NCBI GenBank assembly: GCA_965221065.1
Contig: OZ244861.1
Coordinates: forward strand, 2,867,956 to 2,931,955
DNA: 64,000 bases
Direction: 5' to 3'
From: Dehalococcoidia bacterium
Lineage (GTDB): Bacteria; Chloroflexota; Dehalococcoidia; Bin125
Shown here: positions 1 through 64,000 of the stretch, piece by piece
How positions within the stretch are numbered: position 1 is the first letter of the stretch
Layout of the letters: every line of letters begins with the position of its first letter
The notes under the pieces: model-generated
The model's input: the letters and a program-made list of their open reading frames with translations, nothing else
What the model was told of the DNA's origin: nothing
Databases searched by the model: none
Made by a program: the position numbers and the translations under genes

Positions 1-13
1 TCCAGAGCGAAGG

Positions 14-50
14 TCAGTTCGAAGGTTCTTGCTTTTAGGAAGTTTGGTGG
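14..50 (+). repeat. Direct repeat R1 (~38 bp) of the att-like repeat family near the tRNA-Ala 3' end
   Basis: gtcaGttcgaaggttcttgcttttaggaagtttggtgg matches R4 (9292..9329) at 37/38 positions by eye, same orientation. Confidence 0.7.
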
Positions 51-348
51 GCTGTGCACGCTTGGCCGAGAAGCGAACGTAGCCGTCGCGGTCGCGCTTG
101 AGCGGACAGGCGTCTGGGATCACTTCGAATGGCCACACAGGAACCGAGCCAGTCTCTGCCTCCAGTGTTCAGCGATGCATGCCTCGGCTGCAACGTTGTC
201 GAGAGGCTCTTGAACAACCGCGCCGACCCAGAGGAGCAACAGGCAATACGGCGATGCGCTTAAGCTCGCTGTCCATAGAGCAGCCATTCAGCTTTACCCT
301 CGAAACTGCTTCAACCTGCAGGGCCCTTCCGCTGATAGCGTTGGGGGC

Positions 349-3300
349 ATGTCCGAGAACTCGGCCCACGACGCGTTCGCAAGCCTTGCAGGAGGACCGG
401 CCGCGAAGATCGCTGACCTGTTTGAGCGCGCCTGGACCGTCGGCAGCCTCCTCGATCTGATCTCAGGCGAGATTGTCGAGTTGCGCCTGGAAGAGCAGGA
501 CCCGGATGGACTCGGCGTCGAATTCTCTCGTGTCACGGTCGCTGGCAACCACGAATACCACTCAGTCAAGCGCCAGGCGCCCGACTCCGCGGGCCGCTGG
601 ACACCCTCAGAAATCACCAGGAAATCTGGGCCTCGGATGCGCTCGTTCCTAGGCGATCTCTTCGGCCATCTTGGGCGCGACGAGACTACGGCGGCCGTAT
701 TCGTCAGCCAGGACGCCGTCCAGCATCTACGGGAAGCGTCGGAACGCGCACGCCAGGCGGTGAACCTCAGCGAGTTCCACGGCTTACTCTCGGCAGCGCA
801 GCGCCGCGCTTGGGACAAGCATGTGGTGCCCCTAGCTGAACGCCCTGACGAGGCCTACGCAAAGTTCCGAACGTGCGAGTTCGTCAACATCGAGCATCGC
901 CAACTGGTCCGCTGGGTCGAGCAGCGAATCTCCGCCCTGATTGCCCGGGAGGACTCCGAGCCCGTGGATGCCGAGCAGTTGAGGACCCTGCTAGAAGGGT
1001 TCGCCTGGAGTCGATTAGGTCAGTCGATCAGCCACGAAGACCTGGCACACAAGCTTGCTGCGCACGGATATCGAACTCGGGCGCCCTTGGCGGGCAGTCA
1101 GGCCGGACAGCAACTGCGCGCGATTACTGATGCTTACATCGGCAGAATCGAGCGGACGCTAATCAACGGCGCAGCGATTCCCCGTTCGCAATCGGAGTCG
1201 GTCGCAAACGACGTTCTATCTGGCGACCGGTCTCTGCTGCTACTCGGCGAGGCAGGCGTAGGAAAGAGCTGCGTCATGGCTCAAGTAGTGCGTGCGCTCC
1301 GCCTGAAGGGGGTGGTTTGCTTCGCCTTTCCGGCCAGTGATCTGCGGGGCGCTATGTCTGCGAAGGAGGTTGGTCAACGGATGGGCCTGCGAGAGTCGCC
1401 GGTCGGCGAGTTGGCGCTGGCCGCTCGGGGGCGCCCTGCGGTCCTCTGTATCGATCAACTCGACGGGCTGGCCGCCGATACAGAGCGAAACGAGCTCGGG
1501 CACCGCGTCCTGCACGCGCTCGCGGACGAAGCCTCGCACCACCCAAATCTGCGCGTTCTCTTCGCTTGTCGCTCGTTCGACCTCGACGAGGCGTCGTCGC
1601 TCGCCTGGGTCCACAAAGGGGACTCTGCGATCGCTCGCAAGGTTGAAGTACTCGTCTTGACCGTCGGCGACGTGACGCTGGCCCTTGACGACGTAGGGAT
1701 CGCGTGGCAGCAACTGACCGCGGAACAGATCGAACTGTTGCGCGTGCCCCTGCACCTCTATCTGTTCATTGAAGCGGCACAGTCCCGACAGCATCGCTTC
1801 GCGACCGTTGATGATCTATTCGACGCCTATTGGAAAGAGAAGTCGACGAAGGTCAGCACGGCCTTGCCCGCGGCAAACAGCGGCTGGGCTGCTTCAGTGT
1901 CCAGGCTGTGTCATGCGCTCAGCGAGCACGAGGCGTACTCCGTTCCTGATTATGAACTGCTCGACTACTTTCCGGCAGAGGCGCTCGCGATGGCGTCCGA
2001 AGCGGTGATCTCTCTTGAACAAGGCGAGGTCGGCTTCTTCCACGACGCCTTCAGCGACTACGCCTTCGCTCGCACTTTCGCCACCGAACGGCGAGACCTG
2101 CTCAAATGGCTCGAGGACGACCGGCAGGACTACTACCGCCGTCGTCAGGTGATTGCCGTACTCACGTTCATTCGCCGCCGACCAGGGGACCGAGCCCGCT
2201 ACCTGCAGTCCGTAGAGAGGCTGTTGGCCGGTCCTGAACTGCATTTTCATATCAAGCGCCGGATTATCGATTGGCTGCGGTCGATCGCTGATCCGCTCGC
2301 TGAGGAGTGGTCAATCCTGGAGCAACTTGAAGGACAACTTGGCGATCACGTTTGGCGGGTCGTCAGCAACTCGGTGCCGTGGTTCGACTTACTAATGCAG
2401 ACCGGACATTGGAAACGCTGGTTGAGCGGCAGCGACGAATGGATCGACCTCGCCGTAGGCCTTCTGCAGTCGCCGCGCCTGCTAGATGAGCGAACCCCGG
2501 ACATCCTCGATCTAATCGAGCAGCATCAGGATGGTTCGGAGGGTTGGCGGAATAGGATGTGGAGCCTGGCCCGTTGGGAGTCGGGCTACAGGGAGCCGAG
2601 AAAGCGGGCATGGCTGCTGGAACTTCTGGCGAGTGAATCCCCAGATAGTCCAGTGCTGTCGCTGAACGGCGAACTGCTGATCCAGGTGCTGCACGGTGTT
2701 AGACAACACGCTCCCGAGTTCGCGACCAGGGTCATCGGTGCCTGGTTCGATCACGTTCTTGCCGAGTTGGCTCGTGTAGACGAACCGGAACCGTGCTACA
2801 GCGACCTCTATCTGGGTTCCACCGGGTGGGAGATGGAGCAGTGCGCGAAGGCTGCTCCGGTTGCGTTCGTGGAGGAATTGTTCCCTCGTCTTGTCCGGCT
2901 GGAACAGAACGCTCCCCTGCAGCTGTTGACAGCGCCCAGCGGGACGGACTCGCCGCGCCGGGGGCTGCGTGAACTCGTCGGCGAGGCAATGATCCTCGCG
3001 GCTCACTCCGAGCCGAAGGCACTCCACTTGCTGGCGGAGGACGTCGACCGCCGCGGCGATCGGTGGACGCGCTGGATGAATGCCGTGATGCTCGCAGCGA
3101 TGAGCGCTAACCCCGAAGAGTTCGCGGACGCGATTGTGCAGTTCCTGTTGGCCGATCCGGATCGGCGACTCGACTCGGGATATGACCACTCGAACGGCGC
3201 TGAGCTCTTCTTGTCGGTCAGCCGCAGGGCCGTTGCGGCTGCGGCGCTGCATTGCTCGGATCCGCTGCTACGAGACATCGAATGCGCCATACTTGAGATT

Positions 3301-4911
3301 CAGCCAACGCGACCGCTGGTCGACGAATCCAGGGAGAAGATCGAACTCGCGCTCCTCTGGTGCTTGCCTGAGGACCGGATCGGATCGTCGGTTCGGTCGC
3401 GAATCCAGGAACTTGAGGCGCAGTTGCCGGAGGTAAAACGTCGCGGCGCGCCCGAGCCGGTTGACTACGAAGAGGCATTCCAATACGCGGAGTCGCCGAT
3501 TCCTGAAGCGGAGGCGCTCAGCACATCGGACGATGAGTGGCTCGATGCGATGCGGAATGTCGGCGGTACAAGCGCGACGTTCCATGGAGATCGATTCATC
3601 GGTGGTGCGCATGAGCTATCGCGAACCTTGGAACGCGCTGCGCGGCGAGATCCGGCACGATTCGCCTCACTGGCTCTGCGATTGGAGGCCACGGACCGGC
3701 CCGAGTACTTCAGCGGCCTCCTGCTTGGCCTTACCGGCAGCGAACCGGACTCTCCTCGAGCCGGAACCCAGGACCAAGTCACAGGCGTGATTCGCCGGAT
3801 AGTCGCCTTGGGTGTGGACATGCCCAAGACCGAGATAGCACGAGCGATCGGCTCGCTCGCCGACGAGCCGATACCGAACGACATGATCCGCAGCTTGTGC
3901 CGAATCGCGAGCGAGGATCCCGATCCAGCGGAGGATGCCTGGATCGGGCCGGAAGGCTCGATGGCGGCGATCAATCAAGCTATCAACACGGCCCGAGGCG
4001 CGGCCGCGGAGGCCATCGCCAAACTTCTGTTCGCTGAACGCAACCGCTGGGACCTGGTCAAGGACACGGTGCACCGGCTGGCCGAGGATCCTGTGCTGGC
4101 GGTCCGAGCGACGACGGCGCATTGCTTGTTGGCAATTCTGCCCACGAACCAGGACGAGGCTCTCGAATGCTTCGCGCGACTCATTGAGGAGGGTGCGCCG
4201 ATCGCCGATTCGCACTACGTCCGGCATTTCGTCGCTCGCGCCGCCAACCGCGACTACACAGCGATACGGCCGATTCTGAAGGGCTTGGTCGCGTCGGATA
4301 CAGATGCGGCCGCGCGCGTCGGTGCGAGTGCAATCGTGGGTGCCTCCCTTGGCCCGGACAATCCTGACGCGCAGGAGGATGCGCGAATGGTCGCCGAAAT
4401 GGGCGAACAGCAGCGATCTGGAGCTGCCGAGGTGTACGCAACCCATGTCGCAGATGAACGGGTGGGCGCCATATGCGCAGCGCGTCTCAGCGCACTGTTC
4501 AGCGACGACAGCGAGTTAGTCCGAGAAGCCGCCGCCCGTTGCTGGTACCGTTTCACTCCCGACCAGGTTGCGGGGCAAGGCAGCCTGATCGGAGCGTTCG
4601 CCCAGTCAAAGGCCTTCGAGGAAGCTCGCATCTCCATCCTGCTCAACCCGCTTGAAAGGACAAACCTTGCGTTGCCCCTGCAGCTCTGCGACCTCACCGA
4701 GCGGGCTCTTGACTCGTTCGGAGAGAAAGCCTCGTCGATTCGCTTCGCCGAGGCGTTTGCCGCAAAGACGCTCGGCGTGTTGATGTTTCGGCTACTGGAC
4801 GGTGTTTCTGATCCCGACGGGCAGGCGCGCATACGCGCCCTCATCGATCGAATGATCGAAGCGAATTTCTACGGCGTGGCAGAGGAACTGGAACGCCGCC
4901 TTGGCGAATAG
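349..4911 (+). CDS. Giant STAND-like P-loop NTPase (1520 aa) with putative N-terminal nuclease-like region and long C-terminal helical-repeat region; Avs-like antiviral ATPase candidate
   Basis: Walker A LLLLGEAGVGKSC. About 60 aa later Walker B VLCIDQLD. About 25 aa later hhhhxCRS (RVLFACRS); this spacing is typical of STAND/NB-ARC. The N-terminal ~80 aa has a D..(E)..K-like motif (DPDGLGVEF..HEYHSVKRQ) that can be aligned with the second giant protein (35641..39726). The C-terminal ~900 aa is Leu/Ala-rich helical-repeat-like. Long uninterrupted ORF with ATG start. Confidence 0.6.
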   Translation: MSENSAHDAFASLAGGPAAKIADLFERAWTVGSLLDLISGEIVELRLEEQDPDGLGVEFSRVTVAGNHEYHSVKRQAPDSAGRWTPSEITRKSGPRMRSFLGDLFGHLGRDETTAAVFVSQDAVQHLREASERARQAVNLSEFHGLLSAAQRRAWDKHVVPLAERPDEAYAKFRTCEFVNIEHRQLVRWVEQRISALIAREDSEPVDAEQLRTLLEGFAWSRLGQSISHEDLAHKLAAHGYRTRAPLAGSQAGQQLRAITDAYIGRIERTLINGAAIPRSQSESVANDVLSGDRSLLLLGEAGVGKSCVMAQVVRALRLKGVVCFAFPASDLRGAMSAKEVGQRMGLRESPVGELALAARGRPAVLCIDQLDGLAADTERNELGHRVLHALADEASHHPNLRVLFACRSFDLDEASSLAWVHKGDSAIARKVEVLVLTVGDVTLALDDVGIAWQQLTAEQIELLRVPLHLYLFIEAAQSRQHRFATVDDLFDAYWKEKSTKVSTALPAANSGWAASVSRLCHALSEHEAYSVPDYELLDYFPAEALAMASEAVISLEQGEVGFFHDAFSDYAFARTFATERRDLLKWLEDDRQDYYRRRQVIAVLTFIRRRPGDRARYLQSVERLLAGPELHFHIKRRIIDWLRSIADPLAEEWSILEQLEGQLGDHVWRVVSNSVPWFDLLMQTGHWKRWLSGSDEWIDLAVGLLQSPRLLDERTPDILDLIEQHQDGSEGWRNRMWSLARWESGYREPRKRAWLLELLASESPDSPVLSLNGELLIQVLHGVRQHAPEFATRVIGAWFDHVLAELARVDEPEPCYSDLYLGSTGWEMEQCAKAAPVAFVEELFPRLVRLEQNAPLQLLTAPSGTDSPRRGLRELVGEAMILAAHSEPKALHLLAEDVDRRGDRWTRWMNAVMLAAMSANPEEFADAIVQFLLADPDRRLDSGYDHSNGAELFLSVSRRAVAAAALHCSDPLLRDIECAILEIQPTRPLVDESREKIELALLWCLPEDRIGSSVRSRIQELEAQLPEVKRRGAPEPVDYEEAFQYAESPIPEAEALSTSDDEWLDAMRNVGGTSATFHGDRFIGGAHELSRTLERAARRDPARFASLALRLEATDRPEYFSGLLLGLTGSEPDSPRAGTQDQVTGVIRRIVALGVDMPKTEIARAIGSLADEPIPNDMIRSLCRIASEDPDPAEDAWIGPEGSMAAINQAINTARGAAAEAIAKLLFAERNRWDLVKDTVHRLAEDPVLAVRATTAHCLLAILPTNQDEALECFARLIEEGAPIADSHYVRHFVARAANRDYTAIRPILKGLVASDTDAAARVGASAIVGASLGPDNPDAQEDARMVAEMGEQQRSGAAEVYATHVADERVGAICAARLSALFSDDSELVREAAARCWYRFTPDQVAGQGSLIGAFAQSKAFEEARISILLNPLERTNLALPLQLCDLTERALDSFGEKASSIRFAEAFAAKTLGVLMFRLLDGVSDPDGQARIRALIDRMIEANFYGVAEELERRLGE

Positions 4912-5296
4912 CCGTTCTGGCACACGAGAGGCCATTTCAACGATCACGGACCAACATGCGCCGAGCTACAGAGCGTGAATCGGAATCTGCCCGCGTTGAT
5001 TTTCGCAAGCGCCTTGTAGCACTCCCTTGAGCTGCCGCTAGGGCGATTGGTGCGGCGCCTCTGCCTGCTGTCGGTAGCTACATGCCAGACCTACGGCTGG
5101 AGGAGTTCGCGGAAGAAAGTTGCCCGCTCTCACAGAGAGAGGGGATAGGACGACCGAGTGTGCGATGCACGCGCCTCAGCAGGAGATCAAGTGACGAGGC
5201 CGGAGTGCGCGCCTGACTCAATCGGGACGACTCAATGCCTACCAATCAGGTGGATGGCAGCCCGGGCGGTTGTGAAGCTAAAGATCGAGGTGGAAC

Positions 5297-5335
5297 GTCA
5301 ACTCAAAAGCTCTTGCTCTTAGGAGTTTTGATGGG
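5297..5335 (+). repeat. Direct repeat R2 (diverged copy of the att-like repeat)
   Basis: gtcaactcaaaagctcttgctcttaggagttttgatggg; ~75% identical to R4; shares the acgtcaactc 5' flank with R4. Confidence 0.55.
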
Positions 5336-5467
5336 CTGGTCAGGTCTGACCGATTGATTGTGCCACGGCACGGCAGACACAGCCAGGCAAGGAGGCGAGG
5401 CCAAGCCAGACCGGGCTAACGCTGGCGGCACCGAGTCAAGACTCGCTCGACCTACGGCAGCGTTGGC

Positions 5468-5776
5468 CTATAGGTCTGGGTGTTCGATCTCTCGGAGCGC
5501 TCTCTTGATCCCCCGTCGAGTCAGTTCTAGGCGCATGTGGACGCAGGTTCGTCGCGTCTCCCGGTAGTCCTTCAAGGTGCCCTCCAGCCGGGAGGCATGG
5601 CGAACAGCCGTATCGAGCTCGACTTGCTGTCTCGGTAGAGACCCACCGATGATCTTGCTCGCCCTCTCGCCCTCCTTGGCTGCCCCCTTGAGCGAGCCGA
5701 GCAATCCATCTAGTTTGGACATTCCGCTCTCGAAATCAGTGATCAGCTTGAGCGTGTCGTCCTGTCGATTCGCCAC
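5468..5776 (-). CDS. Hypothetical small protein (102 aa), module B cargo
   Basis: GTG start at 5776 preceded by GGAGGA at a good spacing; protein-like, charged, helical composition; no recognisable domain. Confidence 0.45.
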   Translation of the reverse strand: MANRQDDTLKLITDFESGMSKLDGLLGSLKGAAKEGERASKIIGGSLPRQQVELDTAVRHASRLEGTLKDYRETRRTCVHMRLELTRRGIKRALREIEHPDL

Positions 5777-5969
5777 GACTTCCTCCGAATCTCGGTTGCG
5801 CCTGACCTCTCCCCGCGCGCCAACTCACCCATGCTATGCCATCACCAGAGGGACAGAGCGAGCGTCTTGGCCGTGACCATGGGGCCGATGTGGCATCCTC
5901 TGGCAGGCGATGCGTGACCGCTATTGCCAACCTCTCTCCCGGACTCCAGTGCAGAGCTGCAGCGGGAAG

Positions 5970-6008
5970 GTCAACTCAAAGGGTCTTGCTTTTGGGAAGT
6001 TCGGCGGG
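5970..6008 (+). repeat. Direct repeat R3 (diverged copy of the att-like repeat)
   Basis: gtcaactcaaagggtcttgcttttgggaagttcggcggg; same orientation and length as R1/R2/R4. Confidence 0.55.
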
Positions 6009-6148
6009 CCGCCGTTTCCTACACATGGGGCTCGAGGCGGTCCGGGCCGCGTGAACGCTGCTCGCCATCTCGTACAACCTGCGCCCCCTGGACAAGTGCT
6101 GACGCCACCTGCGGCGGTGCATCGCAGACCTGCGCGCGGCAGCCCGGC

Positions 6149-6574
6149 CTATCGCCTATTGGCGACGCGAAGGCGCTCAGGCGGCAGCTTCTCGATCGTT
6201 CCTTCTTGCACCAAGGCATTGCGCAGCTTCCTGGCGGCGTTTCTGTTGGGTCCTCTCAATTCGGCGTGGGCATCGGCGAGCGCCTCGTGAGGGTGGTCGG
6301 CGTGGCCATCCAGGACGACATCGAACTCGCCCGGCTTTCGCGCTCGGCGCAGAGCGCCGACCGAGATCCGGCCACGGCCGTAGTGCTTGAACCTGCAGAG
6401 ATGAAGCTGTTCACCGTCCTGGTTGGGTAGCCGACTCCGGATGAACACAGACGGCGGTTCCGAGCTGCTGAAGACGGCGCTCGACAAGTCGCCGTTGCGG
6501 TAGACAGCACCCGGCCAGAGAAGCCGAAACGCTTGCTCGTCATCGTCGAGGCGCGGAAACCGGCGGGCGCCCAT
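6149..6574 (-). CDS. Hypothetical protein (141 aa), third gene of coupled three-gene operon
   Basis: ATG at 6574 overlaps the upstream gene's TGA (ATGA overlap at 6574..6577); no recognisable domain. Confidence 0.5.
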   Translation of the reverse strand: MGARRFPRLDDDEQAFRLLWPGAVYRNGDLSSAVFSSSEPPSVFIRSRLPNQDGEQLHLCRFKHYGRGRISVGALRRARKPGEFDVVLDGHADHPHEALADAHAELRGPNRNAARKLRNALVQEGTIEKLPPERLRVANRR

Positions 6575-7290
6575 CAGCGAGCGGAAAGCTCAGATCGGGA
6601 GGCGCACGACTTGAGCAGGGCGGCCAGGGCCGACACACTCTCCACGGGGACATCGCGGTCGTCGTCGCTGTTGCACAGGGCAGCCTCGCCGGGGAACGGC
6701 GCGTCGTCCTCGATGTAGAACTCGACCGAAGCGCCATTGTCGAACTGCCACTCGAGGATGACGAAGCCGTCTTCGGTGGTGGCGACTAGCGGCACGGCGG
6801 CGGCGCGGGTCCGGTCGGAGATTTCGAGGACCTTCATCACAACTTCGGGTTTGGGGTGGCCCGCGCCGTCGCAGTCGGGGCTCCAGACAATGCGCCGGAC
6901 GACGTCCTCGAGTAGCTCGATGTCAAGCGTGAGAGCGGGCCGCTGCGGTTGAACGCGGGCCCACTCGAGGAGGTGGCGGCTCCAGTACGACTGCTTGCCC
7001 GACGGCTCCTGGGTGTTGAGTTGCATCAGATACATCGTTGTGAAAGCCGACGACGCGGAACCTCGTTCGAAGATCGCACGGTAGTGATCGGCAAAGTAGG
7101 CGTTGGGGTTAGCGGGTTCTGATGCGGGGGGTTCATTGCGGCGCAGGATCTCATCCAGTGCGTTGCGCACGGGAGCGTCGACGTTGAGCGGATCTGCGGT
7201 CCGTTGTTGGTGACCAGATATGCCGAGACCGCCCGCGTTGCCTGTGGATATCGACGTGTCGATAGGCACAAAGGAAGACTCGTGGCTCAT
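6574..7290 (-). CDS. Hypothetical protein (238 aa), second gene of coupled three-gene operon
   Basis: ATG at 7290 overlaps the upstream gene's stop (ATGA at 7287..7290); acidic C-terminal half; no recognisable domain. Confidence 0.55.
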   Translation of the reverse strand: MSHESSFVPIDTSISTGNAGGLGISGHQQRTADPLNVDAPVRNALDEILRRNEPPASEPANPNAYFADHYRAIFERGSASSAFTTMYLMQLNTQEPSGKQSYWSRHLLEWARVQPQRPALTLDIELLEDVVRRIVWSPDCDGAGHPKPEVVMKVLEISDRTRAAAVPLVATTEDGFVILEWQFDNGASVEFYIEDDAPFPGEAALCNSDDDRDVPVESVSALAALLKSCASRSELSAR

Positions 7291-7997
7291 TGCGATTCCT
7301 CTCGATCGAGCAGCTCGACGAAGCGCCGGGCTTTGTCCAGTGAGTCGTTGAGGTGGCCTTCTATCTCGGCTGCGCCGAGTGGTCCGACCTCGAATCGGTG
7401 CAGGTTGGCGGCGATGAAGACGCGCGGGGTGCCTTCTTCGCGGAAGCGCGGTTCGACGGTGAGATTGAAGGCGCCACCGTCCTCGGCCGAGAAGGAGAGC
7501 GTGCCGTCGCCACCCACGATGGGCCAGTCATCTATCGCATCCAGGCCGCGAAACATGCGGTGGGCTAGGTAGGCGGAGGCGGTCATTGCGGCGTCCTGTT
7601 CGTAGACGAGATGGATGTTGTAGCCGACGGCGTAGGGCTGGTCGGGCACCCTCCCGGTGATCTGCAGCGCCAGACCGATGACCTCGGCCAGCCGGCCAAT
7701 GTCACCAGGACGTGGGTACTCCTGGACGACGGCGGAGCCGCTGGGGGCGACGTTGAAGGTGATTCGATCACGTCCGATGGCGAACGAGCGCGGTTCGGTG
7801 AATGAGGCCTCGACGCCGGGGCCGAAGCCGATGTCGAGACTGAGGCCTTGGCGCATGGCTGGGCCGGCTCCCGGTGCAGGTATGACCTCGGCGCCGAGCG
7901 ACCGCCGGAACTCGGACTGCGTTGCATCGTCGTGCAACAGCTGTAGCCCGACTAGCACGACGCTAGCCTGGAGTACCTCTAGGTCGAGGATGGTCAT
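7287..7997 (-). CDS. Hypothetical protein (236 aa from the ATG at 7997; the ORF is open up to 8456), first gene of three-gene operon
   Basis: ATG at 7997 preceded by AAGGAAA RBS; the upstream in-frame extension to 8456 looks non-protein-like; no recognisable domain. Confidence 0.5.
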   Translation of the reverse strand: MTILDLEVLQASVVLVGLQLLHDDATQSEFRRSLGAEVIPAPGAGPAMRQGLSLDIGFGPGVEASFTEPRSFAIGRDRITFNVAPSGSAVVQEYPRPGDIGRLAEVIGLALQITGRVPDQPYAVGYNIHLVYEQDAAMTASAYLAHRMFRGLDAIDDWPIVGGDGTLSFSAEDGGAFNLTVEPRFREEGTPRVFIAANLHRFEVGPLGAAEIEGHLNDSLDKARRFVELLDREESQ

Positions 7998-8898
7998 GAT
8001 TTCCTTCGGGCGAGTTCGATGCGCCAAGGGCGAGGCGTAGCCAATCCAGTTGCCTCCATCTCTCAGGCGCGCAGCATACGACACGTTTTGCGCGGCCTGC
8101 ACAGTGTCTACGATATGTCGTCCAGATGGCAGCGGTATTGCCTGCCCGGCACGTGATGCGTGATGGCCAATCAGGGCCGTCGAGATCGCGGGTCTGTCTC
8201 TCTTGACAGCTCTCGCGGCGATGATCGCCCTGGTGGCCGCCCTGTTCGAGGTCATGCAGCCAGCCTCGGCGGCCAACACGGTGAGGAACATCTCTAACGC
8301 CTCGGACACGTCGAGAAGGCCGGCTCCGGCTACGCCGTCAAGAGCCTCATACTGGACGGCGCGTCCGACAACTTGGCTACCTTCACTAGCGAGTACGCGA
8401 GCGTCAGTACCGGCCTCCACCTGTCGAACATCCAGACGGAAGCACTGGAAGCCCAAGCCTCACTGGAAGCCACTGACCGGACTCCACGTCGGCCCCTCCG
8501 GCCGGTGCGTCTGCGGCGTACACCATCACCGTAGGGATCCTCGACGCGGTTGGCGGCGTGAACAGTATCCTCCTGCGACTCGTGGGAACACTCAACGTCA
8601 CCGTCGGCGACTTCGACAGGGACGTTTGGTTCAAGGTTGTTGGAGGCTAGATGGCTCATGCAGTGAAACGCCATGATCCGGTAGCACAGAACTCCTCAAT
8701 CTCCTCTGCATCATCACCTTCACACTCTGCCCTTGTCGTCAGGTCTCACTGGGTACGGTCTAACTGTGCCGCCTCACGCTGGTCACTGCGTCGACAAGAC
8801 TCCAACCATGTTTCCGGACGTAGCCTGAAGCAATGCGCCGATGCATCCGACGGCCAATTCTCGTGAGAAGCACTCTTTGAGAGTGGAGAGCATTAGGG

Positions 8899-8921
8899 GT
8901 TGACTCCGGTCAGGAGTCAAC
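8899..8921. other. Perfect 9-bp-stem inverted repeat (gttgactcc ggtca ggagtcaac) in a lower-GC apparently non-coding stretch
   Basis: Read directly from the sequence; lies in the gene-poor 8457..9291 segment of the islet. Confidence 0.5.
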
Positions 8922-9291
8922 GACTGGCGCTGACTGCTTCTGCGTACTCGAGTCCTCCGCTGACCGCCAACATTGCATGAACCAGCTTCAACATCGTGAC
9001 GTGGCCGGCGCGCACCAAACAATCGCTCTTGGGCGGAGCCGGCAAGAGTGCCAAGGTCAAGCGCTGCCACTGGGCAGATGGGGGGCTGCACAGGCAGAGC
9101 CTCTTCGCCGACGCCAACGTCGCGTGTCAGTCGCCTCCAGATAGCCGGAAGTGCCGCGAAGCTCCAGAGGACCCCAATCGAGCCTCGTCGCGCTTGCTCG
9201 GCATCCCTCCGTAGCGCCGAGCTATCGCAGCTTCGCCCATAGGTATCCGGAGACTTGGAACGGCACTCACAATCACAGGTCCAGCGGAAAC

Positions 9292-9323
9292 GTCAACTCG
9301 AAGGTTCTTGCTTTTAGGAAGTT

Positions 9324-9329
<6 letters not shown>
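9292..9329 (+). repeat. Direct repeat R4, abutting and overlapping the tRNA-Ala 3' end (attL-like)
   Basis: gtcaactcgaaggttcttgcttttaggaagtttggtgg; its last ~8 nt are the reverse complement of the tRNA-Ala CCA, discriminator and first acceptor bases. Confidence 0.7.
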
Positions 9330-9399
<70 letters not shown>

Positions 9400-9446
9400 A
9401 CGCAGATCTCCGGCTTCCCCAGCGTACAGGCCGCTCGGACTGCGGT

Positions 9447-10007
9447 TCAATCAACCGCTCCATCATCGACGATCAGGCCGTCCGGCAGATCGACGGTCAT
9501 TAGGCCTGCGTCGAGGTCAATCTCGACAACGACATCGCCGAGCGCCGGCACCAGCACATCGCGCAGTTCGCCGCGATCCACGATGTAGACATCGTTTGCC
9601 CCGGTGCGCAGGACTTCGCGAATCGACCCCAGCCGGTCGCCGTCGCGAGTCAGGACCTGCAGTCCCTCGATTTCATCGACGTACCAGAACGGCTCCTCCG
9701 TCTCGGGACGCTCGCCGTCCGGGACTTCAATCAGTTCGTTGCGCAGCGCTTCGGCCGATTCTCGATCACTGATCCCATCGAGGTACAGATACACGCGCCC
9801 CTTCTGCCAGGTACAGCGGGCCACGCGTCGAGGCTCACCGCCGATGAACACCCGCCCGCCGGGCTCGAAACGTTCCGGGAAGTCAGTCAGGGGGAGCGCC
9901 TTGAGCTCGCCCTTGAGTCCTCGCGGGCGCTCGATCAAGCCAACGGCGCGGAACCCCGCGCGCGGCATGCGGTCTTCAGGTTGGCGTTGTCCCAGCCGTC
10001 GAGGCAT
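9447..10007 (-). CDS. rimM: Ribosome maturation factor RimM
   Basis: GLKGELKALPLTDFPERF motif and PRC-barrel-like C-terminus; conserved ffh-rpsP-KH-rimM synteny; the true start may be the internal Met (MPRAGF). Confidence 0.85.
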   Translation of the reverse strand: MPRRLGQRQPEDRMPRAGFRAVGLIERPRGLKGELKALPLTDFPERFEPGGRVFIGGEPRRVARCTWQKGRVYLYLDGISDRESAEALRNELIEVPDGERPETEEPFWYVDEIEGLQVLTRDGDRLGSIREVLRTGANDVYIVDRGELRDVLVPALGDVVVEIDLDAGLMTVDLPDGLIVDDGAVD

Positions 10008-10015
10008 TGATTGCG

Positions 10016-10243
10016 TCAGCGAATGTCGAGAGAGGTATCCACCGCGCGAGCGTGACCGGCCACCGAGAGCAGCGTGCGCATGGCCATCGCCAGGCGCCCC
10101 TCCCGGCCAATGATCCGTCCCATGTCGTCCTCGTGCACATTGAGCTGAATGGCGACGTGGTCGCCGTTCTCCACGCGTTGCACGCTGACGGCGTCAGGGT
10201 CGTCGACCATCCACTTGGCCACGTATTCGATGAAGTCTTCCAT
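10016..10243 (-). CDS. KH-domain RNA-binding protein (YlqC-like)
   Basis: 75 aa with the GRIIGREGR KH GXXG motif; sits between rpsP and rimM. Confidence 0.8.
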   Translation of the reverse strand: MEDFIEYVAKWMVDDPDAVSVQRVENGDHVAIQLNVHEDDMGRIIGREGRLAMAMRTLLSVAGHARAVDTSLDIR

Positions 10244-10255
10244 CGCGTTGCTCGA

Positions 10256-10564
10256 CTATTCGGCAGTTGCGGCGGCGGCCCGCTTGGCGTCCGCTCGCTT
10301 GCTGCGCGGCTTGGGTTGCCACGGCTCGATCAGGCCTTCTTTGGCGAGGAAGCGGTGCACCGTCTCGCTCGGCTGAGCGCCGTGCGAGAGCCAGTATTTG
10401 ACGCGCTCGCCGTTGACCTCGAACGTGGCCGGGTCGCTCAGGGGGTCGTAATGGCCAAGGCTCTCGACGAAGCGCCCGTCTCGTGGCTTGCGCGAATCCT
10501 GGACGACCACTCGATAGAAGGGCCGCCCCTTGCGCCCGTGGCGGGCGAGTCGAATTTTCAGCAT
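10256..10564 (-). CDS. rpsP: 30S ribosomal protein S16
   Basis: MLKIRLARHGRKGRPFYRVVV..GHYDP is a canonical S16 N-terminus. Confidence 0.92.
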   Translation of the reverse strand: MLKIRLARHGRKGRPFYRVVVQDSRKPRDGRFVESLGHYDPLSDPATFEVNGERVKYWLSHGAQPSETVHRFLAKEGLIEPWQPKPRSKRADAKRAAAATAE

Positions 10565-10639
10565 GTGCTCAGATCTGCCTGCTTCTCACTTCACGCGTTG
10601 CATCCAGCCTAGACCGATCCGGCTGTTGGCGCTGTCTCG

Positions 10640-11989
10640 CTAGCGACGCCCGATCGCCGCCCTGGGGCTGGGCATGCCCGGCGTGCGGCCCGAGGCGATG
10701 TCCTTCATGATCCCTTTGGCTTGCTTGAACTGATTCAGCAACTGATTGACTTCCTGCGGCGATGTCCCGCTCCCTTTGGCAATCCGCCGGCGCCGCGAAC
10801 CATTAATCATGTCCGGCTTGCGCCGCTCTTCCGGCGTCATTGAGAGCACGATCGCTTCGAAGTGCATGAAGAAGTCGTCGTCGATCTCGTCAACCTGGAT
10901 CTGGTCCTTGATCGAGCTCAGGCCCGGAATCATGCTCACGATCTGCGAGATCGGGCCCATCTGGCGCACCTTGCCGATCTGCTCGATGAAGTCCTCAAGG
11001 TCGAACTCGCCATCCTGCAATCGGCGCCGCCAGACCTTGGCGTCCTGCTCGCCGAACTCTTCCGATGCGCGTTCGACCAGGGTTGACATGTCGCCGCGCC
11101 CGAGGATGCGGCTGGCGAGGCGATCCGGGCGAAACGGTTCCAGAGCGTCAGGTCGCTCGCCGATGCCGAGAAACTTGATCGGCGCACCGGTGACCGCGCG
11201 AATCGAGAGCGCTGCACCACCGCGGGCATCGCCGTCCATCTTCGAGAGCACCACACCGGTGATGCCCACAGCTTCGTCGAACGCTGAAGCCGCATTCACG
11301 GCGTCCTGACCCGACATTGCATCGGCCACCAGCAGGACCTCCGTGGGTTCGAAGCACGCTTGCAACTCCGTGATTTCGGTCATCATGTCTTCGTCGATGT
11401 GCAGTCGACCGGCTGTATCAACGATCACCGTGCCGGCGCCAATCTGTTCGGCGCGTTCCAATCCCTGCTCAACGATCCTGGCGGGGCGTTCGTGAGAGCC
11501 GAGTTCGAAGACCTCGATGTCGAGCTGCCGACCCAGCGCCTGCAGCTGATCGATCGCCGCGGGTCGATAGACATCAGCCGCGATCAACAGGGGACGATCG
11601 CCGGACTTTCGCGCTCGCAACGCCAGCTTGGCCGAGGTCGTCGTCTTACCGGAGCCCTGCAGCCCGACCATGAGGATGATGGTTGGCCCTTGCGAAGCTC
11701 GATGCAGACTCGGCGACTCGGTGCCGAGCAGTGAGATCAGTTCCTCGTTGATGATCTCGACGATGCGATTGAGCGGCGTGGGTGAGCGCATCACCTCGTC
11801 GGTGTTGGCTCTACCGCGCACCGCCTTGATGAAGTCGCGGGCGACCTTGTAGTTGACGTCGGCCTCGAGCAGCGCCAATCGGACTTCCCGCAGAGCGGCC
11901 TCGAGGTCCTTCTCCGAGATGGCGCCGCGCCGGCCAAGCGTCGCGAAGACGCCCTGTAATTTGCCACTCAATGCATCAAACATGGCCAT
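10640..11989 (-). CDS. ffh: Signal recognition particle protein Ffh
   Basis: NG-domain GTPase motifs GLQGSGKTTT and DTAGR; C-terminal Met-rich M-domain. Confidence 0.92.
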   Translation of the reverse strand: MAMFDALSGKLQGVFATLGRRGAISEKDLEAALREVRLALLEADVNYKVARDFIKAVRGRANTDEVMRSPTPLNRIVEIINEELISLLGTESPSLHRASQGPTIILMVGLQGSGKTTTSAKLALRARKSGDRPLLIAADVYRPAAIDQLQALGRQLDIEVFELGSHERPARIVEQGLERAEQIGAGTVIVDTAGRLHIDEDMMTEITELQACFEPTEVLLVADAMSGQDAVNAASAFDEAVGITGVVLSKMDGDARGGAALSIRAVTGAPIKFLGIGERPDALEPFRPDRLASRILGRGDMSTLVERASEEFGEQDAKVWRRRLQDGEFDLEDFIEQIGKVRQMGPISQIVSMIPGLSSIKDQIQVDEIDDDFFMHFEAIVLSMTPEERRKPDMINGSRRRRIAKGSGTSPQEVNQLLNQFKQAKGIMKDIASGRTPGMPSPRAAIGRR

Positions 11990-12108
11990 GACAGGTGTGT
12001 CCTCACCCTAACCCTCTCCCAGCGCGAGAGGGAACCAGCAGGGGACCGACCCGAGATTCCATTCCCTCCCCACGAGCGAGAGGGGCAGGGTGAGCGCCCG
12101 CGCAGACC

Positions 12109-13134
12109 CTACGACAACCCGGCCTCGGCCATGCGGACGCAGAGGTCGCCGACGCGAACGCTGTAGCCCCACTCGTTGTCGTACCAGCTCACGACCTTGA
12201 CCTGGGTGCCTTCCAGCACCATGGTCGAGAGCGCGTCGATGATCGACGAGGCGGGCGAACCCTTGAAGTCGCTGCTCACCAGCGGCTCATCGGTGTAGTC
12301 GAGGATGCCGTGCAGCGGCGATTCGAGATCGGTGGCGGCCTTCTCGAAGGCGGCGTTGAGTTCTTCCGCATCGGTGGCGCGTTCGGCGTCAATCACGAGG
12401 TCGACGACCGAGACGGTGCTGGTCGGCACCCGGTACGCCATGCCGTTGAGCTTGCCGTTGAGGTGCGGGAGCACCAGTCCGACCGCCTTGGCGGCGCCGG
12501 TGGTGGTCGGGATGATATTCATCGCCGCCGCGCGGGCACGGCGCAGGTCGCTGTGGACGGTGTCGAGGATGGCCTGGTCGTTGGTGTAGGCGTGAATCGT
12601 CGACATGATGCCGCTCTTGATCCCGACGGTGTCGTCGAGCACCTTGGCCATCGGCGCGAGGCAGTTGGTGGTGCAGGAGGCGTTCGAGACAACGTGGTGC
12701 GAGGCCGGGTCGTAGGCGTCGTCGTTGACCCCGAGCACGATCGTCAGGTCCTCGTTCTTCGCCGGCGCGGAGATCACGACCTTGGACGGCCCGTGGTTCA
12801 GGTGCCCGCGCGCTCGTTCCGCATCCGTGAAGATGCCTGTGCTCTCGACCACGATCTCCACGCCGTAGTCGCCCCAGGGAATCTGCCCTGGGTCACGCTC
12901 GGATATGACCGCGATCCGCTGCCCGTCGATAACGAGGTCGCCGTCAACCACATCGACGTCGCCCGGGTAGCGCCCGTAGTTGGTGTCGTACTTGAACAGG
13001 TGCGCGTTGGTCTCCGAGTCTGTCAGGTCGTTGATCGCCACGACCTTGAGGTCATCGCCATGGAAGTCGAGCATGCCCTTGAGCACCTGCCGACCGATTC
13101 GGCCGAAGCCGTTGATGCCAATGTTCGTCGTCAC
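12109..13134 (-). CDS. gap: Glyceraldehyde-3-phosphate dehydrogenase (type I)
   Basis: [12 protein letters not shown]-binding motif and the active-site [12 protein letters not shown]. Confidence 0.93.
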
Positions 13135-13252
13135 GAAGGTCTCCTGAGTGTGTAGGGATTGATCAGTTCCTCCGCAGGATCGCAGAGCAACGCAGTGCGC
13201 TCAAGCATTCAGCGGTCGATCGTGGGTATCGCGAGCATCCGTCGCTGCAGTA

Positions 13253-14149
13253 TCAGAGCAGAACGCGCTTCGGCGCGCCCGACGGCTGCCGCCGAAAGTT
13301 GTCGATCAGCAGGCGCTGCCGCCCCTGGTCAATGATCCACTGTCCCCGGCAGCGCCGTGGATCGTCGAGGATCGCCTGGCTCTGGCGGTGGAGGCGCTGG
13401 TACTCCTGTCGATCTTCTGACTCGACGCCGAACAGTCCGCTGCCGACGGCGAATCGGCATTGCCGGTCCTGGATCGTGATCTGCCAGCCAAGCAGCAGTT
13501 GGGCCCAGCCGAGATGGAATGCTTCGTCGGCCCAGTTGACGAGGAACCGCTTGTCGTGCGAACCATCCGCGCCGAGCAGGGCCGACGCCCCGAAGTGCGG
13601 ACGGGACAGCTCAGAGACGGCACGATACGCGTCGGCGGTTTCGGGCGCCATCGCGATCTGCTGTCCGGCCATGTACTGACCCATACCGATCTCGGTCGCG
13701 TGATGTTCGGCATTGTTGGACCACGCCTCGCGCAGCCAGGCTTCGAACTCGATCTGCTCGTCACCGACGACCGCCTGCTCTGCGCCGAGCCACTCCATCG
13801 TCGCCCGCAGCAACGGCAGCGCGGCCGAGTAACAGGCCCGAGCCGTCAGAGACCGGGCCTCCAGCCCGCCCGCGTACACGCGCGACCAGAACAACAACGC
13901 GGAGGCATAACGCCGGTTCCGGAACGATGATCCATAAGACTGCTCGACGATCGTTCGCTGGAGCGCGAACGCGTCCTGCAGCCAGCGCAGGTCCAGCGAC
14001 AGCGCGAACGCCGTCTCGCGAAAGGCGTCGCGGCGAGCCTGCGGCTCCTTGTCGCGAGGCTTCAGCAGCTCCGGGGTGGCAGATGGGAATGTGATCGGTG
14101 AGATTCGTTGCCTGGGCGGGTCAGGCGCTCCACTCGGCTCGACGGTCAT
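13253..14149 (-). CDS. Hypothetical protein (298 aa)
   Basis: Long ORF; its start overlaps the end of the upstream hypothetical gene by a few nt (operon-like); no recognisable domain. Confidence 0.45.
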   Translation of the reverse strand: MTVEPSGAPDPPRQRISPITFPSATPELLKPRDKEPQARRDAFRETAFALSLDLRWLQDAFALQRTIVEQSYGSSFRNRRYASALLFWSRVYAGGLEARSLTARACYSAALPLLRATMEWLGAEQAVVGDEQIEFEAWLREAWSNNAEHHATEIGMGQYMAGQQIAMAPETADAYRAVSELSRPHFGASALLGADGSHDKRFLVNWADEAFHLGWAQLLLGWQITIQDRQCRFAVGSGLFGVESEDRQEYQRLHRQSQAILDDPRRCRGQWIIDQGRQRLLIDNFRRQPSGAPKRVLL

Positions 14150-14154
14150 CGCAA

Positions 14155-14697
14155 TCAGGTTCCCGCGTCTCGGGAGGCCAGCAGCGCTTCAAGCCAGGAG
14201 AGCAGGCGCTCGCTCTGAGCCTCGACATACGGACGATCCGGATGCCAGGACCACAGTTCTCGCACGACCTCGATCGTTGACCAGGTGCTGCCCTCTCCGC
14301 CATTTGCGATCTGCACCAGCCGGGTCGCAACGTGATCCGCGCTCCAGACCAGCGGCCGCTCATAGTCAAGCATGCGAGTTGACTGCGTCAGCGCGCGGAT
14401 CCAGCGCTCGACCGTATCGAAGGCGACGCGGCGGTCCATGAGCAGGGCTCGGAGCGCCAACACCTCGGGCAGGTCGACGACTCGGGCAGGAGGTCGATCA
14501 GGCGGCGGGACCGGTTCCGGACCGTCGTCCTCTGGCAGTCGATCCAGCTCGGCCGTCCAGCGCTCGGCAGGGACTCGCCTGAGCTCGTTGTAGACCAGCG
14601 CCCCACCGGAACCGCCGTCCCACCAGTCTCGCAGCCGCTCGTGACGCGCGCTGCTGAGTTGGCCGACATCGGAATTGGGCGTGGTCGAGGGGGGCAC
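14155..14697 (-). CDS. Hypothetical protein (180 aa)
   Basis: ORF immediately upstream of 13253..14149 and co-oriented; no recognisable domain. Confidence 0.4.
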   Translation of the reverse strand: MPPSTTPNSDVGQLSSARHERLRDWWDGGSGGALVYNELRRVPAERWTAELDRLPEDDGPEPVPPPDRPPARVVDLPEVLALRALLMDRRVAFDTVERWIRALTQSTRMLDYERPLVWSADHVATRLVQIANGGEGSTWSTIEVVRELWSWHPDRPYVEAQSERLLSWLEALLASRDAGT

Positions 14698-14913
14698 GTC
14701 GCAAGGTTATCGCAGGTGCTTCTGTTGCGTGTCGGCGCCGAGTTCTGTTGACGGAGCGTTACGTGGAATAACTGATAACTGCGATTACCGATCGGCCACG
14801 CGTGTTCTGGCAAGCGCTTGCTAGAGCGGATCCAGCGCCGATACGTGTCGTCGGCGCCGCCAGTACCAGCAGACCGAACAGCACATGGGACCACGAAGGG
14901 GCAGCGCAGCGAC

Positions 14914-15840
14914 ATGGAACATGAAATCCAGCAGTTTCTCACCTACATGGCCGCCGAGCGGGGGGCCTCCGCGAACACCATCTCGGCGTATCGCAACGAT
15001 CTGGCCCAGTTGCGGGCCTACTTCGTCGAGCAGCACGCGAAGCTGCACGCGGATGATCCCTCCGCCACGACTCCGATCGAAGAGATCGACGCCGAGCAAC
15101 TGCAGGAGTACATCGTTCACCTGCGCGAGCAGCAGTACGCCGCGGCGACTGTTGCCCGCAAGGTCGCGGCGGTCAAGAGCCTGTTCAGCTACCTCCATGG
15201 CGAGAGCATCATCGACGTCAACCCCGCCGAGCAACTCAGTTCGCCCCGCGTCGGCCGCAGCCTGCCGCGCACATTGACCGTCCAGGAGGTCGACGCGCTG
15301 CTCGAGCAGCCCGGCCGCTGGAACACGCCGGAGGCGGCTCGCGATCAGGCGATGCTCGAGATGCTCTACGCCACCGGCATGCGCGTCTCCGAGTTTGTCT
15401 CGCTCGACCTTTCGTCGATCGAGTTGCAGGGTCAGCGGGCGTCGGTGCGCTGCGTCGGCAAGGGGCGACGCGAGCGTCTGATTCCGATTCACTCAGCCGC
15501 CGTAGCGGCGCTGCATCACTACCTGCAGGAGGCGCGGCCCAAGCTCGCTCGCGGGCGGCGCGAGGTTGCGCTGTTCATCAATCGACGGGGCGAGCGACTG
15601 ACCAGGCAGGGCGTCTGGCTGATCATCAAGCACTACGCCCAGGAGGCCGGGATCTCCGGCGTGACGCCGCACACCCTGCGCCACAGTTTCGCGACGCACC
15701 TGCTGCGTGGCGCTGCTCCGCTGCGCAACGTCCAGGAGCTGATGGGTCACGCCAACATCTCGACCACGCAGCTCTACACCCAGTTGACCGACGAGCATCT
15801 GCGGGACGTCTACGATCGGGCACATCCGCGCGCCAGCTAG
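14914..15840 (+). CDS. xerD: Tyrosine site-specific recombinase XerD/XerC family
   Basis: N-terminal SAM-like core-binding region (YMAAERGASANTISAYRNDL); catalytic HTLRHSFATHLL..GHANISTTQLYT with the Tyr nucleophile; start taken at the MEHEIQQ ATG. Confidence 0.85.
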   Translation: MEHEIQQFLTYMAAERGASANTISAYRNDLAQLRAYFVEQHAKLHADDPSATTPIEEIDAEQLQEYIVHLREQQYAAATVARKVAAVKSLFSYLHGESIIDVNPAEQLSSPRVGRSLPRTLTVQEVDALLEQPGRWNTPEAARDQAMLEMLYATGMRVSEFVSLDLSSIELQGQRASVRCVGKGRRERLIPIHSAAVAALHHYLQEARPKLARGRREVALFINRRGERLTRQGVWLIIKHYAQEAGISGVTPHTLRHSFATHLLRGAAPLRNVQELMGHANISTTQLYTQLTDEHLRDVYDRAHPRAS

Positions 15841-15878
15841 TCCAACCTCGTCAGCGGGGACGGTGCGTCCGAGCCTGA

Positions 15879-17189
<1,311 letters not shown>

Positions 17190-19130
17190 CTACAACTCCA
17201 GTTTGAGCTGCTCGGCCAGGCGCTGCGTCATACCCGGCGTTGAGGCGATCTCGGTCACGTCGGCGTCGCGGATTGCCTGCAGCGAGCCGAACTTGCGCAG
17301 CAGGGCCTTCTTGCGGCGCGGACCGATGCCCTTAATCCGGTCGAGCGTGCTCTGCGATGTTTGCCGAGCCCGGAGTCGGCGGTGATAGGAAATGGCGAAG
17401 CGATGCGCTTCGTCTCGGATGCGCTGGACCAGGTAGAGCCCCTGCGAGCGACGGTCGAGGCGGACCGGATCTGATGAGTCCACCTGGAACAGCAACTCCT
17501 CACGCTTGGCCAGGCCGGCGAGCGGGATGTCGTCAACGGCGAGGTTGCGCATCACGTCATGGGCGGCCGAAACCTGTCCCTTGCCTCCGTCAACGATGAC
17601 GAGGTCGGGGATAGCGCCCCAGCCTTCGGAGTCGGACTGATCGTCAGCATCGGCATTCGAAGACGACGGTTCGTCGGGCACATCGAAGCCCTTGGCTCGC
17701 TCTGCCCGTCGCTCCTCCCCCAGTCGTTTGAAACGACGCTGGATCACCTCCGCCATGGACGCGAAGTCGTTCGGACCGTCGCTGGTATCAACCGTCTTTA
17801 TCCGGAAGCGCCGATACTCGCTGGTGGCCGGTTGCCCGTCGAGGAACACAACCATGGAAGCGACGACGTTCGAGCCCTGGGTGTTCGAGATGTCGTAGCA
17901 CTCGATTCGCTTCGGCGGCGTGGGCAGGCTGAGCGCCTCTTCGAGCTCGGCCAGCGCCGCGTCGGTGCGACCGCGATCGGCCATCCAACGAACTCGAGAC
18001 ATGGCCAGCGTCTCCGATGCGTTCTCCGTCGCCATGGCGACGAGTCGGCGCTTGTCTCCGCGCTTCGGATGCCTGACCTCGACCCGCGTCCCGCGTTTGT
18101 CGGAGAGCCAATCCTGCAGCAGCCCGAGGTCCTCGATCTCGTCCGGGATCAGGACCAGTCTGGGCGGCTGGAGGCCGCCCTCGTAATGCTGACGCAGGAA
18201 CGATGAGATCACCGAACCCGCCGACTCATCCTTGACACCTGCGAGGTTGAAGTGGTCCGATCCGGCCATGTTCTGGCCACGAATGAAGAGCACCTGGACG
18301 ACGGCTTCGTCGCCGTCGACCGCCAGCCCGAAGACATCGATCTCCGCTGCCGCCGTGTCGGCGGTGAGTTGTGTTTCGGTGACCCGCTCGACCGAGGCGA
18401 TCTGGTCACGAAGCTGGGCGGCTCGCTCGAAGTTCAACTCCTCCGCCGCGTCGGTCATGGCGGTCTTGAGCTGTTTGACCACGGTCTCGCTCTTGCCGTC
18501 GAGGAAGAGCATGGTCTGGTCGATGACCTCCTTGTACTCGTCCGGCGTGCAGAACGAAGTGCAGGGCGCGATGCAGCGGCGGATGTAGTACTCGAGGCAC
18601 GGGCGTGGATCGGAGCCCGTGATCTCCTTGTCGCACGACCGCCAGGGGAAGAGTTTCTTGACCAGATCGAGCGTCGTCCGCACCGACTTGGCCGATGCGT
18701 AGGGTCCGAAATAGCGGCTGCCGTCGTTCGTCGCGCGACGGGTGATGGTCACCCTCGGCCACGGAGCGTCAACGTCGATCTTGAGATACGGATAGTGCTT
18801 GTCGTCTTTGAGCCTGACGTTGAAGAACGGCTGGTGCCGCTTGACGAGCGTCGCCTCGAGATGGAGGGCGTCCTGCTCAGTGTGAGTTGTGACGTACTCG
18901 AGCTGCGCGATCCGTGATGCGAGGATGCGCGTCTTGCCCTCGAGCGAACGCGGCGAACCGAAGTAACTGCGCACTCTGGACTTGAGATTGGCCGCCTTGC
19001 CGATGTAAATCACCCGGCCATTGGCGTCGCGGAAGGTATAGACGCCGGGCTTCGCCGGCATCGCAGAGACCTGTGCCTGGAGCTGGGCGCGGATCTGGTC
19101 GGGTGAGGAGGGGGCCGCGTCGGTGGTCAC
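17190..19130 (-). CDS. uvrC: Excinuclease ABC subunit C
   Basis: GIY-YIG N-terminus (GVYTFRDANGRVIYIGKAANLKSR); UvrC homology region; C-terminal HhH (IKGIGPRRKKALL). Confidence 0.92.
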   Translation of the reverse strand: MTTDAAPSSPDQIRAQLQAQVSAMPAKPGVYTFRDANGRVIYIGKAANLKSRVRSYFGSPRSLEGKTRILASRIAQLEYVTTHTEQDALHLEATLVKRHQPFFNVRLKDDKHYPYLKIDVDAPWPRVTITRRATNDGSRYFGPYASAKSVRTTLDLVKKLFPWRSCDKEITGSDPRPCLEYYIRRCIAPCTSFCTPDEYKEVIDQTMLFLDGKSETVVKQLKTAMTDAAEELNFERAAQLRDQIASVERVTETQLTADTAAAEIDVFGLAVDGDEAVVQVLFIRGQNMAGSDHFNLAGVKDESAGSVISSFLRQHYEGGLQPPRLVLIPDEIEDLGLLQDWLSDKRGTRVEVRHPKRGDKRRLVAMATENASETLAMSRVRWMADRGRTDAALAELEEALSLPTPPKRIECYDISNTQGSNVVASMVVFLDGQPATSEYRRFRIKTVDTSDGPNDFASMAEVIQRRFKRLGEERRAERAKGFDVPDEPSSSNADADDQSDSEGWGAIPDLVIVDGGKGQVSAAHDVMRNLAVDDIPLAGLAKREELLFQVDSSDPVRLDRRSQGLYLVQRIRDEAHRFAISYHRRLRARQTSQSTLDRIKGIGPRRKKALLRKFGSLQAIRDADVTEIASTPGMTQRLAEQLKLEL

Positions 19131-19236
19131 GGATTCAGATTAGCGAAGCGATGACTGAGGGGAGGTCTGGGCCCCGCATCAAGTGCGGGGCATCGGGTGA
19201 GGGGGACTTGGGTATGGGATGGAAGTGTGACAGTGG

Positions 19237-19313
19237 TGGCGCGCCCGGCAGGACTTGAACCTGCGACCTCTGCCTCCGCAGGGCAGCGCTCTAATCCGCT
19301 GAGCTACGGGCGC
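19237..19313 (-). tRNA. tRNA-Arg (anticodon reads GCG in my manual fold; backbone close to Arg-CCG tRNAs)
   Basis: GCGCCCGTAGCTCAGCGGATTAGAGCG..CTGCC-CTGCGGA-GGCAG..GGTTCAAGTCCTGCCGGGCGCGCCA; clean cloverleaf, 77 nt; the anticodon reading is unusual and should be verified. Confidence 0.7.
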
Positions 19314-19354
19314 ATTGAAATCGGCTTGAGTCGTGGTTGGAATGATTGGAGCGT

Positions 19355-19441
<87 letters not shown>

Positions 19442-19519
19442 AACGAGCCGGGGCCTCTCAGGCCCCGCATCACTCCGGTTGACGGCCAACCTCCCCAAGC
19501 GTATCCGCTGATCGTCTGC

Positions 19520-19596
19520 TGGTGGGCGATGCAGGACTTGAACCTGCGGCCTCTCGGATGTGAACCGAACGCTCTAGCCAGCTGAGCTAATCGCCC
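19520..19596 (-). tRNA. tRNA-Val (anticodon CAC)
   Basis: GGGCGATTAGCTCAGCTGGCTAGAGCG, anticodon loop TTCACAT, GGTTCAAGTCCTGCATCGCCCACCA; 77 nt. Confidence 0.8.
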
Positions 19597-19636
19597 CACT
19601 CGATTGCACGTCGATTGACGCACCCCGAGGTGCTGG

Positions 19637-19712
19637 TGGTAGCAGCGGCAGGACTCGAACCTGCGACACGGGGCTTATGAGTCCCCTGCTCTGCCAACTG
19701 AGCTACGCTGCC
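19637..19712 (-). tRNA. tRNA with CAT anticodon (elongator Met, or Ile2 if lysidinylated)
   Basis: GGCAGCGTAGCTCAGTTGGCAGAGCA, anticodon loop CTCATAA, GGTTCGAGTCCTGCCGCTGCTACCA; G1:U72 pair, so not an initiator. Confidence 0.75.
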
Positions 19713-19843
19713 ACGTTTTCTCAGGGTATCGCACACTATCGGGCAGCGCCGTTGTCGTCAAAGCTCCGGGCCCGGCCTAAGCCTGGCCAATCGCATACTC
19801 TGACGCAGATATCCGAGGCCGACCGAATCGAAGGGCAAGGCCC

Positions 19844-20440
19844 GTGGCGATCGAGTGGCGTCCCAACGATCCGGACTTCTCGCTATCCGGTCAACTCCTG
19901 GTCGCCTCGCGCCATCTGGCCGATCCGAACTTCTTTCGCACGGTCGTCCTGATCCTCGAACAGCAGGAAGGCACGCTGGGCGTCGTCCTCAACCGACCCA
20001 CCGCCGTGGCCATCGCGGACGTAGTCCCCGATTGGATCGAGCTGGCCGCGCAACCGGCGGTCATCTTCCAGGGCGGCCCGGTCGAGCGAACAGCGGCGAT
20101 CGGGCTCGCTCGACCGGACGGTCCTTTCGACTCCGAACAGAGCTGGTTCACCCTGTCAATCACTGAAGCTGGCCAGGAACTGGGAATCGTCAACCTGAGC
20201 GCACAGCCCAGCGACCTGGTCGGCGTCGTCCGCGATCTGCGGATCTACTCGGGATACGCTGGATGGAGCGCAGGCCAACTCGAGAGCGAGATTCAAGCTG
20301 GAGGCTGGTTGGTACTCGATCACGCCGGATTCGATCCGCTGACGAGCGATCCGGCCACGCTCTGGAACCAGGCGTCCAGCGCAGCCGCCAGTGGGCAAGG
20401 AGTCAGGGCCATCGACGGGCCAACAGTCGAGAACAACTGA
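19844..20440 (+). CDS. yqgE: YqgE/AlgH family protein (UPF0301)
   Basis: LLVASRHLADPNFFRTVVLILEQQEGTLGVVLNRP is the signature N-terminus of the YqgE/AlgH family. Confidence 0.8.
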   Translation: MAIEWRPNDPDFSLSGQLLVASRHLADPNFFRTVVLILEQQEGTLGVVLNRPTAVAIADVVPDWIELAAQPAVIFQGGPVERTAAIGLARPDGPFDSEQSWFTLSITEAGQELGIVNLSAQPSDLVGVVRDLRIYSGYAGWSAGQLESEIQAGGWLVLDHAGFDPLTSDPATLWNQASSAAASGQGVRAIDGPTVENN

Positions 20441-20490
20441 CAGGGTCCGGAGGGCGCTGCTGTTGGCAACAGGACAGGGAGGATTGAGCG

Positions 20491-21669
20491 ATGGCCGATA
20501 ACTTCCTCAGTCGACTGCGCCAGAAGCAACAGTCCTACGTGCTGTTCACCTTCCTCCGCAGGCCCTATTCGCGGCGCGACGCCATCAACCGAGTTCTGGT
20601 CGTTGCCGCGATTGCCACGGCGATCGTCGCGCCGATTTTCCTCGGGCGCGGCGGCGGCGACGCCACCGAGGGCGCCAGCGCCGAGTACGCCGCGCAACTC
20701 GCTGAGCTGGAAGAGGCACGAGCGGAACGCGACGAGCAAGGCTCGTCAGGCGATCTGGATGCGCGCATCGCGCAACTTGAGGAAGAGACACGCCTCGGCT
20801 ACCTCGAGCGCGACGGCGACGCGTCGGACAAGGGCGCGCTCGCGCCCGATTTCCGGCTGCTGGACCTTGAAGGCAATCCCCACCGGCTCTCCGAGATCGG
20901 CGGGCCGATCGTGCTCAATTTCTGGGCGAGCTGGTGCGAGCCGTGCATCGAGGAGATGCCCGAGTTCGAACTCGTCAACCAGGAGGCGCTGGGCAGGGTG
21001 ACCTTCGTTGGCGTCAACGACGGTGAGGACCTGGCCACGGCTCGTGAGTTCGCCTATGAGGTCACCGGGGTGACGTATCTCGTCCTGCTCGACCCGACCA
21101 AGTCGATGACCGACGGGCCGTACCCGCTGGTCGGCCGTCCGACCACCTACTTCATCGGCGCGGACGGGATCATCAAGGAGCTGCGTGTTGGCATCGTCGA
21201 CCTCGAGACGCTGCGCGAGCTGGTTGGTGAGTTGATCGGCGAGGATGTCGGAACGGCTGACCAGGAAGCGGTGCCCGCGGACTACGGAGAAGCGGCGATC
21301 AACATTCTCGATTCCGCGCGAGCGAACTACGCTGCGGCGGCCGAACTGATCGAGCGCTGGCGCGAGCAGCCCCAGGTGCTGACCGATCCCGGCTGGCAGC
21401 GCAACATGCAGGCGCAGACTCGCGCCTGGTCCGATCTCTCCGAGCAGGTTGCGGCCCTCGCGGCGCCGGAGCGATGGAGTGATTTGCACGAACGCGTCTC
21501 GGATTCGATGGCGCAGATTGCCAATGCGGCCGGTCCACTGGTCCGCGACGCGCTCGAAGCCGGCAACGCGGACGGGATGCAAACCGCCACGACTCTCTTC
21601 GACACCTTCCGCGACCTCTTCGACCTCGCCGCAGACAATCTCCAGGGCGTCATCGAAACTCAGCAGTAA
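20491..21669 (+). CDS. Thiol-disulfide oxidoreductase (TlpA/ResA-like thioredoxin fold) with N-terminal TM segment and extra C-terminal region
   Basis: LNFWASWCEPCIEEMPEF thioredoxin CxxC motif; N-terminal hydrophobic helix; ~150-aa C-terminal extension of unknown function. Confidence 0.75.
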   Translation: MADNFLSRLRQKQQSYVLFTFLRRPYSRRDAINRVLVVAAIATAIVAPIFLGRGGGDATEGASAEYAAQLAELEEARAERDEQGSSGDLDARIAQLEEETRLGYLERDGDASDKGALAPDFRLLDLEGNPHRLSEIGGPIVLNFWASWCEPCIEEMPEFELVNQEALGRVTFVGVNDGEDLATAREFAYEVTGVTYLVLLDPTKSMTDGPYPLVGRPTTYFIGADGIIKELRVGIVDLETLRELVGELIGEDVGTADQEAVPADYGEAAINILDSARANYAAAAELIERWREQPQVLTDPGWQRNMQAQTRAWSDLSEQVAALAAPERWSDLHERVSDSMAQIANAAGPLVRDALEAGNADGMQTATTLFDTFRDLFDLAADNLQGVIETQQ

Positions 21670-21688
21670 GCTCAGAGCGAGGCGCAGT

Positions 21689-21765
21689 GGGCGATTAGCT
21701 CAGGTGGCTAGAGCGTCCGGTTTACACCCGGGAGGTCGGAGGTTCGAGTCCTCCATCGCCCACCA
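21689..21765 (+). tRNA. tRNA-Val (anticodon TAC)
   Basis: GGGCGATTAGCTCAGGTGGCTAGAGCG, anticodon loop TTTACAC, GGTTCGAGTCCTCCATCGCCCACCA; 77 nt. Confidence 0.8.
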
Positions 21766-21799
21766 TTCTTCCCGGAAGCATTTGCGGAGGCAGGTTGCA

Positions 21800-22219
21800 A
21801 TGCGTGTGATGGTGCTGGTCAAGGCGACCGAAGACAGCGAAGCAGGCGTCATGCCCACGACCGAGATGTTCGACGCGATGGGCGCCTTCAACGAGGAACT
21901 CGTCAACGCCGGCATCATGCAGACGGGTGAGGGCCTGAAGCCGACATCCGCCGGCAAGCGCGTCGCGTTCGACGGCGATTCGCGCACCGTGATCGACGGC
22001 CCATTCGGCGTCACCAACGAGCTCGTTGCGGGATTCTGGATCTGGGAGGTCAAGGATCTCGAAGAGGCGGTCGAATGGGCCAAACGAGCGCCCAACCCGA
22101 TGCCGGGACCGAGCGAGATCGAGATTCGCCCGTTCTACGAGTATGAGGACTTCGGCGATGCCATGTCGCCGGAGCAAGTCGAACACGAAGAAGGACTGCG
22201 AGAGCGTCTCGGGGAGTAG
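21800..22219 (+). CDS. YciI-like (DGPF domain) protein
   Basis: MRVMVLVKATEDSEAG..DGPF..WIWEVKDLEEAVEWAKRAP is typical of the YCII-related family; ATG at 21800 (the tracked ORF is longer only for lack of an upstream stop). Confidence 0.7.
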   Translation: MRVMVLVKATEDSEAGVMPTTEMFDAMGAFNEELVNAGIMQTGEGLKPTSAGKRVAFDGDSRTVIDGPFGVTNELVAGFWIWEVKDLEEAVEWAKRAPNPMPGPSEIEIRPFYEYEDFGDAMSPEQVEHEEGLRERLGE

Positions 22220-22225
22220 GCGCGG

Positions 22226-22741
22226 CTAGTCTCGAACCATTGCATAGAGCAAGGCATCGATGACCTGGCCGCCCTTGACGATGCTCTTGCGTAGTCGCCC
22301 CTCGAGTTCGTAGCCGGCCTTCTCCAACACTCGGCCCGAGGCAGGGTTCCACTCAAAGACCTCGCCGTACAACCTGACCAGGTCAAACTCGGAAAAGGCC
22401 CAATCCGAGGTCGCCTTCAGCGCAGCGGTCGCGATGCCCTGACCCCAGTGCGGCTCGCCCAGCCAGTAGCCGATCTCGGCCGAGCGTCGATTGACGTCGG
22501 ACTGGAGCGTGATCCCGATGCCGCCTATCAACTCCGTGTCGTCGGCAATCGCGAAGTTGGTCTCGGGCGACTGTGTGGTCGCGAACTCAATCCACTCGTG
22601 GGCGTTCGAGAGCTCATAGGGGTAGGGGAACGTGTCGCGCATGTTTCGCGACACGTTGCGGTTGTTGGCGTTGCGGGCCAGCGCTTCGGCGTCATCGGGG
22701 CGGAAGCTTCTGACCTGCCATTGACCGATCTCGATTCGCAT
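22226..22741 (-). CDS. GNAT family N-acetyltransferase (RimJ/RimL-like)
   Basis: GQGIATAALKATSDWAFSEFDLVRLYGEVFEWNPASGRVLEKAGYELEG matches GNAT motifs A/B. Confidence 0.8.
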   Translation of the reverse strand: MRIEIGQWQVRSFRPDDAEALARNANNRNVSRNMRDTFPYPYELSNAHEWIEFATTQSPETNFAIADDTELIGGIGITLQSDVNRRSAEIGYWLGEPHWGQGIATAALKATSDWAFSEFDLVRLYGEVFEWNPASGRVLEKAGYELEGRLRKSIVKGGQVIDALLYAMVRD

Positions 22742-22841
22742 GCCATTGGCTTACCAATCGCGTGGGCGTTTGACAAGGTTCCGGCTGTCACACGGCCTAT
22801 GCTCGCTGCAACGAGTAGCGAAGCGGGGATCGGACCCAGAC

Positions 22842-23501
22842 ATGGAACAACTCGAACCAGACCTCTGGCAGACATCGCCGCGCGCCGTCGCCGATGGCGT
22901 GTCGACACGGGCGTATCTGCTGACCAGGCCCTCGGGCAATCTGCTGATCTACAACCTCGGCGAGGACCAGGACGACGATCTGCAGGCGATCGAGCACCTG
23001 GGCGGCGTCTCGATCCAGGTGCTCAGTCACCGCGACGAGGCGAGTCCCGCGCTGCACAGGGTTCGCGAGCGGTTCGCTTCGCGGCTCGCGTATCACGACG
23101 CCGACGCTCACGCGATTCGCGATCAGGCCGACGCCGACCTGTCCATCGCCCCGGGTTGCAGCGACCCGGCGCTGGCAGGCATCGAGGTCTTGCACACCCC
23201 CGGGCACACGCCGGGCAGCGTCACGCTGCGTTACGAGTCGCCGCACGGCAAGACCTACCTGTTTACCGGCGACACAATCGTGCCGGTGTCCGGAGGCTGG
23301 GCGACTGCGGTGTACCCGGAGCTTGAAAGCGATGCGGCAGCGCTGGTCGAGAGCCTGACTGTCCTCAGGGAAATGGATGCCGACTTGCTTGTCAGCAGCG
23401 CCTTCGTGGGCGATACCGGAACGGTCGCGTTGACTCCCGATGCCTGGCATGAGGCCATTGATGGTCGAATCGAGAGTCTCAGGCGGCGGTTCAACTGCTG
23501 A
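22842..23501 (+). CDS. MBL-fold metallo-hydrolase
   Basis: HxHxDH-type region (VLHTPGHTPGSVTL..TGDTI); start taken at the MEQLEPDLW ATG. Confidence 0.75.
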   Translation: MEQLEPDLWQTSPRAVADGVSTRAYLLTRPSGNLLIYNLGEDQDDDLQAIEHLGGVSIQVLSHRDEASPALHRVRERFASRLAYHDADAHAIRDQADADLSIAPGCSDPALAGIEVLHTPGHTPGSVTLRYESPHGKTYLFTGDTIVPVSGGWATAVYPELESDAAALVESLTVLREMDADLLVSSAFVGDTGTVALTPDAWHEAIDGRIESLRRRFNC

Positions 23502-23912
23502 TTGCGGTGAACGGATTGATCACGCGCAGACCGCCGTAGTCCTGTTGGTCGCTGAGGTCTTCCGAGTAGACCGCATCGCAGTCCATGGCGTGCGCGGCGG
23601 CGAGGATCGCCGCATCCCAGTAGGAAAGCTGGAAGCGCCGGCAGAAGTCCAGCGCCAACTGAAACAGCTCCACCGTTACCGGTTGGACTGGGAACTCAGC
23701 GATCAACGGCGTGAGGAAGCGGACCGCTTCGTCAGCGCTCAACGGATACGGACGAGAGGGCCGTGTCGACTGGTGGTAAAGCTCCTGCAGCACTTGCGTG
23801 GAGAGTGCCAGATCGTCGGTTCTCGGAGCTGCACAGCGATTCGATGCTTCTCAGCCTCCTCCGGCACGGGTAGCGCTGCGTAGAGGAGGACGTTCGTATC
23901 AACGAGACGCAT
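23491..23912 (-). pseudogene. vapC: PIN-domain toxin vapC, apparently frameshifted
   Basis: The N-terminal MRLVDTNVLLYAALPV..IAVQL reads in one frame from the ATG at 23912. The C-terminal ..DDLALSTQVLQELYHQ..SYWDAAILAAAHAMDCDAVYSEDL..LRVINPF continues in another frame. A single-nt indel lies near 23800..23815. Confidence 0.6.
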
Positions 23913-24174
23913 GACGGTCATACAGCTCTTCGCGAGGCACGTTGTCGGACATCTTGAAGTTGGGGTTGTTTCGGCCAATTTCCTCGATGACATTGAGGAG
24001 CTTGCGCATGCGACGCTCGGACGCGGTCTCCAGTTTCTGGAACTCAGGACTAGCGTCGGACAAGCTCTGCAGGTACTCGCGCACGAGCGCCGAGACGGAG
24101 GTGTCCAGCTCGGCCGCTCGGATGCGAGCCTGGCGATAGGTCTCGTCGTCGACGGAGACTGTGATGTTTCTCAT
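23899..24174 (-). CDS. vapB: Ribbon-helix-helix (CopG/VapB-like) antitoxin
   Basis: MRNITVSVDDETYRQARIRAAELDTSVSALVREYL is an RHH fold; GGGAG RBS; the stop overlaps the vapC start. Confidence 0.65.
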   Translation of the reverse strand: MRNITVSVDDETYRQARIRAAELDTSVSALVREYLQSLSDASPEFQKLETASERRMRKLLNVIEEIGRNNPNFKMSDNVPREELYDRHASR

Positions 24175-24360
24175 TGCCAGTACTCCCGCCCACAGGTCCA
24201 CGGTATCTGTGATTCACAGTATCCGGCGTCCATCGGATCGTCAACGCGAGGCTGCGGGCAGCATCTCCTGGAATCGCGAGGTCCGACCCGAATCGGCGGC
24301 GTTGACCCGCTGACGGGGTCTACGTAGCCTCTGAGTATCCGCGATCGCGGAGGGAGCGTT

Positions 24361-26043
24361 GTGATGTCATCGAAACTCCAGGATTGGTTGGACGGGCCCT
24401 ACGCCAAAGCAACCGGTCGGTTCCCCGAGCGCCGCGAGGAGTTTCGGCGATCATCCGGAGATCCGCTTGACCCGATCTATGTGAACGGCGACAACGGCGA
24501 GCTGGGCCCGCTGCCGGGCGAGTATCCCTACACCCGCGGCATCCAGCCGACGATGTATCGCGGCCGACTCTGGACGATGCGTCAATATGCCGGGCAGGAG
24601 GACGCCGAAGCGTCCAACCGCCGCTACCGGTTCCTGCTTGACCAGGGTCAGACCGGTCTGTCGGTCGCCTTCGACCTGCCCACACAGATCGGCTACGACT
24701 CCGACGCGAACATGTCGGAGGGAGAAGTGGGCAAGGTTGGTGTGGCGATCGACTCGATTGAAGACATGCGGACGCTCTTCGACCAGATTCCGCTCGACCG
24801 TGTGACCACGTCGATGACGATCAACTCGACTGCGAACATCCTGCTGTCGCTCTATGCCGCGGTCGCGGAAGAGCAGGGCGTCGGCCGCGACAAGATCGGC
24901 GGCACCGTTCAAAACGACATCCTGAAGGAATACATCGCTCGCGGAACGTACATCTACCCGCCACAGGCGTCGATGCGGCTAATCACCGACAGCTTCGACT
25001 ACTGCACCCGTGAAGTGCCGCGCTGGAACACGATCTCGATTTCCGGCTATCACATGCGCGAGGCCGGCTGCACGGCTGCGCAGGAGATTGGATTCACGCT
25101 GGCCAACGCCATCGCGTACGTCGAGGCGGCGCTTGCGCAGGGGATGGAGTTCGACAGCTTCGGACCGCGACTCTCATTTTTCTTCGCCTGTCACAGCAAC
25201 TTCCTCGAAGAGATCGGCAAATTCCGCGCTGCGCGACGGCTCTGGGCCGGCATCGCCAGGGATCGCTTCGGCTCCGAGAACCAACGCGCGCAGATGCTGC
25301 GCTTCCACACCCAGACCGGCGGCGTGACGTTGACCGCTCAACAGCCCGACAACAACGTCATCCGCACGACCCTGCAGGCGCTCGCCGCCGTGCTGGGCGG
25401 GACCCAGTCGCTGCATACCAATTCGCTCGACGAGGCGCTGGGCCTGCCATCCGAGCACGCGGTCGAGGTCGCGCTGCGGACCCAGCAGGTGATCGGCTAT
25501 GAATCGGGCGTCGCAGATGTCATCGATCCGCTTGGCGGCTCCTACTACATCGAGCAGACCACCGACCAACTTGAGGAAGAAGCACGCAACTACATCGAAC
25601 AGATCGACGCGCTCGGAGGAGCGGTTGCGGCGATCGAACAGGGTTACCAACAGGCTGAGATTCTCGAGGCTTCCTCGCAGTTCCAGCGCGAGGTAGAGAC
25701 CGAATCCGAGGCGGCGCGCGCCGGAGACCGCGCCGCTGGCAAACAGGGACGCGTGATCGTCGGCGTGAACCGCTTCGAAACCGACGAGGAAACGGATGTG
25801 GAGATCGTTCGCGTCGATCCCTCTGTCCGAGAGCGCCAGGTCGAGAAGCTTGAGCGCCTGCGCGACAGTCGGGATGGCTCGGCAGTGAGCGCTTCACTCG
25901 ATGCGATCCAGCAGGCCGCTTCGACCGACGAGAACCTGGTCCCGCTGATGTTGGATGCGGTCAAGCGCTCGGCTACGTTGGGCGAGATCTCGGACGCACT
26001 GCGTGAGGTCTGGGGCGAGTACCGCGAGCGGATCGTCGTTTAG
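24361..26043 (+). CDS. Methylmalonyl-CoA mutase, catalytic (substrate-binding) subunit without fused B12 domain
   Basis: [23 protein letters not shown]..; MCM TIM-barrel core; 560 aa; the B12-binding domain is a separate gene at 27455..27901. Confidence 0.88.
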
Positions 26044-26053
26044 GGACGGCAAA

Positions 26054-26593
26054 GTGCCTTTCGGAAGACGAGTGGTGGGACGAGGGTCGGCGGGCGACCC
26101 CGAAGGTCGCTCCGACAACGGTTGGTCGGACGCGCAGCGTCTGCGCTACTGGTGGCAGGCCGAGCGCGAGTTGCTCCTCACCGCCCTGTCTGCGGTGCCG
26201 GACGACTTGGTTCACGACCCGCTGTCGGATGACGCGTGGTCGCCGAACGGGATGGCCGCGCATCGATTGTTCTGGGAGGCGGAGGAGCGGGCGGCGATCG
26301 AGGAACACCTCGGCGGAGCGTTTCCTTCGTTGCTGGACTTTCCGACACGCCGCATTGATTCAACCAACGCGGCTGCCGTCGCGTCACTTGGCGATCGGCG
26401 TCTGCCGGCGCTGGTCCGAGCACTGCGAGACTTGCGGGAGCGCACCGCGACGCTGGTGGAACGCGTTCCTGACGTCGACCTCAACACGCCCGGCAATCCG
26501 GCTCGGATTCTGCTCGGCGTAGCGTTGGAACATGACCGCGAACATCGGCGTGAGTTACAGGCCCGATTCGGCGCAGCCCGCAGCGACGCCTGA
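26054..26593 (+). CDS. DinB/mycothiol-dependent maleylpyruvate isomerase N-terminal-domain-like protein (start uncertain)
   Basis: Helical-bundle-like sequence with HRLFWEAEE..EHDREH His residues; GTG candidates at 26054, 26072 and 26075. Confidence 0.4.
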   Translation: MPFGRRVVGRGSAGDPEGRSDNGWSDAQRLRYWWQAERELLLTALSAVPDDLVHDPLSDDAWSPNGMAAHRLFWEAEERAAIEEHLGGAFPSLLDFPTRRIDSTNAAAVASLGDRRLPALVRALRDLRERTATLVERVPDVDLNTPGNPARILLGVALEHDREHRRELQARFGAARSDA

Positions 26594-26611
26594 CTCAACG
26601 TCCCGGAGCGA

Positions 26612-27439
26612 ATGGGGAGCGACATGACCCTGACTCACGTGCACCACATCGGTATGGTCGTCCGCGATGCGGACAAGGCAGCCGAACTCTGGCGCGACAC
26701 GTTTGGTCTGACCAAAGCGGTGGACCGTGTCGTTGAGGACCAGGGCGTGCGCGGCATCGTCTTCCCATTGGACAACTCCGAGATCGAACTGCTCCAGCCG
26801 ATCCGTGAGGGAACGGGCATCGCCAAGTTTCTCGAGACCAACGGCGAAGGATTCCACCACCTCTGCCTCGGCACGAATAACGTGGCCAACGAGCTGCGAA
26901 CCGCTGAAGCCAACGGCATGGCCATGATCGACACCGAGCCGCGCGAGGGCCTGGCCGGCATGATTGGCTTCATCCACCCGCGTTCCAATCATGGCGTGCT
27001 GATCGAGCTGGCCCAACCGCCCGACGACGCGCCCGTCCACGACGGCCCCGCCGAAGGCCCGTATCCGCATGCATTGCACCACATGACGATCGCCGTCAAA
27101 GAGATTGCTCCCGTCGTCGACGAGTGGACCGAACGATTCGGTTTCAGCGTCGACCGCCACATCGAGTCAGAGGCGCTCGGCCTTGAAGCGCAGTTCCTGA
27201 GGCTCGGCGCGACCGACGTTGAACTCGTGCGCCCGTTCGAGGGCAGCGGCGGGCCGTTACCGCGCAAACTGGAGACGTCGGGCGAGGGGATGTTCATGCT
27301 CGCCCTCACGGTCCGCGACGCGGCAGCGACCGTCGACCACCTGCGCGACCTGGGCTGGACGGTCACCGACGCCAACGCCGGCGCGTTCATTTCGCCCAAG
27401 CACACTTATGGTGCACGGCTGCGCCTGTCTGAGGCATAA
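26612..27439 (+). CDS. Tandem VOC/glyoxalase-fold protein (methylmalonyl-CoA epimerase-like)
   Basis: VHHIGMVVRD..FHHLCL and a second HHMTIAVKE..VELV half give two betaalphabetabetabeta modules; located in the MCM cluster. Confidence 0.7.
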   Translation: MGSDMTLTHVHHIGMVVRDADKAAELWRDTFGLTKAVDRVVEDQGVRGIVFPLDNSEIELLQPIREGTGIAKFLETNGEGFHHLCLGTNNVANELRTAEANGMAMIDTEPREGLAGMIGFIHPRSNHGVLIELAQPPDDAPVHDGPAEGPYPHALHHMTIAVKEIAPVVDEWTERFGFSVDRHIESEALGLEAQFLRLGATDVELVRPFEGSGGPLPRKLETSGEGMFMLALTVRDAAATVDHLRDLGWTVTDANAGAFISPKHTYGARLRLSEA

Positions 27440-27454
27440 ACTGATCGATGCTGA

Positions 27455-27901
27455 TTGAAAGCTGAGATCATGAGCAATACCTCAACAATGACTGAACAGA
27501 TTCGAGTCCTGGTCGCGAAGCCCGGACTCGATGGACACGATCGGGGCGCAAAGATTGTCGCCCGGGCCCTGCGCGACGCCGGCATGGAAGTGATCTACAC
27601 GGGCATTCGGCAGACCCCCGACATGATCGCCGAGGCGGCTCTCCAGGAAGACGTCCACGTGGTTGCGCTCTCGGTGCTCTCGGGGGCTCACCTCGAGTTG
27701 TTCCCGCGCGTGGTCGACGCCTGCCGCCAGCGCGGCATCACTCCCGATAACACGCTGTTCCTCGGCGGCGGCATCATTCCCGACGAGGATGCGGACGCGC
27801 TCAAGGAGACGGGCTTCTCCGCCGTCTTCGGACCCGGTGCGCACACCGGCGACATCGCCGAGTACGTGCGTGCCCACGTGCCCGAGCTCGACCGTTCGTG
27901 A
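27455..27901 (+). CDS. Methylmalonyl-CoA mutase B12-binding subunit
   Basis: [35 protein letters not shown] is the canonical DxHxxG cobalamin-binding domain. Confidence 0.88.
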
Positions 27902-28875
27902 CGACTGAGACGGTTCGCCCTGCGAACGCGCAACTCACAGGCCGACTGGCCGAACTTGAGCAGCGGATGCTGGCCAAGGATCGACGCGCGCTGGCGCGAG
28001 TTCTGAGCTGGGTCGAAAGTGGCGACCAGCGCGGGCGCGACATGCTCAGCGCCCTCTACCCGCGCAGCGGCCGCGCACGCACGATCGGCCTGACCGGATC
28101 GCCCGGCGCCGGCAAGAGCACCGTGACCAACGAACTGGCCAAGGCGTTTCGACAGCGCGGCCAGAGCGTCGGCATCGTCGCCATCGACCCGTCGTCGCCC
28201 TACACCATGGGCGCCATCCTCGGCGACCGCGTGCGAATGACGGAGCTCTATTCCGACCCAGACGTGTTTATCCGCTCGCTCGCGTCCCGGGGAGCGCTCG
28301 GAGGCCTCTCGGCCGCGACGCAGGACGTGGTTCACGTACTCGATGCCTACGGCAAGGATGTGATCCTGATCGAGACCGTCGGCGCGGGACAGGACGAGGT
28401 CGACATCGCCGGCGCCGCTCAGACGACGGTCCTCGTCAACACCCCGAACATGGGGGACGAGGTGCAGACGCTCAAGGCCGGGATCATGGAGATCGCCGAC
28501 GTGCTCGCCGTGAACAAATCCGACTTGCCTGGCGCAGACCGGATGGTCTCGGCGCTCAAAGCGTTGCTCTCGCTCAATCCCGACCGCGGCTGGGATCCGC
28601 CCGTCGTCAGGGTCGTCGCGACGCAGGGCGAAGGAACCGACAAGCTGGTCGAAGCCTGCGACGCGCACTTCGACGAGTTGCAGTCGTCGGGCAGGCTGGA
28701 GTCGGCCGAGCTCGAGCGAGCGCGCCAGCAGATCACCGCGTTGGCGCGAGCCAACGTGCTCAACCAGTTGCACACAGATGCGGGCGAGGAACGCCTGAAC
28801 CGCTTAGCCAACGACGTCGCCTCGCGCGTCGCCGATCCGCACACCGCCGCGGCGGCCTGGCTGGCCGGATCATGA
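27898..28875 (+). CDS. meaB: Methylmalonyl-CoA mutase-associated GTPase MeaB/ArgK
   Basis: [19 protein letters not shown]-loop, [15 protein letters not shown]; overlaps the upstream gene's stop. Confidence 0.88.
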
Positions 28876-29549
28876 GTCAGTCCGACTCCGTCCAGCGCCT
28901 ACAGATTCGCTTCGCGGCCGAAGGTCCCTTGAAGTACGTCTCGCATCTCGACCTGATGCGAGTCTGGGAACGGGTCTGCAAACGCGCTGGTCTGCCGCTT
29001 GCGACATCGCGGGGCTTCTCACCGAGGCCCAAGATCGCCCTGGCCGCGCCGCTAGCCGTCGGGGCGACCTCGGAAGCGGAGATCCTCGACCTCCTGCTCA
29101 CTAGCCGCGTCGACTTGCAGTCAACGATGCGTGATCTGTCGGCAGAGCTCACACCCGGACTCCAGATCATCGATATCCGCGAGGGGCCACTTAAGCAGGC
29201 ATCTCTGCAATCGATGCTCCGCGCGGCCTGCTACGAGGTTGAAGTGCCTGACGGGCGCTCGCCCGAAGCATGGCGGCGGGCGATTGACGATTTGCTCGCT
29301 CGTGAGGAGATCCCCTGGAGTCACCGACGCGGCAAAGACACGAAGTCCTACGACCTGCGCCCGCTGATCCTCGCAATCGAGCTGTTGGGTGTGCAGGAAG
29401 GGACGGCCCGATTGGACATGAGGCTGCGCAACGATGAGCGCGGCGCCGGACGCCCGGAGCAGGTCACACTCGCCCTCGGCGTGGCCGAGGAACCGACGCG
29501 CATTCATCGCACGGCCATCGAGTTGGCTGCGGAGCCGGTGACGGCATGA
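28872..29549 (+). CDS. Hypothetical protein (225 aa), possibly the DUF often found near MCM/radical-SAM genes
   Basis: LKYVSHLDLMRVWERVCKRAGLPLATSRGFSPRPKIALAAPLAVG; translationally coupled to meaB (overlap). Confidence 0.5.
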   Translation: MSQSDSVQRLQIRFAAEGPLKYVSHLDLMRVWERVCKRAGLPLATSRGFSPRPKIALAAPLAVGATSEAEILDLLLTSRVDLQSTMRDLSAELTPGLQIIDIREGPLKQASLQSMLRAACYEVEVPDGRSPEAWRRAIDDLLAREEIPWSHRRGKDTKSYDLRPLILAIELLGVQEGTARLDMRLRNDERGAGRPEQVTLALGVAEEPTRIHRTAIELAAEPVTA

Positions 29550-30160
29550 AGCGGATACTGCTCCTGCGTCACGTGGAGTCGGAAGCGAACAAGGCCGGCG
29601 TCGGCCTCGGCCGCACCGACTCCCCGCCGACCGAGCTTGGACTGTGCCAGATGGACGCGACCGTGGCGGCGCTGCGCGACCAGAAGATCACTCGCGTCAT
29701 AACCAGTCCGCTCTCCCGAGCGAGACTGCTCGCCGAGGCGATCGCCGCATCGCACGGTGTCGAAGCGGTTGCCTGCGACGATCTGCTGGAGCTTGATGTC
29801 GGCGACATGGAGGGCCTCGAGTGGCCCGTTGCCCGCGCACGGTATGGCAAGTTCCTCGATGCCTGGCGCAGCGACGATTCGATCAACGTCACCATGCCGG
29901 GCGGCGAATCGCTCGCCGATGTCTACCGCAGATCGCACGGCGTCTTCGATGCGCTCGTCGCTGATCCCGCCGACGGAGCCGGCCTGATCGTGACGCACAA
30001 CTTCGTCGTCAAACTGCTGGCTGTCCACGCCCTCGCCATGCCGCTCGACGCCTGGCGTCGAATCGACACGTCGTTGGCTGCGATCACCTCGTTCCGCATC
30101 GACGATGGCACACCGGCCCTGGAGCGCCTCAACGATCGGCATCACGTCGCTGGCCTGTAG
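29546..30160 (+). CDS. Histidine phosphatase family protein (phosphoglycerate mutase-like)
   Basis: LLLRHVESEANKAG is an RHG-type catalytic motif; 204 aa. Confidence 0.8.
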   Translation: MKRILLLRHVESEANKAGVGLGRTDSPPTELGLCQMDATVAALRDQKITRVITSPLSRARLLAEAIAASHGVEAVACDDLLELDVGDMEGLEWPVARARYGKFLDAWRSDDSINVTMPGGESLADVYRRSHGVFDALVADPADGAGLIVTHNFVVKLLAVHALAMPLDAWRRIDTSLAAITSFRIDDGTPALERLNDRHHVAGL

Positions 30161-30210
30161 CCGATCGCAGAGGTGTACAGTGCCTACGGCGGCGGCGCAG
30201 CTCGCGCAGC

Positions 30211-30618
30211 ATGGACGACACTTCGGCTGACCCCTCGACCGCGCCCAGGCGCCGGACCGAACCCAGGCCGGCCGCGCTGCCCTGGATCGTTCGCCGCATC
30301 GCATTCGTCGGCTCGCTGTTGCTGGTCGGTTTCGTCGTCTTTAGTGGAGTCGAAGGACTCGTCCAGGCCAACAGCCTCGACGACCGCATCGCCAGCACAA
30401 CGGCGGAGATCGAGGAGCTACGGCGCGACGCGGATCAGCTCGCCGCGCTCGTCGCCTGGTTGGATTCCGATGCCTACATCGAACGCATCGCACGCGAGGA
30501 TCTCGGTATGGTCCGTCCCGGCGAGGAGTCCTTCGCTGTTCATGCGCCGCACCGCGGTCAGCTCGAGATCAACAGCTCTCCCTGGTGGGCCAATCTCCTC
30601 CCCGAGGACGCCGAGTAG
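30211..30618 (+). CDS. ftsB: Septum formation initiator FtsB/DivIC-like
   Basis: N-terminal TM segment then a coiled-coil (IEELRRDADQLAALVAWL..AYIERIAREDLGMVRPGE), typical of FtsB/DivIC. Confidence 0.7.
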   Translation: MDDTSADPSTAPRRRTEPRPAALPWIVRRIAFVGSLLLVGFVVFSGVEGLVQANSLDDRIASTTAEIEELRRDADQLAALVAWLDSDAYIERIAREDLGMVRPGEESFAVHAPHRGQLEINSSPWWANLLPEDAE

Positions 30619-30639
30619 GTCCCGCGCCCGGAGCGTCCG

Positions 30640-31665
30640 GTGATGCATCCGAGCGACCGTGCAATCCGCGAAATCGGACGCCGCGCCGCGCGAGGCGTGG
30701 TTGAGCTACTCGGCGTCGGATACGAGCGTCCGTTGATCGCTGCGGTGTCGGGAGGCGCAGACTCTTCGGCAATGCTGCTGCTGCTCGCTGATACCACCGC
30801 CCGGCACGGTTGGAGCATGCGCGCCGCACACATCGATCACCTGATTCAGTCGGATTCAGTGCGCCGGACGTTTCGATCGTCCAGCCGGGAGCTTGCCGAT
30901 CTGGTCGGCGTGCCATACCACGTGGCCCAAGCAGACGCGCCGTCGGAGGCCGAACGTGCGTCCGCAGGCCTCGAAGCAGCGGCCCGCGCGGTTCGTTATC
31001 GAGCGTTGAAGCAGCTGGCGCTGGACTGTGGTGCGCCGGCCATCGTGGTCGCCCACACCCGGGACGACCAGGCGGAGACGGTCCTGCTGCACATGATCCG
31101 CGGCTCAGGCCTCGATGGCCTGAGTGGGATGCCGCAAGTCCGCGATCTGGGCGACGGTGTGCGTCTGGCCCGTCCGCTGCTGGACGTAACCAGAGCCGAA
31201 ACCGTGGCCGTATGCGAGGCCTACGGTGTGACGCCGGTCGACGATCCGTCCAACGACGAGCCGATCTACACCCGAAACCGCGTGAGGCAGTCGTTGCTGC
31301 CCATGCTCGAATCCTTCAATCCCAACATCTCGGAACGACTGGCCGAGCTGGCGAAGTCGGTCGGCGCCGATCGTGAGCTCCTGGAGCTGGTCGGCAGCCA
31401 GACCCTGCAGCAGCTCCGTGGAGCGAGCGGCAAACTCGCCCGTCGCCAGTTCCTGGCGCTCCCCGGGCAACTCCAGGTGCGCGTGATCAGGGCGTTCTGC
31501 GCCGAGCAGGGCATCACGTTGACGGCGGAGCGCACCGCTGCGGCGCTGCAGGTGATTCTGCATGGTCATGGCCTGGTGGAGCTGTCTGGTCGACATAACT
31601 TGACTGTGGCGAGGGGCACAATTGCACTTGCTCCACCGTGCCCACCGCAGGATGTCGCTGGTTGA
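30640..31665 (+). CDS. tilS: tRNA(Ile)-lysidine synthetase
   Basis: PP-loop SGGADSSAMLLLL, HIDHLIQ, and the VAHTRDDQAETVLLHMIRGSGLDGLSGM motif. Confidence 0.88.
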   Translation: MMHPSDRAIREIGRRAARGVVELLGVGYERPLIAAVSGGADSSAMLLLLADTTARHGWSMRAAHIDHLIQSDSVRRTFRSSSRELADLVGVPYHVAQADAPSEAERASAGLEAAARAVRYRALKQLALDCGAPAIVVAHTRDDQAETVLLHMIRGSGLDGLSGMPQVRDLGDGVRLARPLLDVTRAETVAVCEAYGVTPVDDPSNDEPIYTRNRVRQSLLPMLESFNPNISERLAELAKSVGADRELLELVGSQTLQQLRGASGKLARRQFLALPGQLQVRVIRAFCAEQGITLTAERTAAALQVILHGHGLVELSGRHNLTVARGTIALAPPCPPQDVAG

Positions 31666-31897
31666 CATCGCGGATCGCGCCGGGCTACTATTGACGTCTG
31701 CGCAAATGCAGGGCGCACCAGATGGTCAAGCGCCAGGCGCCCCGCATCGGCCAGGCCTTAACAATTGGAGAGCGGAAGTCCAGTGTGCTTGGGGAGCCCC
31801 CCAAGTCCGGAATCGCGCCGTTTCGACGCCTTCGGGCGGAAGAATGGCGGCGATGTCCGAACAATCTCTACCTTTGCAGCCGACTCGATCGGCTGAT

Positions 31898-33400
<1,503 letters not shown>

Positions 33401-33640
33401 AGGGAGATTTCCTCGCACACGATGCGGGGAATGCCTGCCGATGATCCCATCATCGGTTGAGCTCCCAGGTCGATCCGCCAGCCCACTCAGTAATGAGGCG
33501 GGCGCTCCGAGGCCGAAGCCCCTAACCCGGGCCCAGGCCGACGGGTCAACGGCGTGATTTGGCTTCTCAAATGCACTGACTTCCGCTCTCCAACGGTTAA
33601 GGCCAACCACCTCCGATGTGTATAGGCCGGAGACCATCCC

Positions 33641-33717
33641 GGGCCATTAGCTCAGCAGGTTAGAGCGCAGTCCTGATAAGACTGAGGTCCCTGGTTCGAG
33701 TCCAGGATGGCCCACCA
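33641..33717 (+). tRNA. tRNA-Ile (anticodon GAT), rrn-spacer type
   Basis: GGGCCATTAGCTCAGCAGGTTAGAGCG, anticodon loop CTGATAA, GGTTCGAGTCCAGGATGGCCCACCA; 240 nt after the 16S. Confidence 0.88.
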
Positions 33718-35294
33718 TCATGTACCGAATTGCGAACTCCTTCGGCGAGCGCTACTTCAGCAGCATCTTTGCGGCCGATCGGGCTGTCTTCCGGCATCGG
33801 GATCGTGTAGTTGATCACAGCCCGTCCGGGCTCGACGTCGATCCGCTTGATGAACGTGCGCAGGAACGCCTTCGACTCGGTGATGTCGCTGGTGCGCAAG
33901 AAGTCGGCCATGTCGGCGGCGAACTCAGCCACCACCTCAGCCTTGTCCAGCAGCGTGCGCCGTTCGGCCAGAGCCTTCCTGGCCTGCTCGGCGGCTGTCT
34001 CTAACTGCTCCTTGCGCGCCATGTGCTCGCGGATGCGCGGCGCCGCGTCATCGATTTCCAGGTCGGTCTTCTCGATCACGCGCCAGATGCGGTCCAGCAT
34101 CTGGCGGATCTCGCGCAACTCCGCCTCAATCATCTCCAATCGCTCGCGCTCCTGGTGTGCGGCGCCGTCCATCTCCTCGTCCAGCATCTTGACCAACTCG
34201 CGGATGTTGCTCTCGGTCAGCACGTGGTCGCGGAGTTGGTTGAGGATCAGGGTCTCGAACCGCTTGGCGTTGAGCCGGGGCGTCTCGCAACTGCCTGAGC
34301 CGCGCTTGAGCAGCGAGCCGCAGACGTAGTAGGAGTAGCGCCCGCCCTTGGCCTCGGACGCCGTCAACTGCTTGCCGCAGAGCGCGCAAGCGACCAGACC
34401 GGAGAGCAAGTAAGGGCTGGACGCGCGGCGCGGGTTGGACTTGGCCGGCGCCCGCGCTTCGAGCATGGTTCCCACCTGCTCGAACTCTTCCTTTGAGACG
34501 ATCGCCGGCACCGCATCCTCGACTCGGACCGGCTCAGATCCGTCGGTCGCCTTCAGTCCCCAGACCAGGGTGCCCATGTAGACCTCGTTGGAGAGGATCT
34601 TGTGCACCGCGGTCTTGAGCCAGCGCTTGCCCGTGGCCGAGGGAATGCCCTCTGAGTTGAGCGTCTTCACGATCTCGAGGATGCTCTGGCCGCGCAGCGC
34701 CATCTCGAAGATGCGCCGCACGACGGCGTCCCGGGGCGGGTCGAGTTCGAGCCGAGGTCGCTGCTTGCCGCCGTCCGTGACGTAGACCTTGCGGTAGCCG
34801 AGCGGCGCGTGCGAGGCCAGGTAGAAGCCGCGCGAGGCCGACTCGCGCATCCCGCGGCGGACCTCCTGGGCGAGGTTCTCGGAGTAGAACTCGTCCACGC
34901 TCTCGATGATCGCTTCCATCAGCTTGCCGGTCGGGGTGTCGTCGGCGTGCTCGGTGATCGAGGTGACGCGGATCCCTCTGCGTCTGAGCATCGACTTGAA
35001 GGCGACCGCGTGTTCTCGCTTGCGCGTGAACCGAGAGAACTTCCAGACCAGGATCTCCTGGAACGGCGCATCCGTCCGCTGGGCTTCGTCGAGCATCTTC
35101 TGGAATTGCGGCCGGTCGGCGACGCGGCCCGACTCCGCTTCATCGACGTACTCCCGCACGACGCGGTAGCCGTTGCGCCCGGCGAAGTCGCGCAAGGCGC
35201 GCAGTTGAGCGGCGACGGAGAGGTCGACGTCCTGGCGGTCTGAAGAGACGCGGGCGTACAGCGCCGCTGGAATCTGATCGAGTGGTTGTTTCAT
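33660..35294 (-). CDS. Large serine recombinase (integrase) of integrated mobile element
   Basis: N-terminal resolvase domain ALYARVSSDRQ with catalytic Ser; recombinase domain; zinc ribbon CALCGK..YYVCGS..GSCE; long coiled-coil. AGGAG RBS. The last ~19 codons lie antisense within tRNA-Ile. Confidence 0.88.
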   Translation of the reverse strand: MKQPLDQIPAALYARVSSDRQDVDLSVAAQLRALRDFAGRNGYRVVREYVDEAESGRVADRPQFQKMLDEAQRTDAPFQEILVWKFSRFTRKREHAVAFKSMLRRRGIRVTSITEHADDTPTGKLMEAIIESVDEFYSENLAQEVRRGMRESASRGFYLASHAPLGYRKVYVTDGGKQRPRLELDPPRDAVVRRIFEMALRGQSILEIVKTLNSEGIPSATGKRWLKTAVHKILSNEVYMGTLVWGLKATDGSEPVRVEDAVPAIVSKEEFEQVGTMLEARAPAKSNPRRASSPYLLSGLVACALCGKQLTASEAKGGRYSYYVCGSLLKRGSGSCETPRLNAKRFETLILNQLRDHVLTESNIRELVKMLDEEMDGAAHQERERLEMIEAELREIRQMLDRIWRVIEKTDLEIDDAAPRIREHMARKEQLETAAEQARKALAERRTLLDKAEVVAEFAADMADFLRTSDITESKAFLRTFIKRIDVEPGRAVINYTIPMPEDSPIGRKDAAEVALAEGVRNSVHDGGPSWTRTRDLSLIRTAL

Positions 35295-35640
35295 CGGAGG
35301 TGTCCTTATCTCCTGGCCGTCTGACGGAATTGTGGCAGTTCAATGTTCGAAACATCGTAGCCGGATCAGCAGGCAGTGATCCGAGATTCTTCACCTCGCC
35401 CGGTCTGGACCTGCCTTGTTGTTGGGAGTGCTATGTCAGCGGTGACCGACCGAGGCGTCAGGCCGTGTTAGACAAAGGCTGCAACCATGCCGTTCCCTAG
35501 TGAATAGGATCTGAAGATGCGGTGAGTTTGACTCCCTTGAGCGCAGAAGGCGGCGCACGGCGGTGCTCTCACTCTGGATGGCCGACGATTGCCATACGCT
35601 GGACTCCATGTGACGAAAGGGTGGAGGAGTCAGACGCATC

Positions 35641-38600
35641 GTGAGGGGAAAGCGGAAGTCGAAGGGCAGACGAAGGAACGAGCAGAAGAGAAGTCGTCGG
35701 TCTGAATCGCCTGCAACTCCGATCCCGCGTCCTCGGCGCCAGAGTGGGCCGGCGAGGAAGGGCGCGGAACTAGAGGTACTGCAACCCAGTCCGGCGGTAG
35801 GTGACGAGTCATGGCTACCTGCAGCCTGGGAGATATCCCGCTCAGGCGCGACAGCAGGACGAGGGTTCCACTTCCAGGATGTGGTCGGTGCGTGGCTGGC
35901 TTCGCGTCTGGCATCGGGTGGCCTGAGCGCCGACAGCCTGATCCCTGAAGGTATCGACGACCTGCAAGTTGAAGGGCCTGAACCGATCCAGCTGGAGGTT
36001 AAGTCGCGTCAGACGCGAGTCGGACCATTTCCGGTCAAGGATGGCGCGCCGGTGATCTATGAGTCCCTGGTTCGGCACTCAGAGCGCTTTGGGAGCGGGC
36101 GAAAGCTGAAGGTCGTCCTCGAACAAGGATTGGTCGGCCTCGATGCTCAGGAGGACGACGGGATCAGAGCACTCCCGCTAGCCAAGGTACTTGAGGGCGT
36201 CCCAGCCCTCGGCAAGTCCGTCGCGAAGCGAATCGACGGAAGCGAACTCTCCACGGCGGAATTCGAGACCCTCACCTCACTCACTGAAGTGATCATCGGC
36301 ACTTGGGGCCAATTCCTTCAGGACACTGAGCACCACATTCGGCAGTTGGTGGCGCTCCCTCCAGCCGCCCTAGGCAGCATCTCACTCTCAATTCGGTCGA
36401 TGGTGGCCGACGCGGCCGACGCCAACGCCGACCCGGAGTTCGGGCGCCGAGTCGAACTGGACAAGACCGCTGTCATCGATCGGATAAGTGAGGCGGCAGC
36501 GTTGTTGGACATCGACTCAATTGAGACTGCGCTGAGTCGAGGAATCTGCAGTCCGCTGGACGCGACGCCGGTGGAGACTGGTGATGCGTATTACGAGGGC
36601 GTCTCCACTCAGCCGGGACACGTTGCTGCGGGGCTGGTCGTGCCACGGCCTGATCTGAGCGGGAGGGTGGTCCATGGATTGCGGGCAGAGAAGGCCGTCC
36701 TGTTGACGGGGCCATCGGGCGTGGGCAAGTCGGCGGCGATGTGGTCGCTGCCGTCAGCACTCCCTGGAGTCGTCTGGTTTCGCCTTATCCGCGTCACAGA
36801 CGCGGATCTCGCCGATATCGAGCGATTGGTTCAGGCCTACTCCACGTCATCGAGGTGGTCGGTTGGCCTGTTAGCGGACGCGGTCGGGCGGGGAGAGTTT
36901 GAAGCCTGGTCTCGATTGCGCGAGAGAATCGCCGCTATCCCTGGCGCTCTCTTGGTCGGCACGGTGCGCCGCGAGGACTTGTGCACGCTTGGTGAGCTTG
37001 CCGATTGCCACCTTGTGACCGTCGCGCTCGACGAACCAGCGGCCGAGGTCATCCATGCCGGACTGCTTCGTCGAGGTGCCACCTCTGTCCCCTATTGGCG
37101 AGAGGCGTATGAAAAATCGGACGGTCTCACGATGGAGTTCACGTATCTACTGACACGCGGTGCACGGCTGCGCGATGTCGTTGCCGATCAGGTCGGCGAC
37201 CGGGTACGACAGGGTCGCGAACTCGAGCTGCAAGTTCTTGCGCTCGTGTCGACCGCTGATCGCTGGTCTGCCTCGGTGCCCACCCCTGAACTGCAAGAGC
37301 GGCTTCAAGTCGATGCTTTTGAGCTCAAGGCCGCCATGGCACGCCTCGTCGAGGAGCATCTCGTCGTCGACCGCGGCGGCAGCGTCAGCGGCGTGCACCA
37401 GGTCAGATCTGAAGCGATTTCAGAAGCGATTCATGAGTACCCGCCCCCGCTTCTGAGCGATACTGTCTCCGCCGCCCTGAAGATGCTCCGAGTCGAGGAG
37501 CTCTCTCGCTTCGCGTATGAGGCGCTGCGCGATGTGCCAGATCTGGAATCCCTCGTGCTAGGGACCCTACGAGACATGGGTCAGGAGGACATTGAACAGT
37601 TGCTAGCCGGTCTTCGGGCCTTGGAGATGGTCGACTTTCACCGACAAGCGTCGGCGTGGGCCGAAATCACGGAGCGGCACGAAGTGCCGCCGGCGCATCG
37701 TCCACTCGTGTTGGAATTCACCGCAGCCAGCTTGGACTTTCCGGATCTCTTTCCGCAGTCGCTTGTCTCGGCAAGCGAAGAGATCCGCGAGCTGCCAGTG
37801 CAAAGCACGATGCGCGACAACTTGCTTGAGATGTTTGGGTTGGAGCAGATCGCTATTGCATTGAACACGGTGTCTGACCCGAAGGAATGCGCCCGTCTGC
37901 TCAGAGCGGCGCGGGGCACGTCTGTGGATTGGGCTCCATTGGTTGAGTCGCTAGAGAGTTCCTCAACCCTGCCTAGCGCCCTCGAACACGCCGAAACCAG
38001 TGAACTGAGCGAGTGTGTTGAGGCGGCGCGCGATGTGTCCGTGAGTCTGGCGGAAGCGGTTGTGCATGCTGCCGGCGGCGTAGAGGCCGTGATGCAACGG
38101 ATTCGCATAGGAGATCCATGGCTCCGTGAGCTGAAGATCGAGCGCGTAGAGGGCCGAACAATAGGTTTAGCTCGATACCTCCACGTCTCGTATGACCAGC
38201 AGGACGATGCCCGTGATCGCTCCGTCGCCCTTGGACGCCAACTGCTGAGGCTCTTGCCATCAATCGACCAAGTCGACATCAAACCCTTGGGTCCAGACGG
38301 CGAGGTTCTCAAGATAGGAGGTCAGGAAGTCGCATCCTCTGGATTGCTGCGTCGTTACGATCATGGTTCGGTGGCGATCAGCTGGAATCGTCAGCGGTTC
38401 CAACTCGCACAGTCGTTGCTCGGTGTTTCCGAGACCGAAAGACTGAGCGAACTGGCCAGGCTTCTCGGAGAAACTGCGGCACTTTGTCGAGATTACGGTG
38501 CGGAGTTGGTTAGGCCTTCTGGTCAGTTGAGCGAGACTGAGCGCCTGAATGAGCGTCGGATGCGCATTGACGCGCAAGCTAGAGCGATTCCCCCTCCGCG

Positions 38601-39726
38601 AGGAGACGATCAATTCGATGAGCCCCAAAGGGAGGACCAGGTTGGCGACGCGCCGGACGGGGATCTGTCGTCCTTCATTACGAACATCACGGATAAGAGC
38701 CTGCCCAGACTCCATCACCCCCAACAATGGACCGCACTTTCGGCCTGGCTCAGCGACACCGTGCTGCGGAAGAACGTGGACCACTTCGGTGAGTTGGACT
38801 GGCGGCTGGTCGGCCTCGACGGCCCGCCAGATGCACTAGGTGAGATCTCAGAAACCTTGGATCATATTGACGCTGTGTTGCGCGCAGTTGTCGCAGATCC
38901 GACTGCCATCAGCGCGATTCTGAACGAAGCACGGCGGGGCAATCGGAGGAATGCACTCGCACGCGCTGCTGACGTAGCAAGGCGAGTGTCCCAGAAACAG
39001 ACAAGGCAACGACTCTTGGTGATCGAGACGGCATTGCGCTCGGTCGTGGAGGACGTCGACCTCTATTGGCTCGACAGCGATCGGCGCAGAGGGCTATCCG
39101 AAAGCTTCGCGGTCGGAGTCTCTGTCAGCTCATTGGTCGAATGGAATGCCGCGCTGGAATTGCTTCTTGAAGAAGTTGGCGAGCTTCGCAAGCCAGCCGA
39201 GACTCCGATCATCGCGCCAATCCTAAGGGGCAAGACGGCTTGGAGATTCGCGGTTCAGCTGGTGCCTCAGCCCTGGCCGGTAACAGAGCCCGGCGAGTTT
39301 GAGCGACTGCTGCCTGCACCGATCGAGGAGCGTTTGACTGAACAAGTCGTCAAGTGCCACTCGGCGCTTCAGGTTTTGTCTGGGATCTCGGTTCTGGGTG
39401 TCGATGGGGAGATAGACACGAGACTGAGTCCCGTTGTGGAGCAGGCAGTTCAGGAAGTTACTAAGGCCAATGCGTTGATTCTGGAACTAGGTTCTGATGA
39501 CGTGATCTTGGAGATCGGCATGTGGTTGCGAGAAATTGCCAATCAAGTGAACGCTGAGCTAAAGGGGGACGCCGAACCGGGTGAGTACGCGGCAAATGTC
39601 TGGTCGGGTGCATTTGCCGCCCCATCGCCGGATAGCGAGACATTGAACACTGTTCTCGCCCTCAGCCTGGAGTGGGATGCTAGTCCCGACGGGGCTTTGG
39701 CTCTACTAGAGACGTTGATTCCGTAG
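35641..39726 (+). CDS. Giant STAND-like P-loop NTPase (1361 aa) with putative N-terminal PD-(D/E)xK-like nuclease region; Avs-like antiviral ATPase candidate
   Basis: Walker A VLLTGPSGVGKSAAMW. About 50 aa later hhhhD (SVGLLADAVG). About 25 aa later LLVGTVRRE (TxR). The N-terminal IDDLQVEG..IQLEVKSRQ is a D..E-x-K-like motif. GTG start with GGAGGAG RBS, immediately next to the integrase. Confidence 0.6.
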   Translation: MRGKRKSKGRRRNEQKRSRRSESPATPIPRPRRQSGPARKGAELEVLQPSPAVGDESWLPAAWEISRSGATAGRGFHFQDVVGAWLASRLASGGLSADSLIPEGIDDLQVEGPEPIQLEVKSRQTRVGPFPVKDGAPVIYESLVRHSERFGSGRKLKVVLEQGLVGLDAQEDDGIRALPLAKVLEGVPALGKSVAKRIDGSELSTAEFETLTSLTEVIIGTWGQFLQDTEHHIRQLVALPPAALGSISLSIRSMVADAADANADPEFGRRVELDKTAVIDRISEAAALLDIDSIETALSRGICSPLDATPVETGDAYYEGVSTQPGHVAAGLVVPRPDLSGRVVHGLRAEKAVLLTGPSGVGKSAAMWSLPSALPGVVWFRLIRVTDADLADIERLVQAYSTSSRWSVGLLADAVGRGEFEAWSRLRERIAAIPGALLVGTVRREDLCTLGELADCHLVTVALDEPAAEVIHAGLLRRGATSVPYWREAYEKSDGLTMEFTYLLTRGARLRDVVADQVGDRVRQGRELELQVLALVSTADRWSASVPTPELQERLQVDAFELKAAMARLVEEHLVVDRGGSVSGVHQVRSEAISEAIHEYPPPLLSDTVSAALKMLRVEELSRFAYEALRDVPDLESLVLGTLRDMGQEDIEQLLAGLRALEMVDFHRQASAWAEITERHEVPPAHRPLVLEFTAASLDFPDLFPQSLVSASEEIRELPVQSTMRDNLLEMFGLEQIAIALNTVSDPKECARLLRAARGTSVDWAPLVESLESSSTLPSALEHAETSELSECVEAARDVSVSLAEAVVHAAGGVEAVMQRIRIGDPWLRELKIERVEGRTIGLARYLHVSYDQQDDARDRSVALGRQLLRLLPSIDQVDIKPLGPDGEVLKIGGQEVASSGLLRRYDHGSVAISWNRQRFQLAQSLLGVSETERLSELARLLGETAALCRDYGAELVRPSGQLSETERLNERRMRIDAQARAIPPPRGDDQFDEPQREDQVGDAPDGDLSSFITNITDKSLPRLHHPQQWTALSAWLSDTVLRKNVDHFGELDWRLVGLDGPPDALGEISETLDHIDAVLRAVVADPTAISAILNEARRGNRRNALARAADVARRVSQKQTRQRLLVIETALRSVVEDVDLYWLDSDRRRGLSESFAVGVSVSSLVEWNAALELLLEEVGELRKPAETPIIAPILRGKTAWRFAVQLVPQPWPVTEPGEFERLLPAPIEERLTEQVVKCHSALQVLSGISVLGVDGEIDTRLSPVVEQAVQEVTKANALILELGSDDVILEIGMWLREIANQVNAELKGDAEPGEYAANVWSGAFAAPSPDSETLNTVLALSLEWDASPDGALALLETLIP

Positions 39727-39851
39727 TCAGGTTGAGACTTTCGTGGCACCGTCATCATCCTTGGACACGGCAGCAGGGGGCACCATCGCGCAGAAGTCCC
39801 AAATCTGGACCGAGGCAATGCGCTCTTCGGAGGCTCTGGAGACCAAGCCGA

Positions 39852-40778
39852 CTAGGCGGACGAGCGCCTCCGCATGATTGGATCGGCCCCTCGAAGCACC
39901 TCAATGGCGTCTTTCACGCTGCCGAAGACGAGAGCCGTGAGATGACAGATCATCAAGGCTTCGCATTGCCATCGAAGCCGGTACAGATCAGCCCCTCGAA
40001 CGACAAACTGCTCATGGCGCTCAGTGTGATGGACGTTGAAGTTTCGCGTTGCCTGCACGCGCTTGGCAAAGTCGGCGCAGTCCCCATTGAGTTCCAAGAG
40101 ATCCGCGAAGGGTTCACACAGCCGCCGGATGCGACTCGGAAGGCCTGCGCTCACCCCGATCCCGAAAGCTGGAGCATAGGTGTCAAGGGCTTCCACGACC
40201 TTAAGGAACTGAAGGTCGCCAGGCAGTACGCCATCGCCATATCGGGCGTCGAAGAACAGGCCGAACGGCTGTGGCCACCCGCGATAAGCAGCAATCCAGT
40301 TGGCCAGCGCGGCTGAGAGGCCGCCGGGAAGGTCTTGATGGGAAAACGTCGCTAGCCAGTGCTTGACGTTCGGCCCTTCGGTGCTGTGTTGCCTGGACTC
40401 GAAGAAAATCTGCACTTGAGTTCGATGGTCTTGGTTGGTGTCGATTGTGTTGTCGTGGGCGGCGAGATAGCCATCGAGTGACGTGATCGCAACCGGATTG
40501 TCCGTGGCCAAGCAAAGGAAGTCGCGCAGACGTGCGGCCCAATCAATCAAGTCATCGATGTCCCACGAGTCGGAGGTCGAGAGGGTGAAGTGTGCCCGCT
40601 GAGTCACCTGTGCTTCGGTGGACCATGGTGAGGGACTCGGAATCGAGTACCCGAACCCGACCTTGCCTTCTACAAATGATCTATCCGCAACGGCACGGGT
40701 GCAGGAGCCTTGAACGTGATCGTGGCCTGACCTACATCGATGTCGTGCTGAGCGGAGATGCCTGACATGCCGAGCCAT
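39852..40778 (-). CDS. Hypothetical protein (308-aa ORF; possibly the 3' part of a frameshifted gene with 40670..41194)
   Basis: Only one in-frame Met, at the ORF start; overlaps the upstream ORF by ~108 nt in a different frame; no recognisable domain. Confidence 0.4.
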   Translation of the reverse strand: MARHVRHLRSARHRCRSGHDHVQGSCTRAVADRSFVEGKVGFGYSIPSPSPWSTEAQVTQRAHFTLSTSDSWDIDDLIDWAARLRDFLCLATDNPVAITSLDGYLAAHDNTIDTNQDHRTQVQIFFESRQHSTEGPNVKHWLATFSHQDLPGGLSAALANWIAAYRGWPQPFGLFFDARYGDGVLPGDLQFLKVVEALDTYAPAFGIGVSAGLPSRIRRLCEPFADLLELNGDCADFAKRVQATRNFNVHHTERHEQFVVRGADLYRLRWQCEALMICHLTALVFGSVKDAIEVLRGADPIMRRRSSA

Positions 40779-41194
40779 TCATCGAGACCTTCTATCCGGC
40801 AGGTCAATCGTTCGAAGCGGGGGCCGAGCTTGCCGAAGTGTCCGCCCACCAACAGAACATTGGCGAATATCCTGGCGGTGGCGAAAATCGCCCCACTAAC
40901 CGGTGCCTGAAGCCCGCTATCTGCTCGGAGACAACCGATTAGAGTCACTGCTCCGTGTTGCTGCGTGTATCCGAAGACTCGTCCAATCTCAGCGCCAGCC
41001 CCATGCAGCGACTCGCTGGCCAACGAAAGCAGGTCCGTGCTCATGTAACCAAAGGTCTCGAGAATGACGACGCCGCTTGTTGAGACGGTCAAGGAACCTG
41101 GCACCTGACTGGCCCGAGTACGGTCTGCCGGCAGCCAGAAGAAGCCGGAGTCACTGAACTCTGTTGTTCTCATGAATACGAGCCTAGGTGCCAC
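40670..41194 (-). CDS. Hypothetical protein (174 aa; possibly the 5' part of a frameshifted ~450-aa gene)
   Basis: ATG start; protein-like sequence; its 3' end overlaps 39852..40778. Confidence 0.4.
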   Translation of the reverse strand: MAPRLVFMRTTEFSDSGFFWLPADRTRASQVPGSLTVSTSGVVILETFGYMSTDLLSLASESLHGAGAEIGRVFGYTQQHGAVTLIGCLRADSGLQAPVSGAIFATARIFANVLLVGGHFGKLGPRFERLTCRIEGLDEWLGMSGISAQHDIDVGQATITFKAPAPVPLRIDHL

Positions 41195-41447
41195 TGTTCA
41201 TGGAGACTCGCCTTTCCTGATATGGAAGCGACTACTCCTCTGCCCGTTGACCCCAGAGCCGTTCATACGGCTTCTGAGCGTCCGTTGTGCTCCATGCACC
41301 GGACCCAGCAACGGTTGGTCCTTGCCGCTCGGCGGCCAGCGACGTTGTAGGGAAGCCAAGAGTACCGTTGTGGTAGGAATGCAATCTGAATCGGCAACCA
41401 CTTTGGCTTTGCAGCGTCAACGGGAATCTCAGGATCTGCCCTGAACT

Positions 41448-42227
41448 TCACTCCCTGACTATCCCCGTTCCAGCCTGTCGCCACTCGGCATGCACGATGC
41501 AGGCGTCAAGCCGAACGCGGCGTACCGTGACCTTGGCGTCAGAGCGATCCAAGGCGACGACAGCTGCCTCCGCGCCATTGACGAGACAGGGAATGGCGGG
41601 GGCGTCGCTGGCAAACGCCTCAATCGGAGAATCGTGAATCGAGTCGAAGATGCTGGTCGGCACTTCGACCAGCTGATAGTGGTGCGGCACGGCGTCTGCC
41701 GCCTCGCGAAACGCGCGCAGCATGACGATCTGCGTCACGTGCTCCTGGTATTCGCGGAAGAGCGCCTGGGTGCGCTGACGCCGATCTCTCGCGGACCTGA
41801 CGTCCTGAATCCAAGCCGCTTCGGTCAGTTTGGAGATGTGCAGGAACGTAGGCGACAGTCTCCTGGCGGCGGTTGATTTGAGCGAGAGTCGCCGCACAGG
41901 CTCGTCACCTGGATAGACGGCGAGGTCCAGGAAGCGATGGGTGGCCGACTCCGGCGTTTCGACTCGCCAGCCGATGTGCTCGCAGGCGTTCTGGAAGACC
42001 GACTCGAAAGACTTGAGACCGAGCGGAACCGTAGTCGCGCTGTGGTGAACCGAAAGCGCCAACCCAAAGTACTCGATCCAGTCCGGCTGCTCTGTGAGCC
42101 AGGTGCCGCGCGCCTTGATCTCCGCCTGTGGTGCATCGGACAACGAGTCGACGACCTGGGCGACGAACTCGATCTGCACCGGCGAGAACGTCTCAAGCGT
42201 GGCCTTGAGTTCTTCCAGCGTCAGCAT
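41448..42227 (-). CDS. Putative Type II restriction endonuclease (assigned by position only)
   Basis: Its start overlaps the methyltransferase stop (ATGCTGA at 42221..42227); 259 aa; weak D..(S/E)xK-like stretch FLDLAVYPGDEPVRRLSLKS; no database support. Confidence 0.4.
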   Translation of the reverse strand: MLTLEELKATLETFSPVQIEFVAQVVDSLSDAPQAEIKARGTWLTEQPDWIEYFGLALSVHHSATTVPLGLKSFESVFQNACEHIGWRVETPESATHRFLDLAVYPGDEPVRRLSLKSTAARRLSPTFLHISKLTEAAWIQDVRSARDRRQRTQALFREYQEHVTQIVMLRAFREAADAVPHHYQLVEVPTSIFDSIHDSPIEAFASDAPAIPCLVNGAEAAVVALDRSDAKVTVRRVRLDACIVHAEWRQAGTGIVRE

Positions 42228-43168
42228 GCGCCTGCCAGTCTTCGCTCGATTAGGTCCACGAAGGCGCGCTTCAACTCAATCCCCACCCACTTACGGTTCA
42301 ATTCGTCCGCGGCCAGGAGCGTGGTTCCGGAGCCTGCGTACGGGTCAAGGACGACGCTGCCCATCTGACTGGTGATCGCGATGCATCGCCGCGCCAGGGA
42401 GAGCGGCATCATGGCTGGATGATCGTCCGTGTCTCCGTTGGGCCGCTGCAGCGGTTCGGTCGGAATCTCCCAGACGCTGCGCAGTCGCCTGCCTCGCGGA
42501 CCCTTCACAGCGTCGATGTCGTAGTAGTAGTCCTGGGACTTGGATAGCAGGAAAATCGTTTCGTGCGCCTTGGTCGGACGGTCGCGGACTGACTCCGGGT
42601 GCGCGTTCGGCTTGGACCAGATCACTTCCGCACGGACCCACCAACCGGCGTCCTGGAGCGCGAGCGCCAACCGCCAGGGCACTCCGATCAGGTCCTTTGG
42701 CTTGAGTCCCTCGGGTGTCGGCGGGCGGACGCTCATCGCGCGCGCCCGGTTCTTGCGATCGGGCGCACGGTAGCGGCGGTTGCCAGAGGTATAGGAATCG
42801 CCCACGTTGAGCCAGACGGTTCCGTCGTCGCGCAGCACGCGCTTGACCTGCTCGAATGCGGAGACGATGCTGCAGACGTAGGCGTGCAGGCTTTCGTCCC
42901 TTCCAATCTGTTCGTCAACGCCATAATCTCGCAGCGACCAATACGGCGGCGATGTCAATACCGTCTGCACCGATCTGTCGGGCAGTGACTGCAGCGCCTG
43001 TTCTGCGTCGCCGTGCAGGAGCGTCGATTGGCAGATGTCGTCGAAACGCGAGTGCTCGAAGTCGTCAATGCGTCTGTAAGGGCTGCGACGGTTGGTGGCG
43101 AGTCGGGTACCGCGCGAGCTGAACTCTGCGACTTGTTTGGCCCCGATGGCTGTCTGGTCGTCTTTCAC
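42221..43168 (-). CDS. DNA methyltransferase, beta-class (N6-adenine or N4-cytosine)
   Basis: Motif IV VLTSPPYW precedes motif I VLDPYAGSGTT; this order is characteristic of beta-class amino-MTases; 315 aa. Confidence 0.8.
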   Translation of the reverse strand: MKDDQTAIGAKQVAEFSSRGTRLATNRRSPYRRIDDFEHSRFDDICQSTLLHGDAEQALQSLPDRSVQTVLTSPPYWSLRDYGVDEQIGRDESLHAYVCSIVSAFEQVKRVLRDDGTVWLNVGDSYTSGNRRYRAPDRKNRARAMSVRPPTPEGLKPKDLIGVPWRLALALQDAGWWVRAEVIWSKPNAHPESVRDRPTKAHETIFLLSKSQDYYYDIDAVKGPRGRRLRSVWEIPTEPLQRPNGDTDDHPAMMPLSLARRCIAITSQMGSVVLDPYAGSGTTLLAADELNRKWVGIELKRAFVDLIERRLAGAC

Positions 43169-43328
43169 TCGTATTCTCCGTCAGGCCCGTTCCAACCGGA
43201 ATCGAAGCAAGCCAATCTGTCCCGCCCCCTGCGGCTACACCGCCGCCGATCCAGGGATAGTCCTATCTGGGGCCAGCTTCGGCCTTAGGTCTGCAGATTA
43301 GCCGAACTGGTTACGTTGCTCGGCCAAG

Positions 43329-44072
43329 TCAGGAGCGCTCAGTACGGTTCTGGCAACCGGGAGAACAGCGAGAGGACTGGGGCGACAGGCCGCACCACTC
43401 ATCTGCTTCGCCGCTGAGTCTCCCTTCGATCCTGCGACCGTCGGGACGGCGTGAATGGACTCGATCGCAGGCCGCCGGTCTGGGCTCCCCGAATCCCGAC
43501 CCCGAGCTGTCTCGTTTCGCAGTGGGCCAAACGGCGCATACTGGGCCGTCGCGAGCCAGCGTGCGACGGCCGGTGACGTGGACCGGCAAGTTGTAGCGGC
43601 TGTTCCCTAGGTCCTCTGGAACCGCCCGCAGTAGCCGTTCAACCGCTAGGGAACCATCGAACTTGATCAGTTCGAGCGGGTGCGCTCTTTGGTCATCCTT
43701 AGGCCGCCGCGTACCGTGGTAGCGCAGGTAGGGAGCGTTTCGAGTGGTCATGATCGTGACCCGGACCAGGCGGTCCTCCCATCGAGGAGGAACGGCTGGT
43801 CGCGGCCATCGCGGTGCAGCACGCGGACGGCGTCGGGCGGGATCGAACAGAGCCTTGTCATCGAGGCGGGACTGGCGCAAGGCTCGGTGGGGCGGATTGA
43901 GCTGAGTAAGTTCCCAGCCATTTGAGAGAGCCCGCTCGGTCAGCGCCGCCGGTGTCCCGTGCGAGCCTCCGGTGTGGGTGAGATGACGCAGCGGAAGCGC
44001 GACCAAATGATCGAGCTGCAACCAGGACCATTCGGCCAGCGGACCAAGCATGCGTATATCGGGCTGTTTCAA
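43329..44072 (-). CDS. Hypothetical protein (247 aa), Arg/Pro-rich
   Basis: ORF in the element; no recognisable domain; some overlap with a plus-strand shadow ORF. Confidence 0.35.
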   Translation of the reverse strand: MKQPDIRMLGPLAEWSWLQLDHLVALPLRHLTHTGGSHGTPAALTERALSNGWELTQLNPPHRALRQSRLDDKALFDPARRRPRAAPRWPRPAVPPRWEDRLVRVTIMTTRNAPYLRYHGTRRPKDDQRAHPLELIKFDGSLAVERLLRAVPEDLGNSRYNLPVHVTGRRTLARDGPVCAVWPTAKRDSSGSGFGEPRPAACDRVHSRRPDGRRIEGRLSGEADEWCGLSPQSSRCSPGCQNRTERS

Positions 44073-44349
44073 GGGGCGGGCAATATCGGGTCCGCCGGAT
44101 GTCGGGAGGCTGCGACCTCGATTGGACCTGAGACCCGGGGCCAGCGGGCGTCCGACCGCCTAGGTCCTATCGGACGCCGGGTGGCCCTGCGCCTTGCGCA
44201 GGCTGAATCTGCATCAACAGGCGGGACTGCGCCAAGTCTCCACATCCGTTGTCATGTAGGCGGCCTCCCGCTCGAGGCCAGAGCCTCAACCGGGTGGCGC
44301 ACCGCCGCGCGACCAGCCACACAGCGCCATCAAGTCCATCTGGTCGAAC

Positions 44350-46920
44350 TCACTCGGACGGCTTCTGGCGCTTGGTTCGCGGCCTATTGCGTTTCTTCTT
44401 GAGCGGCGCATCGTCGGGCGTCTCCGCCTGCTCCTGGGCCTGTTCGGCCTCAGCAGCGAACTGCTTGGCCCGCTTGCGGCGCTCGGCTTGCTGCTTCTCG
44501 ATGTCCTCGGCCGAGGTCAGATAGGCGGCCGCCGCCTGGCGGATCTGCTCCTCCCGCTCCGGATGGCCGAGGTCCGGCCTGCGCACAGTCATCGAGAACG
44601 TCGGCAGGGTGTCCGTGCCGACCGAGGCGCGGACGTAGCAGTGGTGCCGCGGCTGGAGCACGAGGTCGTCTTCCGAGATCCGCTGTCGGCCCAGCTCCCA
44701 GAGCAGCTCGCGCGCGTCGGCGCCGGCCACCTGGAACACGGCCAGGCAGCCGATGTTGGCCAGCAGGGTGTGGCGCATCGTGGGCGAGAGCGCGTCCAGC
44801 TTGGCCAGGCTCTGGGTGGCGAGCAGGAACGAGGCGCCGTACTTGCCCAGTTCGGAGAGCATCGACTCGAAGTCGACGCCGGGGATCGTCTGCATCTCGT
44901 CGACCACGACCAGCGCGCCGCGGCGCTGCGCCTGGGGCAACCGCTCCTGCTCTCGGATGGTCGCGTCGACCAGGTTGAGTACCGAAGCGCCGACCAGGGC
45001 GGCCACGTCGCGGCCGACCGCACCCTGGGCCGTGGAGACCAGAAGGATGCCGCCCTCGAGGATGGTCCGCCTGAGGTCGACGGTCGAGCGCGGCTGGCCC
45101 AGGATCGCCCGCGCCCGCTCCGAGGAGGCGTAGTAGGTGAGGCGGGTCTGGACCGGGGCCAGGGCTTCCGCCTGGTATTCGGTGCGCCAGCCGCCGAAGT
45201 CGCGCGCCCACCATTCGAGCAGGTAGGGGTCGCGCAGCTTCTTCAGCACGTCCCCGCGGAACCCCTTGTGCGTGAGCAGCCGTAGGGCGTCGAGGATCGT
45301 GTACTGCTCGTGCTCCTCGGTCGAGGGATGCGCGTTGGCCTCGTGCAGGGTCTTGACCGTCTGCTCCAGGATCGACTGCATTCTCGGACCCCACTGTTCC
45401 CACAGCCCGCGAGCGACGCGGACGACCGAGTCGGCGGTCCGGTCGCGGTCCGAGAAGATGCGCGTATCGAGCAGGTTGATGCCGACCGCGCCGCGCTGGT
45501 CGGCCAGGTCGATCAGCCGGACCTCCGAGACGAGCGACTCGGGCACCTGCTCCAGGATGTCGGAGACGAGGTCGGCGTGCGGGTCGACCACGACGATCGC
45601 GTCGCGGTCGCGGCCGGTCGCCTTCTCGCTGAGCTTGTGGGCGACGATATGGCGCATCAGGGTCGATTTGCCCATCCGGGTGCGGGCCACGTAGAGGTGG
45701 TGGCGGCGCAAGAGATCGTCGGGGAGGCGGATCTCGCGGGGCAGGTCGGCGGTCGTGTCGCCGACCACTGCGCCCTCCCTCAGCGCCTGGCGGGGCGGCA
45801 AGAGCAGCTTGGAGCGGGAGCGCTCCAGCTCGTGCGTCTCGTCCGAGGGACCGGGCGGATGCCAGAGCGCGGCCGCCTCGCGCACGCCGAGCACGCTGTG
45901 GCGTCCGAACAGGCCCGCCCCGGCCGGCTCCAGCGTGATCGCCTCGGGCGGGAGCGGGCGGACCTTGCCCCGCTTGAACTGCGCGCCGGCGGGATGGTCG
46001 TAGTGCGCGTAGGCGGCCGCGACCCGCTCCAGCAGCTGCGTCGCCCGGGTCCGGCCCAGCTCCTCGGGTTCGCCCTTCTTGGCGGGCAGCACGCAGACCA
46101 GTTCGACCTCGCCCAGGAAGGCTGAGCGCTCGCACTTCTCGCGAACGAGGCGCGGGTCGAAGACGCGCTTGCGGGAGCCCTTCCAGCGCCTCCTGATCCA
46201 GGTGAGCACGGCCAGCGCGCCGACCACGGCCACCACGAGTGCGACCACGTTTCCGATCTCGCCGGCCTGCCACCACGTGACGCCCAGGGCCGTGCCGCCC
46301 CCGAACAGGACGAGCACGGTGATCGCGAAGGGATCGAGGCCGCTCATCAGCGCCGGCGCGCCGGCCGGCGGCGGAGGCGGCGGGCGCTCGGCTTCGTAGA
46401 GCCGGGCCAGGTGATGTTGCGACCAGTCCGGGCGCAGCGCGCGCAGCTTGAGCCGGGCCACGAGGCGCTCGTCCGGCTCGGCCTCGGCCAGCGCCCCGAT
46501 CAGGGCGAGCAAGGGGTCGGAGCCGGGGTCGACGAGGTCGCGGTCCTGGAATGTGCGCAAGGGGACCTGCTCGGGGCCTGAGGCGCGCAGGGTCAGTGAC
46601 CAGGCTTGCTCGTCCTCCGCCAGCTGGAGCGGATCCTCCGCCTCGTCCAGCTGGCGCACCCGCGCCTGCGGGTAGTGGGCCGCGATCTGGCCGCGCACGG
46701 TCTCGCCCCGGAGGCAGCGGACCATCAGCCCGACCCCCGACTGGCCCGCGGCCAACTCGAGGGAGAAGGGCTCCGGCACGGCGATCGAGCCGAGCAGGTT
46801 CTCAACGCCCAGGAGCGTGCGTTCGCCCGTGCGCGGCGGGGTCACAGCGAGCAGCAGCGGCCCGGCCGGACCGCGACGGAAGCGGCGGAAGGGATTAGGG
46901 ATGGATGGTGTCATGGTCAA
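44350..46920 (-). CDS. FtsK/HerA-superfamily DNA-translocase-like ATPase with N-terminal TM region (conjugative coupling protein TraD/VirD4/TcpA-like)
   Basis: TM helices near residues 180..240; Walker A HLYVARTRMGKSTLM; Walker B ALVVVDEMQ; 856 aa. Confidence 0.55.
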   Translation of the reverse strand: MTMTPSIPNPFRRFRRGPAGPLLLAVTPPRTGERTLLGVENLLGSIAVPEPFSLELAAGQSGVGLMVRCLRGETVRGQIAAHYPQARVRQLDEAEDPLQLAEDEQAWSLTLRASGPEQVPLRTFQDRDLVDPGSDPLLALIGALAEAEPDERLVARLKLRALRPDWSQHHLARLYEAERPPPPPPAGAPALMSGLDPFAITVLVLFGGGTALGVTWWQAGEIGNVVALVVAVVGALAVLTWIRRRWKGSRKRVFDPRLVREKCERSAFLGEVELVCVLPAKKGEPEELGRTRATQLLERVAAAYAHYDHPAGAQFKRGKVRPLPPEAITLEPAGAGLFGRHSVLGVREAAALWHPPGPSDETHELERSRSKLLLPPRQALREGAVVGDTTADLPREIRLPDDLLRRHHLYVARTRMGKSTLMRHIVAHKLSEKATGRDRDAIVVVDPHADLVSDILEQVPESLVSEVRLIDLADQRGAVGINLLDTRIFSDRDRTADSVVRVARGLWEQWGPRMQSILEQTVKTLHEANAHPSTEEHEQYTILDALRLLTHKGFRGDVLKKLRDPYLLEWWARDFGGWRTEYQAEALAPVQTRLTYYASSERARAILGQPRSTVDLRRTILEGGILLVSTAQGAVGRDVAALVGASVLNLVDATIREQERLPQAQRRGALVVVDEMQTIPGVDFESMLSELGKYGASFLLATQSLAKLDALSPTMRHTLLANIGCLAVFQVAGADARELLWELGRQRISEDDLVLQPRHHCYVRASVGTDTLPTFSMTVRRPDLGHPEREEQIRQAAAAYLTSAEDIEKQQAERRKRAKQFAAEAEQAQEQAETPDDAPLKKKRNRPRTKRQKPSE

Positions 46921-46959
46921 GGTCCGTTCATCAGTGGGAAGCCGATCGGCTCGGGCGGC

Positions 46960-47478
46960 TCAGGGGAGTGGGATCTGGCCGGTACTGCTCAGCAGCCGCA
47001 GGACCTGGGCGGCGGCGATCGTCACCACGCCGAAGCCGATCCAGGCCAGGGACTCGCAGAGCCGATCGCCCGTCCACTCCCGGTAGCGGCGCCGCAGCTG
47101 CTCGCCGCCCCAGTAGAGGCCGTAGACGGTGATGACGGCCCCGAACGCGGTCATGAGGGCCAGCGCGTCTCCCAGCGCCTGGACGGGGCTGAATGTCTCG
47201 ACCCGATGGACGATCATCGCGGCCACTAACGCCAGGCTCAGGCAGAGCAGGAACAGATCGCGGCCGACGCCCCGCGCTCGCGCACGCAGACTTGGTCGCC
47301 CGCGCGGCGAGCGGGGCGGAAGCGGTTCAAGCCGCGGCGCCGAGCCGCTGGCAGGCTGAGCTGCACGGCCGAGGGGCGCGATCAGCCAGATCAGGGCCCG
47401 GCCTCCGGGCCGGGCCGGGTCGTGTGGCTGGTAGGGGTCTCGTGAATACATGTGGGTACTCCGTTCGTAAGGGTTCAC
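46960..47478 (-). CDS. Hypothetical membrane protein
   Basis: Several hydrophobic helices (FLLCLSLALVAAMIV, AFGAVITVYGLYW, GFGVVTIAAAQVL); start uncertain. Confidence 0.4.
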   Translation of the reverse strand: MNPYERSTHMYSRDPYQPHDPARPGGRALIWLIAPLGRAAQPASGSAPRLEPLPPRSPRGRPSLRARARGVGRDLFLLCLSLALVAAMIVHRVETFSPVQALGDALALMTAFGAVITVYGLYWGGEQLRRRYREWTGDRLCESLAWIGFGVVTIAAAQVLRLLSSTGQIPLP

Positions 47479-47750
47479 GGGATCAGGCCGACCGGCGGCG
47501 GCGCCAGCGGCAGGGCGGGCTGGGCGGCCGCGCCGATGACGAGTTCGGCCGAGCCGAAGCCGGCCACGGCGATCGCGACCGCCAATAGCGCGGTCAGCAT
47601 CGCCCGCTTGCCGCTCTCGGCCTGGCCGCTCGCGCCTGCGGCGGTCACGTAGAGCGTGGCGCCGAAGGCGAAGTAGCCGGCGCCGAATGCCCCGGCCAGG
47701 GCGACCAGCAGCGCGGTGAACAGGGGGATGGATTGGACGAGTTCAGACAT
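47475..47750 (-). CDS. Small hydrophobic protein (91 aa), possibly pilin/VirB2-like
   Basis: Two long Ala/Gly/Leu-rich hydrophobic segments; its stop overlaps the start of 46960..47478; lies between the coupling ATPase and the 553-aa gene. Confidence 0.4.
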   Translation of the reverse strand: MSELVQSIPLFTALLVALAGAFGAGYFAFGATLYVTAAGASGQAESGKRAMLTALLAVAIAVAGFGSAELVIGAAAQPALPLAPPPVGLIP

Positions 47751-48143
47751 ACGAGGTGCTCCATTCAGGATTGGATCCGGTGGCGGCGTCCCGTACGGGA
47801 CGCGTGACGGTTCAGCACATGGCCCTCCTCCGTTCTCGCAGCTCAGACGGCGCCGCTAGAGCGCGGGTCCGAGCCGCGTTGACGCTCAGCGAGCGGTGCG
47901 CTGCCGGAGACGGGCGCCCGCCTGTGCGCTTGATTCGAAGCGGCGTTCTCAGATCCATCACAGCACATCCGTTCTCTCAACGAGAGAGAACTAGTGTTCC
48001 CTATTCAGAGGGCGGTTGCAATGACGTCGAAGGCCGACGGTCCACATATCCCGCCGCCTCGGGAGGGCCAATCTGTCGCGAAGTTTGCAGAACGGGCCGG
48101 TCTGGGGACACCTGCGAGCGCGCACCGGAGGGCCTGACGCCGT

Positions 48144-49805
48144 TCAGTCCCAAGCGAACGGATCCATCTGCGCCCAGCCGCCCGGGCCACGCCAGGCCGG
48201 GCCCAGGGGACCGAGCGTTTCGATCCGCTCGCGGTCGGAGACCAGCAGCGGCAGTTCGACCCGCGCCCGCGCCAGCTCCGAGCGGGCAACTGTCAGGAAG
48301 CGGTCGGCGGCCAGCGGGTCGTCGAACACCACCCAGAGCTGCGGTTGGGCGCCGTGATCGTCGACCGGGCGGCGGCTGGCGAAGTAGCACAGGTAGGGCG
48401 CCAGCCGGGTTCTCATCGTCCGTGGCCGGATCGCGCGCCGCTCCCATTCGAGGAAGGCCGGCCTCAGCTCGCCGCCCGAGCGCAGCAGGATGAAGGCGTC
48501 CGGGTGGATCGAGCGCAGGCCGCCCTCATGACGGAAGTAGCGCGAGGCCCGGTGGGGCGGGTCGAGCTGGCTCAGCTCCAGACCCAGTCCGAGGGCCTGA
48601 GCGGCCAGCGCCGCGGCGAAGCCGTGCACGGCCTCGGTGTGATCCAGGTGGCGCAGCAGCTGGCGCGAGCGGCGGCCGGGCACGTCGCGCCAGTCGAAGG
48701 CTGCGCCAGACTCGTTGGAGCCCGAGCTCCAGCGCCGGCGTGCGTCGGCGGCCGAGGAGCGGTCCCGGCGCGCGAGCATCACCAGCGCCCGGTCCGTGAG
48801 CGCCAGCCGGCGGCGGCCCTCCAGGCGCGGGGCGCGGACCAACTCCAGCTCCTCCAGGGAGCGGGTCAGCTGCGAGACCCGGCGGCGGCCGACGCCCAGG
48901 AGCCCCTCAAGCTGATCGGGCCCAAGCCAGGGCCAGTCGGCGATCAAGTCGAGGGTCCGCTTCTCGGCCGGCCCCAGCCGGCTGGGCAGCAGTCGGCCCT
49001 GGGCGGCGTGTTCACTGAGCGGACGCGGCAAGGAACGCCTGAGCGGCAGACGCTCGCGGGCCCACTCGCCCGGCGTGCGGATGAACCCGAGCGCGTCGGC
49101 GAGGCTCAGGGCCGGCCCGCCCGCGGCCGGGATCCAGACCGCGTCGTCGGCCGAGGCTCGCGCGGCATGCCGCTCAAGCGCGAGGAGGCAGCTGAACGGC
49201 AGACCCCGCGCGATCCGGCGCAGATGGCGCAGGCGGGTCCCATCCGAAACGAGGAACAGCGCGGCCGAGTAGCGCGGACCCTCGCCCAGGCGGCGCAGAC
49301 GCTGGGCAGCCGCGGTCCGCTCGACGCCCCGGCCCAGTCGCAGCAGCGCCAGCGTGCGCCCGTCGGCCAGCGCCGCGGCAGCATCGGGTGGAGACGAGCG
49401 GTACCAGCGCAGACGGATCGGGTAGGCGGCCTCGGCCAGCGCGGACGCGAGCCGGTAAATCACAGCCGCCCCGTCCAAGCGGACGATCAGGTTGCGGCGC
49501 CACTCCTCCGAGACCGGAAGCTCGGCCAGCAGTTCCTTCAGGCTGGCGCCGCGCTCACGGGCGAGACGCTCCAGGCCGGCTGAACTGAGCAGGAAGCGGC
49601 GGGCGCCGGAGACGAACTCGCCGGCGTGCGGGAGCGACTCGACCAGACCCTGCTCAGACAGCGCACCCAGGCCCAGATAGACCCCGGCGGTCGAGCGGCC
49701 CGAGAGCGACGCCAGCTCGATCCGATCGACGAGCGGCGTCACGGCCAGCTGCCCCAGCAGATCGATCTGCCCGGGACTCAACCCCCGCTCCATCTCCCGC
49801 TCCAA
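48144..49805 (-). CDS. Hypothetical protein (553 aa) with repeated winged-helix-like segments
   Basis: Long ORF with ATG start, Leu/Arg-rich; no confident domain; could be a replication-relaxation or relaxase-like function (speculative). Confidence 0.4.
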   Translation of the reverse strand: MEREMERGLSPGQIDLLGQLAVTPLVDRIELASLSGRSTAGVYLGLGALSEQGLVESLPHAGEFVSGARRFLLSSAGLERLARERGASLKELLAELPVSEEWRRNLIVRLDGAAVIYRLASALAEAAYPIRLRWYRSSPPDAAAALADGRTLALLRLGRGVERTAAAQRLRRLGEGPRYSAALFLVSDGTRLRHLRRIARGLPFSCLLALERHAARASADDAVWIPAAGGPALSLADALGFIRTPGEWARERLPLRRSLPRPLSEHAAQGRLLPSRLGPAEKRTLDLIADWPWLGPDQLEGLLGVGRRRVSQLTRSLEELELVRAPRLEGRRRLALTDRALVMLARRDRSSAADARRRWSSGSNESGAAFDWRDVPGRRSRQLLRHLDHTEAVHGFAAALAAQALGLGLELSQLDPPHRASRYFRHEGGLRSIHPDAFILLRSGGELRPAFLEWERRAIRPRTMRTRLAPYLCYFASRRPVDDHGAQPQLWVVFDDPLAADRFLTVARSELARARVELPLLVSDRERIETLGPLGPAWRGPGGWAQMDPFAWD

Positions 49806-49877
49806 CCCGGCCCCGACGGGCCCAACGGCGGCCCTCGTCCGGCCTGCTGCGCTTACAGGAACACTTGTACTACGATG

Positions 49878-51089
49878 AGCCCAGAGATGCGAGTTGTCCG
49901 AGTTTTGTCCGGGGTTTGTCCAGGGTTCGAGGCCCTACCCGTGTACAGGAAGATGGACTGGACAACTCCTGGACAAGTGGGGGCGGGAGCCAGTGTTTTA
50001 CCGGGCGAAGTCCGTGCGGCGAGCGGGATCGGGCAAGCAACTTGTGCGCGTGCTGGTTCTAGTGGCCGTTGGACAGTTGGAACGGCGGGGGCGGTCGTGA
50101 TGGAGGGGCAAGAGGCGCTGAGCGAGGGCGGGGCGGGGGGTGCAACACCTCGGTCCCCTCAGGACGGCGGGGCGGTTACGGCCGGTCCCCGAGCGGGGCG
50201 GCTGGGCGGCCTCCTACAGGACCTCCTCGCCGCCCGCGGCCGCCTCAGGACGTCCGAGTTGCTGGGCGTCAGCGAGCGCACGCTCCAGCGGGCTGAGGCG
50301 GAGGGGCGTCTGACGGAGCAGCTCTGCCGGACCTTGGAGCGCTACGAGGCGGGGTTGCTCGAGTCCCGTGAACAGCCTGTGGATACCGTGGACAACGCGC
50401 AAGAACTGGCGCGTCTCAGGCGGCGTCTGGACAAGCTGGAGCGGGTGCAGCAAGCAGTGTCGGACGACCTGCCCGAGGTGCCCGAGGCGCTGGCGCGACT
50501 TGAGGCTTCCGTGGGAGACCTGCAGCAGCGAGTGGCTGCGCTAGAACATGGCGGCGATGGCGGGGATGGCGGGCGTCCGGCTGGGTTGGTGGGCGCTTCG
50601 GCGCGAGCGACATCGACGGGATTGACGGCGTCGACAGCGTCGACGAGGTCAAGCTCGCGGGCAACCAGGGCTCCCCACCGCCGCTACCCCGAGCTGGTCA
50701 CGGTTGAGGCGGAAGCGGAGGAGGAGCGGTTCTACGGCGCGGCGATGGAGGACATCGTCCAGTGGCGTCTGGCGCGGCTGCGACGGGAGCAAGTGGCGGC
50801 GACGACGGGCAAGACGGACAGGACGGGCAAGATGGGCAAGACGGGCGCCACCCTGGAGCGTCTGCGGGCCGACGAGCGGCTGCTGGAGTTGGAACAGGCG
50901 TTGGTGGGCGAACACGGCCTGACCCTGCCTCCCGCCGACCGCCCCTGGGACGGGATCCGGCGGCAGTCGGAACTGCGCGTGCTCGACCAGGCCATCGGCC
51001 GGCTGCGGCGCGACCGGCGCGGGGCCCAGCTCGCGCACTGGAGCTTGCGGCTGCTGACGTTGGGGTTGTGGGGACGACGGCGAGGTTAG
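49878..51089 (+). CDS. Hypothetical coiled-coil protein (start uncertain)
   Basis: The C-terminal 250 aa are clearly helical/coiled-coil ([34 protein letters not shown]); the N-terminal region is of doubtful coding quality. Confidence 0.35.
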   Translation, partial: SPEMRVVRVLSGVCPGFEALPVYRKMDWTTPGQVGAGASVLPGEVRAASGIGQATCARAGSSGRWTVGTAGAVVMEGQEALSEGGAGGATPRSPQDGGAVTAGPRAGRLGGLLQDLLAARGRLRTSELLGVSERTLQRAEAEGRLTEQLCRTLERYEAGLLESREQPVDTVDNAQELARLRRRLDKLERVQQAVSDDLPEVPEALARLEASVGDLQQRVAALEHGGDGGDGGRPAGLVGASARATSTGLTASTASTRSSSRATRAPHRRYPELVTVEAEAEEERFYGAAMEDIVQWRLARLRREQVAATTGKTDRTGKMGKTGATLERLRADERLLELEQALVGEHGLTLPPADRPWDGIRRQSELRVLDQAIGRLRRDRRGAQLAHWSLRLLTLGLWGRRRG

Positions 51090-51143
51090 GTGCGGTGCTC
51101 AGGCGATCTCTCCACGATGCAGGGCATCATCAGGTGATGCGAC

Positions 51144-52067
51144 TCACCGAGGTCGTCTTCGACCCGCTTGCCGTCGCCCCCGGTCACGATGCGGGTCGTC
51201 CGACACCGCAGCCCGTCGTAGCCGGGCTCGACCACGATCTCCTCGCCAGGCGCCAGGCGCCAGGTTCGGGTCGGTCACCCATGTGGTGCTGAACGGCTCG
51301 CGTGCCGGTTCACTCACACGCAGCTCGACCGTGAACTCTCGCGGCCGGGCTGCGCTCACGCTCGCCTGCACACCGTCCGCGTCGGCCGCCACGCCCAGCC
51401 GGACGGCGTAAGCGAAGGGATTGCGGAAGCGCAGGTCTCGGTAGCCGTAGACGATCGCCGCGTCGCGGCCGAGTTCGAAGTAGCGCTTGTCGCCGTAGGT
51501 GTCGACGCTGTGACACCAGCGCTCTGCAATCTCTAACCCCGCCAGCAGCGCCGCGTTGTAGACCACGGTCGAGAGCAGGCAGGTCGCCCCGCCCAGTTCG
51601 GTCACGAGCCGACCCGCCCGGATCGCGGCCGCCTCGGCGTAGCCCGCCTCGATCGTCGGTGGACCGGCCCGCCGCCAGAGGGAGAACGTCTCGCCCGGCC
51701 CCAGCACGGCCCCATCCAGCGCAGCCGCCAGCAGGCGCTGGTTGCGGCGCTTGGCGCGGGCCAGTCGCCGCTGGCCCGGGTAGTCGATCATCGGTCCGCG
51801 GTAGGCGCTGTGCTCGTAGGGCCACGGATCCGCCAGCGACGTTTCGGCGAAGGCGACGCCCGAGCGGCGGTCGCGCAGCGCCCGGCGCAGCAGCGCGATC
51901 CGAACGCGCGGCTCGTCGGGCAGGTAGCGCCGTGCTAGCGCTCGCAGTCTGAGTGCGGTTCTGGTTGAGACTTGGCGGTTCATGCTGGCGTCGGCCCGTC
52001 CCGCGCATCGGGAATCGGGCGGGACGCTCCTTTCACTCAGACGAGGGTGAGCCCGCGCAAGTTCCAT
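51144..52067 (-). CDS. VanW-like domain protein
   Basis: ETFSLWRRAGPPTIEAGYAEAAAIRAGRLVTELGGATCLLSTVVYNAALLAGLEI resembles the VanW core (GGG(V/T)CQ.S..LYNA); alternative ATG at 51983. Confidence 0.55.
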   Translation of the reverse strand: MELARAHPRLSERSVPPDSRCAGRADASMNRQVSTRTALRLRALARRYLPDEPRVRIALLRRALRDRRSGVAFAETSLADPWPYEHSAYRGPMIDYPGQRRLARAKRRNQRLLAAALDGAVLGPGETFSLWRRAGPPTIEAGYAEAAAIRAGRLVTELGGATCLLSTVVYNAALLAGLEIAERWCHSVDTYGDKRYFELGRDAAIVYGYRDLRFRNPFAYAVRLGVAADADGVQASVSAARPREFTVELRVSEPAREPFSTTWVTDPNLAPGAWRGDRGRARLRRAAVSDDPHRDRGRRQAGRRRPR

Positions 52068-52189
52068 GCTGCGCTGCGTCGTGCGCCCACGGAGGGCACG
52101 GACCTATGCTGATAGCGGCGCGCAGATGACGGCTGCCCGGTCGCCGGGTTGCGCGCGCCGTTGGCGCAATCAGCGAGAGGGACACCCGC

Positions 52190-52726
52190 ATGGCCGACTT
52201 GTTCGCCGATCAACTGCGCGCCGAACTCGACGGCATCCAGACGGAGTTGGAGCGCCTCGCCGCAAGACGCCGGCTGGTCGAGGAGTTGCTGAGCCTGGAG
52301 TCCGGCGGCCCCGTCCCGAGCGCGGCCGCCCAGCCGCGGAACCAAGCTGCGGTCAGGAAACCCGCGCCACCGGCCCAGCGCCGGCGGCTGCCGCGCGGGC
52401 TGGTCTCGGGCAAGATCCGCGAGTTCCTCGGTCAGCAGCGCGATCCGGTCCACGCCACCGGAATCCTGGCCTACCTGGAGCAGCACGATGCGGCGCCGCG
52501 CTCAGCCAAGCCGATGGCCAACCTGCAATCCGCCCTGCAGCGGCTCAAGGAGATGGGCGAAGTTGAGAACACGGGCCGCAACCACTGGCGGCTGCGCTCC
52601 GCCGAGCCCGAGGCGGCCGCGCCGAGTGCGCCGGTGTCGGCTGCGGCTCCGCCCGTTTCGGCTCCCGCCCCGCCGGTCGTCACCTCGACCACGAGGTTCG
52701 GCTCAGCGCCGTCGGCCAACCGCTGA
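52190..52726 (+). CDS. Hypothetical protein, possible winged-helix regulator
   Basis: N-terminal coiled segment then KIREFLGQQRDPVHATGILAYLEQ (wHTH-like); Ala/Pro-rich low-complexity tail. Confidence 0.45.
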   Translation: MADLFADQLRAELDGIQTELERLAARRRLVEELLSLESGGPVPSAAAQPRNQAAVRKPAPPAQRRRLPRGLVSGKIREFLGQQRDPVHATGILAYLEQHDAAPRSAKPMANLQSALQRLKEMGEVENTGRNHWRLRSAEPEAAAPSAPVSAAAPPVSAPAPPVVTSTTRFGSAPSANR

Positions 52727-52964
52727 TCGCGAGCCTGGCAGCCGCCCCATTCGGGCGCCAGTCCAGCTGAGTGAGCCGCGCCCCACCCGAGGCTCCGCTC
52801 CGACTGAACGCCGTCTTCGCCCTACCGGTCTTCCTTTCCACGCCGCACCTGAAATCGACGACATGGCGAGAGAGAGAGAGAGGGCTTGAGGGCGATCGCT
52901 CTGATCCCGAACCAGACGACCGATGGCCTGAGTTCTCGACCAGCGCTCGGGATACCTCCGCTTG

Positions 52965-54287
52965 TCACCCGCCAGCAGAACGCGGCGAAGGACGCCACAA
53001 GCCGGATTCGGCCTCGATCAACTGCTGAGCAACGTCGACTGCACTGCGCTTGCCCTGCTTGACCGATCTCCACTGCTGGTACAGGTCGGTCGTCAACACG
53101 CACACGGCGCCAACGACCTGAGCGGTGTCCTCGACGTTCTTGTCGGGGGCCGGTCGGATTGACGGGTCCATCTCGCGGTGTGGGTTGACGACCCACAGGG
53201 TCAGATCCGGCTCTCGACCCCTTTCAGATTGGTAGTGGTCTCGGTGCATCCGAACCTGCCGGGCGTGATTGGTCTTGACGCCCTTGGCGTAACCCTTGAT
53301 CTCGACGATGGCTTCCCATCCGGGCCGGTCAGCGAGCGTGAGCCGAAGGTCTTCATGCTTCGCTTCGCTTGGCTGCTTCTCCTGGTCCATCTCCACGACC
53401 GTGAAGCCGATCTCCTCCAGTATCCCGCAGACTGCGGCCACCAGTTCGTCGCCGTCGTTCCAAATGGCGCGCCGGACGCTCGCGTCGGCGACGTTTCTTG
53501 CTCGGACCTGTTCCTCTTCGACCTGTGCGTGTTCGTCTCTCAACCGCTCCATCTGGCGCTCGATTTCCGCGAGTCGCTCCGCGAGAGCGCTCTCCTCCGG
53601 CGTGTACCAGGCCGACAGGTCCCCGAGCCGGCCGGGCGGCTCCGGGACCCGTTCGGGGTCGAACTCGCTGATGTCGGCCAGGAACGCCCTGAACCACTGT
53701 GAGAGATCTGATACCTCGGGTAGGAACAGGGCGATCGTGTCGACACCTGCAGCCGCAGGGCGTTCGCCCCAATCTCGCTCGGCCCACTGCAGTCGCAACG
53801 CCACCGGATTGTCGATCGAGGTCACGACCAGGGGCTGTCGAAGCAACTCGCCCGCATTCGTCGCGACGACCGTTGGCGGCGGCAGTTCGGCGGCACTCAG
53901 CTCCTTGATGAGCTGCTCCACCAAGTCCCAGTACATCGGCAGAGACTGAGGGGAAATGCTCAACTCTCGCTCCCGATTACGCTCGTCCATCCTCACGAGT
54001 TCTCGAAACTCAGGCGGCGGTCGATCAAAGATCGGGTGCCGGAAGCCCAGCGACACCTGTCCCATCGTGATGAGATGCACGCCAGCATCGATCTCGAGCC
54101 GATCGGGGCGGCTCGCCACGACGACATCCGTTTCGGACCAGCTGTAGCGCTGCAGATACGCTTCCACCGTGTGTGCCGGCCTGAGGTCGCCGCAGTACGG
54201 GCGGATCGCCTCTAGCGGAGACTCGTTGAGTCCGAGCGCCGCAACTCTCAGGCGGTTCGTTTTCGTCGTCGACCATCTCGCGGTCAT
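52965..54287 (-). CDS. Hypothetical 440-aa protein with C-terminal PD-(D/E)xK-like nuclease motif
   Basis: ELVAAVCGILEEIGFTVVEMD..DLRLTLADRPGWEAIVEIKGYAKG gives E..D..E-I-K spacing like restriction-endonuclease-fold (NERD/Shedu-like) domains; the N-terminal 250 aa are unassigned. Confidence 0.5.
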   Translation of the reverse strand: MTARWSTTKTNRLRVAALGLNESPLEAIRPYCGDLRPAHTVEAYLQRYSWSETDVVVASRPDRLEIDAGVHLITMGQVSLGFRHPIFDRPPPEFRELVRMDERNRERELSISPQSLPMYWDLVEQLIKELSAAELPPPTVVATNAGELLRQPLVVTSIDNPVALRLQWAERDWGERPAAAGVDTIALFLPEVSDLSQWFRAFLADISEFDPERVPEPPGRLGDLSAWYTPEESALAERLAEIERQMERLRDEHAQVEEEQVRARNVADASVRRAIWNDGDELVAAVCGILEEIGFTVVEMDQEKQPSEAKHEDLRLTLADRPGWEAIVEIKGYAKGVKTNHARQVRMHRDHYQSERGREPDLTLWVVNPHREMDPSIRPAPDKNVEDTAQVVGAVCVLTTDLYQQWRSVKQGKRSAVDVAQQLIEAESGLWRPSPRSAGG

Positions 54288-54594
54288 TGCTCAGGCGGGC
54301 CATTCCTCGGATGCCGGCGCTCAGACGTACGGGCGGCCGGATCGAGTCCACCATGGTGTTGGTCAAACCGGAACACCGGCAGACTCCCCAGGTTTAGGCT
54401 ATCGCCTCTCCATGCCCGGAGGCTCCGACTTCCACGCACTCCTGCCGTCTTGCGCCCGTGTCGGCGCGGACAACAGGGGCCTCCACCAGCTCGCACCGAG
54501 CCGGACTCGGCCGGGCGCGCAATCCGGCCAGCGCGCAGACGACGCTCTCCGTACCCGCCATCGTCGCAACGTGCGCCTGACTGGTCCGGCGCGG

Positions 54595-54864
54595 CTAGTC
54601 GTGTGGCTCGGCCAGCCGGGCGAATAGCCAGAGCTTGCAGGTCTCGCACCAGAACAGGCCGCGCTCAACCGGGGCGTCGCTGCGGGGCGCGACCAATCGC
54701 TGCAGCAAGACGAGATGGCCGGCCTGTCCCCAGTCATCCAGATCGGCCGAGACGCTGCGCTCGACGTGCACCTGCGCGTCCAGCGCGCGCTGCGCGGCCA
54801 CTGCCGCCGTTCCCGGCTCCGGCCCGGCGTCGGTCACGGAATCGTTCAGCTTCATCCTCAGCAC
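54595..54864 (-). CDS. Small protein (89 aa) with LFWCETC motif; paralog of 54995..55219
   Basis: Shares LFWCE(T/S)C and the nucleotide stretch ctcgcaccagaacag with the neighbouring small ORF. Confidence 0.45.
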   Translation of the reverse strand: MLRMKLNDSVTDAGPEPGTAAVAAQRALDAQVHVERSVSADLDDWGQAGHLVLLQRLVAPRSDAPVERGLFWCETCKLWLFARLAEPHD

Positions 54865-54994
54865 CTCCGCGCCGCACGATAGCGCCGGGCGCCGCTACAG
54901 ACTGCGGATCGAACCGGCCGGCCGATCGCTCAGGTCGTCCCCACCCGGTTCGCCTGCCGCGCTCGGGCTGACCCGCGACCCGCCCGCCCTCGTC

Positions 54995-55219
54995 CTACCG
55001 GACCCCCGCCTCGCTCAGCACCAGCAGTTGCGAGACGTGGCAGCTCTCGCACCAGAACAGACAGCTGAGCGAGTTCGGCGCGCCGGACTTGCGGCGGACC
55101 CATTCCAGCTGGACGTCGCAGTCGGAGTGGCCCCAGCGCTGCAGTTCAAGCGCGGCCGCGCGCGCCAGACCCCGCAGCCTCGCCTCGTCGCCCGCGAGTT
55201 CGGGCCGGGCCCGCGCCAA
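54995..55219 (-). CDS. Small protein (74 aa) with LFWCESCH motif; paralog of 54595..54864
   Basis: Tandem paralog with a CxxC-containing C-terminus. Confidence 0.45.
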   Translation of the reverse strand: MARARPELAGDEARLRGLARAAALELQRWGHSDCDVQLEWVRRKSGAPNSLSCLFWCESCHVSQLLVLSEAGVR

Positions 55220-55984
55220 TGCATCCGCAAGTCGCTCGCTCGCGTTCGCGCGCCGCGCCGCCTCTCCAGTCTCAGGATGAGGAGGATACCCAGACCCGCC
55301 GGCGCGGATCTCGGCTGCAACAGTGTCGTCTGTTGAACATTCGTGCGGGCACAGGCCCCGCGAACCTGCCTAGCGCCGTTGCGATCCGCAGTCGAGCGGG
55401 GTACTACTGGAGGTGGTTTCCGGCTTTTGCCAGTCGTTCTTCCTGAGAAAACTGGAGGGTTCGTCCTCGACCCGGCACCGCATCTCGGCATTCGAGCCTT
55501 GCTCATCTGAGACGCGGCGCCACTGAGGGACAAGCGCGGCTCCCGCTGCGCGGACCGGCCTCTGCGATCGAGCCTTGCTCTCCAGAACGCCAGTCCAGAA
55601 CGCGGGAACTGACCCCTGGCGGTCGTGCAAGAAACGATGCGCACCGACCGACCGCTCAAGAGCTGAGCCGACGCTCACCCGACCGGACTGCGCTCAACGG
55701 GCAGCCCGGTTGCTTCGTGTTCGCGCCGCCAACGGAATCACGCCGATCCGAGCCGAACGGCGCTTCGGCGGAGGCTCCCCTCCCCATCACACGCACCCCT
55801 TCCTGCGCGCCTCACGGCATCCGGCCCTGGGCGGAGTGCGTCCATCACCCAACACCACCATCACAACGGCAACCACGATGACCCGCGCTCCGGATGCCGG
55901 CGCCGGTCGCCACGCCCATCCACAACCCAGCACCAGAGTCCCACCACCGCACGCACGCGCACTCGCCAATGAAAGGAGCGCAGC

Positions 55985-56551
55985 ATGAGGGACACGAACG
56001 CACACACGTCGAAGGCGACGACCACGAGAACGAGGAGCCGCTACAGCGGCCCCTCGGCCGCCCGGATCGCCGAGATGATCGCGCCGACCCAACGAGTCCG
56101 CTTCGAGCGCGGCTGGTTCTGGACGGCGGCGGTCTGCCACGACTCGGAGCAGGACCTCTTGGCCTTCCGTCAGCGGCCGGACGGCGACGGGATCGATGTC
56201 CGCTGCAAGTCCGCCGGCTGCCGGCGCGAACGGATCATCGAACGACTGGAGACGCTCGCCGGCGAGTCGATCTGGTCCGCCTACGGCGCCGGCGCAGACA
56301 GGTCGAACAGGTCCGAGACGACGAACAAGCCTGATGCGGCGGCGCCCGAACCAAACGAGGGCCGCGAGCGCAACAGGAGCGTCATGCTCCTGCCGCTCGC
56401 GCTGCTGCTGCTGGCAGCGCCGCTGGCGATGGGCTTCGACCTGCATGTCGTCGCCCTCAACGCCTTCGGTCTCTGCTGGGCGGGCGGGCTCGTCCGCCGC
56501 GTCGTCCTCGTCCGACGCGTCGCGCTGGCGAAAGCGGCCCGCCGCCGCTGA
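55985..56551 (+). CDS. Hypothetical protein (188 aa) with Cys-rich segment and C-terminal TM helix
   Basis: CHDSEQD..CKSAGCRRERIIERL; hydrophobic LLPLALLLLAAPLAMGF; start of the plus-strand gene block. Confidence 0.4.
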   Translation: MRDTNAHTSKATTTRTRSRYSGPSAARIAEMIAPTQRVRFERGWFWTAAVCHDSEQDLLAFRQRPDGDGIDVRCKSAGCRRERIIERLETLAGESIWSAYGAGADRSNRSETTNKPDAAAPEPNEGRERNRSVMLLPLALLLLAAPLAMGFDLHVVALNAFGLCWAGGLVRRVVLVRRVALAKAARRR

Positions 56552-56673
56552 GCGCTCGCACCCGTTCAGACCACTCAAAGGGCCGCCCCCGCCGGGCGGC
56601 CCTTCTTCGTCGCCATCGGGCGACCCACCACCGCAGAGACGCAGTCACACGTCCAAAGCGAAAGGAGACCAAC

Positions 56674-57135
56674 ATGACTGCAGCAACCACCGCGACCGCT
56701 ATCTCGATCCCTCCCAGCCCGACGCTGGAGGAACTGGTCGACCGGCTGATCGACGCCGTCTTCGGCCTCGACCCCGCCGTTCCCGCCCGCACATCGCCGG
56801 CACGCGCGATCCACGAGGCGAGACGCCTCCGGCAGACCGGCGAACTCGACCAGGCGCTCGCCGTCTTCGCCGAGCTCGACCTGGCGGAGGCGACCGAGGG
56901 CGAAATGCGCTGGACCACCGCCGAGTTCCTCGACCTGGCCCGGCGACGCTTCGGCGGCGAAGACGCCCGGCTCTACCGCCAGGGCACGGGACGGGCCGCC
57001 ATCCTCACACCGCTCGACGACGACGAGATGTTCGAAGTCTGCGCCGTCATGGGCATGCGCTGGCGGCCGGGCAAGCTCGTCTCGCGGCGCAGCCTCAGAG
57101 GACTGAGACCCCTGCGTAAAGGCGGTCCCGGATGA
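56674..57135 (+). CDS. Hypothetical protein (153 aa)
   Basis: ATG with a GGAGA-like upstream; its stop overlaps the primase start (ATGA at 57132). Confidence 0.45.
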   Translation: MTAATTATAISIPPSPTLEELVDRLIDAVFGLDPAVPARTSPARAIHEARRLRQTGELDQALAVFAELDLAEATEGEMRWTTAEFLDLARRRFGGEDARLYRQGTGRAAILTPLDDDEMFEVCAVMGMRWRPGKLVSRRSLRGLRPLRKGGPG

Positions 57136-58202
57136 CCACCGCGCACGTCAACGTCGACATCCCGGCGCTCAAGCGACGCCACCCGCTCGGCCCGGTGGTC
57201 GAGGCGGCCGGCGTCGAACTGCGCGGCCGGGGCCGCGTGCGCCAGGGCCTCTGCCCCTTCCACGAGGAGACGGAGGGCAGCTTCACCGTCTACGCCGATA
57301 CGCAGCGTTGGTATTGCTTCGGCTGCGGTCTGGGCGGCGACGTGCTGGACTTCATCCAGCGCACAGACGGCGTCGACCTGCCCGAGGCGATCCGGCGGTT
57401 GGACGCCTCCCCTGAGCGACCAGCAACGACGGCCGCTCCGCCGCCAGCGCCGAGTGCGCCCGAGCCGGTGCCGCTGCGCGACACGGCTCTGCTGACGGCT
57501 GCGTTGCGTTGCTACGCGCGGCAGTTGCAGCTCTGCGAGCCGGCCCAGGCCTACCTCGCTTCGCGCGGGATCTCAGCCGACGCCGGGCGGCGCCTGGGGC
57601 TGGGCTACTCAAGCGGGCATGGGTTGCACTCGTGGCTGACGGACGCCGGCTTCGACGGACGGCGGGTGCTCGACAGCGGCCTGGTCTCGGAGGGCCGCGA
57701 GCGGTTCCGAGGCATGATCGTCGTCCCTGAGTTCGTTGGCGCCTGCCCCGTGCTCAGACACGGGGGTCGCGTCCACTGGCTCGCCGGCCGAGCCCTCCAT
57801 CCCCAGGCAAGGCCGCGCTTCCAGGCGCTGCCCGGATCCAAGCCGGTGCTCGGACTCTCGCGGCTGCCCGCGGCGTCGCCCTGGATCGTCGTCACGGAAG
57901 GCCTGTTCGACTGGCTGCTGCTGGCCGGCTGGGGCCTGCCCGCCGTGGCCGCGCTCGGTACCCAAAGGATGGACCGTCTGGCTTCCTCCCTACAGGACCA
58001 GGCCCGCCTCTTCCTCGCCTTCGACGCCGACGAGGCGGGAGGCGCAGCCGCGAACCAGCTCTCGGACCTGCTCGGCCATCACCGGACCGCGCTCGTGACG
58101 TTGCCTCGGGGCGTGTCCGATGTCGGCGAACTGGGCCGAGACCACCACGGCCGTGCGGTCTTCCTCAGCCTGCTCAACCGAGCGGCGCGCGGCGCGCGCT
58201 AA
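57132..58202 (+). CDS. DNA primase (DnaG-type CHC2 zinc finger plus TOPRIM)
   Basis: CPFHEETEGSFTVYADTQRWYCFGCGLGGDVLDF zinc finger; TOPRIM WIVVTEGLFDWLLLAGWGLPAVAALGTQ..FLAFDADEAG. Confidence 0.8.
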   Translation: MTTAHVNVDIPALKRRHPLGPVVEAAGVELRGRGRVRQGLCPFHEETEGSFTVYADTQRWYCFGCGLGGDVLDFIQRTDGVDLPEAIRRLDASPERPATTAAPPPAPSAPEPVPLRDTALLTAALRCYARQLQLCEPAQAYLASRGISADAGRRLGLGYSSGHGLHSWLTDAGFDGRRVLDSGLVSEGRERFRGMIVVPEFVGACPVLRHGGRVHWLAGRALHPQARPRFQALPGSKPVLGLSRLPAASPWIVVTEGLFDWLLLAGWGLPAVAALGTQRMDRLASSLQDQARLFLAFDADEAGGAAANQLSDLLGHHRTALVTLPRGVSDVGELGRDHHGRAVFLSLLNRAARGAR

Positions 58203-58376
58203 CAGCGACCACCCGGACCGGATTCGTCCCGCCTCCACTCAACAACTCTCCCCACCCACCCACCGAATAGGAGGGCCGCCTATGGCCTCTGGCCGACCGT
58301 GCTCCCGCACGGCTTCACGGTCGCCGGACTCGGCGACCGCAACCACCCGAACCCACCATCCGAACAGGAGCAAGAG

Positions 58377-59345
58377 ATGAACAACGGCAACGGAACTCAC
58401 CGCAACGGAAATGGAACCGCGACGGCGGTTCGACGGAACAGCCCGCCCCCGACTCGATCAGGGAGTAACGGCACGGCGCGAACGGGAGGAAACGGGACCC
58501 GTCCGCGAACGTCCTCGCCCACGCCGGCTGAGCGCGACCTCGCCCCGGCCTCGGTCGAGGCGCTGCACTGGGACGCGCTGGCGCCCCGTGTGACCGAGGC
58601 GCTGGGCCAGCCACTGGACCCCCAGCTGGTCTCCCAGCGCAAGGGCCGCGGCGGGCGCAAGTTCGATTACATAGAAGGCCACACCGCGATCGACCAGGCC
58701 AACCGGATCTTCGGTTTTGGCGGATGGGGCTATGAGCTGGTCGGCGACGTGAGTCTGCGCCCGATCGAGCAGACCGACTCCCGCACGGGCGAAGTGACCA
58801 GCACGCCGGCCTACGCGGCGGTCGTGCGGGTCAGCGTGCCGGGCGCGCCCCCGCGCACCGATGTCGGCTTCCAACCGGTCGCGGAGGAGTCGCCCGAAGG
58901 TCACGAAACGGCGTTCAAAGGTGCGGTCACGGACGCGCTCAAGCGCGCGTTGCGCAGCTTCGGCGACCGCTTCGGCAACGGCCTCTACGGCGACTCGCCG
59001 ACCAACAGCGGGAATCGCCGCGAATCCTCGCGACCGACCGAACGCCAACCGCAGTCCACGGCTGAACGGGAGAGCCAGCCAGCGGAGCGCCGCGGGCCGG
59101 CGCGGCGGGTCGTCCAGCCGGAACACAACGCGGCGCCCCAGCCCGGATCGGACGACGCCCAGATCCTGCGGGGGCAGCTGATCGAGCTGAGCGCCCAGCA
59201 GGGCTTCTCCGAGCAGCAGCTGCGCGACGCCGTCGAGGCCAAGACCGGACGGCCGCTGGACGAACTCGGCCCGGTCGAACTCAACCCGCTGATCGCCTCG
59301 GCCGCGGACAAGCTCGAACGCCGGCGCGCGGCCGAACTGGGCTGA
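58377..59345 (+). CDS. Rad52/Sak-family single-strand annealing protein
   Basis: DYIEGHTAIDQANRIFGFGGWGYE and KGAVTDALKRALRSFGDRFGNGLYGD closely mirror the Rad52 N-terminal domain signature (..AVTDGLKRALRSFGNALGN..); GGAG RBS. Confidence 0.75.
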   Translation: MNNGNGTHRNGNGTATAVRRNSPPPTRSGSNGTARTGGNGTRPRTSSPTPAERDLAPASVEALHWDALAPRVTEALGQPLDPQLVSQRKGRGGRKFDYIEGHTAIDQANRIFGFGGWGYELVGDVSLRPIEQTDSRTGEVTSTPAYAAVVRVSVPGAPPRTDVGFQPVAEESPEGHETAFKGAVTDALKRALRSFGDRFGNGLYGDSPTNSGNRRESSRPTERQPQSTAERESQPAERRGPARRVVQPEHNAAPQPGSDDAQILRGQLIELSAQQGFSEQQLRDAVEAKTGRPLDELGPVELNPLIASAADKLERRRAAELG

Positions 59346-59388
59346 GCCAACCCCTCCCTCCCTACCGGAATCCGGAAAGGAATCCACC

Positions 59389-60450
59389 ATGACCCTGAGC
59401 AACCCCACCCCGGCCCGCAGCCGCTCCTCGGCCTACGACCGGCCGGCGGCGCGGTTCACCGACAACGGCGGCCTGGACATCCGCGCCTCGGCGCTCGGCC
59501 AGTGCCGCCGCGCGCTCTGGTACGCGGCCACCGGGCAGCTCCAGACCAACCCGATGACGGACGAGACCAGGCTCGTGCTCGAAGCCGGACAGGCGCTCGA
59601 ACCAGTCGTCGTGCGGGCCATGCAGCGCACGTTCTGGACGGTCACCCCGTCCGACCCCGAGCAGCCCTGGCGGGTCGAAGTCGAGGCCGGAGCGGGCCTG
59701 GTCGTCAGCGGCCACCCGGACGCGGTTGGCGCGGTCGAGCTGTTCGGCGAGGAACGCGTGATCGAGGTCAAGACGCGCGGCTCGGAAGCGTTCAAGCGCT
59801 GGCGCACCCTGGGGGCCGAGCGCAGCCACCCCGAGTCGGTCGCGCAGGCGGCCTGCTACTCACTGGGCATGTTCGGCGAGTGCCGCGACGTGGTGATCGC
59901 GACCCTCGACACCGGCTCGCGGCAATGGGACTACGAGGTGGTCCCGGCCGCCCGGGCCGAACGCGCCTGGGAGGCGGCCTGCCGCAGGCTGTCGGCCCTG
60001 GCCGAGCACCACGAGGCCTGCGGCCCCGACCCGGAAGCGCTGCCCGAGCGCGACTTCGATGCCTCCGACTGGCAGTGCCAACGCTGTCCCTATCTGAACC
60101 TCTGCCAACCGGGCGAGGCGGCCAACCAGGCCGAGGAGGACCAGGACGAGGCCGAACCGGTCTCGGACGAGGCGGCGCAGACGGCGCTGCGCGAGTACGA
60201 GCAGGCCCAGTCTCAAATCAAGGCGTCCGACGCCGATAAGCGCACGGCGCTCAAGACCCTCCAGCAGTGGCTCGAAACGAAAGGAGAACCCAAGGCCAGG
60301 CTGGAGGGCTCGGCCAAGACCCGCACCGTCGGGATGGTCGCCAGCCGGCGCTACGCGGTCGACCACAAACGGCTCAACGCGCTGCTCGACCCCGAACAGC
60401 GGGCCGAGATCGTGACCGAGCAGGTCTCCGAATACCTGCGGGTCAGCTGA
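59389..60450 (+). CDS. PD-(D/E)xK exonuclease, Cas4/YqaJ-like with C-terminal Cys cluster
   Basis: GHPDAVGAVELFGEERVIEVKTRG gives D..E-x-K; C-terminal CGPD..WQCQRCPYLNLC is a 4-Cys motif like the Cas4/AddB Fe-S clusters; adjacent to the SSAP gene. Confidence 0.65.
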   Translation: MTLSNPTPARSRSSAYDRPAARFTDNGGLDIRASALGQCRRALWYAATGQLQTNPMTDETRLVLEAGQALEPVVVRAMQRTFWTVTPSDPEQPWRVEVEAGAGLVVSGHPDAVGAVELFGEERVIEVKTRGSEAFKRWRTLGAERSHPESVAQAACYSLGMFGECRDVVIATLDTGSRQWDYEVVPAARAERAWEAACRRLSALAEHHEACGPDPEALPERDFDASDWQCQRCPYLNLCQPGEAANQAEEDQDEAEPVSDEAAQTALREYEQAQSQIKASDADKRTALKTLQQWLETKGEPKARLEGSAKTRTVGMVASRRYAVDHKRLNALLDPEQRAEIVTEQVSEYLRVS

Positions 60451-60495
60451 CCTAACACCCCATCGAATCGACGCCCGCTCGACGGGCGCTTCCCA

Positions 60496-60526
60496 GGGCC
60501 GTCTTCCCGCTATCGGAAGACGGCCC
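60496..60526. other. Perfect 12-bp-stem hairpin (gggccgtcttcc cgctatc ggaagacggccc) upstream of ssb copy 1
   Basis: Read directly; preceded by a second small hairpin cgcccg-ctcga-cgggcg; a near-identical copy lies at 61013..61043. Confidence 0.6.
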
Positions 60527-60590
60527 TGCTGGTTCTCTCAATCGGCGCGAACAGTTCGCGCCACCCACGCTCTTCGAAAGGAGCACTCCG

Positions 60591-60962
60591 ATGTCACGCA
60601 CGATCAACCGAGTCGAACTCTTGGGCCGGGTCGGGAGCGATCCCGAGCTGCGCAAGACCCAGAACGGCACCGCCGTCGTCCAGCTGCGGCTGGCGACCGA
60701 CCGCCGCAGCCGGGACGAGTCGGGCGAGAGCCAGACCGACTGGCACACGGTCGTCTGCTGGGACAAGCAGGCCGAGGCCGTGGCCCAGTACGTCCACAAA
60801 GGCGAGCGGGTCTACGTCGCCGGCCGCCTGAACCACCACACCTGGGAGACCGATTCCGGCGAACGCCGCAGCCGCACCGAGGTGCACGCCTCCGAGGTGA
60901 TCTTCCTCGGCTCGTCCAACGGGCGTGGCTCCGAGAACGGAACGGAGGACTCCCCCGTCTAA
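60591..60962 (+). CDS. ssb: Single-stranded DNA-binding protein (copy 1)
   Basis: MSRTINRVELLGRVGSDPELRKTQNGTAV..WHTVVCW..AEAVAQYV.KGERVYVAGRL..W is an OB-fold SSB; AAAGGAG RBS. Confidence 0.88.
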   Translation: MSRTINRVELLGRVGSDPELRKTQNGTAVVQLRLATDRRSRDESGESQTDWHTVVCWDKQAEAVAQYVHKGERVYVAGRLNHHTWETDSGERRSRTEVHASEVIFLGSSNGRGSENGTEDSPV

Positions 60963-61012
60963 CCGACTTTCCACCACGGCAATCCGACGCCCGCGCGACG
61001 GGCGCACAGCCA

Positions 61013-61043
61013 GGGCCGTCTTCCGCCTATCGGATGACGGCCC
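61013..61043. other. Hairpin copy 2 (one stem mismatch) upstream of ssb copy 2
   Basis: gggccgtcttcc gcctatc ggatgacggccc; part of a ~520-bp tandem duplication. Confidence 0.55.
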
Positions 61044-61110
61044 TGCTCGTTCTCTCTACAGGCGCGGGCAAGACCGCGCCAAACACGCTCTTCGAAAGGA
61101 GCACATTCCG

Positions 61111-61482
61111 ATGTCACGCACGATCAACCGAGTCGAACTGCTGGGCCGGGTCGGGAGCGACCCCGAGCTGCGCAAGACACAGAACGGGACCGCCGTCGTC
61201 CAGGTGCGGTTGGCCACCGACCGCCGCAGCCGGGACGAGTCGGGCGAGACCCAGACCGACTGGCACACCGTCGTCTGCTGGGACAAGCAGGCCGAGGCCG
61301 TCGCCCAGTACGTCCAGAAGGGCGAGCGGCTCTACGTCGCCGGTCGCCTCAACCACCACACCTGGGAGACCGACTCTGGCGAACGCCGCAGCCGCACCGA
61401 GGTTCACGCCTCGGAGGTGATCTTCCTCGGTTCCTCGAACGGAACCGGCAGCCGCCCGGCGGCTGGCGAACAGCCCTTCTAG
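61111..61482 (+). CDS. ssb: Single-stranded DNA-binding protein (copy 2, tandem duplicate)
   Basis: Near-identical to copy 1 over the OB-fold domain (a handful of substitutions) and with a different C-terminal tail; same RBS context. Confidence 0.85.
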   Translation: MSRTINRVELLGRVGSDPELRKTQNGTAVVQVRLATDRRSRDESGETQTDWHTVVCWDKQAEAVAQYVQKGERLYVAGRLNHHTWETDSGERRSRTEVHASEVIFLGSSNGTGSRPAAGEQPF

Positions 61483-61615
61483 TCCCCTCCGGCGAACCGA
61501 CGCCTCTCCGCGAGGCGCACCACCCCGCATCAAGTGCGGGGCAGGCGGGGCCGCGCTCCCTCACGGGACGCGGCCCCGCTTCACCTCCAGGCCAACTCAC
61601 GAACGGACACACCCG

Positions 61616-62146
61616 ATGACCACCGCAACCCAACCCGCTTTGATCCCCTCGACCGACGACGACGAGCGCCAGGCGCTGCTCAACGCCCTGCGCCGCAACT
61701 TCAGCCTCTTGAGCGAACTCGCCATCCGCTACGAGGTCGAGACCCGGCCCGAGCGACCCGAGGACATGCCGATCATCTACCGGCCCCGGACGGTCTACGA
61801 CCTGCTGGGCGAGGAGATGTCGCGCCTCGCCCAGGAACAGGTCCGCGTACTGCTGCTCGACCGCAAGAACCGCGTCGTCGGCCAGCGCACGATCTACCAG
61901 GGCAACGGCTACTGCGCCCTGGTGCGACCGGCCGAGGTCTTCCGCCCCGCCATCGTCGAAGCGGTCCCGCACATCGTCGTCGTCCACAACCATCCTTCGG
62001 GGGCGCCGGAACCGAGCCGCGACGACATCAGGTTGACCAAGGAACTGGCCGAAGTCGGCCGGCTGCTCGCGATCGAGCTGCTCGACCACGTCGTGATCGG
62101 CTCCGACGGCTGGGTCTCGCTCAAGGAACAGGGCCTCTTCGACTGA
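61616..62146 (+). CDS. radC: RadC-like JAB/MPN domain protein
   Basis: HIVVVHNHPSGAPEPSRDD is the JAMM motif (HxHPSG..S..D); 176 aa. Confidence 0.8.
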   Translation: MTTATQPALIPSTDDDERQALLNALRRNFSLLSELAIRYEVETRPERPEDMPIIYRPRTVYDLLGEEMSRLAQEQVRVLLLDRKNRVVGQRTIYQGNGYCALVRPAEVFRPAIVEAVPHIVVVHNHPSGAPEPSRDDIRLTKELAEVGRLLAIELLDHVVIGSDGWVSLKEQGLFD

Positions 62147-62192
62147 CCCCTGAACCCCGCTCACCTCCCGAATCAACCGAAAGGAACGAGCC

Positions 62193-62891
62193 ATGCTCGA
62201 CAGCCCAACCACGCCTCCTTCGGGAGACGACGAAGCCCCCGCATCAAGTGCGGGGCAGGCTCCCGCATCAAGCGAGGGGCCGACAACCCAGCTCTACACG
62301 ATCACGGCGGGCGGCTTCTCCGCCACCTGCGACGCGTTCGCCTCCGACCCCGAAGAGCACCACTTGTGGTTCGTCTCGATGGTCGGCGCCCAGACCTCGC
62401 TCAAGGCGATCTGGGCGGCGCTGCTCAACTCGCCGCCCCAACCCGCCTTCCTGATCAAGGGCGTAGCCGACGACGTGCACGAGGGCGGCTACGAACGCTG
62501 CCAGATTCCCGAGAGCAGCATCGGCACCTGGAAGACCAAGCTGGCCCGGCTGCCGCAAGCCGGCGCCTGGCAGGCGATGGTCTACACGCAGATGGCGGAG
62601 CTCTCGTTTGAGCGCGACGCCTTCCTCTTGCTCACGCCGGACGCGGGCGAGGCGCCGGCCCTGCACTGGCGCTTCCTCAACCAGCGCACCGAGCTGCCCT
62701 TGCACCGCAGCTGGGCCAGCTGGCTCTGGGAGCAGGGACTGGAGAGCGAAGCGATCCGCCCGCTCAAGGCCGAGGGCCTCCACGCCTGGTACTGCTACCA
62801 CGCCCCGGACCAGCTCGAAATCGAACTCTCGGCCGCGGTCAAGTACGGCGCGCTCGGGCTGCCGCGCGAGCTGAACGGAGCGGCGGCATGA
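62193..62891 (+). CDS. Hypothetical protein (232 aa)
   Basis: ATG with AAAGGAACGAG upstream; no recognisable domain. Confidence 0.45.
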   Translation: MLDSPTTPPSGDDEAPASSAGQAPASSEGPTTQLYTITAGGFSATCDAFASDPEEHHLWFVSMVGAQTSLKAIWAALLNSPPQPAFLIKGVADDVHEGGYERCQIPESSIGTWKTKLARLPQAGAWQAMVYTQMAELSFERDAFLLLTPDAGEAPALHWRFLNQRTELPLHRSWASWLWEQGLESEAIRPLKAEGLHAWYCYHAPDQLEIELSAAVKYGALGLPRELNGAAA

Positions 62892-63079
62892 GTCACCGAT
62901 TCGTCACCGTCACGGTCGAGACCCGCGCCGGAGAAGACGAGATCTGCGGAGAGGAGATCACCGCGATCTACAACTTCGACCTCGCCGAAGACGGACCTGA
63001 GATCGAAGGGCGCTTCCACGAGGACATCCACGACCACCTGCTCCACCTGCTGGAGCAGTACGGGGAGGAATCCGAGTGA
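62888..63079 (+). CDS. Hypothetical small acidic protein (63 aa)
   Basis: Overlaps the upstream stop (ATGA) and is overlapped by the next gene; highly acidic. Confidence 0.4.
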   Translation: MSHRFVTVTVETRAGEDEICGEEITAIYNFDLAEDGPEIEGRFHEDIHDHLLHLLEQYGEESE

Positions 63080-63261
63080 CCGAAGCACCCGACGACAACG
63101 AGATCATCGTCACGGTCCGCCTGGGCATAGACGAAACGGCCCGCTGGTGGCTCCAACCCCAGCAGTCCAGCTGGCAGATCGCCCAGATCGCGGAAGACCT
63201 CGAAGACCACCTACTCGACCTCGTTGAGGCCGACAACGAACGAAAGGACAACACCGAATGA
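63076..63261 (+). CDS. Hypothetical small acidic protein (61 aa)
   Basis: Translationally coupled chain (overlaps on both sides); acidic. Confidence 0.4.
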   Translation: MTEAPDDNEIIVTVRLGIDETARWWLQPQQSSWQIAQIAEDLEDHLLDLVEADNERKDNTE

Positions 63262-64000
63262 GACTCGCAGGCCAACTGAAGGGCGGGTTCTACCCCACGC
63301 CGCCGCGCGTGGTCGACTACGTGCGCAAGCTGCTCGCGCCCTACCCCACCTGGGGACGGGCCAACCGCGGCAACGTGATGCGCTTGCTCGACCCCTGCTG
63401 CGGCCCGGGCGACGCCCTGCGCCAGCTGGCGGACTCGATGGGGCGCAGCGTCCCGGTCGAGACCTACGGGGTCGAACTGCACGCGGAGCGCGCGCAGCAG
63501 GCGGCGGAACAGCTCGACCACGTGCTGTCGAGCGACCTCTTCCGCTGCTCCATAGCCAACCGCACGTTCAACCTGCTCTGGCTCAACCCGCCGTACGACC
63601 ACGACAAGGAGGACAAGCGGGTCGAGCACGCGTTCTTGACGCACTGTTCCAGGTACCTGGAGCCCCAGGGAGTGCTCGTGTTCATCATCCCGAGAGCGCA
63701 GATCGCGCGGTCGGCGCGCTTCCTGACCACCAACTACGGGGAGGTCCAGGCCTGGGCCTTCCCCGAACCCGAGGTCGAGCTGTTCGACCAGGTCGTCGTC
63801 CTGGGCGAGCGCAAGGAGCATCCCAGCCCCGACGCGCGGGCGATGAACGCGCTGCTTGGGGGCATCGACGATCTGTCGCCATTGCGCTCCGACCTTCGGC
63901 CCGCCTACGACGTGCGCCACTCGCCGCCCGGCGCGGCGATGTTCACGACCCGGGTGATCGACTTCGGGAAGGCGGTCGCCGAAGCCCGCGCGCGCGGCCT
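63258..64000 (+). CDS. DNA N6-adenine methyltransferase, gamma-class (partial; continues beyond the window)
   Basis: Motif I LLDPCCGPGDAL then motif IV WLNPPYD; open to the window end. Confidence 0.7.
   Translation, partial: MRLAGQLKGGFYPTPPRVVDYVRKLLAPYPTWGRANRGNVMRLLDPCCGPGDALRQLADSMGRSVPVETYGVELHAERAQQAAEQLDHVLSSDLFRCSIANRTFNLLWLNPPYDHDKEDKRVEHAFLTHCSRYLEPQGVLVFIIPRAQIARSARFLTTNYGEVQAWAFPEPEVELFDQVVVLGERKEHPSPDARAMNALLGGIDDLSPLRSDLRPAYDVRHSPPGAAMFTTRVIDFGKAVAEARARG

Follow-up and report, generated by a model that had tools for sequence, protein, structure and literature searches.

Tandem 57-bp repeats behind a tRNA-Ala gene in a Dehalococcoidia genome as probable attachment-site arms of a CcrB-like large serine recombinase

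The window, by which we mean the whole 64-kb stretch of DNA analyzed here, carries four co-oriented direct copies (R1 to R4) of a repeat, the last of which touches the 3' end of a tRNA-Ala(CGC) gene. A reading made from the sequence alone had described four same-orientation direct repeats of about 39 bp. The repeats are real, and no fifth copy occurs on either strand of the 64 kb, but alignment revealed a conserved unit of 57 bp, and a protein-coding signature in one part of it had been missed. The copies bound three cargo modules much as described by the sequence-only reading (an NTPase, one small gene and a minus-strand gene set at 6149-8456), and these modules are indeed integrase free, no recombinase being found between R1 and R4. 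The features of the locus are the following.

1..50, minus strand: R1, truncated by the window edge, with its first 7 nt left of the window; centre dinucleotide GG at 49-50
51..90: partner arm of R1, at the far end of module A
349..4911, plus strand: module A cargo, an NTPase of the AAA/STAND type (1520 aa) with HEAT repeats
5278..5334, minus strand: R2, the most diverged copy; centre dinucleotide GG at 5333-5334
5468..5776, minus strand: module B cargo, one small 102-aa ORF
5577-5876, plus strand: alternative ORF of module B
5951..6007, minus strand: R3; centre dinucleotide GG at 6006-6007
6149..9091, minus strand: module C cargo, with co-directional ORFs at 6149-6574, 6574-7290 and 7287-8456
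8783-9091, minus strand: possible further ORF of module C
9273..9329, minus strand: R4, the consensus copy, with a coding tail at 9273-9305 (TFELTFPLDL plus a TGA stop), the invariant 24-nt half-site at 9306-9329 (CCACCA included) and centre dinucleotide GG at 9328-9329, equal to tRNA positions 72-71
9324-9399, minus strand: tRNA-Ala(CGC), of which R4 overlaps the last 6 nt only (CCACCA)
9447-10007, minus strand: rimM, conserved chromosomal flank (whole flank 9447..11989)
10640-11989, minus strand: ffh, conserved chromosomal flank
33641..33717, plus strand: tRNA-Ile(GAT), target of a second, integrase-bearing island
33660..35294, minus strand: intact, CcrB-like large serine recombinase (LSR) with Resolvase, Recombinase and Zn_ribbon_recom domains

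The four-copy array is far beyond chance: a 29-mer core found no match in 100 shuffles, and a degenerate 17-mer matches four times in 64 kb against 0.03 expected. Over the full 57 nt, R2 and R3 are identical to R4 at 42/57 and 46/57 positions; in the 38-nt frame used by the sequence-only reading, R1 matches at 36/38 positions (37/38 had been given), R2 at 31/38 and R3 at 33/38. On the strand opposite to the window's plus strand, each copy ends in a short coding-like tail, which reads PSKLLRARAFELTFHLDL with a TAG stop in R2 and PPNFPKARPFELTFPLQL in R3, where the stop has been lost (TGC); the stop and last codon of the R1 tail lie left of base 1. The module A NTPase has weak matches to Avs2 and PDC-M54A, the 102-aa ORF of module B has no family match, and the module C ORFs have none in Pfam, PADLOC or NCBIfam. 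Gene orientation is mixed, both within the array and relative to the repeat, and modules can contain several genes and be as long as 5 kb. The rimM/ffh flank recurs in two loci of other genomes (L028 and L030), which also conserve an Xer-like housekeeping tyrosine recombinase gene located at 14779-15837 in the window.

We recovered about 30 copies of the unit from at least 10 Chloroflexota/Dehalococcoidia metagenome-assembled genomes (MAGs) of one clade, with one to four exact-pattern matches per MAG in a genome scan and a few diverged copies added by nhmmer on the fetched loci. They adjoin tRNA-Ala(CGC), tRNA-Ala(GGC), tRNA-Glu(TTC), a pseudo-tRNA or non-tRNA DNA, and within any locus all of them share one orientation. 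Arrays of two to four copies are present in the window, L007, L009, L019 and L020. The bounded cargo is variable and consists mostly of defence genes; even the tRNA-Ala/rimM locus, far from having identical content in relatives, holds differing repeat-bounded content in the window, L006, L018, L028 and L030. None of the genomes seen with this locus has an empty tRNA-Ala site, a tRNA-adjacent repeat being found in every one. In the locus pairs L012/L016 and L004/L014, the repeat and its stop-side flank are common to both members and the sequence beyond the centre differs. Repeat variants go with cargo: the NTPase gene pairs with the N[WC]TKSR/SKLLRAR variants, and this co-variation holds across genomes and across tRNAs. 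A dispersed repeat of the REP/MITE type lacking any link to tRNA-Ala can be set aside, as the four window copies form one cluster in one orientation. Searches of IMG/VR for a viral origin, made with the repeat pattern, with a profile of the tail peptide and with the LSR, returned nothing of use.

The unit falls into two parts with sharply distinct patterns of conservation. Its tRNA-adjacent 24 nt are invariant at every position, including all three codon positions, whereas the other 33 nt vary with a codon period on the opposite strand (PPNFLKARTFELTFPLDL followed by a stop). Across the outer 30 nt, mean entropy is 0.68 at codon position 1, 0.36 at position 2 and 1.01 at position 3 (p = 0.009 by permutation), and pN/pS is 0.27 in the tail frame versus at least 0.62 in the other five frames. 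A stop is found at the same codon in 27 of 29 copies (TGA in 23, TAA in 2 and TAG in 2), internal stops in none of the 29. We rejected a forward-frame reading, in which the unit would be a remnant of an integrase 3' end, on the basis of its pN/pS (0.62-0.78 versus 0.27-0.39) and the fixed stop. The body of an ORF that should precede such a tail is absent, and a free-standing peptide gene was also discarded, as the tRNA-adjacent copies have no start and the upstream ORFs are unrelated. A concatemer query for a protein family ending in the tail found only a 62-aa ORF, P0001. At 28 of 30 sites, the central dinucleotide is GG. A GAAC motif lies at +21 from the centre in repeat arms and in arms at integrase ends, and at +15 in each of the nine tRNA arms, where in tRNA-Ala it belongs to the T-loop. 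The attP and attB half-sites of LSRs differ by 5 bp in the placement of the zinc ribbon domain motif, that of attB being the more central (PMC3783163); the +21/+15 spacing matches this shift.

Several observations tie the repeat to the ends of LSR genes. The LSR in the window, 24 kb from the array, is the nearest one; its best NCBIfam match is CcrB, below the equivalog cut-off, and its final 17 codons cross tRNA-Ile in antisense, where the junction has the same geometry as that between R4 and tRNA-Ala. The arm at its 3' end, GTTCGCAATTCGGTACATGATGGT[GG], is of the type that lies beside repeat copies in L004, L014, L009 and L021. At those same loci (L009:6850 in the case of L009), an in-frame AAAGTTCGCAGTTCGGTACACGACGG encoding KVRSSVHDG precedes the repeat. 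KVRSSVHDG is the 3' end motif of the LSR genes in the window (…GVRNSVHDG), L031 and L032, and over 345 kb this end motif is essentially confined to such places. P0001 matches the C terminus of the window LSR with a BLASTP E value of 1e-4. Among the 120 closest homologues of this LSR, from a family of over 4,700 at E <= 1e-30, 98 end antisense to a tRNA and 17 have repeat-like tails, for example GGPFFTIDRTVFEMRLGTL and GGPSCTELRTFVLEITL, each followed by a stop, and GGPNWTKSRT…. In the DNA of L035 and L032, the integrase end is followed by [GG] and then by a repeat-like arm, which in L035 includes tail and stop. Thus, in some copies and relatives the arm is continuous with or adjacent to an LSR gene, and the sites have the pseudo-palindromic half-sites, the central dinucleotide and the B-arm motif about 5 bp nearer the centre that mark LSR attachment sites; no cognate recombinase lies within a site-bounded element. 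Neither the window array nor any 8-kb repeat locus contains an LSR gene. The exact PPNFLKAR… tail is carried by the 62-aa P0001 alone and follows an LSR body in none of the database proteins, so intact integrases of that exact polarity are either unsampled or extinct.

On the basis of these observations, we consider it likely that each repeat is one attachment-site arm of a CcrB/DsiB-like LSR that integrates islands at the extreme 3' ends of tRNA genes. The anatomy of the repeat, its coding signature, its link to LSR gene ends, the spacing of the half-sites and the polymorphism of the loci were seen directly in the sequences; from the symmetry of the sites and the boundaries of identity, we infer the position of the crossover and its polarity. 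The crossover would fall at tRNA positions 71-72 (CC when read along the tRNA, GG on the plus strand of the window). The tRNA-Ala acceptor and T-arm would act as a B-type half-site, with the T-loop (GTTCGA) as the distal recognition motif of the host side, and the invariant 24 nt of the repeat (ACCAAACTTCCTAAAAGCAAGAAC, outward from the centre) as the P-type half-site of the element, in which the GAAC motif would stand 6 bp further out than in the tRNA arm and the first four bases, ACCA, would rebuild the tRNA end. The integrase ORF is predicted to read through the crossover and to take its last 16-18 codons from the arm beyond, this arm being the repeat in the attP or tandem-joint configuration. 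The repeat would then be an element-borne attP-type half-site combined with the C-terminal tail of the integrase. Because of this read-through, the outer 33 nt would evolve as coding sequence with a fixed stop, there would be no ORF body upstream and the unit would end sharply at the centre and at the stop. Translation of the tail is likewise a prediction of the model.

Under the same proposal, R4 is an attL-type hybrid of the tRNA half-site and the repeat, in keeping with the earlier suggestion that it behaves like attL, with the overlap limited to CCACCA. R3, R2 and R1 would be joints between successively integrated islands that lack the integrase. Each repeat would belong to the cargo on its stop side, R4 to module C, R3 to module B and R2 to the NTPase module A; R1 belongs with a module beyond the left edge of the window. 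The last island to arrive would be that nearest the tRNA, and the lower identity of R2 and R3, previously taken to indicate older events, need not do so, since variants travel with cargo and the tRNA-nearest module is the youngest in the model. Serial accretion behind tRNA-Ala was thus largely the right reading; the class of recombinase and the origin of the repeat proposed with it were not. The polarity appears to be switched: compared with the attP of relatives that bear an LSR, the centre would be inverted, and the tRNA would be joined to the repeat arm instead of the integrase end. The islands may be mobile to this day; if so, a resident LSR would act on them in trans, and the one at 33660-35294 is a candidate for the trans-acting enzyme. 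There is no half-site resembling the repeat at 35-64 kb and no second GGCCCACCA on the right strand, so that the distal boundary of the tRNA-Ile island could not be located. The R1-R3 joints may be dead, as the likeness of their partner arms to integrase arms is visible by eye and not significant with an arm HMM. The R1 partner arm, for example, contains CCGAGAAGCGAAC and resembles the integrase-end arm CCGAACTGCGAAC, with GAAC at +25 rather than +21, and looks faintly like a decayed or variant P-type arm.

The alternative that fares best makes the repeat a landing pad on the host side, i.e., a duplicated chromosomal pseudo-attB arm beside which islands insert, the flank being chromosomal. It would account for the repeat and its stop-side flank staying together between genomes in L012/L016 and L004/L014 and for a copy at every tRNA-Ala/rimM locus examined. 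We nevertheless consider it unlikely, given the attP-type spacing (GAAC at +21 versus +15 in host tRNA arms), the repeat-like arms that, in L032 and L035, lie directly downstream of LSR genes as the other half of attP-like sites and the co-variation of repeat variants with NTPase cargo across genomes and tRNAs.

A classical array of tyrosine-integrase islands, with the repeats as duplicated tRNA-Ala 3' segments (attL/attR cores), was implicit in the sequence-only reading, and its position behind a tRNA 3' end, co-oriented repeats and variable cargo are what such an array would show. Only 6 nt of the repeat lie within the tRNA and 51 of its 57 nt lie outside tRNA-Ala; CCACCA is all that is shared, and the one unit follows three different tRNAs as well as many non-tRNA sites, which speaks against a duplicated tRNA end. 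Neither an integrase beside the tRNA nor repeats inside its 3' half were found. Jackhmmer searches of all loci for tyrosine recombinases retrieved only the housekeeping Xer-like gene at 14779-15837, and the repeat is joined in frame to the ends of serine recombinase genes. This explanation is therefore very improbable, and the recombinase to look for is an LSR rather than the tyrosine integrase that had been suggested.

Equally improbable is a role of the repeat as an expression signal or as an independent small gene (promoter, terminator, small RNA or micro-peptide). The coding-like tail with its conserved stop and a TTGAC hexamer on the tail strand could be read in this manner; however, no promoter- or terminator-like site coincides with any copy, the repeats show neither an Rfam match nor structure, a start codon is missing from the tRNA-adjacent copies and from L003 (where the ORF opens three codons before the unit) and the orientation of cargo relative to the repeat is mixed. 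An integron-like array with attC-type sites folded as single strands and its integrase elsewhere (a CALIN), suggested by short conserved repeats between integrase-less cassettes and a unit length near that of the shortest attC sites, is hardly credible given the lack of a stable, paired-box hairpin (consensus fold of -4.4 kcal/mol), of covariation or compensatory pairs, of R''/R' complementarity and of any IntI-type tyrosine recombinase, together with the mixed gene orientation and the multigene modules of up to 5 kb.

Viewed against known systems, the array with its probable LSR arms is a variant of a known island-stacking mechanism. The closest precedent is that of the Dehalococcoides ssrA islands, which are tandem and use a CcrB-like serine integrase, DsiB; about half of them have no integrase module (PMC3146451, McMurdie et al. 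2011), and these were interpreted as accreted cis-mobilizable elements (PMC3146451). Both systems belong to the same class, with a CcrB-type serine recombinase of about 540 aa, islands arranged in tandem behind a single tRNA-like 3' end, short co-oriented repeats and extra conserved sequence beside the direct repeat; the LSR island at tRNA-Ile in the window even has the Dehalococcoides layout, with the integrase on the reverse strand beside the target. They differ in that the targets here are several ordinary tRNAs rather than ssrA, the crossover would be at the acceptor end (71-72) instead of the T-loop and the target-derived sequence shared by the delimiting repeats is 6 nt (CCACCA) rather than about 20 bp of the target 3' end. 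Further, the 57-bp repeat here would be element borne with an integrase C-terminal coding tail, the tRNA-joined arm in the repeat arrays is the tail arm and not the integrase end, and the cargo is of the defence type in place of reductive dehalogenases.

A second parallel is with SCCmec/CcrAB elements, including composite and ccr-less pseudo-SCC forms, given that CcrB is the top NCBIfam match of the window LSR. SCC elements stand in tandem at one chromosomal site, with integration-site repeats at their bounds and integrase-less members mobilized in trans. They target a protein gene, orfX/rlmH, at its 3' end and use a CcrA+CcrB pair, whereas no ccrA-like partner was seen here; we know of no SCC in which a recombinase ORF reads through the site. 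Phage LSRs (A118/LI, Bxb1 and phiC31) share the pseudo-palindromic sites, a central dinucleotide that alone sets polarity and a distal motif whose distance from the centre is about 5 bp shorter in attB than in attP (PMC3783163). Phage integrases use one specific attB, usually inside a protein-coding gene, in contrast to the near-universal tRNA T-arm and the many tRNAs used here, and the integrase ORF of the present family would extend across the crossover.

Among tyrosine recombinases, the SSV1-type archaeal integrase offers an analogy, its gene containing attP and being split by integration into a tRNA gene. In both cases the integrase gene overlaps its own attP, and part of the ORF is parted from the rest when the element enters a tRNA gene; the SSV1 split removes a large part of the gene, whereas here a tail of 16-18 aa would be exchanged, leaving the enzyme intact with an alternative tail. 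With integrons and CALINs, the array shares the tie of each cassette to one recombination site and a recombinase encoded elsewhere, and it differs from them in recombinase class, cassette size, gene orientation and the use of a double-stranded pseudo-palindrome rather than a folded attC.

A more far-reaching reading, which as a whole we regard as rather doubtful, joins three further steps to the proposal of LSR attachment-site arms. First, the integrase would rewrite its own tail through its reaction, the tail being encoded antisense to the tRNA when the element is integrated and by the repeat (…RTFELTFxLxL and a stop) when it is excised or in a tandem joint. Second, selection would keep the repeat-encoded tail, which might tune activity or directionality and thereby serve as a built-in sensor of integration state. 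Third, a polarity-switched branch with an inverted central dinucleotide would leave the tail arm at the tRNA, giving rise to single-site, integrase-free defence cassettes shuffled in trans by resident integrases among many tRNA loci. If true, this would constitute a serine recombinase analogue of the integron.

More generally, the proposed site anatomy offers a testable site grammar for a large and little-studied family of serine integrases (the homologues at E <= 1e-30 counted above), which appears to use the near-universal T-arm and acceptor end of tRNAs as its host half-site, so that landing behind many tRNAs would be possible. It would also account for the arrangement of the defence genes of sponge-type Chloroflexota as integrase-less, repeat-bounded modules. 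An integrase ORF spanning its own crossover would have a C terminus that depends on integration state, a possible regulatory device. Serine integrases are genome-engineering tools, and hence a family whose target is defined, portable and naturally present in many copies could be of practical interest. Two points concern annotation. The permuted 'tmRNA*' predicted by ARAGORN in L006 is a false call overlapping tRNA-Ala. The antisense run into a tRNA gene at the end of most of the closest LSR homologues (98/120) calls for caution in annotation.

The repeats beside the tRNA-Ala(CGC) gene form a single four-member direct family (R1 to R4: 1-50, 5285-5334, 5958-6007 and 9280-9329), which a repeat finder extends to 56-57 nt and whose similarity ends abruptly at both sides when R1-R4 are aligned with their flanks. 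The four-copy direct array of the sequence-only reading is hence real, with a unit of 57 bp rather than ~39 bp; by recount in the 38-nt frame used there, R1 matches R4 at 36/38 positions (not 37/38), R2 at 31/38 and R3 at 33/38. Within the window, an exact 29-mer core is present in R1 and R4 only, a degenerate 17-mer occurs exactly four times, always on the + strand, versus 0.03 expected, and a profile run over all 64 kb found no further copy.

Features at the repeat array
9324-9399, minus strand: tRNA-Ala(CGC)
Right of tRNA-Ala: rimM and ffh
Left of tRNA-Ala, plus strand: AAA/STAND-type NTPase, 1520 aa (module A)
Left of tRNA-Ala, between repeats: small ORF (module B)
Left of tRNA-Ala, minus strand: gene set without family match (module C)

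R4 overlaps the tRNA gene by only TGGTGG (= CCACCA). A view of the repeat as a copy of the tRNA-Ala 3' end, implicit in the sequence-only reading, falls on this point, since nothing beyond CCACCA is shared and several different tRNAs, or none, adjoin the repeat elsewhere. A scan of 185,579 species genomes that required the 19 positions invariant among R1-R4 gave 20 matches: 17 lie in MAGs of Chloroflexota/Dehalococcoidia, whose names are often in the style of sponge metagenomes, and the other three, in Bacteroidota, are chance matches. A metagenome scan added five, mostly duplicates. With a profile built from the scan matches, we recovered ~30 sites in the window and the fetched loci of other genomes (L numbers). 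The tRNA next to the repeat is tRNA-Ala(CGC) in the window, L006, L018, L028 and L030, tRNA-Ala(GGC) in L002 and tRNA-Glu(TTC) in L011, and L008 has a fragment of a decayed tRNA at this place; the remaining copies have no adjoining tRNA, and in L029 a degenerate relative adjoins tRNA-Met. In the multicopy loci (the window, L007, L009, L019 and L020), all copies are co-oriented within the locus. Given these diverse neighbors and the uniform orientation, the repeat is neither tRNA derived nor a dispersed REP-like element. A permuted 'tmRNA*' called by ARAGORN at L006 855-1556 overlaps the genuine tRNA-Ala(CGC), whose acceptor and T-arm almost certainly triggered a false call. In the window, a four-gene tRNA cluster (Arg-GCG, Leu-CAG, Val-CAC and Met-CAT; 19237-19712, minus strand) and the nearby tRNA-Val(TAC) (21689-21765) have no adjoining repeat or integrase.

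On the tRNA strand, the unit reads CCA CCA AAC TTC CTA AAA GCA AGA ACC TTC GAG TTG ACG TTC CCG CTG GAC CTG TGA, which translates as PPNFLKARTFELTFPLDL-stop. Its first 24 nt show no variation at any of the three codon positions; the other 30 coding nt have mean entropies of 0.68, 0.36 and 1.01 at positions 1, 2 and 3, a periodicity with a permutation p of 0.009. Codons for the conserved leucines include CTG, CTA, TTG, CTC and CTT, the stop keeps its position in 27 of the 29 full copies (TGA in 23, TAA in 2 and TAG in 2), and none of the 29 has an internal stop. In the frame of the tail (the outer 33 nt), pN/pS is 0.27 (0.39 over the whole unit) versus at least 0.62 in the other five frames, and the variant tails PPNWTKSRTFELTFELDL-stop and PPNCTKSRTFELTFALER-stop keep frame and stop through many nucleotide differences. 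There is no conserved sequence upstream of the unit, which is preceded by a tRNA or by unrelated DNA; the tail frame of L003 opens just three codons ahead of the unit. A protein search with a tail concatemer yielded one match, the L014 copy (62-aa ORF P0001), and no integrase with exactly the repeat tail in the protein collection. A fold test gave no RNA structure in the repeat, no Rfam family covers it, and no promoter-like or terminator-like site lies at any copy.

No recombinase was found inside the repeat arrays of the window or the other loci. We reached a large serine recombinase (LSR) by following NTPase homologues to their contigs, including L031, where the 3' end of an LSR gene lies antisense over the 3' end of tRNA-Glu(CTC). 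L031 685-9848 carries an NTPase homologue, 43% identical to that of the window, on an element with McrBC, TrwB-like and relaxase-like (Replic_Relax) genes and the LSR; its presence on an LSR element at tRNA-Glu(CTC) argues that the NTPase gene moves between island types. A tblastn search with the L031 protein revealed a 68%-identical LSR gene in the window (33660-35294, minus strand), with Resolvase, Recombinase and Zn_ribbon_recom domains and CcrB as its best NCBIfam match. Its ORF ends in …AEVALAEGVRNSVHDG-GPSWTRTRDLSLIRTAL-stop, the last 17 codons being the antisense of tRNA-Ile(GAT) at 33641-33717. The gene-end motif GTTCGCAATTCGGTACATGATGG of this LSR recurs as AAAGTTCGCAGTTCGGTACACGACGG (KVRSSVHDG) directly upstream of, and in frame with, the repeat tail in L004, L014, L009 (at 6850) and L021, and residues 37-56 of P0001 align without gaps to the last residues of the window LSR (BLASTP, E = 1e-4). 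Elsewhere in the 345 kb of fetched DNA, the motif occurs only at LSR gene ends, one apparent chance site and one fossil LSR-end/pseudo-tRNA joint in L012 (5680-5736, minus strand), whose L016 orthologue (2958-2986) was found with an arm HMM. At this joint, ~500 nt from a repeat copy, the integrase-end arm GGTTCGCAGTACAGTCC leads into TGGCCGACCTTCTGGGACTCGAAG, the decayed remnant of an antisense tRNA; no integrase gene is left.

Among the best 120 of 4,766 homologues of the window LSR (E <= 1e-30), all at least 69% identical, 98 have antisense-tRNA C-terminal ends of several tRNA types and 17 have repeat-like tails, including GGPFFTIDRTVFEMRLGTL-stop, GGPILTIGRTVFEMWLGAI-stop, GGPSCTELRTFVLEITL-stop and GGP(D/N)WTKSRT…. 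The integrase end is followed in L035 by GG-GCCTTTTTTCACGATAGACAGAACCGTCTTTGAGATGCGGTTGGGGACTCTGTGA, a repeat relative complete with tail and stop, in L032 by GG-GCCGGACTGTACGAAATCGAGAACC, 21/25 identical to the L028 repeat, and in L034 by GG-GCCGTCGTGTACCGAACTGCGCAC, the arm partnering the repeat in L014. Because integrase ORFs of this family routinely run 16-17 codons antisense through the target tRNA (…GPSWTRTRDLSLIRTAL-stop, …GPGWIRTSDRAVMSRLL-stop), the C terminus of the enzyme is set by the adjoining tRNA, and ORF lengths of 544-643 aa reflect the sequence beyond the crossover. The single contig L035 carries two co-oriented LSR genes (137-1750 and 10001-11638) 10 kb from each other, the second with a repeat-like tail, and looks like two integrase-bearing islands in tandem.

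When all sites are aligned on the point about which GTTC and GAAC are symmetric, 28/30 have GG (window + strand) as their central dinucleotide. GAAC lies at +21 to +24 in the repeat arm and the integrase-end arm, and the T-loop GAAC at +15 to +18 in 9/9 tRNA arms; the window LSR/tRNA-Ile junction has the same pair of spacings. The zinc-ribbon-domain motif occupies positions 16-24 in attP half-sites and lies ~5 bp nearer the center in attB (PMC3783163), and the spacings of the repeat and tRNA arms are those characteristic of large serine integrase sites. The center falls at tRNA positions 71-72 and the repeat arm starts ACCA, so recombination would rebuild the tRNA end. The 24 invariant nt would serve as a recombinase half-site and the 33 periodic nt would be the last codons of an integrase ORF that reads through the crossover; the crossover and the integrase stop would give the unit its sharp edges. 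The tRNA-CC-repeat arrangement of R4 would be a B-P' hybrid of the attL type, integrase end-CC-repeat (L014 and relatives) an attP-like site, as expected at the joint of two tandem islands, and integrase end-GG-antisense tRNA (window tRNA-Ile) the other hybrid type. Relative to the attP-like L032 and L035 sites, the repeat arrays have their central four bases reverse-complemented. LSR site polarity is set by the central dinucleotide alone (PMC3783163), and such a reversal should flip it, joining the tail arm, not the integrase end, to the tRNA. We infer this polarity switch, the crossover position and the translation of the tail from sequence comparison.

Each repeat appears to belong with the cargo on its stop-codon side, because L012/L016 and L004/L014 share the repeat and that flank and differ beyond the center, because a repeat lies close behind the 3' end of the NTPase gene in several loci (R2 in the window, the single tRNA-Ala copies of L028 and L030, and the degenerate tRNA-Met copy of L029), and because repeat variants follow cargo. 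This pairing would order the array from the tRNA outward as C (R4), B (R3), the NTPase module A (R2) and, beyond the left window edge, a fourth module (R1), with the module next to the tRNA having arrived last. By the arm HMM, the arms that partner R1-R3 show no significant resemblance to integrase arms, so these joints may be relics; neither an empty site nor an excised circle was seen. The Xer-type tyrosine recombinase gene 5.4 kb from the array (14779-15837), next to enolase, was rejected as the island integrase, as its position is conserved in L028 and L030, marking a housekeeping gene. Cargo beside repeats elsewhere is mostly of defense type.

Cargo beside repeats in other genomes
L013: SIR2_2 and STAND ATPase
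L004: SNF2+PLD
L003: DACNG/DACNH and RES
L012, L019: CBASS-like SMODS with patatin and XRE/ImmA regulators
L012, L016: TerB_N/TerB (L020 homologue grouped by BLAST clustering only)
L016: DUF6361 and helicase
L006: AAA_13
L002, 3893-6555: rve-type transposase, IS21 IstA/IstB-like by eye, inserted in cargo of the tRNA-Ala(GGC)-linked repeat

L005, too, has an IstB-like fragment.

Of the systems described, the tandem ssrA-specific islands of Dehalococcoides come closest. There, the reverse-strand gene for DsiB, a CcrB-like 540-aa serine integrase, adjoins the target; a 20-bp repeat of the ssrA end, accompanied by further conserved sequence, bounds each island, and the 15/31 islands without an integration module were read as accreted elements mobilizable in cis (PMC3146451). 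The tRNA-Ile island of the window fits this layout, whereas the tRNA-Ala array differs in its targets and crossover position, its very short target-derived repeat, its element-borne 57-bp arm encoding an integrase tail and, probably, its polarity. The tRNA-Ile(GAT) island (33641-46920) lies directly downstream of the 16S rRNA gene (31898-33398), and no far end of it was found in the 64 kb.

Genes of the tRNA-Ile island
33660-35294, minus strand: CcrB-like LSR, intact
35641-39726: 1361-aa ORF, no family match
ApeA-like HEPN protein
SmaI-like restriction enzyme and N4/N6 methylase
44350-46920: TrwB/TraG-like coupling protein

Although 16S rRNA is followed by tRNA-Ile, no 23S rRNA was detected in the 64 kb, and the rRNA operon is either split or interrupted by the island. 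Farther right lies a tandem duplication of ~517-520 bp (60449-61403; blocks 60449-60883 and 60965-61403, 76-94% identical), just downstream of which the 24-nt palindromic motif CCCCGCATCAAGTGCGGGGCAGGC has copies at 61523, 62237 and 62261.

Follow-up and report, generated by a model that had tools for sequence, protein, structure and literature searches.

The window analysed here, a stretch of 64,000 nt, opens on a direct repeat of about 50 nt that is followed by a single giant gene, and the question it raises is what this gene encodes and in what kind of locus it sits. The ORF (349–4911, + strand) has an ATG start, encodes 1520 aa and is uninterrupted across 4.5 kb in a genome with a GC content of 62%. 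We considered the gene complete on the basis of the ORF list and translation, its homologues and the family profile against SeAvs7. In public records the product is labelled 'hypothetical' or 'ATP-binding'. We detected 108 homologues, mostly about 1500 aa in length, and the predicted layout of the protein consists of a Cap4 nuclease, a STAND NTPase and a helical sensor, although the 1520-aa sequence itself scored below every Pfam STAND and Cap4 threshold.

A profile built from 40 homologues matched SeAvs7 (WP_079981830.1; PDB 9N00, 9N01 and 9YIX), the only solved STAND protein in the PDB that it matched, with E = 2.8e-71 (chain 9n00_A). The match comprises two collinear stretches, residues 12–662 with 11–656 of SeAvs7 and 949–1506 with 944–1522, while the single 1520-aa sequence reached E = 4.9e-15, the two NTPases being about 29% identical and the remaining parts less so. 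Both proteins have the same domain order and a short C-terminal helix, their lengths are 1520 aa here and 1523 aa in SeAvs7, and the residues contacting ATP and ADP are conserved in the 1520-aa protein. They differ in the sensor N-lobe, which is not alignable by HMM, in the nuclease motif (Q-C-K in SeAvs7, S-V-K here) and in the host, an enterobacterium (Salmonella enterica) in one case and a Chloroflexota (Dehalococcoidia-like) in the other. From these sequence comparisons, the 1520-aa protein is probably a divergent member of the Avs7 family and would act as a single-protein antiphage pattern-recognition receptor. Avs7 proteins are bacterial immune receptors in which a phage protein is sensed and DNA is then cut (Lee et al., Nature 2026, PMC13581612). 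It is the sensor that defines the family, which was collected by PSI-BLAST and has 3,272 verified sequences; its hallmarks are a bilobed, sharply bent sensor, a short C-terminal helix (residues 1511–1521 in SeAvs7) and a variable N-terminal effector (Lee et al., PMC13581612).

The first-pass annotation had described the protein as an Avs-like antiphage candidate, and this call agrees with both the SeAvs7 profile match and the PADLOC results, in which PDC-M54A matched 27 of 32 family members (best 4.5e-22) and Avs2 matched 24. These PADLOC matches are confined to the NTPase and the last part of the nuclease, and the PDC-M54A models are about 100 positions longer. Our literature search on the PADLOC candidate PDC-M54 returned no publication. 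The further suggestion of an undescribed STAND clade does not hold, since the family profile matches SeAvs7 over nearly its whole length and Avs7 has already been characterized. The protein is thus a further member of a family described previously (Lee et al., Nature 2026). No new mechanism is revealed by this locus. The gain lies in a confident functional annotation for the 1520-aa protein and for its relatives, which number several hundred and come from phyla that have received little study, and in the extension of the Avs7 family far beyond the enterobacteria in which it was first characterized.

The STAND NTPase module (NBD-HD1-WHD, residues ~275–660, 1171–2328, + strand) was delimited by residue correspondence with SeAvs7, invariance and Foldseek. 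It contains the Walker A motif GEAGVGKS at residues 300–307 (K306), the Walker B motif VLCIDQLD at 365–372 (D369), the sensor arginine R408 within LFACRS and the WHD histidine H565, with R380 also in the site. The distances from K306 to D369 (63 aa) and from D369 to R408 (39 aa) are roughly those noted at first pass, and the motifs and their order are real. In the alignments, K306, D369, R380, R408 and H565 correspond, in this order, to K291, D358, R367, R395 and H545 of SeAvs7, where Arg395 contacts the ATP gamma-phosphate and His545 the ADP beta-phosphate (Lee et al., Nature 2026, PMC13581612). Four of them (K306, D369, R408 and H565) are invariant in 40 family members, and all five sites, including R380, are invariant or near-invariant.

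The fold leads to the same assignment. Among the top 16 Foldseek matches of the AlphaFold2 model of the N-terminal part (pLDDT 86), most were Avs4, Avs3, NLRP3, NLRP9, NLRC4 and Avs5, with NOD2, NLRP1 and Apaf-1 ranking lower. Pfam profiles were matched by part of the family: nSTAND_NTPase5 by 22, NACHT by 12 and nSTAND1 by 7 of 32 members. The preference for STAND over a generic AAA+ pattern was thus upheld by the Avs/NLR fold matches, the nSTAND_NTPase5 and NACHT profiles and the invariant H565 and R408, and a classical AAA+ protein was rejected on the basis of the STAND profile matches and the STAND/NLR-like fold. SeAvs3 and EcAvs4 (PDB 8DGC and 8DGF) are the best structural matches to the nuclease and NTPase model, and Avs3, too, has a Cap4 nuclease and assembles into a tetramer once a phage protein is bound. 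However, neither gives a significant sequence-profile match, and their sensors recognize terminase and portal. The arrangement of the Cap4 tetramer is not alike in Avs3 and Avs7 (Lee et al., PMC13581612).

The N-terminal effector (residues 1–270, 349–1158, + strand) is predicted to be a PD-(D/E)xK nuclease of the Cap4/DUF4297 type, as judged from the secondary structure of the AlphaFold2 model, conservation, the SeAvs7 alignment and Pfam. An alpha-beta-beta-beta-alpha-beta core was found at residues 17–120 of the model, and E48, E58 and S72-V-K74 would form its catalytic site, in line with the acidic residues and (D/E/Q)xK that mark the beta2-beta3 hairpin of this nuclease fold. From residue 12 onwards, the family profile aligns this domain with the Cap4 domain of SeAvs7 ('IEIDSIS..LVDDVV..CQCKKNQ'). 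Pfam Cap4_nuclease was matched by 4 of 32 family members (best 2.1e-8), with P0075 and P0077 above the gathering score, and PADLOC returned LmuA/DUF4297 matches among family members. The expectation of an N-terminal restriction-endonuclease-like nuclease is borne out by the SeAvs7 alignment and the Cap4_nuclease matches of P0075 and P0077; the subfamily proposed for it, Mrr, was wrong and was rejected on the basis of the Cap4_nuclease matches within the family. Cap4, a CBASS effector, and LmuA (DUF4297) of Lamassu belong to the same nuclease family as the effector described here, but they are triggered by cyclic oligonucleotides or an SMC-like partner, whereas the 1520-aa protein has a fused STAND sensor.

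The active site raises the possibility of a decayed or non-catalytic relative, in which a serine in the (D/E/Q)xK triad leaves the nuclease inactive and the protein serves, if anything, as a scaffold or decoy. Position 72 is indeed Ser instead of Gln or Glu in 34 of the 40 family sequences (Gln in the other 6), and the N-terminal domain of the 1520-aa protein itself has no match to Pfam Cap4_nuclease. However, the Cap4 domain of SeAvs7, which is experimentally active, reaches only E = 0.095 against the same Pfam model. Across the 40 sequences, with identities down to 22%, E48 and K74 do not vary, E58 is retained in 39, and H71, R75 and Q76 are nearly invariant, a conservation that implies strong purifying selection on the nuclease site. 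The ORF, moreover, has remained intact over 4.5 kb at 62% GC. We therefore regard a non-catalytic role as very unlikely and the S-x-K arrangement as a variant of the Cap4 active site, documented here under strong conservation. S-x-K versions of the motif are found among active restriction enzymes, Cfr10I being one example.

The C-terminal sensor (residues ~661–1520, 2329–4908, + strand) was defined from the AlphaFold2 model and the profile comparison with SeAvs7. Its ~860 residues are all-helical in the model (pLDDT 88.2), which ends in a short helix at residues ~1510–1519, and HEAT repeats were found in 22 of 32 family members. The fold search with the sensor model gave generic HEAT/ARM matches only. 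A helical-repeat-like sensor had been anticipated from the sequence, and the HEAT/TPR-like solenoid of the model, together with its HEAT/ARM fold matches, confirms it. The C-lobe aligns with SeAvs7 by profile over residues 949–1506 (944–1522 in SeAvs7) with 84 bits and E = 3.5e-23; in a single-sequence search with the C-lobe, SeAvs7 was the sole PDB match, though a weak one (E = 0.033). The N-lobe (~662–949) has no profile alignment to SeAvs7, but its length is conserved (662 to 949 here, 656 to 944 in SeAvs7).

The unaligned N-lobe and the low overall identity would also fit an Avs7-related STAND nuclease whose sensor has diverged to recognize another phage protein, making it a functionally separate Avs family. 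Divergence is fast: at the orthologous locus L086 the Avs7-like protein is 54% identical to that of the window, vs 88% for the adjacent Ffh. This faster evolution relative to housekeeping neighbours is also what is expected of an immune receptor. Many Avs families share helical sensors and differ in their triggers (Lee et al., PMC13581612). On the other side, the anchors around the N-lobe are collinear and nearly equally spaced, the C-lobe match extends to the C-terminal helix and the profile matches no other solved Avs protein. Recognition of the capsid protein by the Avs7 sensor type is reported to extend to unrelated architectures, Dsr1 among them (Lee et al., PMC13581612). A change of target thus appears improbable, although it deserves more weight than loss of catalysis.

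Dsr1 and other non-STAND proteins carry the Avs7 sensor outside the STAND architecture (Lee et al., PMC13581612), and the sensor described here is likewise found without the nuclease and NTPase. It was detected in 1512 cluster representatives at various offsets, including proteins without nuclease and NTPase in which it lies at offsets of ~5–60 and ~250–400 residues. Of seven scanned proteins with the sensor behind short N-termini, three consisted of NTPase and sensor without an effector, and none contained a SIR2 domain, so that a link to Dsr1 itself was not apparent from these seven. Host EF-Tu serves as a structural partner only in a sub-clade of 192 among 1757 homologues (Lee et al., PMC13581612). 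For the 1520-aa protein such a partnership is doubtful, as Q999 and D1003, the EF-Tu contact residues of SeAvs7, appear to correspond to R and Q, in an alignment that is weak at these positions; the protein may therefore lie outside the EF-Tu clade.

If the protein works as SeAvs7 does, the steps can be proposed by homology. At rest it would be an ADP-bound, autoinhibited monomer, in which H565 contacts the beta-phosphate and the nuclease is held out of action against the NTPase and sensor C-lobe. On infection, the sensor would clamp a newly made phage structural protein, and by analogy with SeAvs7 this ligand is most likely the HK97-fold major capsid protein of the phage. Clamping would free the NTPase for exchange of ADP for ATP, involving K306, D369 and R408, and a tetramer would then form via the NTPase and nuclease domains. 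The assembled Cap4 nuclease (E48, E58 and K74) would degrade double-stranded DNA and so abort the infection. The gene itself lies in a variable region, located behind tRNA-Ala, and this region probably grows through insertions at the ~50-nt site.

Relatives were found at no fewer than 395 genomic loci, in Chloroflexota, Planctomycetota, Verrucomicrobiota, Cyanobacteria, Acidobacteriota and one Methanothrix. Close relatives include MYA00893.1, MYF79374.1 and MDE2932735.1. Restriction systems, recombinases and tRNAs are frequent neighbours of these genes, and their surroundings include McrBC, Eco57I/MmeI-type RM, PglZ, SLFN_AlbA_2, HepT/MNT and PIN, as well as serine and tyrosine recombinases and tRNAs. 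Relatives thus sit in defence and mobile-element contexts and are distributed patchily across phyla. Only two were found in viral contigs, and the idea that the family is typically phage-borne was accordingly rejected. In the window, the immediate neighbours of the gene have no recognizable function and many STAND clades lack any association with defence (Lee et al., PMC13581612), which would suit a housekeeping or regulatory STAND NTPase with no part in phage defence. Given the nuclease effector, the homology to an experimentally validated defence protein, the neighbourhoods of the relatives and their patchy distribution, such a role is extremely improbable.

Four copies of the ~50-nt direct repeat are present on the + strand: copy 1 at 1–50, where the window starts, copy 2 at 5285–5334, 374 nt 3' of the stop codon, copy 3 at 5958–6007 and copy 4 at 9280–9329. 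Copy 1 is 88% identical to copy 4, with 27 of 27 positions identical in the part adjoining TGGTGG, and 100 shuffles yielded no repeat match. The last 6 nt of copy 4 (CCACCA) are the 3' end of tRNA-Ala (CGC; 9324–9399, - strand), which anchors the array and is followed by rimM, rpsP and ffh; the overlap is limited to these 6 nt, the remainder being tRNA trailer. The first-pass annotation had placed the gene alone between att-like repeats next to a tRNA. The repeats are there and no long ORF other than the giant gene separates copy 1 from copy 2, with nothing else in 51–5284, but the gene does not adjoin the tRNA, which lies 4.4 kb away beyond two more repeat-bounded segments. Synteny with L083 and L086 begins exactly at the left edge of copy 4. 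Copy 2 is a conserved 3' flank of the gene in related genomes: in L086, L084/L001 and L002 the element likewise lies behind the homologue. With direct repeats, one of them over the tRNA 3' end, and synteny breaking at the element, the region has the repeat signature of a tRNA-linked genomic island.

The ORFs in 5335–9279 gave no Pfam or PADLOC match of any kind, so that no integrase or recombinase was detected there, and none is present in 51–5284. An RNA function for the repeat was rejected, Rfam giving the tRNA only and a consensus structure being absent (-0.65 kcal/mol), as was a promoter or terminator, for which there was no signal above shuffled expectation. Viral contigs contained no match to the repeat, and a search around L001, L015 and L045, relatives that adjoin tRNAs, gave no flanking repeats. 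A more speculative and rather unlikely reading is that the element is not merely an att scar but the recombination site of an integron-like cassette-stacking system. The CCACCA-like hexamer at the end of each copy would then mimic the tRNA 3' end, and a recombinase encoded elsewhere would insert defence genes successively behind the tRNA. The cargo would be the Avs7-like gene and the two ORFs of 6574–8456 here, and other giant NTPases in relatives, with the element moving together with the Avs7-like gene between tRNAs (tRNA-Ala in L086, tRNA-Glu in L084).

The tRNA-anchored repeat array is one of the two less ordinary items in the window and likelier to reward study; the other is a second giant protein (35641–39726), which represents an unannotated giant NTPase family. 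A 1356-aa ORF beside the element in L002 was considered as its homologue and proved not to be homologous. The two giants of the window had been described as alike at their N-termini, and the likeness holds at the motif level only (HSVKRQ and LEVKSRQ), BLASTP aligning the P-loop alone (E = 0.002). Profile-profile comparison of the two gave a collinear alignment with a probability of 49.7% and E = 1.7e-4.

The ORF at 349..4911 (+) of the window starts with ATG and encodes 1520 residues (ORF list and translation), and its product contains the motifs that a first-pass annotation had quoted: GEAGVGKS at residues 300–307, VLCIDQLD at 365–372 and LFACRS, which includes R408. K306 and D369 are 63 residues apart, and D369 and R408 are separated by 39. 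One recorded protein (P0001), from a single contig, is identical to it. Scanned alone, the protein gave weak Pfam results overall (AAA, 1.4e-5, and one HEAT repeat), with nSTAND_NTPase5, NACHT and nSTAND3 all below threshold, while PADLOC returned PDC-M54A (1.9e-8) and Avs2 (5.6e-4). A homologue search yielded 108 proteins, mostly of about 1500 aa and for the most part from Chloroflexota MAGs, with full-length identities of 22–56%. Against all PDB sequences, the only significant match was 9n00_A (E = 4.9e-15), a 1523 aa chain labelled 'AAA family ATPase'. Lee et al. (Nature 2026, PMC13581612) list this entry under data availability as apo SeAvs7 from Salmonella enterica, and a row of the supplement gives its sequence as WP_079981830.1. 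A profile of 40 family members matched SeAvs7 with E = 2.8e-71 in two collinear stretches, 12–662 to SeAvs7 11–656 (nuclease and NTPase) and 949–1506 to SeAvs7 944–1522 (C-terminal half of the sensor). In the PDB, this profile retrieved no further solved STAND protein, whether Avs3, Avs4, Avs5 or NLR, at E = 0.01 or better, and its remaining matches were TAL-effector, alphaRep and P-loop noise. The NTPase cores of the two proteins are 29% identical in pairwise BLASTP.

By every sequence-based defining feature tested, the protein belongs to the Avs7 family, and it is predicted to work like SeAvs7; we infer its ligand, oligomeric state and defence phenotype. Its subgroup is divergent, Chloroflexota-centred and characterized by an S-x-K nuclease variant. 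The description of Avs7 appeared as a preprint in January 2026 and was published by Nature in July 2026 (Lee et al., PMC13581612), and the protein is therefore a further member of a known family; given the profile match to SeAvs7, the suggestion of an undescribed STAND clade did not hold up. The EF-Tu interface, predicted for just a sub-clade of Avs7 (Lee et al., PMC13581612), is probably not used by this protein.

Counting along the printed alignments, SeAvs7 K291, D358, R367, R395 and H545 correspond to K306, D369, R380, R408 and H565, respectively; for the first of these, the paper gives 'Thr291, Lys292', as against K291 and T292 in our own count. In SeAvs7, coordination of ATP and Mg falls to the Lys, Asp358 and Arg395, and contact with the ADP beta-phosphate to His545, while Arg367 is part of the autoinhibitory interface between the NTPase and the C-lobe (Lee et al., PMC13581612). 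K306, D369, R408 and H565 are invariant in the 40-sequence alignment, and R380 is kept in 36 of the 40. An invariant WHD histidine is a standard STAND signature. In a Foldseek search of the PDB with the N-terminal model, Avs4 (8dgf), Avs3 (8dgc), NLRP3, NLRP9, NLRC4 and Avs5 ranked in this order, with NOD2, NLRP1 and Apaf-1 lower in the list and classical AAA+ proteins scoring lower. Among 32 family members, Pfam detected nSTAND_NTPase5 in 22, NACHT in 12 and nSTAND1 in 7. The structural ranking, the family-wide Pfam matches and the invariant WHD histidine bear out the original assignment to STAND rather than AAA+.

The AF2 model of residues 1–700 (pLDDT 86.1, pTM 0.66) places a helix at 17–39, strands at 42–47, 59–63 and 68–74, a helix at 100–107 and a strand at 114–120, so that residues 17–120 form the alpha-beta-beta-beta-alpha-beta core typical of PD-(D/E)xK enzymes. 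E48 and K74 are invariant across the family alignment and E58, F59, H71, R75, Q76, Y25, E26 and W29 nearly so. At position 72, 34 sequences have S, and 6 of the more distant ones have Q. SeAvs7 differs here, with Q-C-K at the aligned site and D residues in place of E48 and E58. S-x-K motif variants occur in active enzymes such as Cfr10I. Pfam Cap4_nuclease was found in 4 of 32 family members, scoring above gathering in P0075 (30.1 bits) and P0077 (35.0 bits), where the match spans positions 2–191 of the 200 in the model, and the LmuA (DUF4297) models of PADLOC match a few members. The N-termini of both the protein and SeAvs7 (E = 0.095) fall short of the Pfam Cap4_nuclease model, and thus the assignment as a putative Cap4/DUF4297 nuclease domain rests on family-level homology. 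The reading of 'D..S-V-K-x-RQ' as restriction-endonuclease-like holds for the kind of domain, but the subfamily is Cap4/DUF4297 instead of Mrr.

Residues 641–1520 were modelled by AF2 (pLDDT 88.2) as helical throughout bar one small hairpin, in line with the helical-repeat character proposed earlier for the C-terminal part. The model terminates in a short helix at about 1510–1519, in agreement with the helix that is reported to be conserved at the Avs7 C-terminus (Lee et al., PMC13581612). When 1.84 billion cluster representatives were searched with the sensor alone (phmmer), 1512 proteins matched at E ≤ 1e-3, and 417 did so at E ≤ 1e-30. Among them, the complete sensor occurs at varying offsets: about 620 residues (the Avs7-like layout), about 830–890 (longer N-termini ahead of the sensor), about 380–460, about 250–400, and about 5–60, which is practically the sensor by itself. 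In a domain scan of seven proteins with variant offsets, three had the NTPase and sensor without an effector, one had a longer N-terminus ahead of the NTPase and three had no recognizable N-terminal domain; no SIR2 domain, and hence no specific link to Dsr1, was seen in the seven. These arrangements fit the published modularity of the Avs7 sensor, which pairs with many effectors and is also found without a STAND module (Lee et al., PMC13581612).

Relatives are encoded at no fewer than 395 loci of GTDB representative genomes, among them those of Dehalococcoidia and further Chloroflexota, Planctomycetota, Verrucomicrobiota (including Akkermansia), Cyanobacteria (Microcoleus, Leptolyngbya), Acidobacteriota, an Alphaproteobacterium and a Methanothrix. 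In IMG/VR, only two contigs carry one. Their surroundings are those of defence islands and mobile elements. The gene for P0016 (locus L085) lies with McrBC, TrwB-like, Replic_Relax and large serine recombinase genes and tRNA-Glu; that for P0020 (L087) with an Eco57I-like enzyme, HepT/MNT and, directly 3', a tyrosine integrase and a serine recombinase; that for P0077 (L088) with two SLFN_AlbA_2 genes and PglZ; and that for P0043 (L089) with a serine recombinase, an HTH and M78 peptidase, an MmeI-type RM and PIN. P0007 (L084) is accompanied by tRNA-Glu, and in L001, L015 and L045, a tRNA lies <400 nt from the Avs7-like gene. P0006 (L086), with a transposase nearby, occupies the same tRNA-Ala/rimM locus as in the window; there, the Avs7-like proteins are 54% identical and the adjoining Ffh 88%, which indicates either rapid divergence or cassette replacement. 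In L002, the closest genome to L086, the Avs7-like gene (10001–15421) is interrupted by an insertion of about 860 nt (11016–11879) related to the DDE transposase region of L086, and has thus been inactivated by an IS-like element.

An element of about 50–56 nt, with a CCACCA-like hexamer at its end, is present in the window in four direct copies (1–50, 5285–5334, 5958–6007 and 9280–9329) with pairwise identities of 70–88%, where no match is expected by chance. Copy 4 runs into the minus-strand gene for tRNA-Ala(CGC), and its terminal TGGTGG is the 3' CCACCA of that tRNA; the rest of the copy is tRNA trailer, and rimM, rpsP and ffh come next. The repeat-bounded module is real, and the array lies next to a tRNA, but the gene itself does not. 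The element gave no RNA structure and no match in Rfam. It recurs in three metagenome contigs, away from any tRNA in L081 (322–364) and L082 (793–843) and adjoining the orthologous tRNA-Ala in L083 (886–938), where synteny with the window (78%) begins precisely at its left edge. Variants lie 40–70 nt 3' of the Avs7-like stop codon in L086 (element at about 12603–12652), L084/L001 (about 12610–12660 in L084) and L002 (about 15470–15516), followed by tRNA-Ala in L086, by tRNA-Glu in L084 and by unrelated DNA including a 1356-aa P-loop protein in L002. The similarity of L002 and L086, about 92%, extends precisely to the terminal TGGTGG of the element, past which the two differ. We read the point where the element meets the 3' end of the tRNA as an insertion hotspot, at which two segments (5335–5957 and 6008–9279, the latter containing two unannotatable ORFs) would have entered between the Avs7-like gene's own copy and the tRNA; each would have introduced a further copy or restored one. 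The closest pair is copies 1 and 4 (44/50), and 51–9279 could therefore alternatively be one composite island. No recombinase was detectable within 51–9279. The two ORFs of the segment nearest the tRNA, 6574–7290 (−) and 7287–8456 (−), overlap, encode 238 and 389 aa, have no match in Pfam or PADLOC and could be a two-gene cargo. The window also carries a tRNA cluster at 19237–19712 (−; Arg-GCG, Leu-CAG, Val-CAC, Met-CAT) and a tRNA-Val (TAC) at 21689–21765 (+); the element is absent from both.

Along with the repeat array, a second giant P-loop protein might repay more work. Its ORF (35641–39726, +) spans 1361 aa, and the protein is probably 1281 aa long through an internal start (P0115). BLASTP aligns the two giants at the P-loop only (E = 0.002). 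The N-terminus of the second contains GIDDLQVEG...LEVKSRQ, PADLOC yields nothing but LmuA, in 4 of 28 members of its family, and hhalign of both families is collinear over nuclease and NTPase (49.7% probability, E = 1.7e-4); the N-terminal likeness noted previously is therefore plausible but weak, at the level of motifs. A DUF4297-like nuclease is the likely prediction for this N-terminus. Its family, with at least 274 members, has next to no Pfam annotation, and neither sequence nor profile searches gave a match in the PDB. This may be an Avs-like family that is undescribed or has only recently been named.

The second giant lies in a defence island (33641–44100) at tRNA-Ile (33641–33717), where GC falls to 58–61%. 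The 3' end of a large serine recombinase gene (33660–35294, −) overlaps the tRNA, and the giant is followed by an ApeA/PDC-S58 HEPN protein (39852–40775, −) and a type II restriction-modification pair, a SmaI-like REase (41448–42227, −) and an N4/N6 methyltransferase (42221–43168, −). The ORFs at 44350–46920 (−) and 48144–49805 (−) and the serine recombinase show 66–73% DNA identity to TrwB-like, Replic_Relax and recombinase genes (L085:3614–7848 and 15866–17455) of the element that adjoins tRNA-Glu and has the P0016 gene as cargo. This similarity suggests that the two belong to one family of integrative elements exchanging giant NTPase cargo. A stretch of 226 nt (window 33706–33930, L084:6169–6394) is 92% identical, compared with 65–78% elsewhere between these genomes; in L084 it lies in the region preceding the Avs7-like gene, and in the window at the tRNA-Ile-proximal end of the serine-recombinase island. 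The motif TACCGAAYTGCGAACT occurs at the tRNA-Ile island end and also 3' of the element in L002 and L081. Composition changes sharply at about 44 kb, with a GC content of 68–73% from there to the window end (44000–64000) versus 60–66% before.

Follow-up and report, generated by a model that had tools for sequence, protein, structure and literature searches.

PDC-M32 is a "phage defence candidate" of PADLOC-DB v2 and comprises two proteins, M32A with ~375 aa and M32B with ~125-150 aa. The single paper found to mention it lists it as a hypothetical candidate, and experimental evidence of defence or toxicity for PDC-M32 was not found in the literature, which counts against reading a relative of it as a conflict module. 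The canonical PDC-M32 loci (L015-L018) have two genes with overlaps of 4-11 nt and no homolog of the gene A described below, and canonical pairs are found on plasmids, with RelE/ParE and VapBC genes nearby. In tripartite toxin-antitoxin (TA) modules, e.g., toxin-antitoxin-chaperone, a third protein modulates the toxin/antitoxin pair. The RnlA toxin has two TBP-like domains, the first of which is needed for RNA binding. Here, we describe a three-gene operon of a Dehalococcoidia bacterium (Chloroflexota), located in a 64,000-nt stretch of contig OZ244861.1, referred to as the window. The chances are about even that this operon is a three-component toxin-antitoxin-like conflict module, serving abortive-infection-type defence or element addiction, and thereby a three-gene variant of PDC-M32. 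A toxin-antitoxin or multi-component defence system had already been suspected in the preliminary description of the locus, and this is still the best available reading, since B and C relate to PDC-M32 and several loci lie beside conflict genes. The operon has the following features:

Gene A: 7287..7997, minus strand, 236 aa, pI 4.65, first in the operon.
Shine-Dalgarno-like GAAGGAA of gene A: 8001..8007, minus strand, 3 nt upstream of the A ATG, read from the sequence.
Gene B: 6574..7290, minus strand, 238 aa, pI 4.62, second in the operon.
C-terminal domain of B: 6577..6945, minus strand, residues ~116-238, pI 4.24, with a relationship to that of PADLOC PDC-M32A.
Gene C: 6149..6574, minus strand, 141 aa, pI 10.46, third in the operon.

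The coordinates (7997..7287, 7290..6574, and 6574..6149) and lengths of the three open reading frames given in the preliminary description are exact, and the good ribosome-binding site that it assigned to the first gene corresponds to the GAAGGAA motif ahead of A. It had also placed ATGA at both junctions, which is right for A/B, where caATGAgc forms a 4-nt overlap at 7290-7287, but not for B/C, which reads gcTGATGgg; here, the stop codon TGA (6576-6574) and the start codon ATG (6574-6572) have one base in common. This 1-nt overlap was already implied by the coordinates given earlier. Gene B has the ribosome-binding site GAGAGGAA 6 nt ahead of its ATG, and a Shine-Dalgarno sequence is absent upstream of the start of gene C, so that translation of C would depend on coupling. 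Judged from the sequence, A, B, and C are translationally coupled, and the gene overlaps suggest stoichiometric co-expression of the three proteins. All three are genuine genes that evolve under purifying selection. Their GC contents at the three codon positions (GC1/2/3) match the pattern of the adjacent housekeeping genes, and dN/dS versus the copy at locus L002 is 0.20 for A, 0.35 for B, and 0.23 for C. A longer 389-aa frame of A starting from TTG 8456 was rejected on codon-position GC and on the start of homology, as the upstream extension has a GC1/2/3 of 0.67/0.53/0.66, compared with 0.72/0.45/0.78 in A, and the window resembles the L002 locus only from 8013 on, a point 16 nt ahead of ATG 7997.

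At each of the 13 distinct loci recovered with gene A (the window, L002, L012, L008, L009, L010, L011, L019, L020, L021, L023, L024, and L025), A is directly followed by a B-slot gene and then by a small C-slot gene, with junctions of -8 to +39 nt, and the fragments L006 and L007 agree with the A-B-C order. Thus, the triad is conserved as a unit elsewhere, as the preliminary description had required of it; A, B, and C are inherited together, and the operon recurs as a unit in Chloroflexota. The bridge locus L008, also from Chloroflexota, combines an A that matches the family HMM at 9e-86 with a B that matches the C-terminal domain of PDC-M32A (E 7e-34, covering model positions 242-371 only) and a C that matches PDC-M32B (E 1.5e-46). 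Co-occurrence with defence genes, suggested there as a further check, is seen at several loci, which adjoin restriction-modification (R-M), TA, STAND, or HEPN genes. In the window a STAND NTPase, PDC-M54A/Avs2-like, is present in the cassette next to the operon, and the neighbors at other A loci are a BglII-type R-M system, a HEPN-nucleotidyltransferase together with AAA_15+DUF4276, and a type I R-M system with a transposase. However, several A loci are situated amid ordinary metabolic genes, which counts against a conflict module. A plasmid/ICE-like element with a 551-aa Replic_Relax-like gene is present on the MAG contig JAPOXE010000255, where the operon directly adjoins this gene. A related element is present at 39.8-55 kb of the window. 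The window copy of the operon itself is bounded by repeats:

Left-hand repeat copy: 5958..6007, no strand, identity 80-82%, 141 nt beyond the stop codon of C, bounds the islet.
Islet holding the operon: 6008-9279, no strand, 3.3 kb between the two repeat copies, beside tRNA-Ala.
Stretch with no convincing gene: 7998..9279, no strand, 1.28 kb between A and the tRNA-proximal repeat, with ORFs that lack the coding GC1/2/3 pattern.
Right-hand direct repeat: 9280..9329, no strand, ~50 nt, starts at the CCA end of tRNA-Ala(cgc) and bounds the islet.
tRNA-Ala(cgc): 9324-9399, minus strand, its last 6 nt (CCACCA) overlapped by the repeat 9280-9329.

The repeat core AARAGCAAGANCYTTYGARYTGAC occurs four times in the window vs. 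zero expected occurrences, and the ~50-nt repeat has four copies, of which the one at 9280-9329 reaches into the 3' end of tRNA-Ala. Flanking direct repeats from the 3' end of a tRNA gene are characteristic of a tRNA-targeted island; the repeat here consists mostly of tRNA-downstream sequence rather than of the tRNA. The array may extend further to the left than the window does. In 1-9300, neither an integrase-like ORF nor a Pfam match to an integrase was detected, and a search for the repeat core in IMG/VR returned nothing. Terminators and attC-like hairpins, the latter being the recombination sites between the cassettes of an integron array, were ruled out as explanations for the repeats, which are unstructured as RNA, the four copies folding no better than shuffled sequence (z -0.9 to +1.2). 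The stretch between A and the tRNA-proximal repeat presumably holds the operon promoter, and a sigma-70-like site was not found in it; a decayed Replic_Relax or integrase gene was considered for this stretch and rejected, as it has no similarity to any of the sequences compared. Taken together with the Replic_Relax element in the related MAG, the 3.3-kb islet at tRNA-Ala suggests that the module travels as cargo. The same components could do the job of addiction (post-segregational killing) or of mobile-element stabilisation instead of phage defence, which would go along with the Replic_Relax-like neighbor in JAPOXE010000255, the related element in the window, the repeat-flanked islet and the occurrence of canonical PDC-M32 pairs on plasmids amid classical TA genes. 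We regard this as unlikely, since the majority of the 13 loci lie on chromosomes and have flanks that, as far as displayed, contain no element genes, several adjoin R-M, STAND, or HEPN defence genes, and tblastn with A gave no match in 72,556 plasmid records, nor in phages. Likewise, tblastn of window C against plasmids, the IMG/VR scans with A and with M32B, and both JGI metagenome scans returned nothing. The absence of the A family from the phage, plasmid, and IMG/VR collections also counts against the conflict-module reading as such.

At least five divergent C types are found behind the conserved A, some type pairs showing no hhalign signal, and such variety in the third position is what is expected for diversifying effectors. 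The pI of C varies from 4.9 to 10.5 across the loci, so that it is not basic everywhere, which counts against the conflict-module reading. Alternatively, the three proteins might form a non-toxic machine, e.g., a nucleic-acid-binding or -modifying or a regulatory complex of three subunits that is carried by chance on mobile islets; as PDC-M32 itself is unproven, the resemblance to it would then say nothing on conflict. This is distinctly unlikely, because a patchy occurrence in islets, a third gene whose sequence is extremely diversified while the first is conserved, and recurrent defence or TA neighbors are all typical of conflict systems, and PDC-M32 is catalogued as a defence candidate.

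No match was obtained for window A, B, and C in Pfam, NCBIfam, PHROGs, or the PDB sequences, and in agreement with the earlier view that no housekeeping family is involved, profile searches assigned none of the three to one. Neither known TA families (Pfam, NCBIfam, PADLOC) nor HTH, RHH, or AbrB domains were found in A, B, or C, and Pfam gave no HEPN domain in any of them. Pfam and NCBIfam searches with canonical M32A/B and with the remaining C types returned nothing, and PDB sequence-profile searches with A, B, C, M32A/B, the NPYHADI-type, and the pooled C alignments gave chance-level matches only. The sole match in the PADLOC search of the three window proteins was that of B to PDC-M32A, in which residues 163-195 align to model positions 299-332 of 375 (E 0.054). 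The same region of the model is matched by the B proteins of L002 (E 0.011), L012 (0.0036), L011 (3.5e-4), L019 (0.02), and L008 (7e-34). Protein B is built of a variable N-terminal half and a conserved acidic C-terminal domain. The acidity noticed before in its C-terminal half was confirmed, residues 116-238 having 24 D+E vs. 11 K+R, and this stretch belongs to a conserved globular domain that is common to PDC-M32A. Regarding the suggestion of an immunity or DNA-mimic protein, a role of B as neutraliser or immunity protein is plausible, whereas no result favors a DNA mimic. A recognisable DNA-binding domain, as is usual in type II antitoxins, was not found in B, which counts against the conflict-module reading. 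Window B is 49% identical to L002 B and is found with L012 B at E 2e-16 (phmmer), and L012 B in turn matches M32A at E 0.0036-0.017. The alignment of window-type B with M32A has an E of 0.0085 in hhalign, and window B matches the local HMM of the M32A C-terminal domain at E 3. With this HMM, nine of the first 12 non-member matches among 1436 ORFs were B-slot genes (hypergeometric P 7e-19). By these profile matches, the B-slot proteins of A-containing loci have the C-terminal domain of PDC-M32A in common.

Protein C is a small, basic putative effector and probably a divergent member of a PDC-M32B-like superfamily. With 73% identity between the window and L002 it is more conserved than B. In hhalign the window-type C aligns with M32B at E 1.2e-3 over 126 collinear columns, i.e., the full length, with a probability of 20%, and the NPYHADI-type C does so at E 2.1e-3, also over the full length. 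When window C was compared with 1436 local ORFs by phmmer, the best non-self match was a Rhizobium plasmid protein, which is a canonical M32B (E 0.0098), and C-slot and M32B proteins are reciprocal best outgroup matches (E 0.0098 and 0.018). PADLOC gave no match for window C at E<=1. R17 and S42 are present in all of 16 aligned C-slot/M32B proteins, and a His is present near the H103 position in each C type according to the per-type alignments, though not as one column in the 16-sequence alignment. Against the link to M32, window C has no counterparts of E71 and D93, two residues found in every sequence of the five-sequence M32B alignment. Neither a catalytic motif nor a fold was assignable to C, as the AF2 model from a three-sequence alignment had a pLDDT of only 39 and could not be used, and searches of PDB sequences yielded nothing; HEPN was rejected for C, given no Pfam match and no consistent Rx4-6H motif. 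Overall, the link of window B and C to PDC-M32 is weak but consistent in sequence comparisons. That B and C are no homologs of PDC-M32A/B at all, with A pairing with unrelated two-gene cassettes and the window triad forming a separate uncatalogued family, would fit the marginal direct scores (B at E 0.054, C with no PADLOC match, hhalign probabilities of 5-20%) and the great differences among C types, some pairs of which lack an hhalign signal, but is very unlikely in view of collinear and full-length alignments, the canonical M32B as best outgroup match of window C among 1436 ORFs, the enrichment of B-slot genes among the M32A-domain matches, always in the same model region, and the firm tie of window B to the M32A-matching L012 B.

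Gene A founds an unannotated family of stand-alone ~220-aa proteins with at least 316 clusters. The predicted structure of A is of high confidence (pLDDT 90) and consists of two tandem TBP-like beta-alpha-beta3-alpha modules, which form a curved antiparallel sheet in the model. The TM-score to the TBP fold is only ~0.35 at a sequence identity of 9-14%. Neither Pfam TBP nor TIGR04255 matched any of 110 A-family members at E<=0.1, and Pfam and NCBIfam searches with all 110 returned nothing; a literature search found no mention of TIGR04255. An internal duplication in A is undetectable at the sequence level (E 0.2). The possibility that A is a split-off N-terminal domain of M32A was rejected for lack of similarity (hhalign E 0.62), and the notion that A replaces this domain therefore comes from the architecture only.

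Within a three-component conflict module, C as the small, basic, and most conserved protein would be the effector or toxin, with the R, S, and H that the C/M32B superfamily has in common as its presumed functional residues. The acidic B would keep C inactive via its M32A-like C-terminal domain, and A would stand in for the ~240-aa N-terminal domain of M32A that B lacks, as suggested by the architecture. Following the RnlA precedent, A would bind nucleic acid or a trigger and so determine at what time or on which target C acts. It is possible, though on balance doubtful, that A is a new stand-alone tandem TBP-like sensor or specificity subunit, which cooperates with an M32A-type adaptor in arming exchangeable small effectors (at least five divergent C types, with a fold unseen in solved structures), so that the operon would represent a modular tripartite immune system that is found so far only in Chloroflexota and has both a novel toxin family and a novel mode of triggering. 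If the reading as a three-gene variant of PDC-M32 is right, the operon would give the first architectural handle on PDC-M32, a candidate that has neither annotation nor structure, with a constant core of the M32A C-terminal domain and a small M32B-like protein, and with an N-terminal part that is exchangeable for a separate protein. The few TBP-like domains in bacterial conflict systems, of which RnlA is the known case, would be joined by the A family with its confidently predicted doubled TBP-like fold and at least 316 clusters, and the small-protein superfamily, in which R and S are conserved and each type has a His, would be a candidate for a new toxin fold. The immune repertoire of the source phylum Chloroflexota is almost untested; the operon is still one predicted small TA- or defence-like module among many.

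Among the known systems, type II TA modules are similar to the operon in arrangement only, with an acidic B (pI 4.62), a basic C (pI 10.46), a 1-nt overlap, and a C that is more conserved than B, but A, B, and C contain no known toxin or antitoxin family or antitoxin DNA-binding domain. In the type II TA defence systems RnlA-RnlB and LsoA-LsoB, the TBP-like domains of RnlA are fused to a HEPN RNase, whereas they form a separate protein here, A, that consists of the two modules only; in addition, C has no detectable HEPN domain or Rx4-6H motif, and gene order and antitoxin are unrelated. The operon has in common with tripartite TA modules that three small genes are co-transcribed and that an additional protein would modulate the toxin/antitoxin pair, but there is no SecB-like chaperone or known TA domain, and the extra gene comes first and has a predicted TBP-like fold. 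From PDC-M32 it differs in having three genes instead of two, the window and 12 more loci having gene A upstream, in a separate tandem TBP-like protein that is always first here and absent from canonical PDC-M32 loci, in a window B that lacks the ~240-aa N-terminal domain and is thus no full-length M32A, and in window B and C being below the PADLOC detection level. Similar to PDC-M32, there is a small downstream protein of equal size, whose gene overlaps the preceding one at its start and which has collinear motifs (hhR..P, SxAF, LSV, G, H, and a C-terminal helix), and the acidic protein encoded upstream carries the same ~130-aa domain at its C-terminus (W..G...P..YP.pdGG...EW). The operon had been regarded as a candidate for an undescribed small system; this holds only in part, because a catalogued, unvalidated candidate family already covers the B/C pair, whereas gene A and the three-gene architecture are new.

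The triad at 6149-7997 consists of three open reading frames (ORFs), all with exactly the coordinates and strand of the preliminary description:

7997..7287, minus strand: gene A, ORF of 236 aa
7290..6574, minus strand: gene B, ORF of 238 aa
6574..6149, minus strand: gene C, ORF of 141 aa

ATGA overlaps had been proposed for both junctions, which holds for A/B (caATGAgc, 4-nt overlap) but not for B/C (gcTGATGgg), where one A at 6574 is common to stop and start. The ribosome-binding site ascribed to the first gene is present as GAAGGAA at 8007-8001, and GAGAGGAA precedes B in Shine-Dalgarno position. No Shine-Dalgarno sequence is seen upstream of C, and its translation would therefore rely on termination-reinitiation. 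In GC1/GC2/GC3 all three genes match the neighbouring rimM, rpsP and ffh (about 0.70/0.46/0.77). An upstream extension of the A frame to 8456 was rejected, as its values (0.67/0.53/0.66) are unlike the coding profile; since similarity to the orthologous locus L002 also begins only at 8013, ATG 7997 is taken as the start of A. With dN/dS values against the L002 copy of 0.20 (A), 0.35 (B) and 0.23 (C), A, B and C are real genes, under selection and tightly coupled.

The triad is also conserved as a unit elsewhere. In all 13 distinct loci with an A homologue (window, L002, L012, L008, L009, L010, L011, L019, L020, L021, L023, L024 and L025), A is followed by an acidic protein of 226-362 aa (pI 4.2-6.2) and then by a protein of 125-176 aa, which is truncated in L009. 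At the junctions, neighbouring genes overlap by up to 8 nt or lie up to 39 nt apart. L006 and L007, both fragments, fit the A-B-C arrangement, and the five loci with a taxonomic label all belong to Chloroflexota or Dehalococcoidia. A word-indexed search of 5.8 billion proteins yielded very few relatives: A had two (at 65% and 35% identity), C also had two, and for B there were none. In the close relatives, found in the Chloroflexi MAG GCA_026707265.1 and in ENA and Tara contigs, the triad is whole, the 4-nt and 1-nt overlaps are kept, and identity to the window proteins is 65% for A, 49% for B and 73% for C. Profile searches of Pfam, NCBIfam and PHROGs gave no match for A, B or C, well-known housekeeping families included.

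When a three-sequence profile was searched exhaustively with HMMER, 316 representative clusters of the A family came up, of which 139 have E<=1e-30; almost all have 210-236 aa, and none of 110 members matches Pfam or NCBIfam. The AlphaFold2 model of A, built from the family alignment (pLDDT 90.4, pTM 0.86), has two consecutive beta-alpha-beta-beta-beta-alpha modules. In Foldseek against the PDB the top matches are TBPs of archaea and eukaryotes (1mp9, E 1e-4, probability 1.0, TM ~0.35), and one unnamed viral protein is a better fold match (TM 0.54). From the two-module model and these fold searches, A is confidently predicted to be a tandem TBP-like protein that stands alone, and no solved structure is closely related to it. 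R78, Y94-P95, G125, N127, G163, P183-R184, N198 and H200 are nearly invariant, which suggests that a site for binding or catalysis is conserved. Among bacterial conflict systems, RnlA is the known precedent for tandem TBP-like domains, and RNA binding requires the first of its two (PMC8266594).

The triad lies inside a 3.3-kb islet (6008-9279). A direct repeat is present in four copies, two of which bound this islet, and the four split 1-9329 into three cassettes:

1-50, 5285-5334, 5958-6007 and 9280-9329: copies of the ~50-nt direct repeat, 72-88% identical to the reference copy 1-50
349-4911, plus strand: STAND-type P-loop NTPase of 1520 aa with C-terminal HEAT repeats (PADLOC PDC-M54A, E 1.9e-8; Avs2 weak, E 5.6e-4), two repeats away from the triad
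5468-5776, minus strand: ORF of 102 aa, on its own in the middle cassette of 623 bp, GC1/2/3 coding-like (0.64/0.44/0.71), no Pfam, NCBIfam or PADLOC match

The copy at 9280-9329 has its start at the CCA end of tRNA-Ala(cgc). The copies are unstructured, and their 24-nt core AARAGCAAGANCYTTYGARYTGAC was found four times where none was expected. Window 1-9300 has no integrase; in appearance the whole is a series of islets without integrase, accumulated in tandem at one attachment site, and the series may extend leftward, since the window begins within the first copy. Between A and the tRNA-proximal repeat, 7998-9279 (1.28 kb) carries no coding signature, no sigma-70-like promoter-consensus match and no similarity to the local sequence set; GC is lower (0.57) around 8500-9000. 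Four tRNA genes within 480 nt at 19237-19712 on the minus strand (Arg-gcg, Leu-cag, Val-cac, Met-cat) are an ordinary landmark.

In the related MAG a Replic_Relax-like gene has the triad as cargo immediately at its side; the window carries a copy of this gene, 57% identical, at 39.8-55 kb. This block (~39850-55000) is conjugative/integrative-element-like, with several genes homologous to genes of the MAG contig:

39852-40778: ApeA-type HEPN
41448-43168: SmaI-like endonuclease and N6/N4 methylase (R-M pair)
43488-44276: partial Replic_Relax-like copy
44350-46920: TraG/TrwB-like coupling protein
48144-49805: Replic_Relax-like protein, 553 aa
51144-52067: VanW

Elsewhere, the triad adjoins established or candidate defence genes: in L012 (10699-12149) a methylase and a BglII-type endonuclease (R-M); in L019 (6961-10099) a PDC-M05A/S09-like nucleotidyltransferase-HEPN protein, and also an ATPase (AAA_15/AAA_21) together with a DUF4276 protein; in L024 (4706-7526) a type I restriction R subunit beside a transposase. 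In L008, on the chromosome of a distant Chloroflexota genome, neighbouring genes look by eye like BrnA-like and VapBC genes. Two paralogous methyltransferase-like ORFs (5533-6366 and 13799-14671) flank the region with these genes and the triad. Here too a tRNA-Ala(cgc) is found upstream of the triad, at 2318-2392 and 7.6 kb away, which could be coincidence.

L008 also links the triad to the PADLOC phage defence candidate PDC-M32. There, the C-terminal 140 residues of the first gene after A match PDC-M32A (E 7e-34), and the second is a clear PDC-M32B (E 1.5e-46; also phrog_31579, E 6e-29). One M32A model region is matched by B of L011 (3.5e-4), L012 (3.6e-3), L002 (0.011), L019 (0.02) and the window (residues 163-195, E 0.054, the weak and sole PADLOC match of the triad). 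Searched against 1436 local ORFs, an HMM of the C-terminal domain of M32A has 9 B-slot genes among its first 12 non-member matches (hypergeometric P 7e-19). At family level the relation of the B slot to M32A is solid. Two copies of the M32A-type C-terminal domain (residues 78-179 and 190-322) occur in the B-slot protein of L020 (5684-6658, 324 aa).

By sequence, the proteins of the C slot fall into at least five types (window-type, M32B-type, 'CRFIR', 'NPYHADI' and L021-type). In hhalign, M32B aligns with window-type C (E 1.2e-3, 126 collinear columns) and with the NPYHADI type (E 2.1e-3, 115 columns), and window-type C with the CRFIR type (E 8.6e-3); among the 1436 ORFs, window C has a canonical M32B as its top outgroup match (E 0.0098). 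In the pooled C/M32B alignment R17 and S42 are invariant, one Phe and one Gly nearly so, and every C type has a His ahead of the C-terminal helix; the Glu and Asp invariant in the M32B alignment are missing from window C. By these alignments C is probably homologous to M32B. No C type, nor M32A/B, has a sequence relative in the PDB, and the structure model of C from a three-sequence alignment is too poor for use (pLDDT 39).

The most likely reading of the triad is a conflict module of toxin-antitoxin-like type: C would be the effector, B would neutralise C via its M32A-type domain, and A would be the nucleic-acid- or trigger-binding subunit, an architectural stand-in for the missing M32A N-terminal domain. 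This reading draws on the arrangement, the mobility and the neighbourhoods, on the charge contrast between acidic B and C (pI 10.46), on the higher conservation of C than of B, and on a third gene that has diversified downstream of a conserved first one. Identical machinery might have element addiction instead of phage defence as its job, which we regard as rather unlikely; that the triad forms a non-toxic complex is somewhat less probable still, set against the same third-gene diversification. A lack of relationship between window B and C and PDC-M32 is improbable. Window B is the weakest B slot against the M32A C-terminal-domain HMM (E 3) and is joined to L012 B at E 2e-16.

The triad is moderately interesting and merits cloning. 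Canonical PDC-M32 is an overlapping pair, M32A (337-401 aa) followed by M32B (139-153 aa), on Rhodococcus, Rhizobium, Limnohabitans and Sinomonas plasmids; two of these loci stand among RelE/ParE and VapBC genes, and no A homologue was found at them. The ~240-aa N-terminal domain of M32A is absent from B, and A has no detectable similarity to it. PDC-M32 is a computational candidate, listed as hypothetical in the one paper found to mention it, and was not among the systems in a published test of several PDC systems. The preliminary description had seen in the triad a candidate for an undescribed small system; B and C relate to the catalogued PDC-M32, whereas the three-gene form and the TBP-like A family are new. 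The triad is best classed as a new three-gene form of PDC-M32, itself an unvalidated candidate, to which it adds a new partner family with a TBP-like fold.

Follow-up and report, generated by a model that had tools for sequence, protein, structure and literature searches.

Serine integrases are thought to avoid tRNA genes. The closest precedent for the locus described here are the ssrA genomic islands of Dehalococcoides with their serine integrase DsiB (McMurdie et al., 2011, PMC3146451). In these islands a CcrB-like serine recombinase of ~540 aa is encoded on the reverse strand adjoining attL, and the 3' end of dsiB always overlaps attL and the RNA gene, with the stop codon lying outside the island (PMC3146451). 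These islands target a tRNA-like RNA at its 3' end, which reads CCACCA (direct-repeat primer TGGTGGAGACGG), and they stack in arrays and were judged to be mobilizable only (PMC3146451). In a survey from 2020, only 14 of 297 serine integrases were located at t(m)RNA genes, a use described there as unreported until then (PMC7192596).

Here, a stretch of 64 kb from a Dehalococcoidia genome, termed the window, was analyzed. The initial annotation had observed an element with a serine integrase anchored at a tRNA-Ile gene, and this is confirmed. By published description, the integrase resembles DsiB in its length of 544 aa, in having CcrB as best matching family and in a stop codon inside an RNA gene, and the element shares with the DsiB islands the bacterial class, a target ending in CCACCA and the stacking seen in its family. 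In contrast to DsiB, the target is a canonical tRNA (and many different tRNAs in the family) instead of ssrA. The integrase is further not adjoined by a DsiA-type small recombinase or a RecF/ParB/Mom module, and no second resolvase-domain gene was found among the scanned predicted genes of 33.6-64 kb, whereas the backbone contains a TraG-like ATPase and replication genes that set it apart from the DsiB islands.

Results

The element adjoins an intact tRNA-Ile gene behind an unlinked 16S rRNA gene

As described initially, a tRNA-Ile(GAT) follows the 16S rRNA gene after about 240 bp, and the tRNA-Ala and 23S rRNA genes expected next are missing. ARAGORN and Rfam gave a spacer of 242 nt and no 23S, 5S or tRNA-Ala(TGC) in the 64-kb window. 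The comparison with empty sites that had been proposed could be made with two genomes (L083 and L088, 16S 98.9% and 98.0% identical), which represent related species other than the strain of the window. Both share the upstream synteny with the window and lack the element. The alignments of the window to L083 and L088 both terminate exactly at base 33717, immediately after which the sequences part, and all 77 nt of the tRNA-Ile are the same as at the two empty sites. This supports the proposed integration at tRNA-Ile with attL at its 3' end, as does the recurrence of integrase-linked backbone genes in dozens of related loci. In another genome (L025) the 16S-tRNA-Ile context is occupied by a different family member, the integrase of which is 70% identical. 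For closer relatives (TilS 89-98% identical), every short-read contig stops at or just past TilS; as these contigs do not reach the 16S, they are uninformative on occupancy.

At both empty sites the order TilS-16S-tRNA-Ile is directly followed by host metabolic genes, and integrase, tRNA-Ala and 23S are absent after the tRNA. L083 and L088 are not alike in the DNA that lies downstream of tRNA-Ile. The initial annotation had left the choice between an rRNA operon and an unlinked 16S, and the latter held. Judged from these gene orders, the 16S-tRNA-Ile unit is natively unlinked from the 23S in this host, and therefore no rrn operon has been split by the element. An insertion inside a classical 16S-Ile-Ala-23S operon, by which 16S and 23S were parted, would agree with the classical layout of the spacer. 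However, given the metabolic genes in the place of tRNA-Ala and 23S, and the unlinked rRNA genes reported for Dehalococcoidia (bioRxiv 10.1101/705046), we regard this as extremely improbable. For annotation, a 16S-tRNA-Ile unit without a 23S should be taken as normal in Dehalococcoidia and not as a sign of disruption.

Table 1. Features at the integration site and in the adjoining element (window coordinates)
Feature	Position	Strand	Evidence and remarks
16S rRNA	31898..33398	+	Rfam RF00177, 1529 bits; host context
tRNA-Ile(GAT), integration target, B arm of attL	33641..33717	+	ARAGORN; Rfam 70.5 bits; gene intact
Large serine integrase, 544 aa	33660..35294	-	Pfam; antisense into tRNA-Ile
CCACCA, tRNA positions 71-76, interval containing the crossover	33712..33717	+	divergence after 33717; element/target comparisons
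Element-side arm (P') of attL	33718..33745	-	GGAGTTCGCAATTCGGTACATGA on the integrase strand; block conserved across the family
STAND-like P-loop NTPase, 1361 aa	35641..39726	+	weak AAA_16 and nSTAND3 matches (Pfam); low-GC cargo, candidate defence gene
ApeA-like HEPN defence gene (PDC-S58)	39852..41194	-	PF18862, PF18739; PADLOC PDC-S58, Cas13-ApeA
Type II restriction-modification pair	41448..43168	-	Pfam; PADLOC REase_II 7e-16, MTase_II 8e-102
SmaI-like endonuclease	41448-42227	-	restriction-modification pair
N4/N6 methyltransferase	42221-43168	-	restriction-modification pair
Truncated paralogue (C-terminal part) of the 553-aa protein	43329..44072	-	BLASTP 41% identity to residues 384-538, E 8e-22
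VirD4/TraG-like coupling ATPase, FtsK-HerA type, 856 aa	44350..46920	-	PF10412, PF12696, DUF87; conserved backbone
Conserved 553-aa backbone protein	48144..49805	-	faint N-terminal winged-helix signal; homologues in 54/80 loci
Coiled-coil protein, divergent from the 553-aa gene	49626..51089	+	start uncertain; homologues beside the 553-aa gene in 18 loci
VanW-domain protein	51144..52067	-	PF04294, 1.3e-33
DnaG-type primase	57132-58202	+	Pfam; replication/recombination module 57132..60450
Rad52-like annealase	58299-59345	+	Pfam; same module
PD-(D/E)XK nuclease	59389-60450	+	Pfam; same module
Two SSB genes (tandem duplication) and RadC	60591..62146	+	Pfam
DUF6094 (mad2-like) DNA methyltransferase, cut by the window end	63258..64000	+	PF19587 1.2e-25; PADLOC mad2

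The integrase gene lacks its own stop codon

The integrase contains the Pfam domains Resolvase (PF00239, 5.7e-33, residues 10-156), Recombinase (PF07508, 5.9e-24) and Zn_ribbon_recom (PF13408, 7.1e-12), and its catalytic serine motif YARVSSDRQ is intact. In addition, a weak Rad50-like coiled-coil match (residues 373-457) and heptad-rich sequence were found. The top NCBIfam matches were CcrB and XisF (CcrB 1e-40, 140 bits against a cut-off of 900 bits), and sequence relatives in the PDB are SprA, Bxb1 and TP901-1. The overlap with the tRNA had been recognized initially, with a small correction to be made: the stop codon TAA lies on the complementary strand at 33660-33662 rather than at 33657-33659. 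The overlap spans 58 nt, made up of 18 sense codons, a single extra base and the stop codon.

The conserved body of the integrase stops near 33712, and 33660-33717 form a tail antisense to the tRNA. Because a tRNA is met at the same register in 50 other antisense-tRNA loci of the family, this overlap is not due to chance. The last conserved residues, GVRNSVHD, are encoded by the element-side arm of the attachment site, and across the family the stop codon lies 13-655 nt beyond the junction, depending on the target. The last conserved codons thus double as the element-side recombination arm. Since the gene ends in this arm and has no stop of its own, the frame runs into the DNA across the junction and continues until a chance stop, here over 18 codons of antisense tRNA. 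The C-terminus would then differ between the integrated and the excised form because the gene is open-ended.

The overlap is thus real, yet the lack of an own stop codon argues that the tRNA-encoded tail is incidental read-through rather than a functional overlap. A tail that is selected and functional in the integrase, or an overlap serving in antisense regulation of the tRNA, would agree with the strict conservation of the register. A C-terminus that must differ between the two forms might also lend itself to regulation, a speculation made for DsiB by McMurdie et al. However, length and sequence of the tail are dictated by the target, identical integrases at different sites carry different tails, and the conserved register already follows from the gene ending in the arm, which makes a functional tail very unlikely. 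In annotation, the part of such integrase genes that overlaps a tRNA should not be taken for a functional overlap.

Attachment site and element ends

When identical elements at different targets are compared, the sequence is common up to TGGTGG and diverges thereafter. The centre was narrowed to TGGT-GG by the two ends of one relative and a palindrome in another: the element in L011 is bounded by perfect inverted repeats of 21 nt that lie ~10.15 kb from each other, and each of its junctions contains GGTGG, while L024 contains a palindromic attP-like site. Inverted-repeat arms with a short crossover and no long direct repeats are thus seen in these two relatives; the window shows one end only. 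From the comparisons we infer that cleavage takes place at a 2-bp centre close to tRNA positions 71-72. The tRNA remains intact, since its final bases (CCACCA) are supplied anew by the element.

A direct repeat of the tRNA 3' segment had been expected to mark the far boundary. This expectation was wrong for a serine integrase, since such an enzyme leaves only a few shared bases and a long direct repeat is not to be expected, and no such repeat is present in the window. The P' arm occurs a single time in the window, and inside the element neither a tRNA 3' repeat nor an inverted arm nor a second CCACCA core was found up to 64000. The right end of the element lies beyond base 64000. Its signature would be an inverted copy of the integrase-side arm, GTTCGCAATTCGGTAC, which does not occur in the window.

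In other loci, left ends were sought via the inverted outer block of the arm, which gave only one convincing case (L011) and an ambiguous one (L031). The L008/L028 boundary was rejected as an element left end as it is not att-like. Two metagenome scans, one with the exact arm as probe and one aimed at palindromic attP sites, had no matches. A mimicry of the T loop by the outer GTTCG block of the arm, at a 5-bp offset, was dropped as unproven, given that some family members carry GTTATG at this position.

Related integrases are found at many different tRNAs

More than 551 relatives of the integrase were found in Dehalococcoidia/Chloroflexota genomes, with several copies per genome. Junctions were surveyed in 81 loci, comprising 80 related loci and the window; the comparison genomes are mostly metagenome-assembled. 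An antisense tRNA starts at nt 1578 or 1581 of the integrase gene in 51 of the 81 loci, a proportion that is biased like all target statistics given here because the 80 loci were picked by similarity to the integrase of the window. The tRNAs at these 51 junctions comprise 16 anticodon types for nine amino acids (Ile, Met, Val, Ala, Arg, Lys, Glu, Gln and Leu). No tmRNA was found at the junction in any of the 80 related loci, and an Rfam search of two recurrent non-tRNA junction types gave no known RNA. Stacked elements are common in this integrase family.

The same element can be found at different targets. L015, at a tRNA-Ile, and L026, at a tRNA-Ala-TGC, share 11.56 kb of 99.99% identity that reach to the junction, and L012 (tRNA-Ile) and L035 (non-tRNA site) are 100% identical over 10.77 kb. 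At least two junction types occur in 11 of 13 clusters with an integrase identity of at least 95%. A CCACCA end was present in 40 of 53 occupied tRNAs versus 11 of 40 tRNAs of these loci that are unoccupied (odds ratio 8.1, p = 7e-6).

On one side, recognition may rely on generic tRNA features (T arm, acceptor end, encoded CCA), and therefore any tRNA gene with an end matching the element core could be a target. For the core TGGTGG of this subfamily the matching tRNA end would be CCACCA. We lean, if only slightly, towards the view that these enzymes form a large and undescribed clade of serine integrases with an open-ended gene, and that the clade is not specific for a single site: it would target the generic 3' end of tRNAs and choose among them mainly by the few bases around the cut, which are CCACCA for this subfamily. 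Such targeting would allow one element to hop from one tRNA to another (Ile, Ala, Met, Lys, Val and more) and from species to species, while the tRNA is left undamaged. In a sister subfamily the core is inverted, and its members may integrate the other way round, giving tail-to-tail stacks. Complete genomes with convergent pairs of integrases exist, among them OZ219805.1 and OZ219765.1.

Defence cargo and a GC-rich backbone

The GC content is 64.1% in the host part (1-31897), 65.3% in the integrase gene, 60.5% in 35295-43328 and 69.8% in 43329-64000, in line with the higher GC noted initially at ~44..60 kb; it reaches 70-72% over roughly 44-52 kb and 56-60 kb. Domain searches likewise bore out the accessory content described before, i.e. 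defence genes, a conjugation-like ATPase and genes for replication and recombination (Table 1). For the STAND-like NTPase there was no PADLOC match and no homologue in the 80 related loci. The ApeA-like gene is split by a frameshift into two overlapping ORFs (39852-40778 and 40670-41194); together with the one truncated copy of the 553-aa gene this is a sign of decay or mosaicism. The SSB duplication is a 300-nt direct repeat of 94% identity.

The matches of the TraG-like ATPase are weak (PF10412 26 bits, cut-off 20.5; PF12696 22.8 bits, cut-off 22). In 30 loci, a homologue with 62-66% identity is encoded at a distance of 3-8 kb to the integrase. The 553-aa protein had no match in Pfam (including a lax threshold), NCBIfam, PHROGs and PDB, and these searches did not identify its neighbor either. 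The truncated paralogue occupies the position that this gene has in related elements, and it has matches in 44 loci.

From 33712/33718 to past 64000, the window would hold the left part, at least 30 kb, of an integrative element that a large serine integrase put at the extreme 3' end of tRNA-Ile(GAT). The low-GC block at 35.6-43.3 kb would be defence cargo placed between the integrase and a conserved backbone of 70% GC. Alternatively, two or more islands might have accreted in tandem, one with integrase and defence genes followed by a separate 70%-GC element. The sharp GC steps, the presence of a truncated copy of the 553-aa gene besides the full one, and the frequency of stacking in this family point in this direction. 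However, no second CCACCA core, arm motif or tRNA fragment is present inside the window, and integrase, 553-aa gene and TraG gene are syntenic in at least 30 loci, which fits a single backbone with an acquired cargo insertion. Tandem accretion is therefore considered unlikely.

Could the element instead be a prophage? Phages typically use serine integrases and commonly have modules with Rad52, exonuclease, SSB and primase, many ORFs are unassigned, and the structural genes of a temperate phage might follow past the window, where the right part of the element lies. However, no capsid, portal, terminase or tail match was obtained in the 30 kb (Pfam, PHROGs), and the VirD4/TraG-like ATPase, RadC and the DUF6094 methyltransferase are genes that conjugative elements typically have. 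In IMG/VR the family is absent as well, the sole match to the integrase being 28% identical. We thus hold a prophage to be improbable, more so than tandem islands.

Discussion

Taken together, we consider it likely that the locus as a whole is a tRNA-end integrative element with an open-ended integrase and defence cargo on a conserved backbone. The element is probably conjugative or mobilizable, and it may be active at present. It has traits of an integrative conjugative element, with the integrase at one end, absence from relatives and a coupling-protein match. Conjugation is put forward as a suggestion, since no relaxase or type IV secretion genes were recognized in the visible 30 kb (Pfam, NCBIfam, PHROGs).

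Several other known systems share features with this element. CcrB of SCCmec is the best curated family for the integrase, and both systems have a conserved housekeeping gene as target and insert at its 3' end, but a single recombinase is found here instead of a CcrA/CcrB pair, the target is a tRNA and not rlmH, and the score is far under the cut-off. Tn4451 and Tn5397 (TnpX, TndX) and the 'multi-targeting' large serine recombinases (Durrant et al., 2022, PMC10083194) are alike in that one enzyme uses many short-core sites, and in having inverted-repeat ends; the targets here are tRNA 3' ends met at a fixed register with the gene left intact, and are not scattered. Elements with tyrosine integrases such as pSAM2 and SLP1 (PMC2440964) also insert at the 3' end of tRNAs, restore the tRNA and have the integrase adjoining, but the enzyme family is unrelated, and the long direct repeats of the tRNA 3' end found there are neither expected nor seen here. 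The phage integrases Bxb1, TP901-1 and SPbeta SprA are alike in domain architecture and related in sequence, whereas each of them is specific for one site, usually within a protein-coding gene.

In contrast to the few serine integrases at t(m)RNA genes in the 2020 survey, a whole clade uses tRNA ends here, with a tRNA at fixed register in the majority of the loci surveyed. The clade is abundant in the environmentally important and hard-to-culture Dehalococcoidia, including sponge symbionts. If true, the proposed targeting would offer a candidate integration tool for organisms with CCA-encoding tRNA genes. If one enzyme accepts many tRNA ends, this would show how serine integrases can read a structural class of targets, and it would explain why defence genes and other cargo spread so rapidly from one of these genomes to the next.

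Insertion at tRNA-Ile next to a 16S rRNA gene unlinked from 23S

Two long contigs of related genomes, L083 and L088, were reached via the TilS gene, which lies directly upstream of the 16S rRNA gene. Their 16S rRNA genes are 98.9% and 98.0% identical to that of the window, the upstream gene order is common to all three, and both tRNA-Ile genes match that of the window at 77/77 positions. The alignments of the window to L083 and to L088 both stop exactly at base 33717. Host genes follow 3' of the tRNA, encoding ThuA, CoA-transferases, a luciferase-like oxygenase and an alcohol dehydrogenase in L083, and a proteasome-type subunit, Alpha-E and an ATP-grasp protein in L088. The empty site which the initial annotation had proposed to seek in related genomes was thus found, and the accessory region of the window is an insertion. 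In another relative, L025 (16S identity 97.5%), the same site holds a different family member, whose integrase is 70% identical.

As annotated initially, tRNA-Ile(GAT) follows the 16S rRNA gene after ~240 bp (242 nt) and is not followed by tRNA-Ala or 23S; no 23S, 5S or tRNA-Ala(TGC) was found across the whole window. L083 and L088 have no integrase, tRNA-Ala or 23S after tRNA-Ile, therefore the 16S-tRNA-Ile unit is natively separate from 23S, in agreement with the unlinked rRNA genes reported for Dehalococcoidia (bioRxiv 10.1101/705046). An insertion into an rRNA operon or at a 16S unlinked from its 23S had been considered; these relatives support the latter, and no rRNA operon was split by the element.

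Two further variable positions were observed in the host DNA. The tRNA-Val(TAC) of the window, which adjoins a Met-Val-Leu-Arg tRNA cluster, is unoccupied; in L004, L016, L030 and L066 family members occupy this tRNA, and the window alignments to L004 and L066 (same tRNA-cluster context) stop exactly at 21765. Upstream of TilS, a GmrSD/Schlafen-AlbA_2 defence-type gene sits between the glyoxalase and B12-binding genes in L084 (4452-6710) and L088 (4466-6724) and is missing at that position in L083, L081 and L086, which marks a minor variable slot for defence genes within the host core.

Features of the host site and the visible part of the element
Feature	Position	Strand	Remarks
Met-Val-Leu-Arg tRNA cluster	19237-19712		host
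tRNA-Val(TAC)	21689-21765		host
16S rRNA, bacterial	31898-33398	+	host
tRNA-Ile(GAT)	33641-33717	+	host; 242 nt 3' of 16S
Large serine integrase, 544 aa	33660-35294	-	Resolvase 5.7e-33, Recombinase 5.9e-24, Zn_ribbon_recom 7.1e-12
STAND-like NTPase, 1361 aa			defence block
ApeA/PDC-S58 HEPN gene	39852-41194		defence block; two overlapping ORFs, frameshift split
SmaI-like type II endonuclease and its methyltransferase			defence block
553-aa protein, truncated copy			backbone
VirD4/TraG-like ATPase	44350-46920		backbone
553-aa gene, full	48144-49805		backbone; divergent coiled-coil neighbour
VanW protein			backbone
DnaG-type primase, Rad52-like annealase, PD-(D/E)XK nuclease			backbone
Hairpin-containing leader, two copies	60493-60549, 61010-61066		upstream of SSB
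Two SSB genes	60584-61403		backbone; tandem duplication
24-nt hairpin repeat, three copies	61523-61546, 62237-62284		around RadC and next ORF
RadC, then DUF6094 methyltransferase			backbone; methyltransferase cut by window end

The open end of the integrase gene and the crossover site

The integrase has an intact catalytic motif (YARVSSDRQ). Among curated families the cassette recombinase CcrB matched best and XisF next, and relatives with solved structures are SPbeta SprA, Bxb1 and TP901-1. An antisense serine recombinase ending inside the tRNA had been annotated correctly, while its stop, placed at 33657..33659, was 3 bases off: its true position is 33660-33662 (complement), and 18 sense codons plus this stop lie inside tRNA-Ile.

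A search of one genome per species yielded more than 551 integrase relatives. The best 80 all come from metagenome-assembled genomes of Dehalococcoidia/Chloroflexota, some of whose bin names seem to point to sponges, and multiple copies occur in several of the genomes. In every locus examined (these 80 and the window) the integrase lacks a stop codon of its own. The conserved protein end is ...GV(R/M)xSVxxGG, and its codons form the element-side recombination arm (consensus GGAGTTCGCAGTA, ~10 nt, TGGTG). Past this end the frame runs into whatever DNA lies across the junction, and the stop falls 13 to 655 nt past the junction, varying with the target: within the tRNA at Ile, Met and Val sites (58 nt), past the entire tRNA at many of the Ala, Arg and Lys sites. 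Integrases of identical sequence differ in their tails from site to site, thus the overlap with the tRNA was not selected and is a by-product of having the att site where the gene is open-ended. Such an open-ended overlap has already been described for DsiB, a serine recombinase of Dehalococcoides ssrA islands (PMC3146451).

In the window, L083 and L088, identity extends to the end of ...GGCCCACCA, and from the very next base onward the three sequences are unrelated. One element (integrases 98-100% identical) was joined to six different right-hand sequences, the arm being common up to TGGTGG at these six junctions and diverging at the next base. Both ends of a 10.15-kb element were seen in L011, with 21-nt perfect inverted repeats and GGTGG at each junction, and L024 contains a palindromic attP-like site (AATTCGGTACGT-CATGGTGGGCCTAC-ACGTACCGAATT). 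The symmetry centre lies on TGGT-GG, corresponding to tRNA positions 71-72. From these three concordant lines of evidence we infer a cut within CCACCA, the exact 2-bp position of which may be a base or two off. Only a handful of bases is duplicated, hence the window contains no repeat of the tRNA 3' segment, of the kind that the initial annotation expected beyond its end. An inverted copy of the element arm, the signature of the far end, was not found in the window, therefore the right end lies beyond 64000.

Other junction types were observed as well. At ~15/80 loci a second integrase (51-56% identical) converges on the first with overlapping 3' ends (L040 at 10001-13143, L005, L008, L009, L013, L018, L019, L021, L033, L049, L052, L055, L058, L062 and L069). 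Its end codons are homologous, but it carries the 9-nt core in reverse-complement form (GGCCCACCA vs TGGTGGGCC), and in L062 and L013 mirror-image backbones lie on both sides. These enzymes may represent a sister subfamily inserting in the opposite orientation, which would leave elements stacked tail to tail. In L011 (11580-11650) the TGGTGGGCC core is followed by a conserved module of ~70 nt (GGACGGTAGACAGAACCGTCTTCGAGATGTGG...CCTTGGC) that is not a tRNA and has no Rfam match; it was also seen in L020, L035, L057, L065 and L073. It may be a tandem-array junction, because a second TraG-like gene lies downstream in L020 in the same orientation. In L047 (~11578-11640), tRNA-Ile is represented at the junction by its 3' portion alone, which spans the anticodon loop to CCA and borders on unrelated DNA; this displaced tRNA fragment was perhaps left behind when an element of another type used this tRNA.

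Cargo and backbone of the element

The GC content is 64.1% in the host part, 65.3% in the integrase gene, 60.5% over 35.3-43.3 kb and 69.8% over 43.3-64 kb, and the higher GC noted by eye over ~44..60 kb is therefore real. Gene matches also agree with the accessory content initially described (defence genes, a conjugation-like ATPase, replication and recombination genes): a low-GC defence block follows the integrase and precedes the 70%-GC backbone. None of the best 80 relatives has a counterpart of the defence block at this position; for ApeA alone, distant homologues occur, in two loci and at other positions. The block is additional cargo, whose insertion truncated one of the 553-aa gene copies. 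Near the integrase (3-8 kb) in the best 80 loci, a TraG-like gene was present in 30 and a 553-aa gene in 54; since these genes recur, integrase and backbone belong together.

No virion genes were matched by Pfam or PHROGs in the visible part of the element and the integrase family is absent from IMG/VR, which makes it improbable that the element is a prophage. Relaxase and mating-pore genes were not recognised in the visible part (33.6-64 kb). The coupling-type ATPase, RadC, SSB and large methyltransferase suggest a conjugative or mobilizable element, as do the negative results for virion genes and in IMG/VR.

Several smaller features were recorded. The split in the ApeA-like HEPN gene reflects either a sequencing error or decay to a pseudogene by frameshift. 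The SSB duplication has a unit of ~520 nt (94% identity over 300 nt) and its leader is doubled, too. The hairpin repeat near RadC (CCCCGCATCAAGTGCGGGGCAGGC) could be terminator-like or a repeat element.

One integrase family at many tRNA genes

Among the 80 loci, whose target statistics reflect selection by similarity to the window's integrase and mostly metagenome assemblies, 50 have, like the window, an antisense tRNA at the integrase end. The register is constant, the last tRNA base lying at integrase nt 1578, or 1581 with one extra codon. The tRNAs hit are Ile(GAT), Met(CAT), Val(TAC), Ala(GGC, TGC, CGC), Arg(CCT, CCG, TCG), Lys(TTT), Glu(CTC), Gln(CTG, TTG) and Leu(TAG).

Up to the junction, L015 (tRNA-Ile) and L026 (tRNA-Ala-TGC) match at 99.99% identity over 11.56 kb, and beyond it they are unrelated; for L012 (tRNA-Ile) and L035 (non-tRNA site) the identity is 100% over a stretch of 10.77 kb. 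When integrases were clustered at >=95% identity, 11/13 clusters had at least two junction types; the junctions of a ten-member cluster were at Ile, Met, Lys, Ala(GGC) and Ala(TGC), plus three non-tRNA sites. The window integrase itself is 95.8% identical to that of L001 (non-tRNA site) and 87.9% to that of L002 (tRNA-Met). A CCACCA end was present in 40/53 occupied tRNAs vs 11/40 unoccupied tRNAs of the same loci (odds ratio 8.1, p = 7e-6), and elements at Arg and Gln tRNAs have matching alternative cores (TGGTA and TGGCT, respectively). The DNA-binding domains may accept generic tRNA features, while the bases around the cut would set which tRNAs are usable.

Relation to known systems

TnpX and TndX are known low-specificity serine recombinases, and we know of no tRNA-end preference among these or the multi-targeting enzymes. 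'Multi-targeting' serine recombinases of low specificity have been described (PMC10083194). Serine-integrase elements sit inside protein genes according to reviews (PMC5704250), and a 2020 survey, in which 14/297 serine integrases were at t(m)RNA genes, called this use previously unreported (PMC7192596).

The known system that comes closest is found in Dehalococcoides, a member of the same bacterial class as the window's host: its ssrA-specific islands (McMurdie et al. 2011). These islands likewise have a CcrB-like integrase of ~540 aa with an open-ended overlap with attL, are stacked, and use a target ending in CCACCA (published direct-repeat primer, TGGTGGAGACGG). In contrast, the target here is a canonical tRNA, with many tRNAs used family-wide, no DsiA, RecF, ParB or Mom module adjoins the integrase, and the backbone is larger and looks conjugative. 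The use of multiple tRNAs by one enzyme was unexpected. The element itself is ordinary in kind; the integrase family behind it is not.
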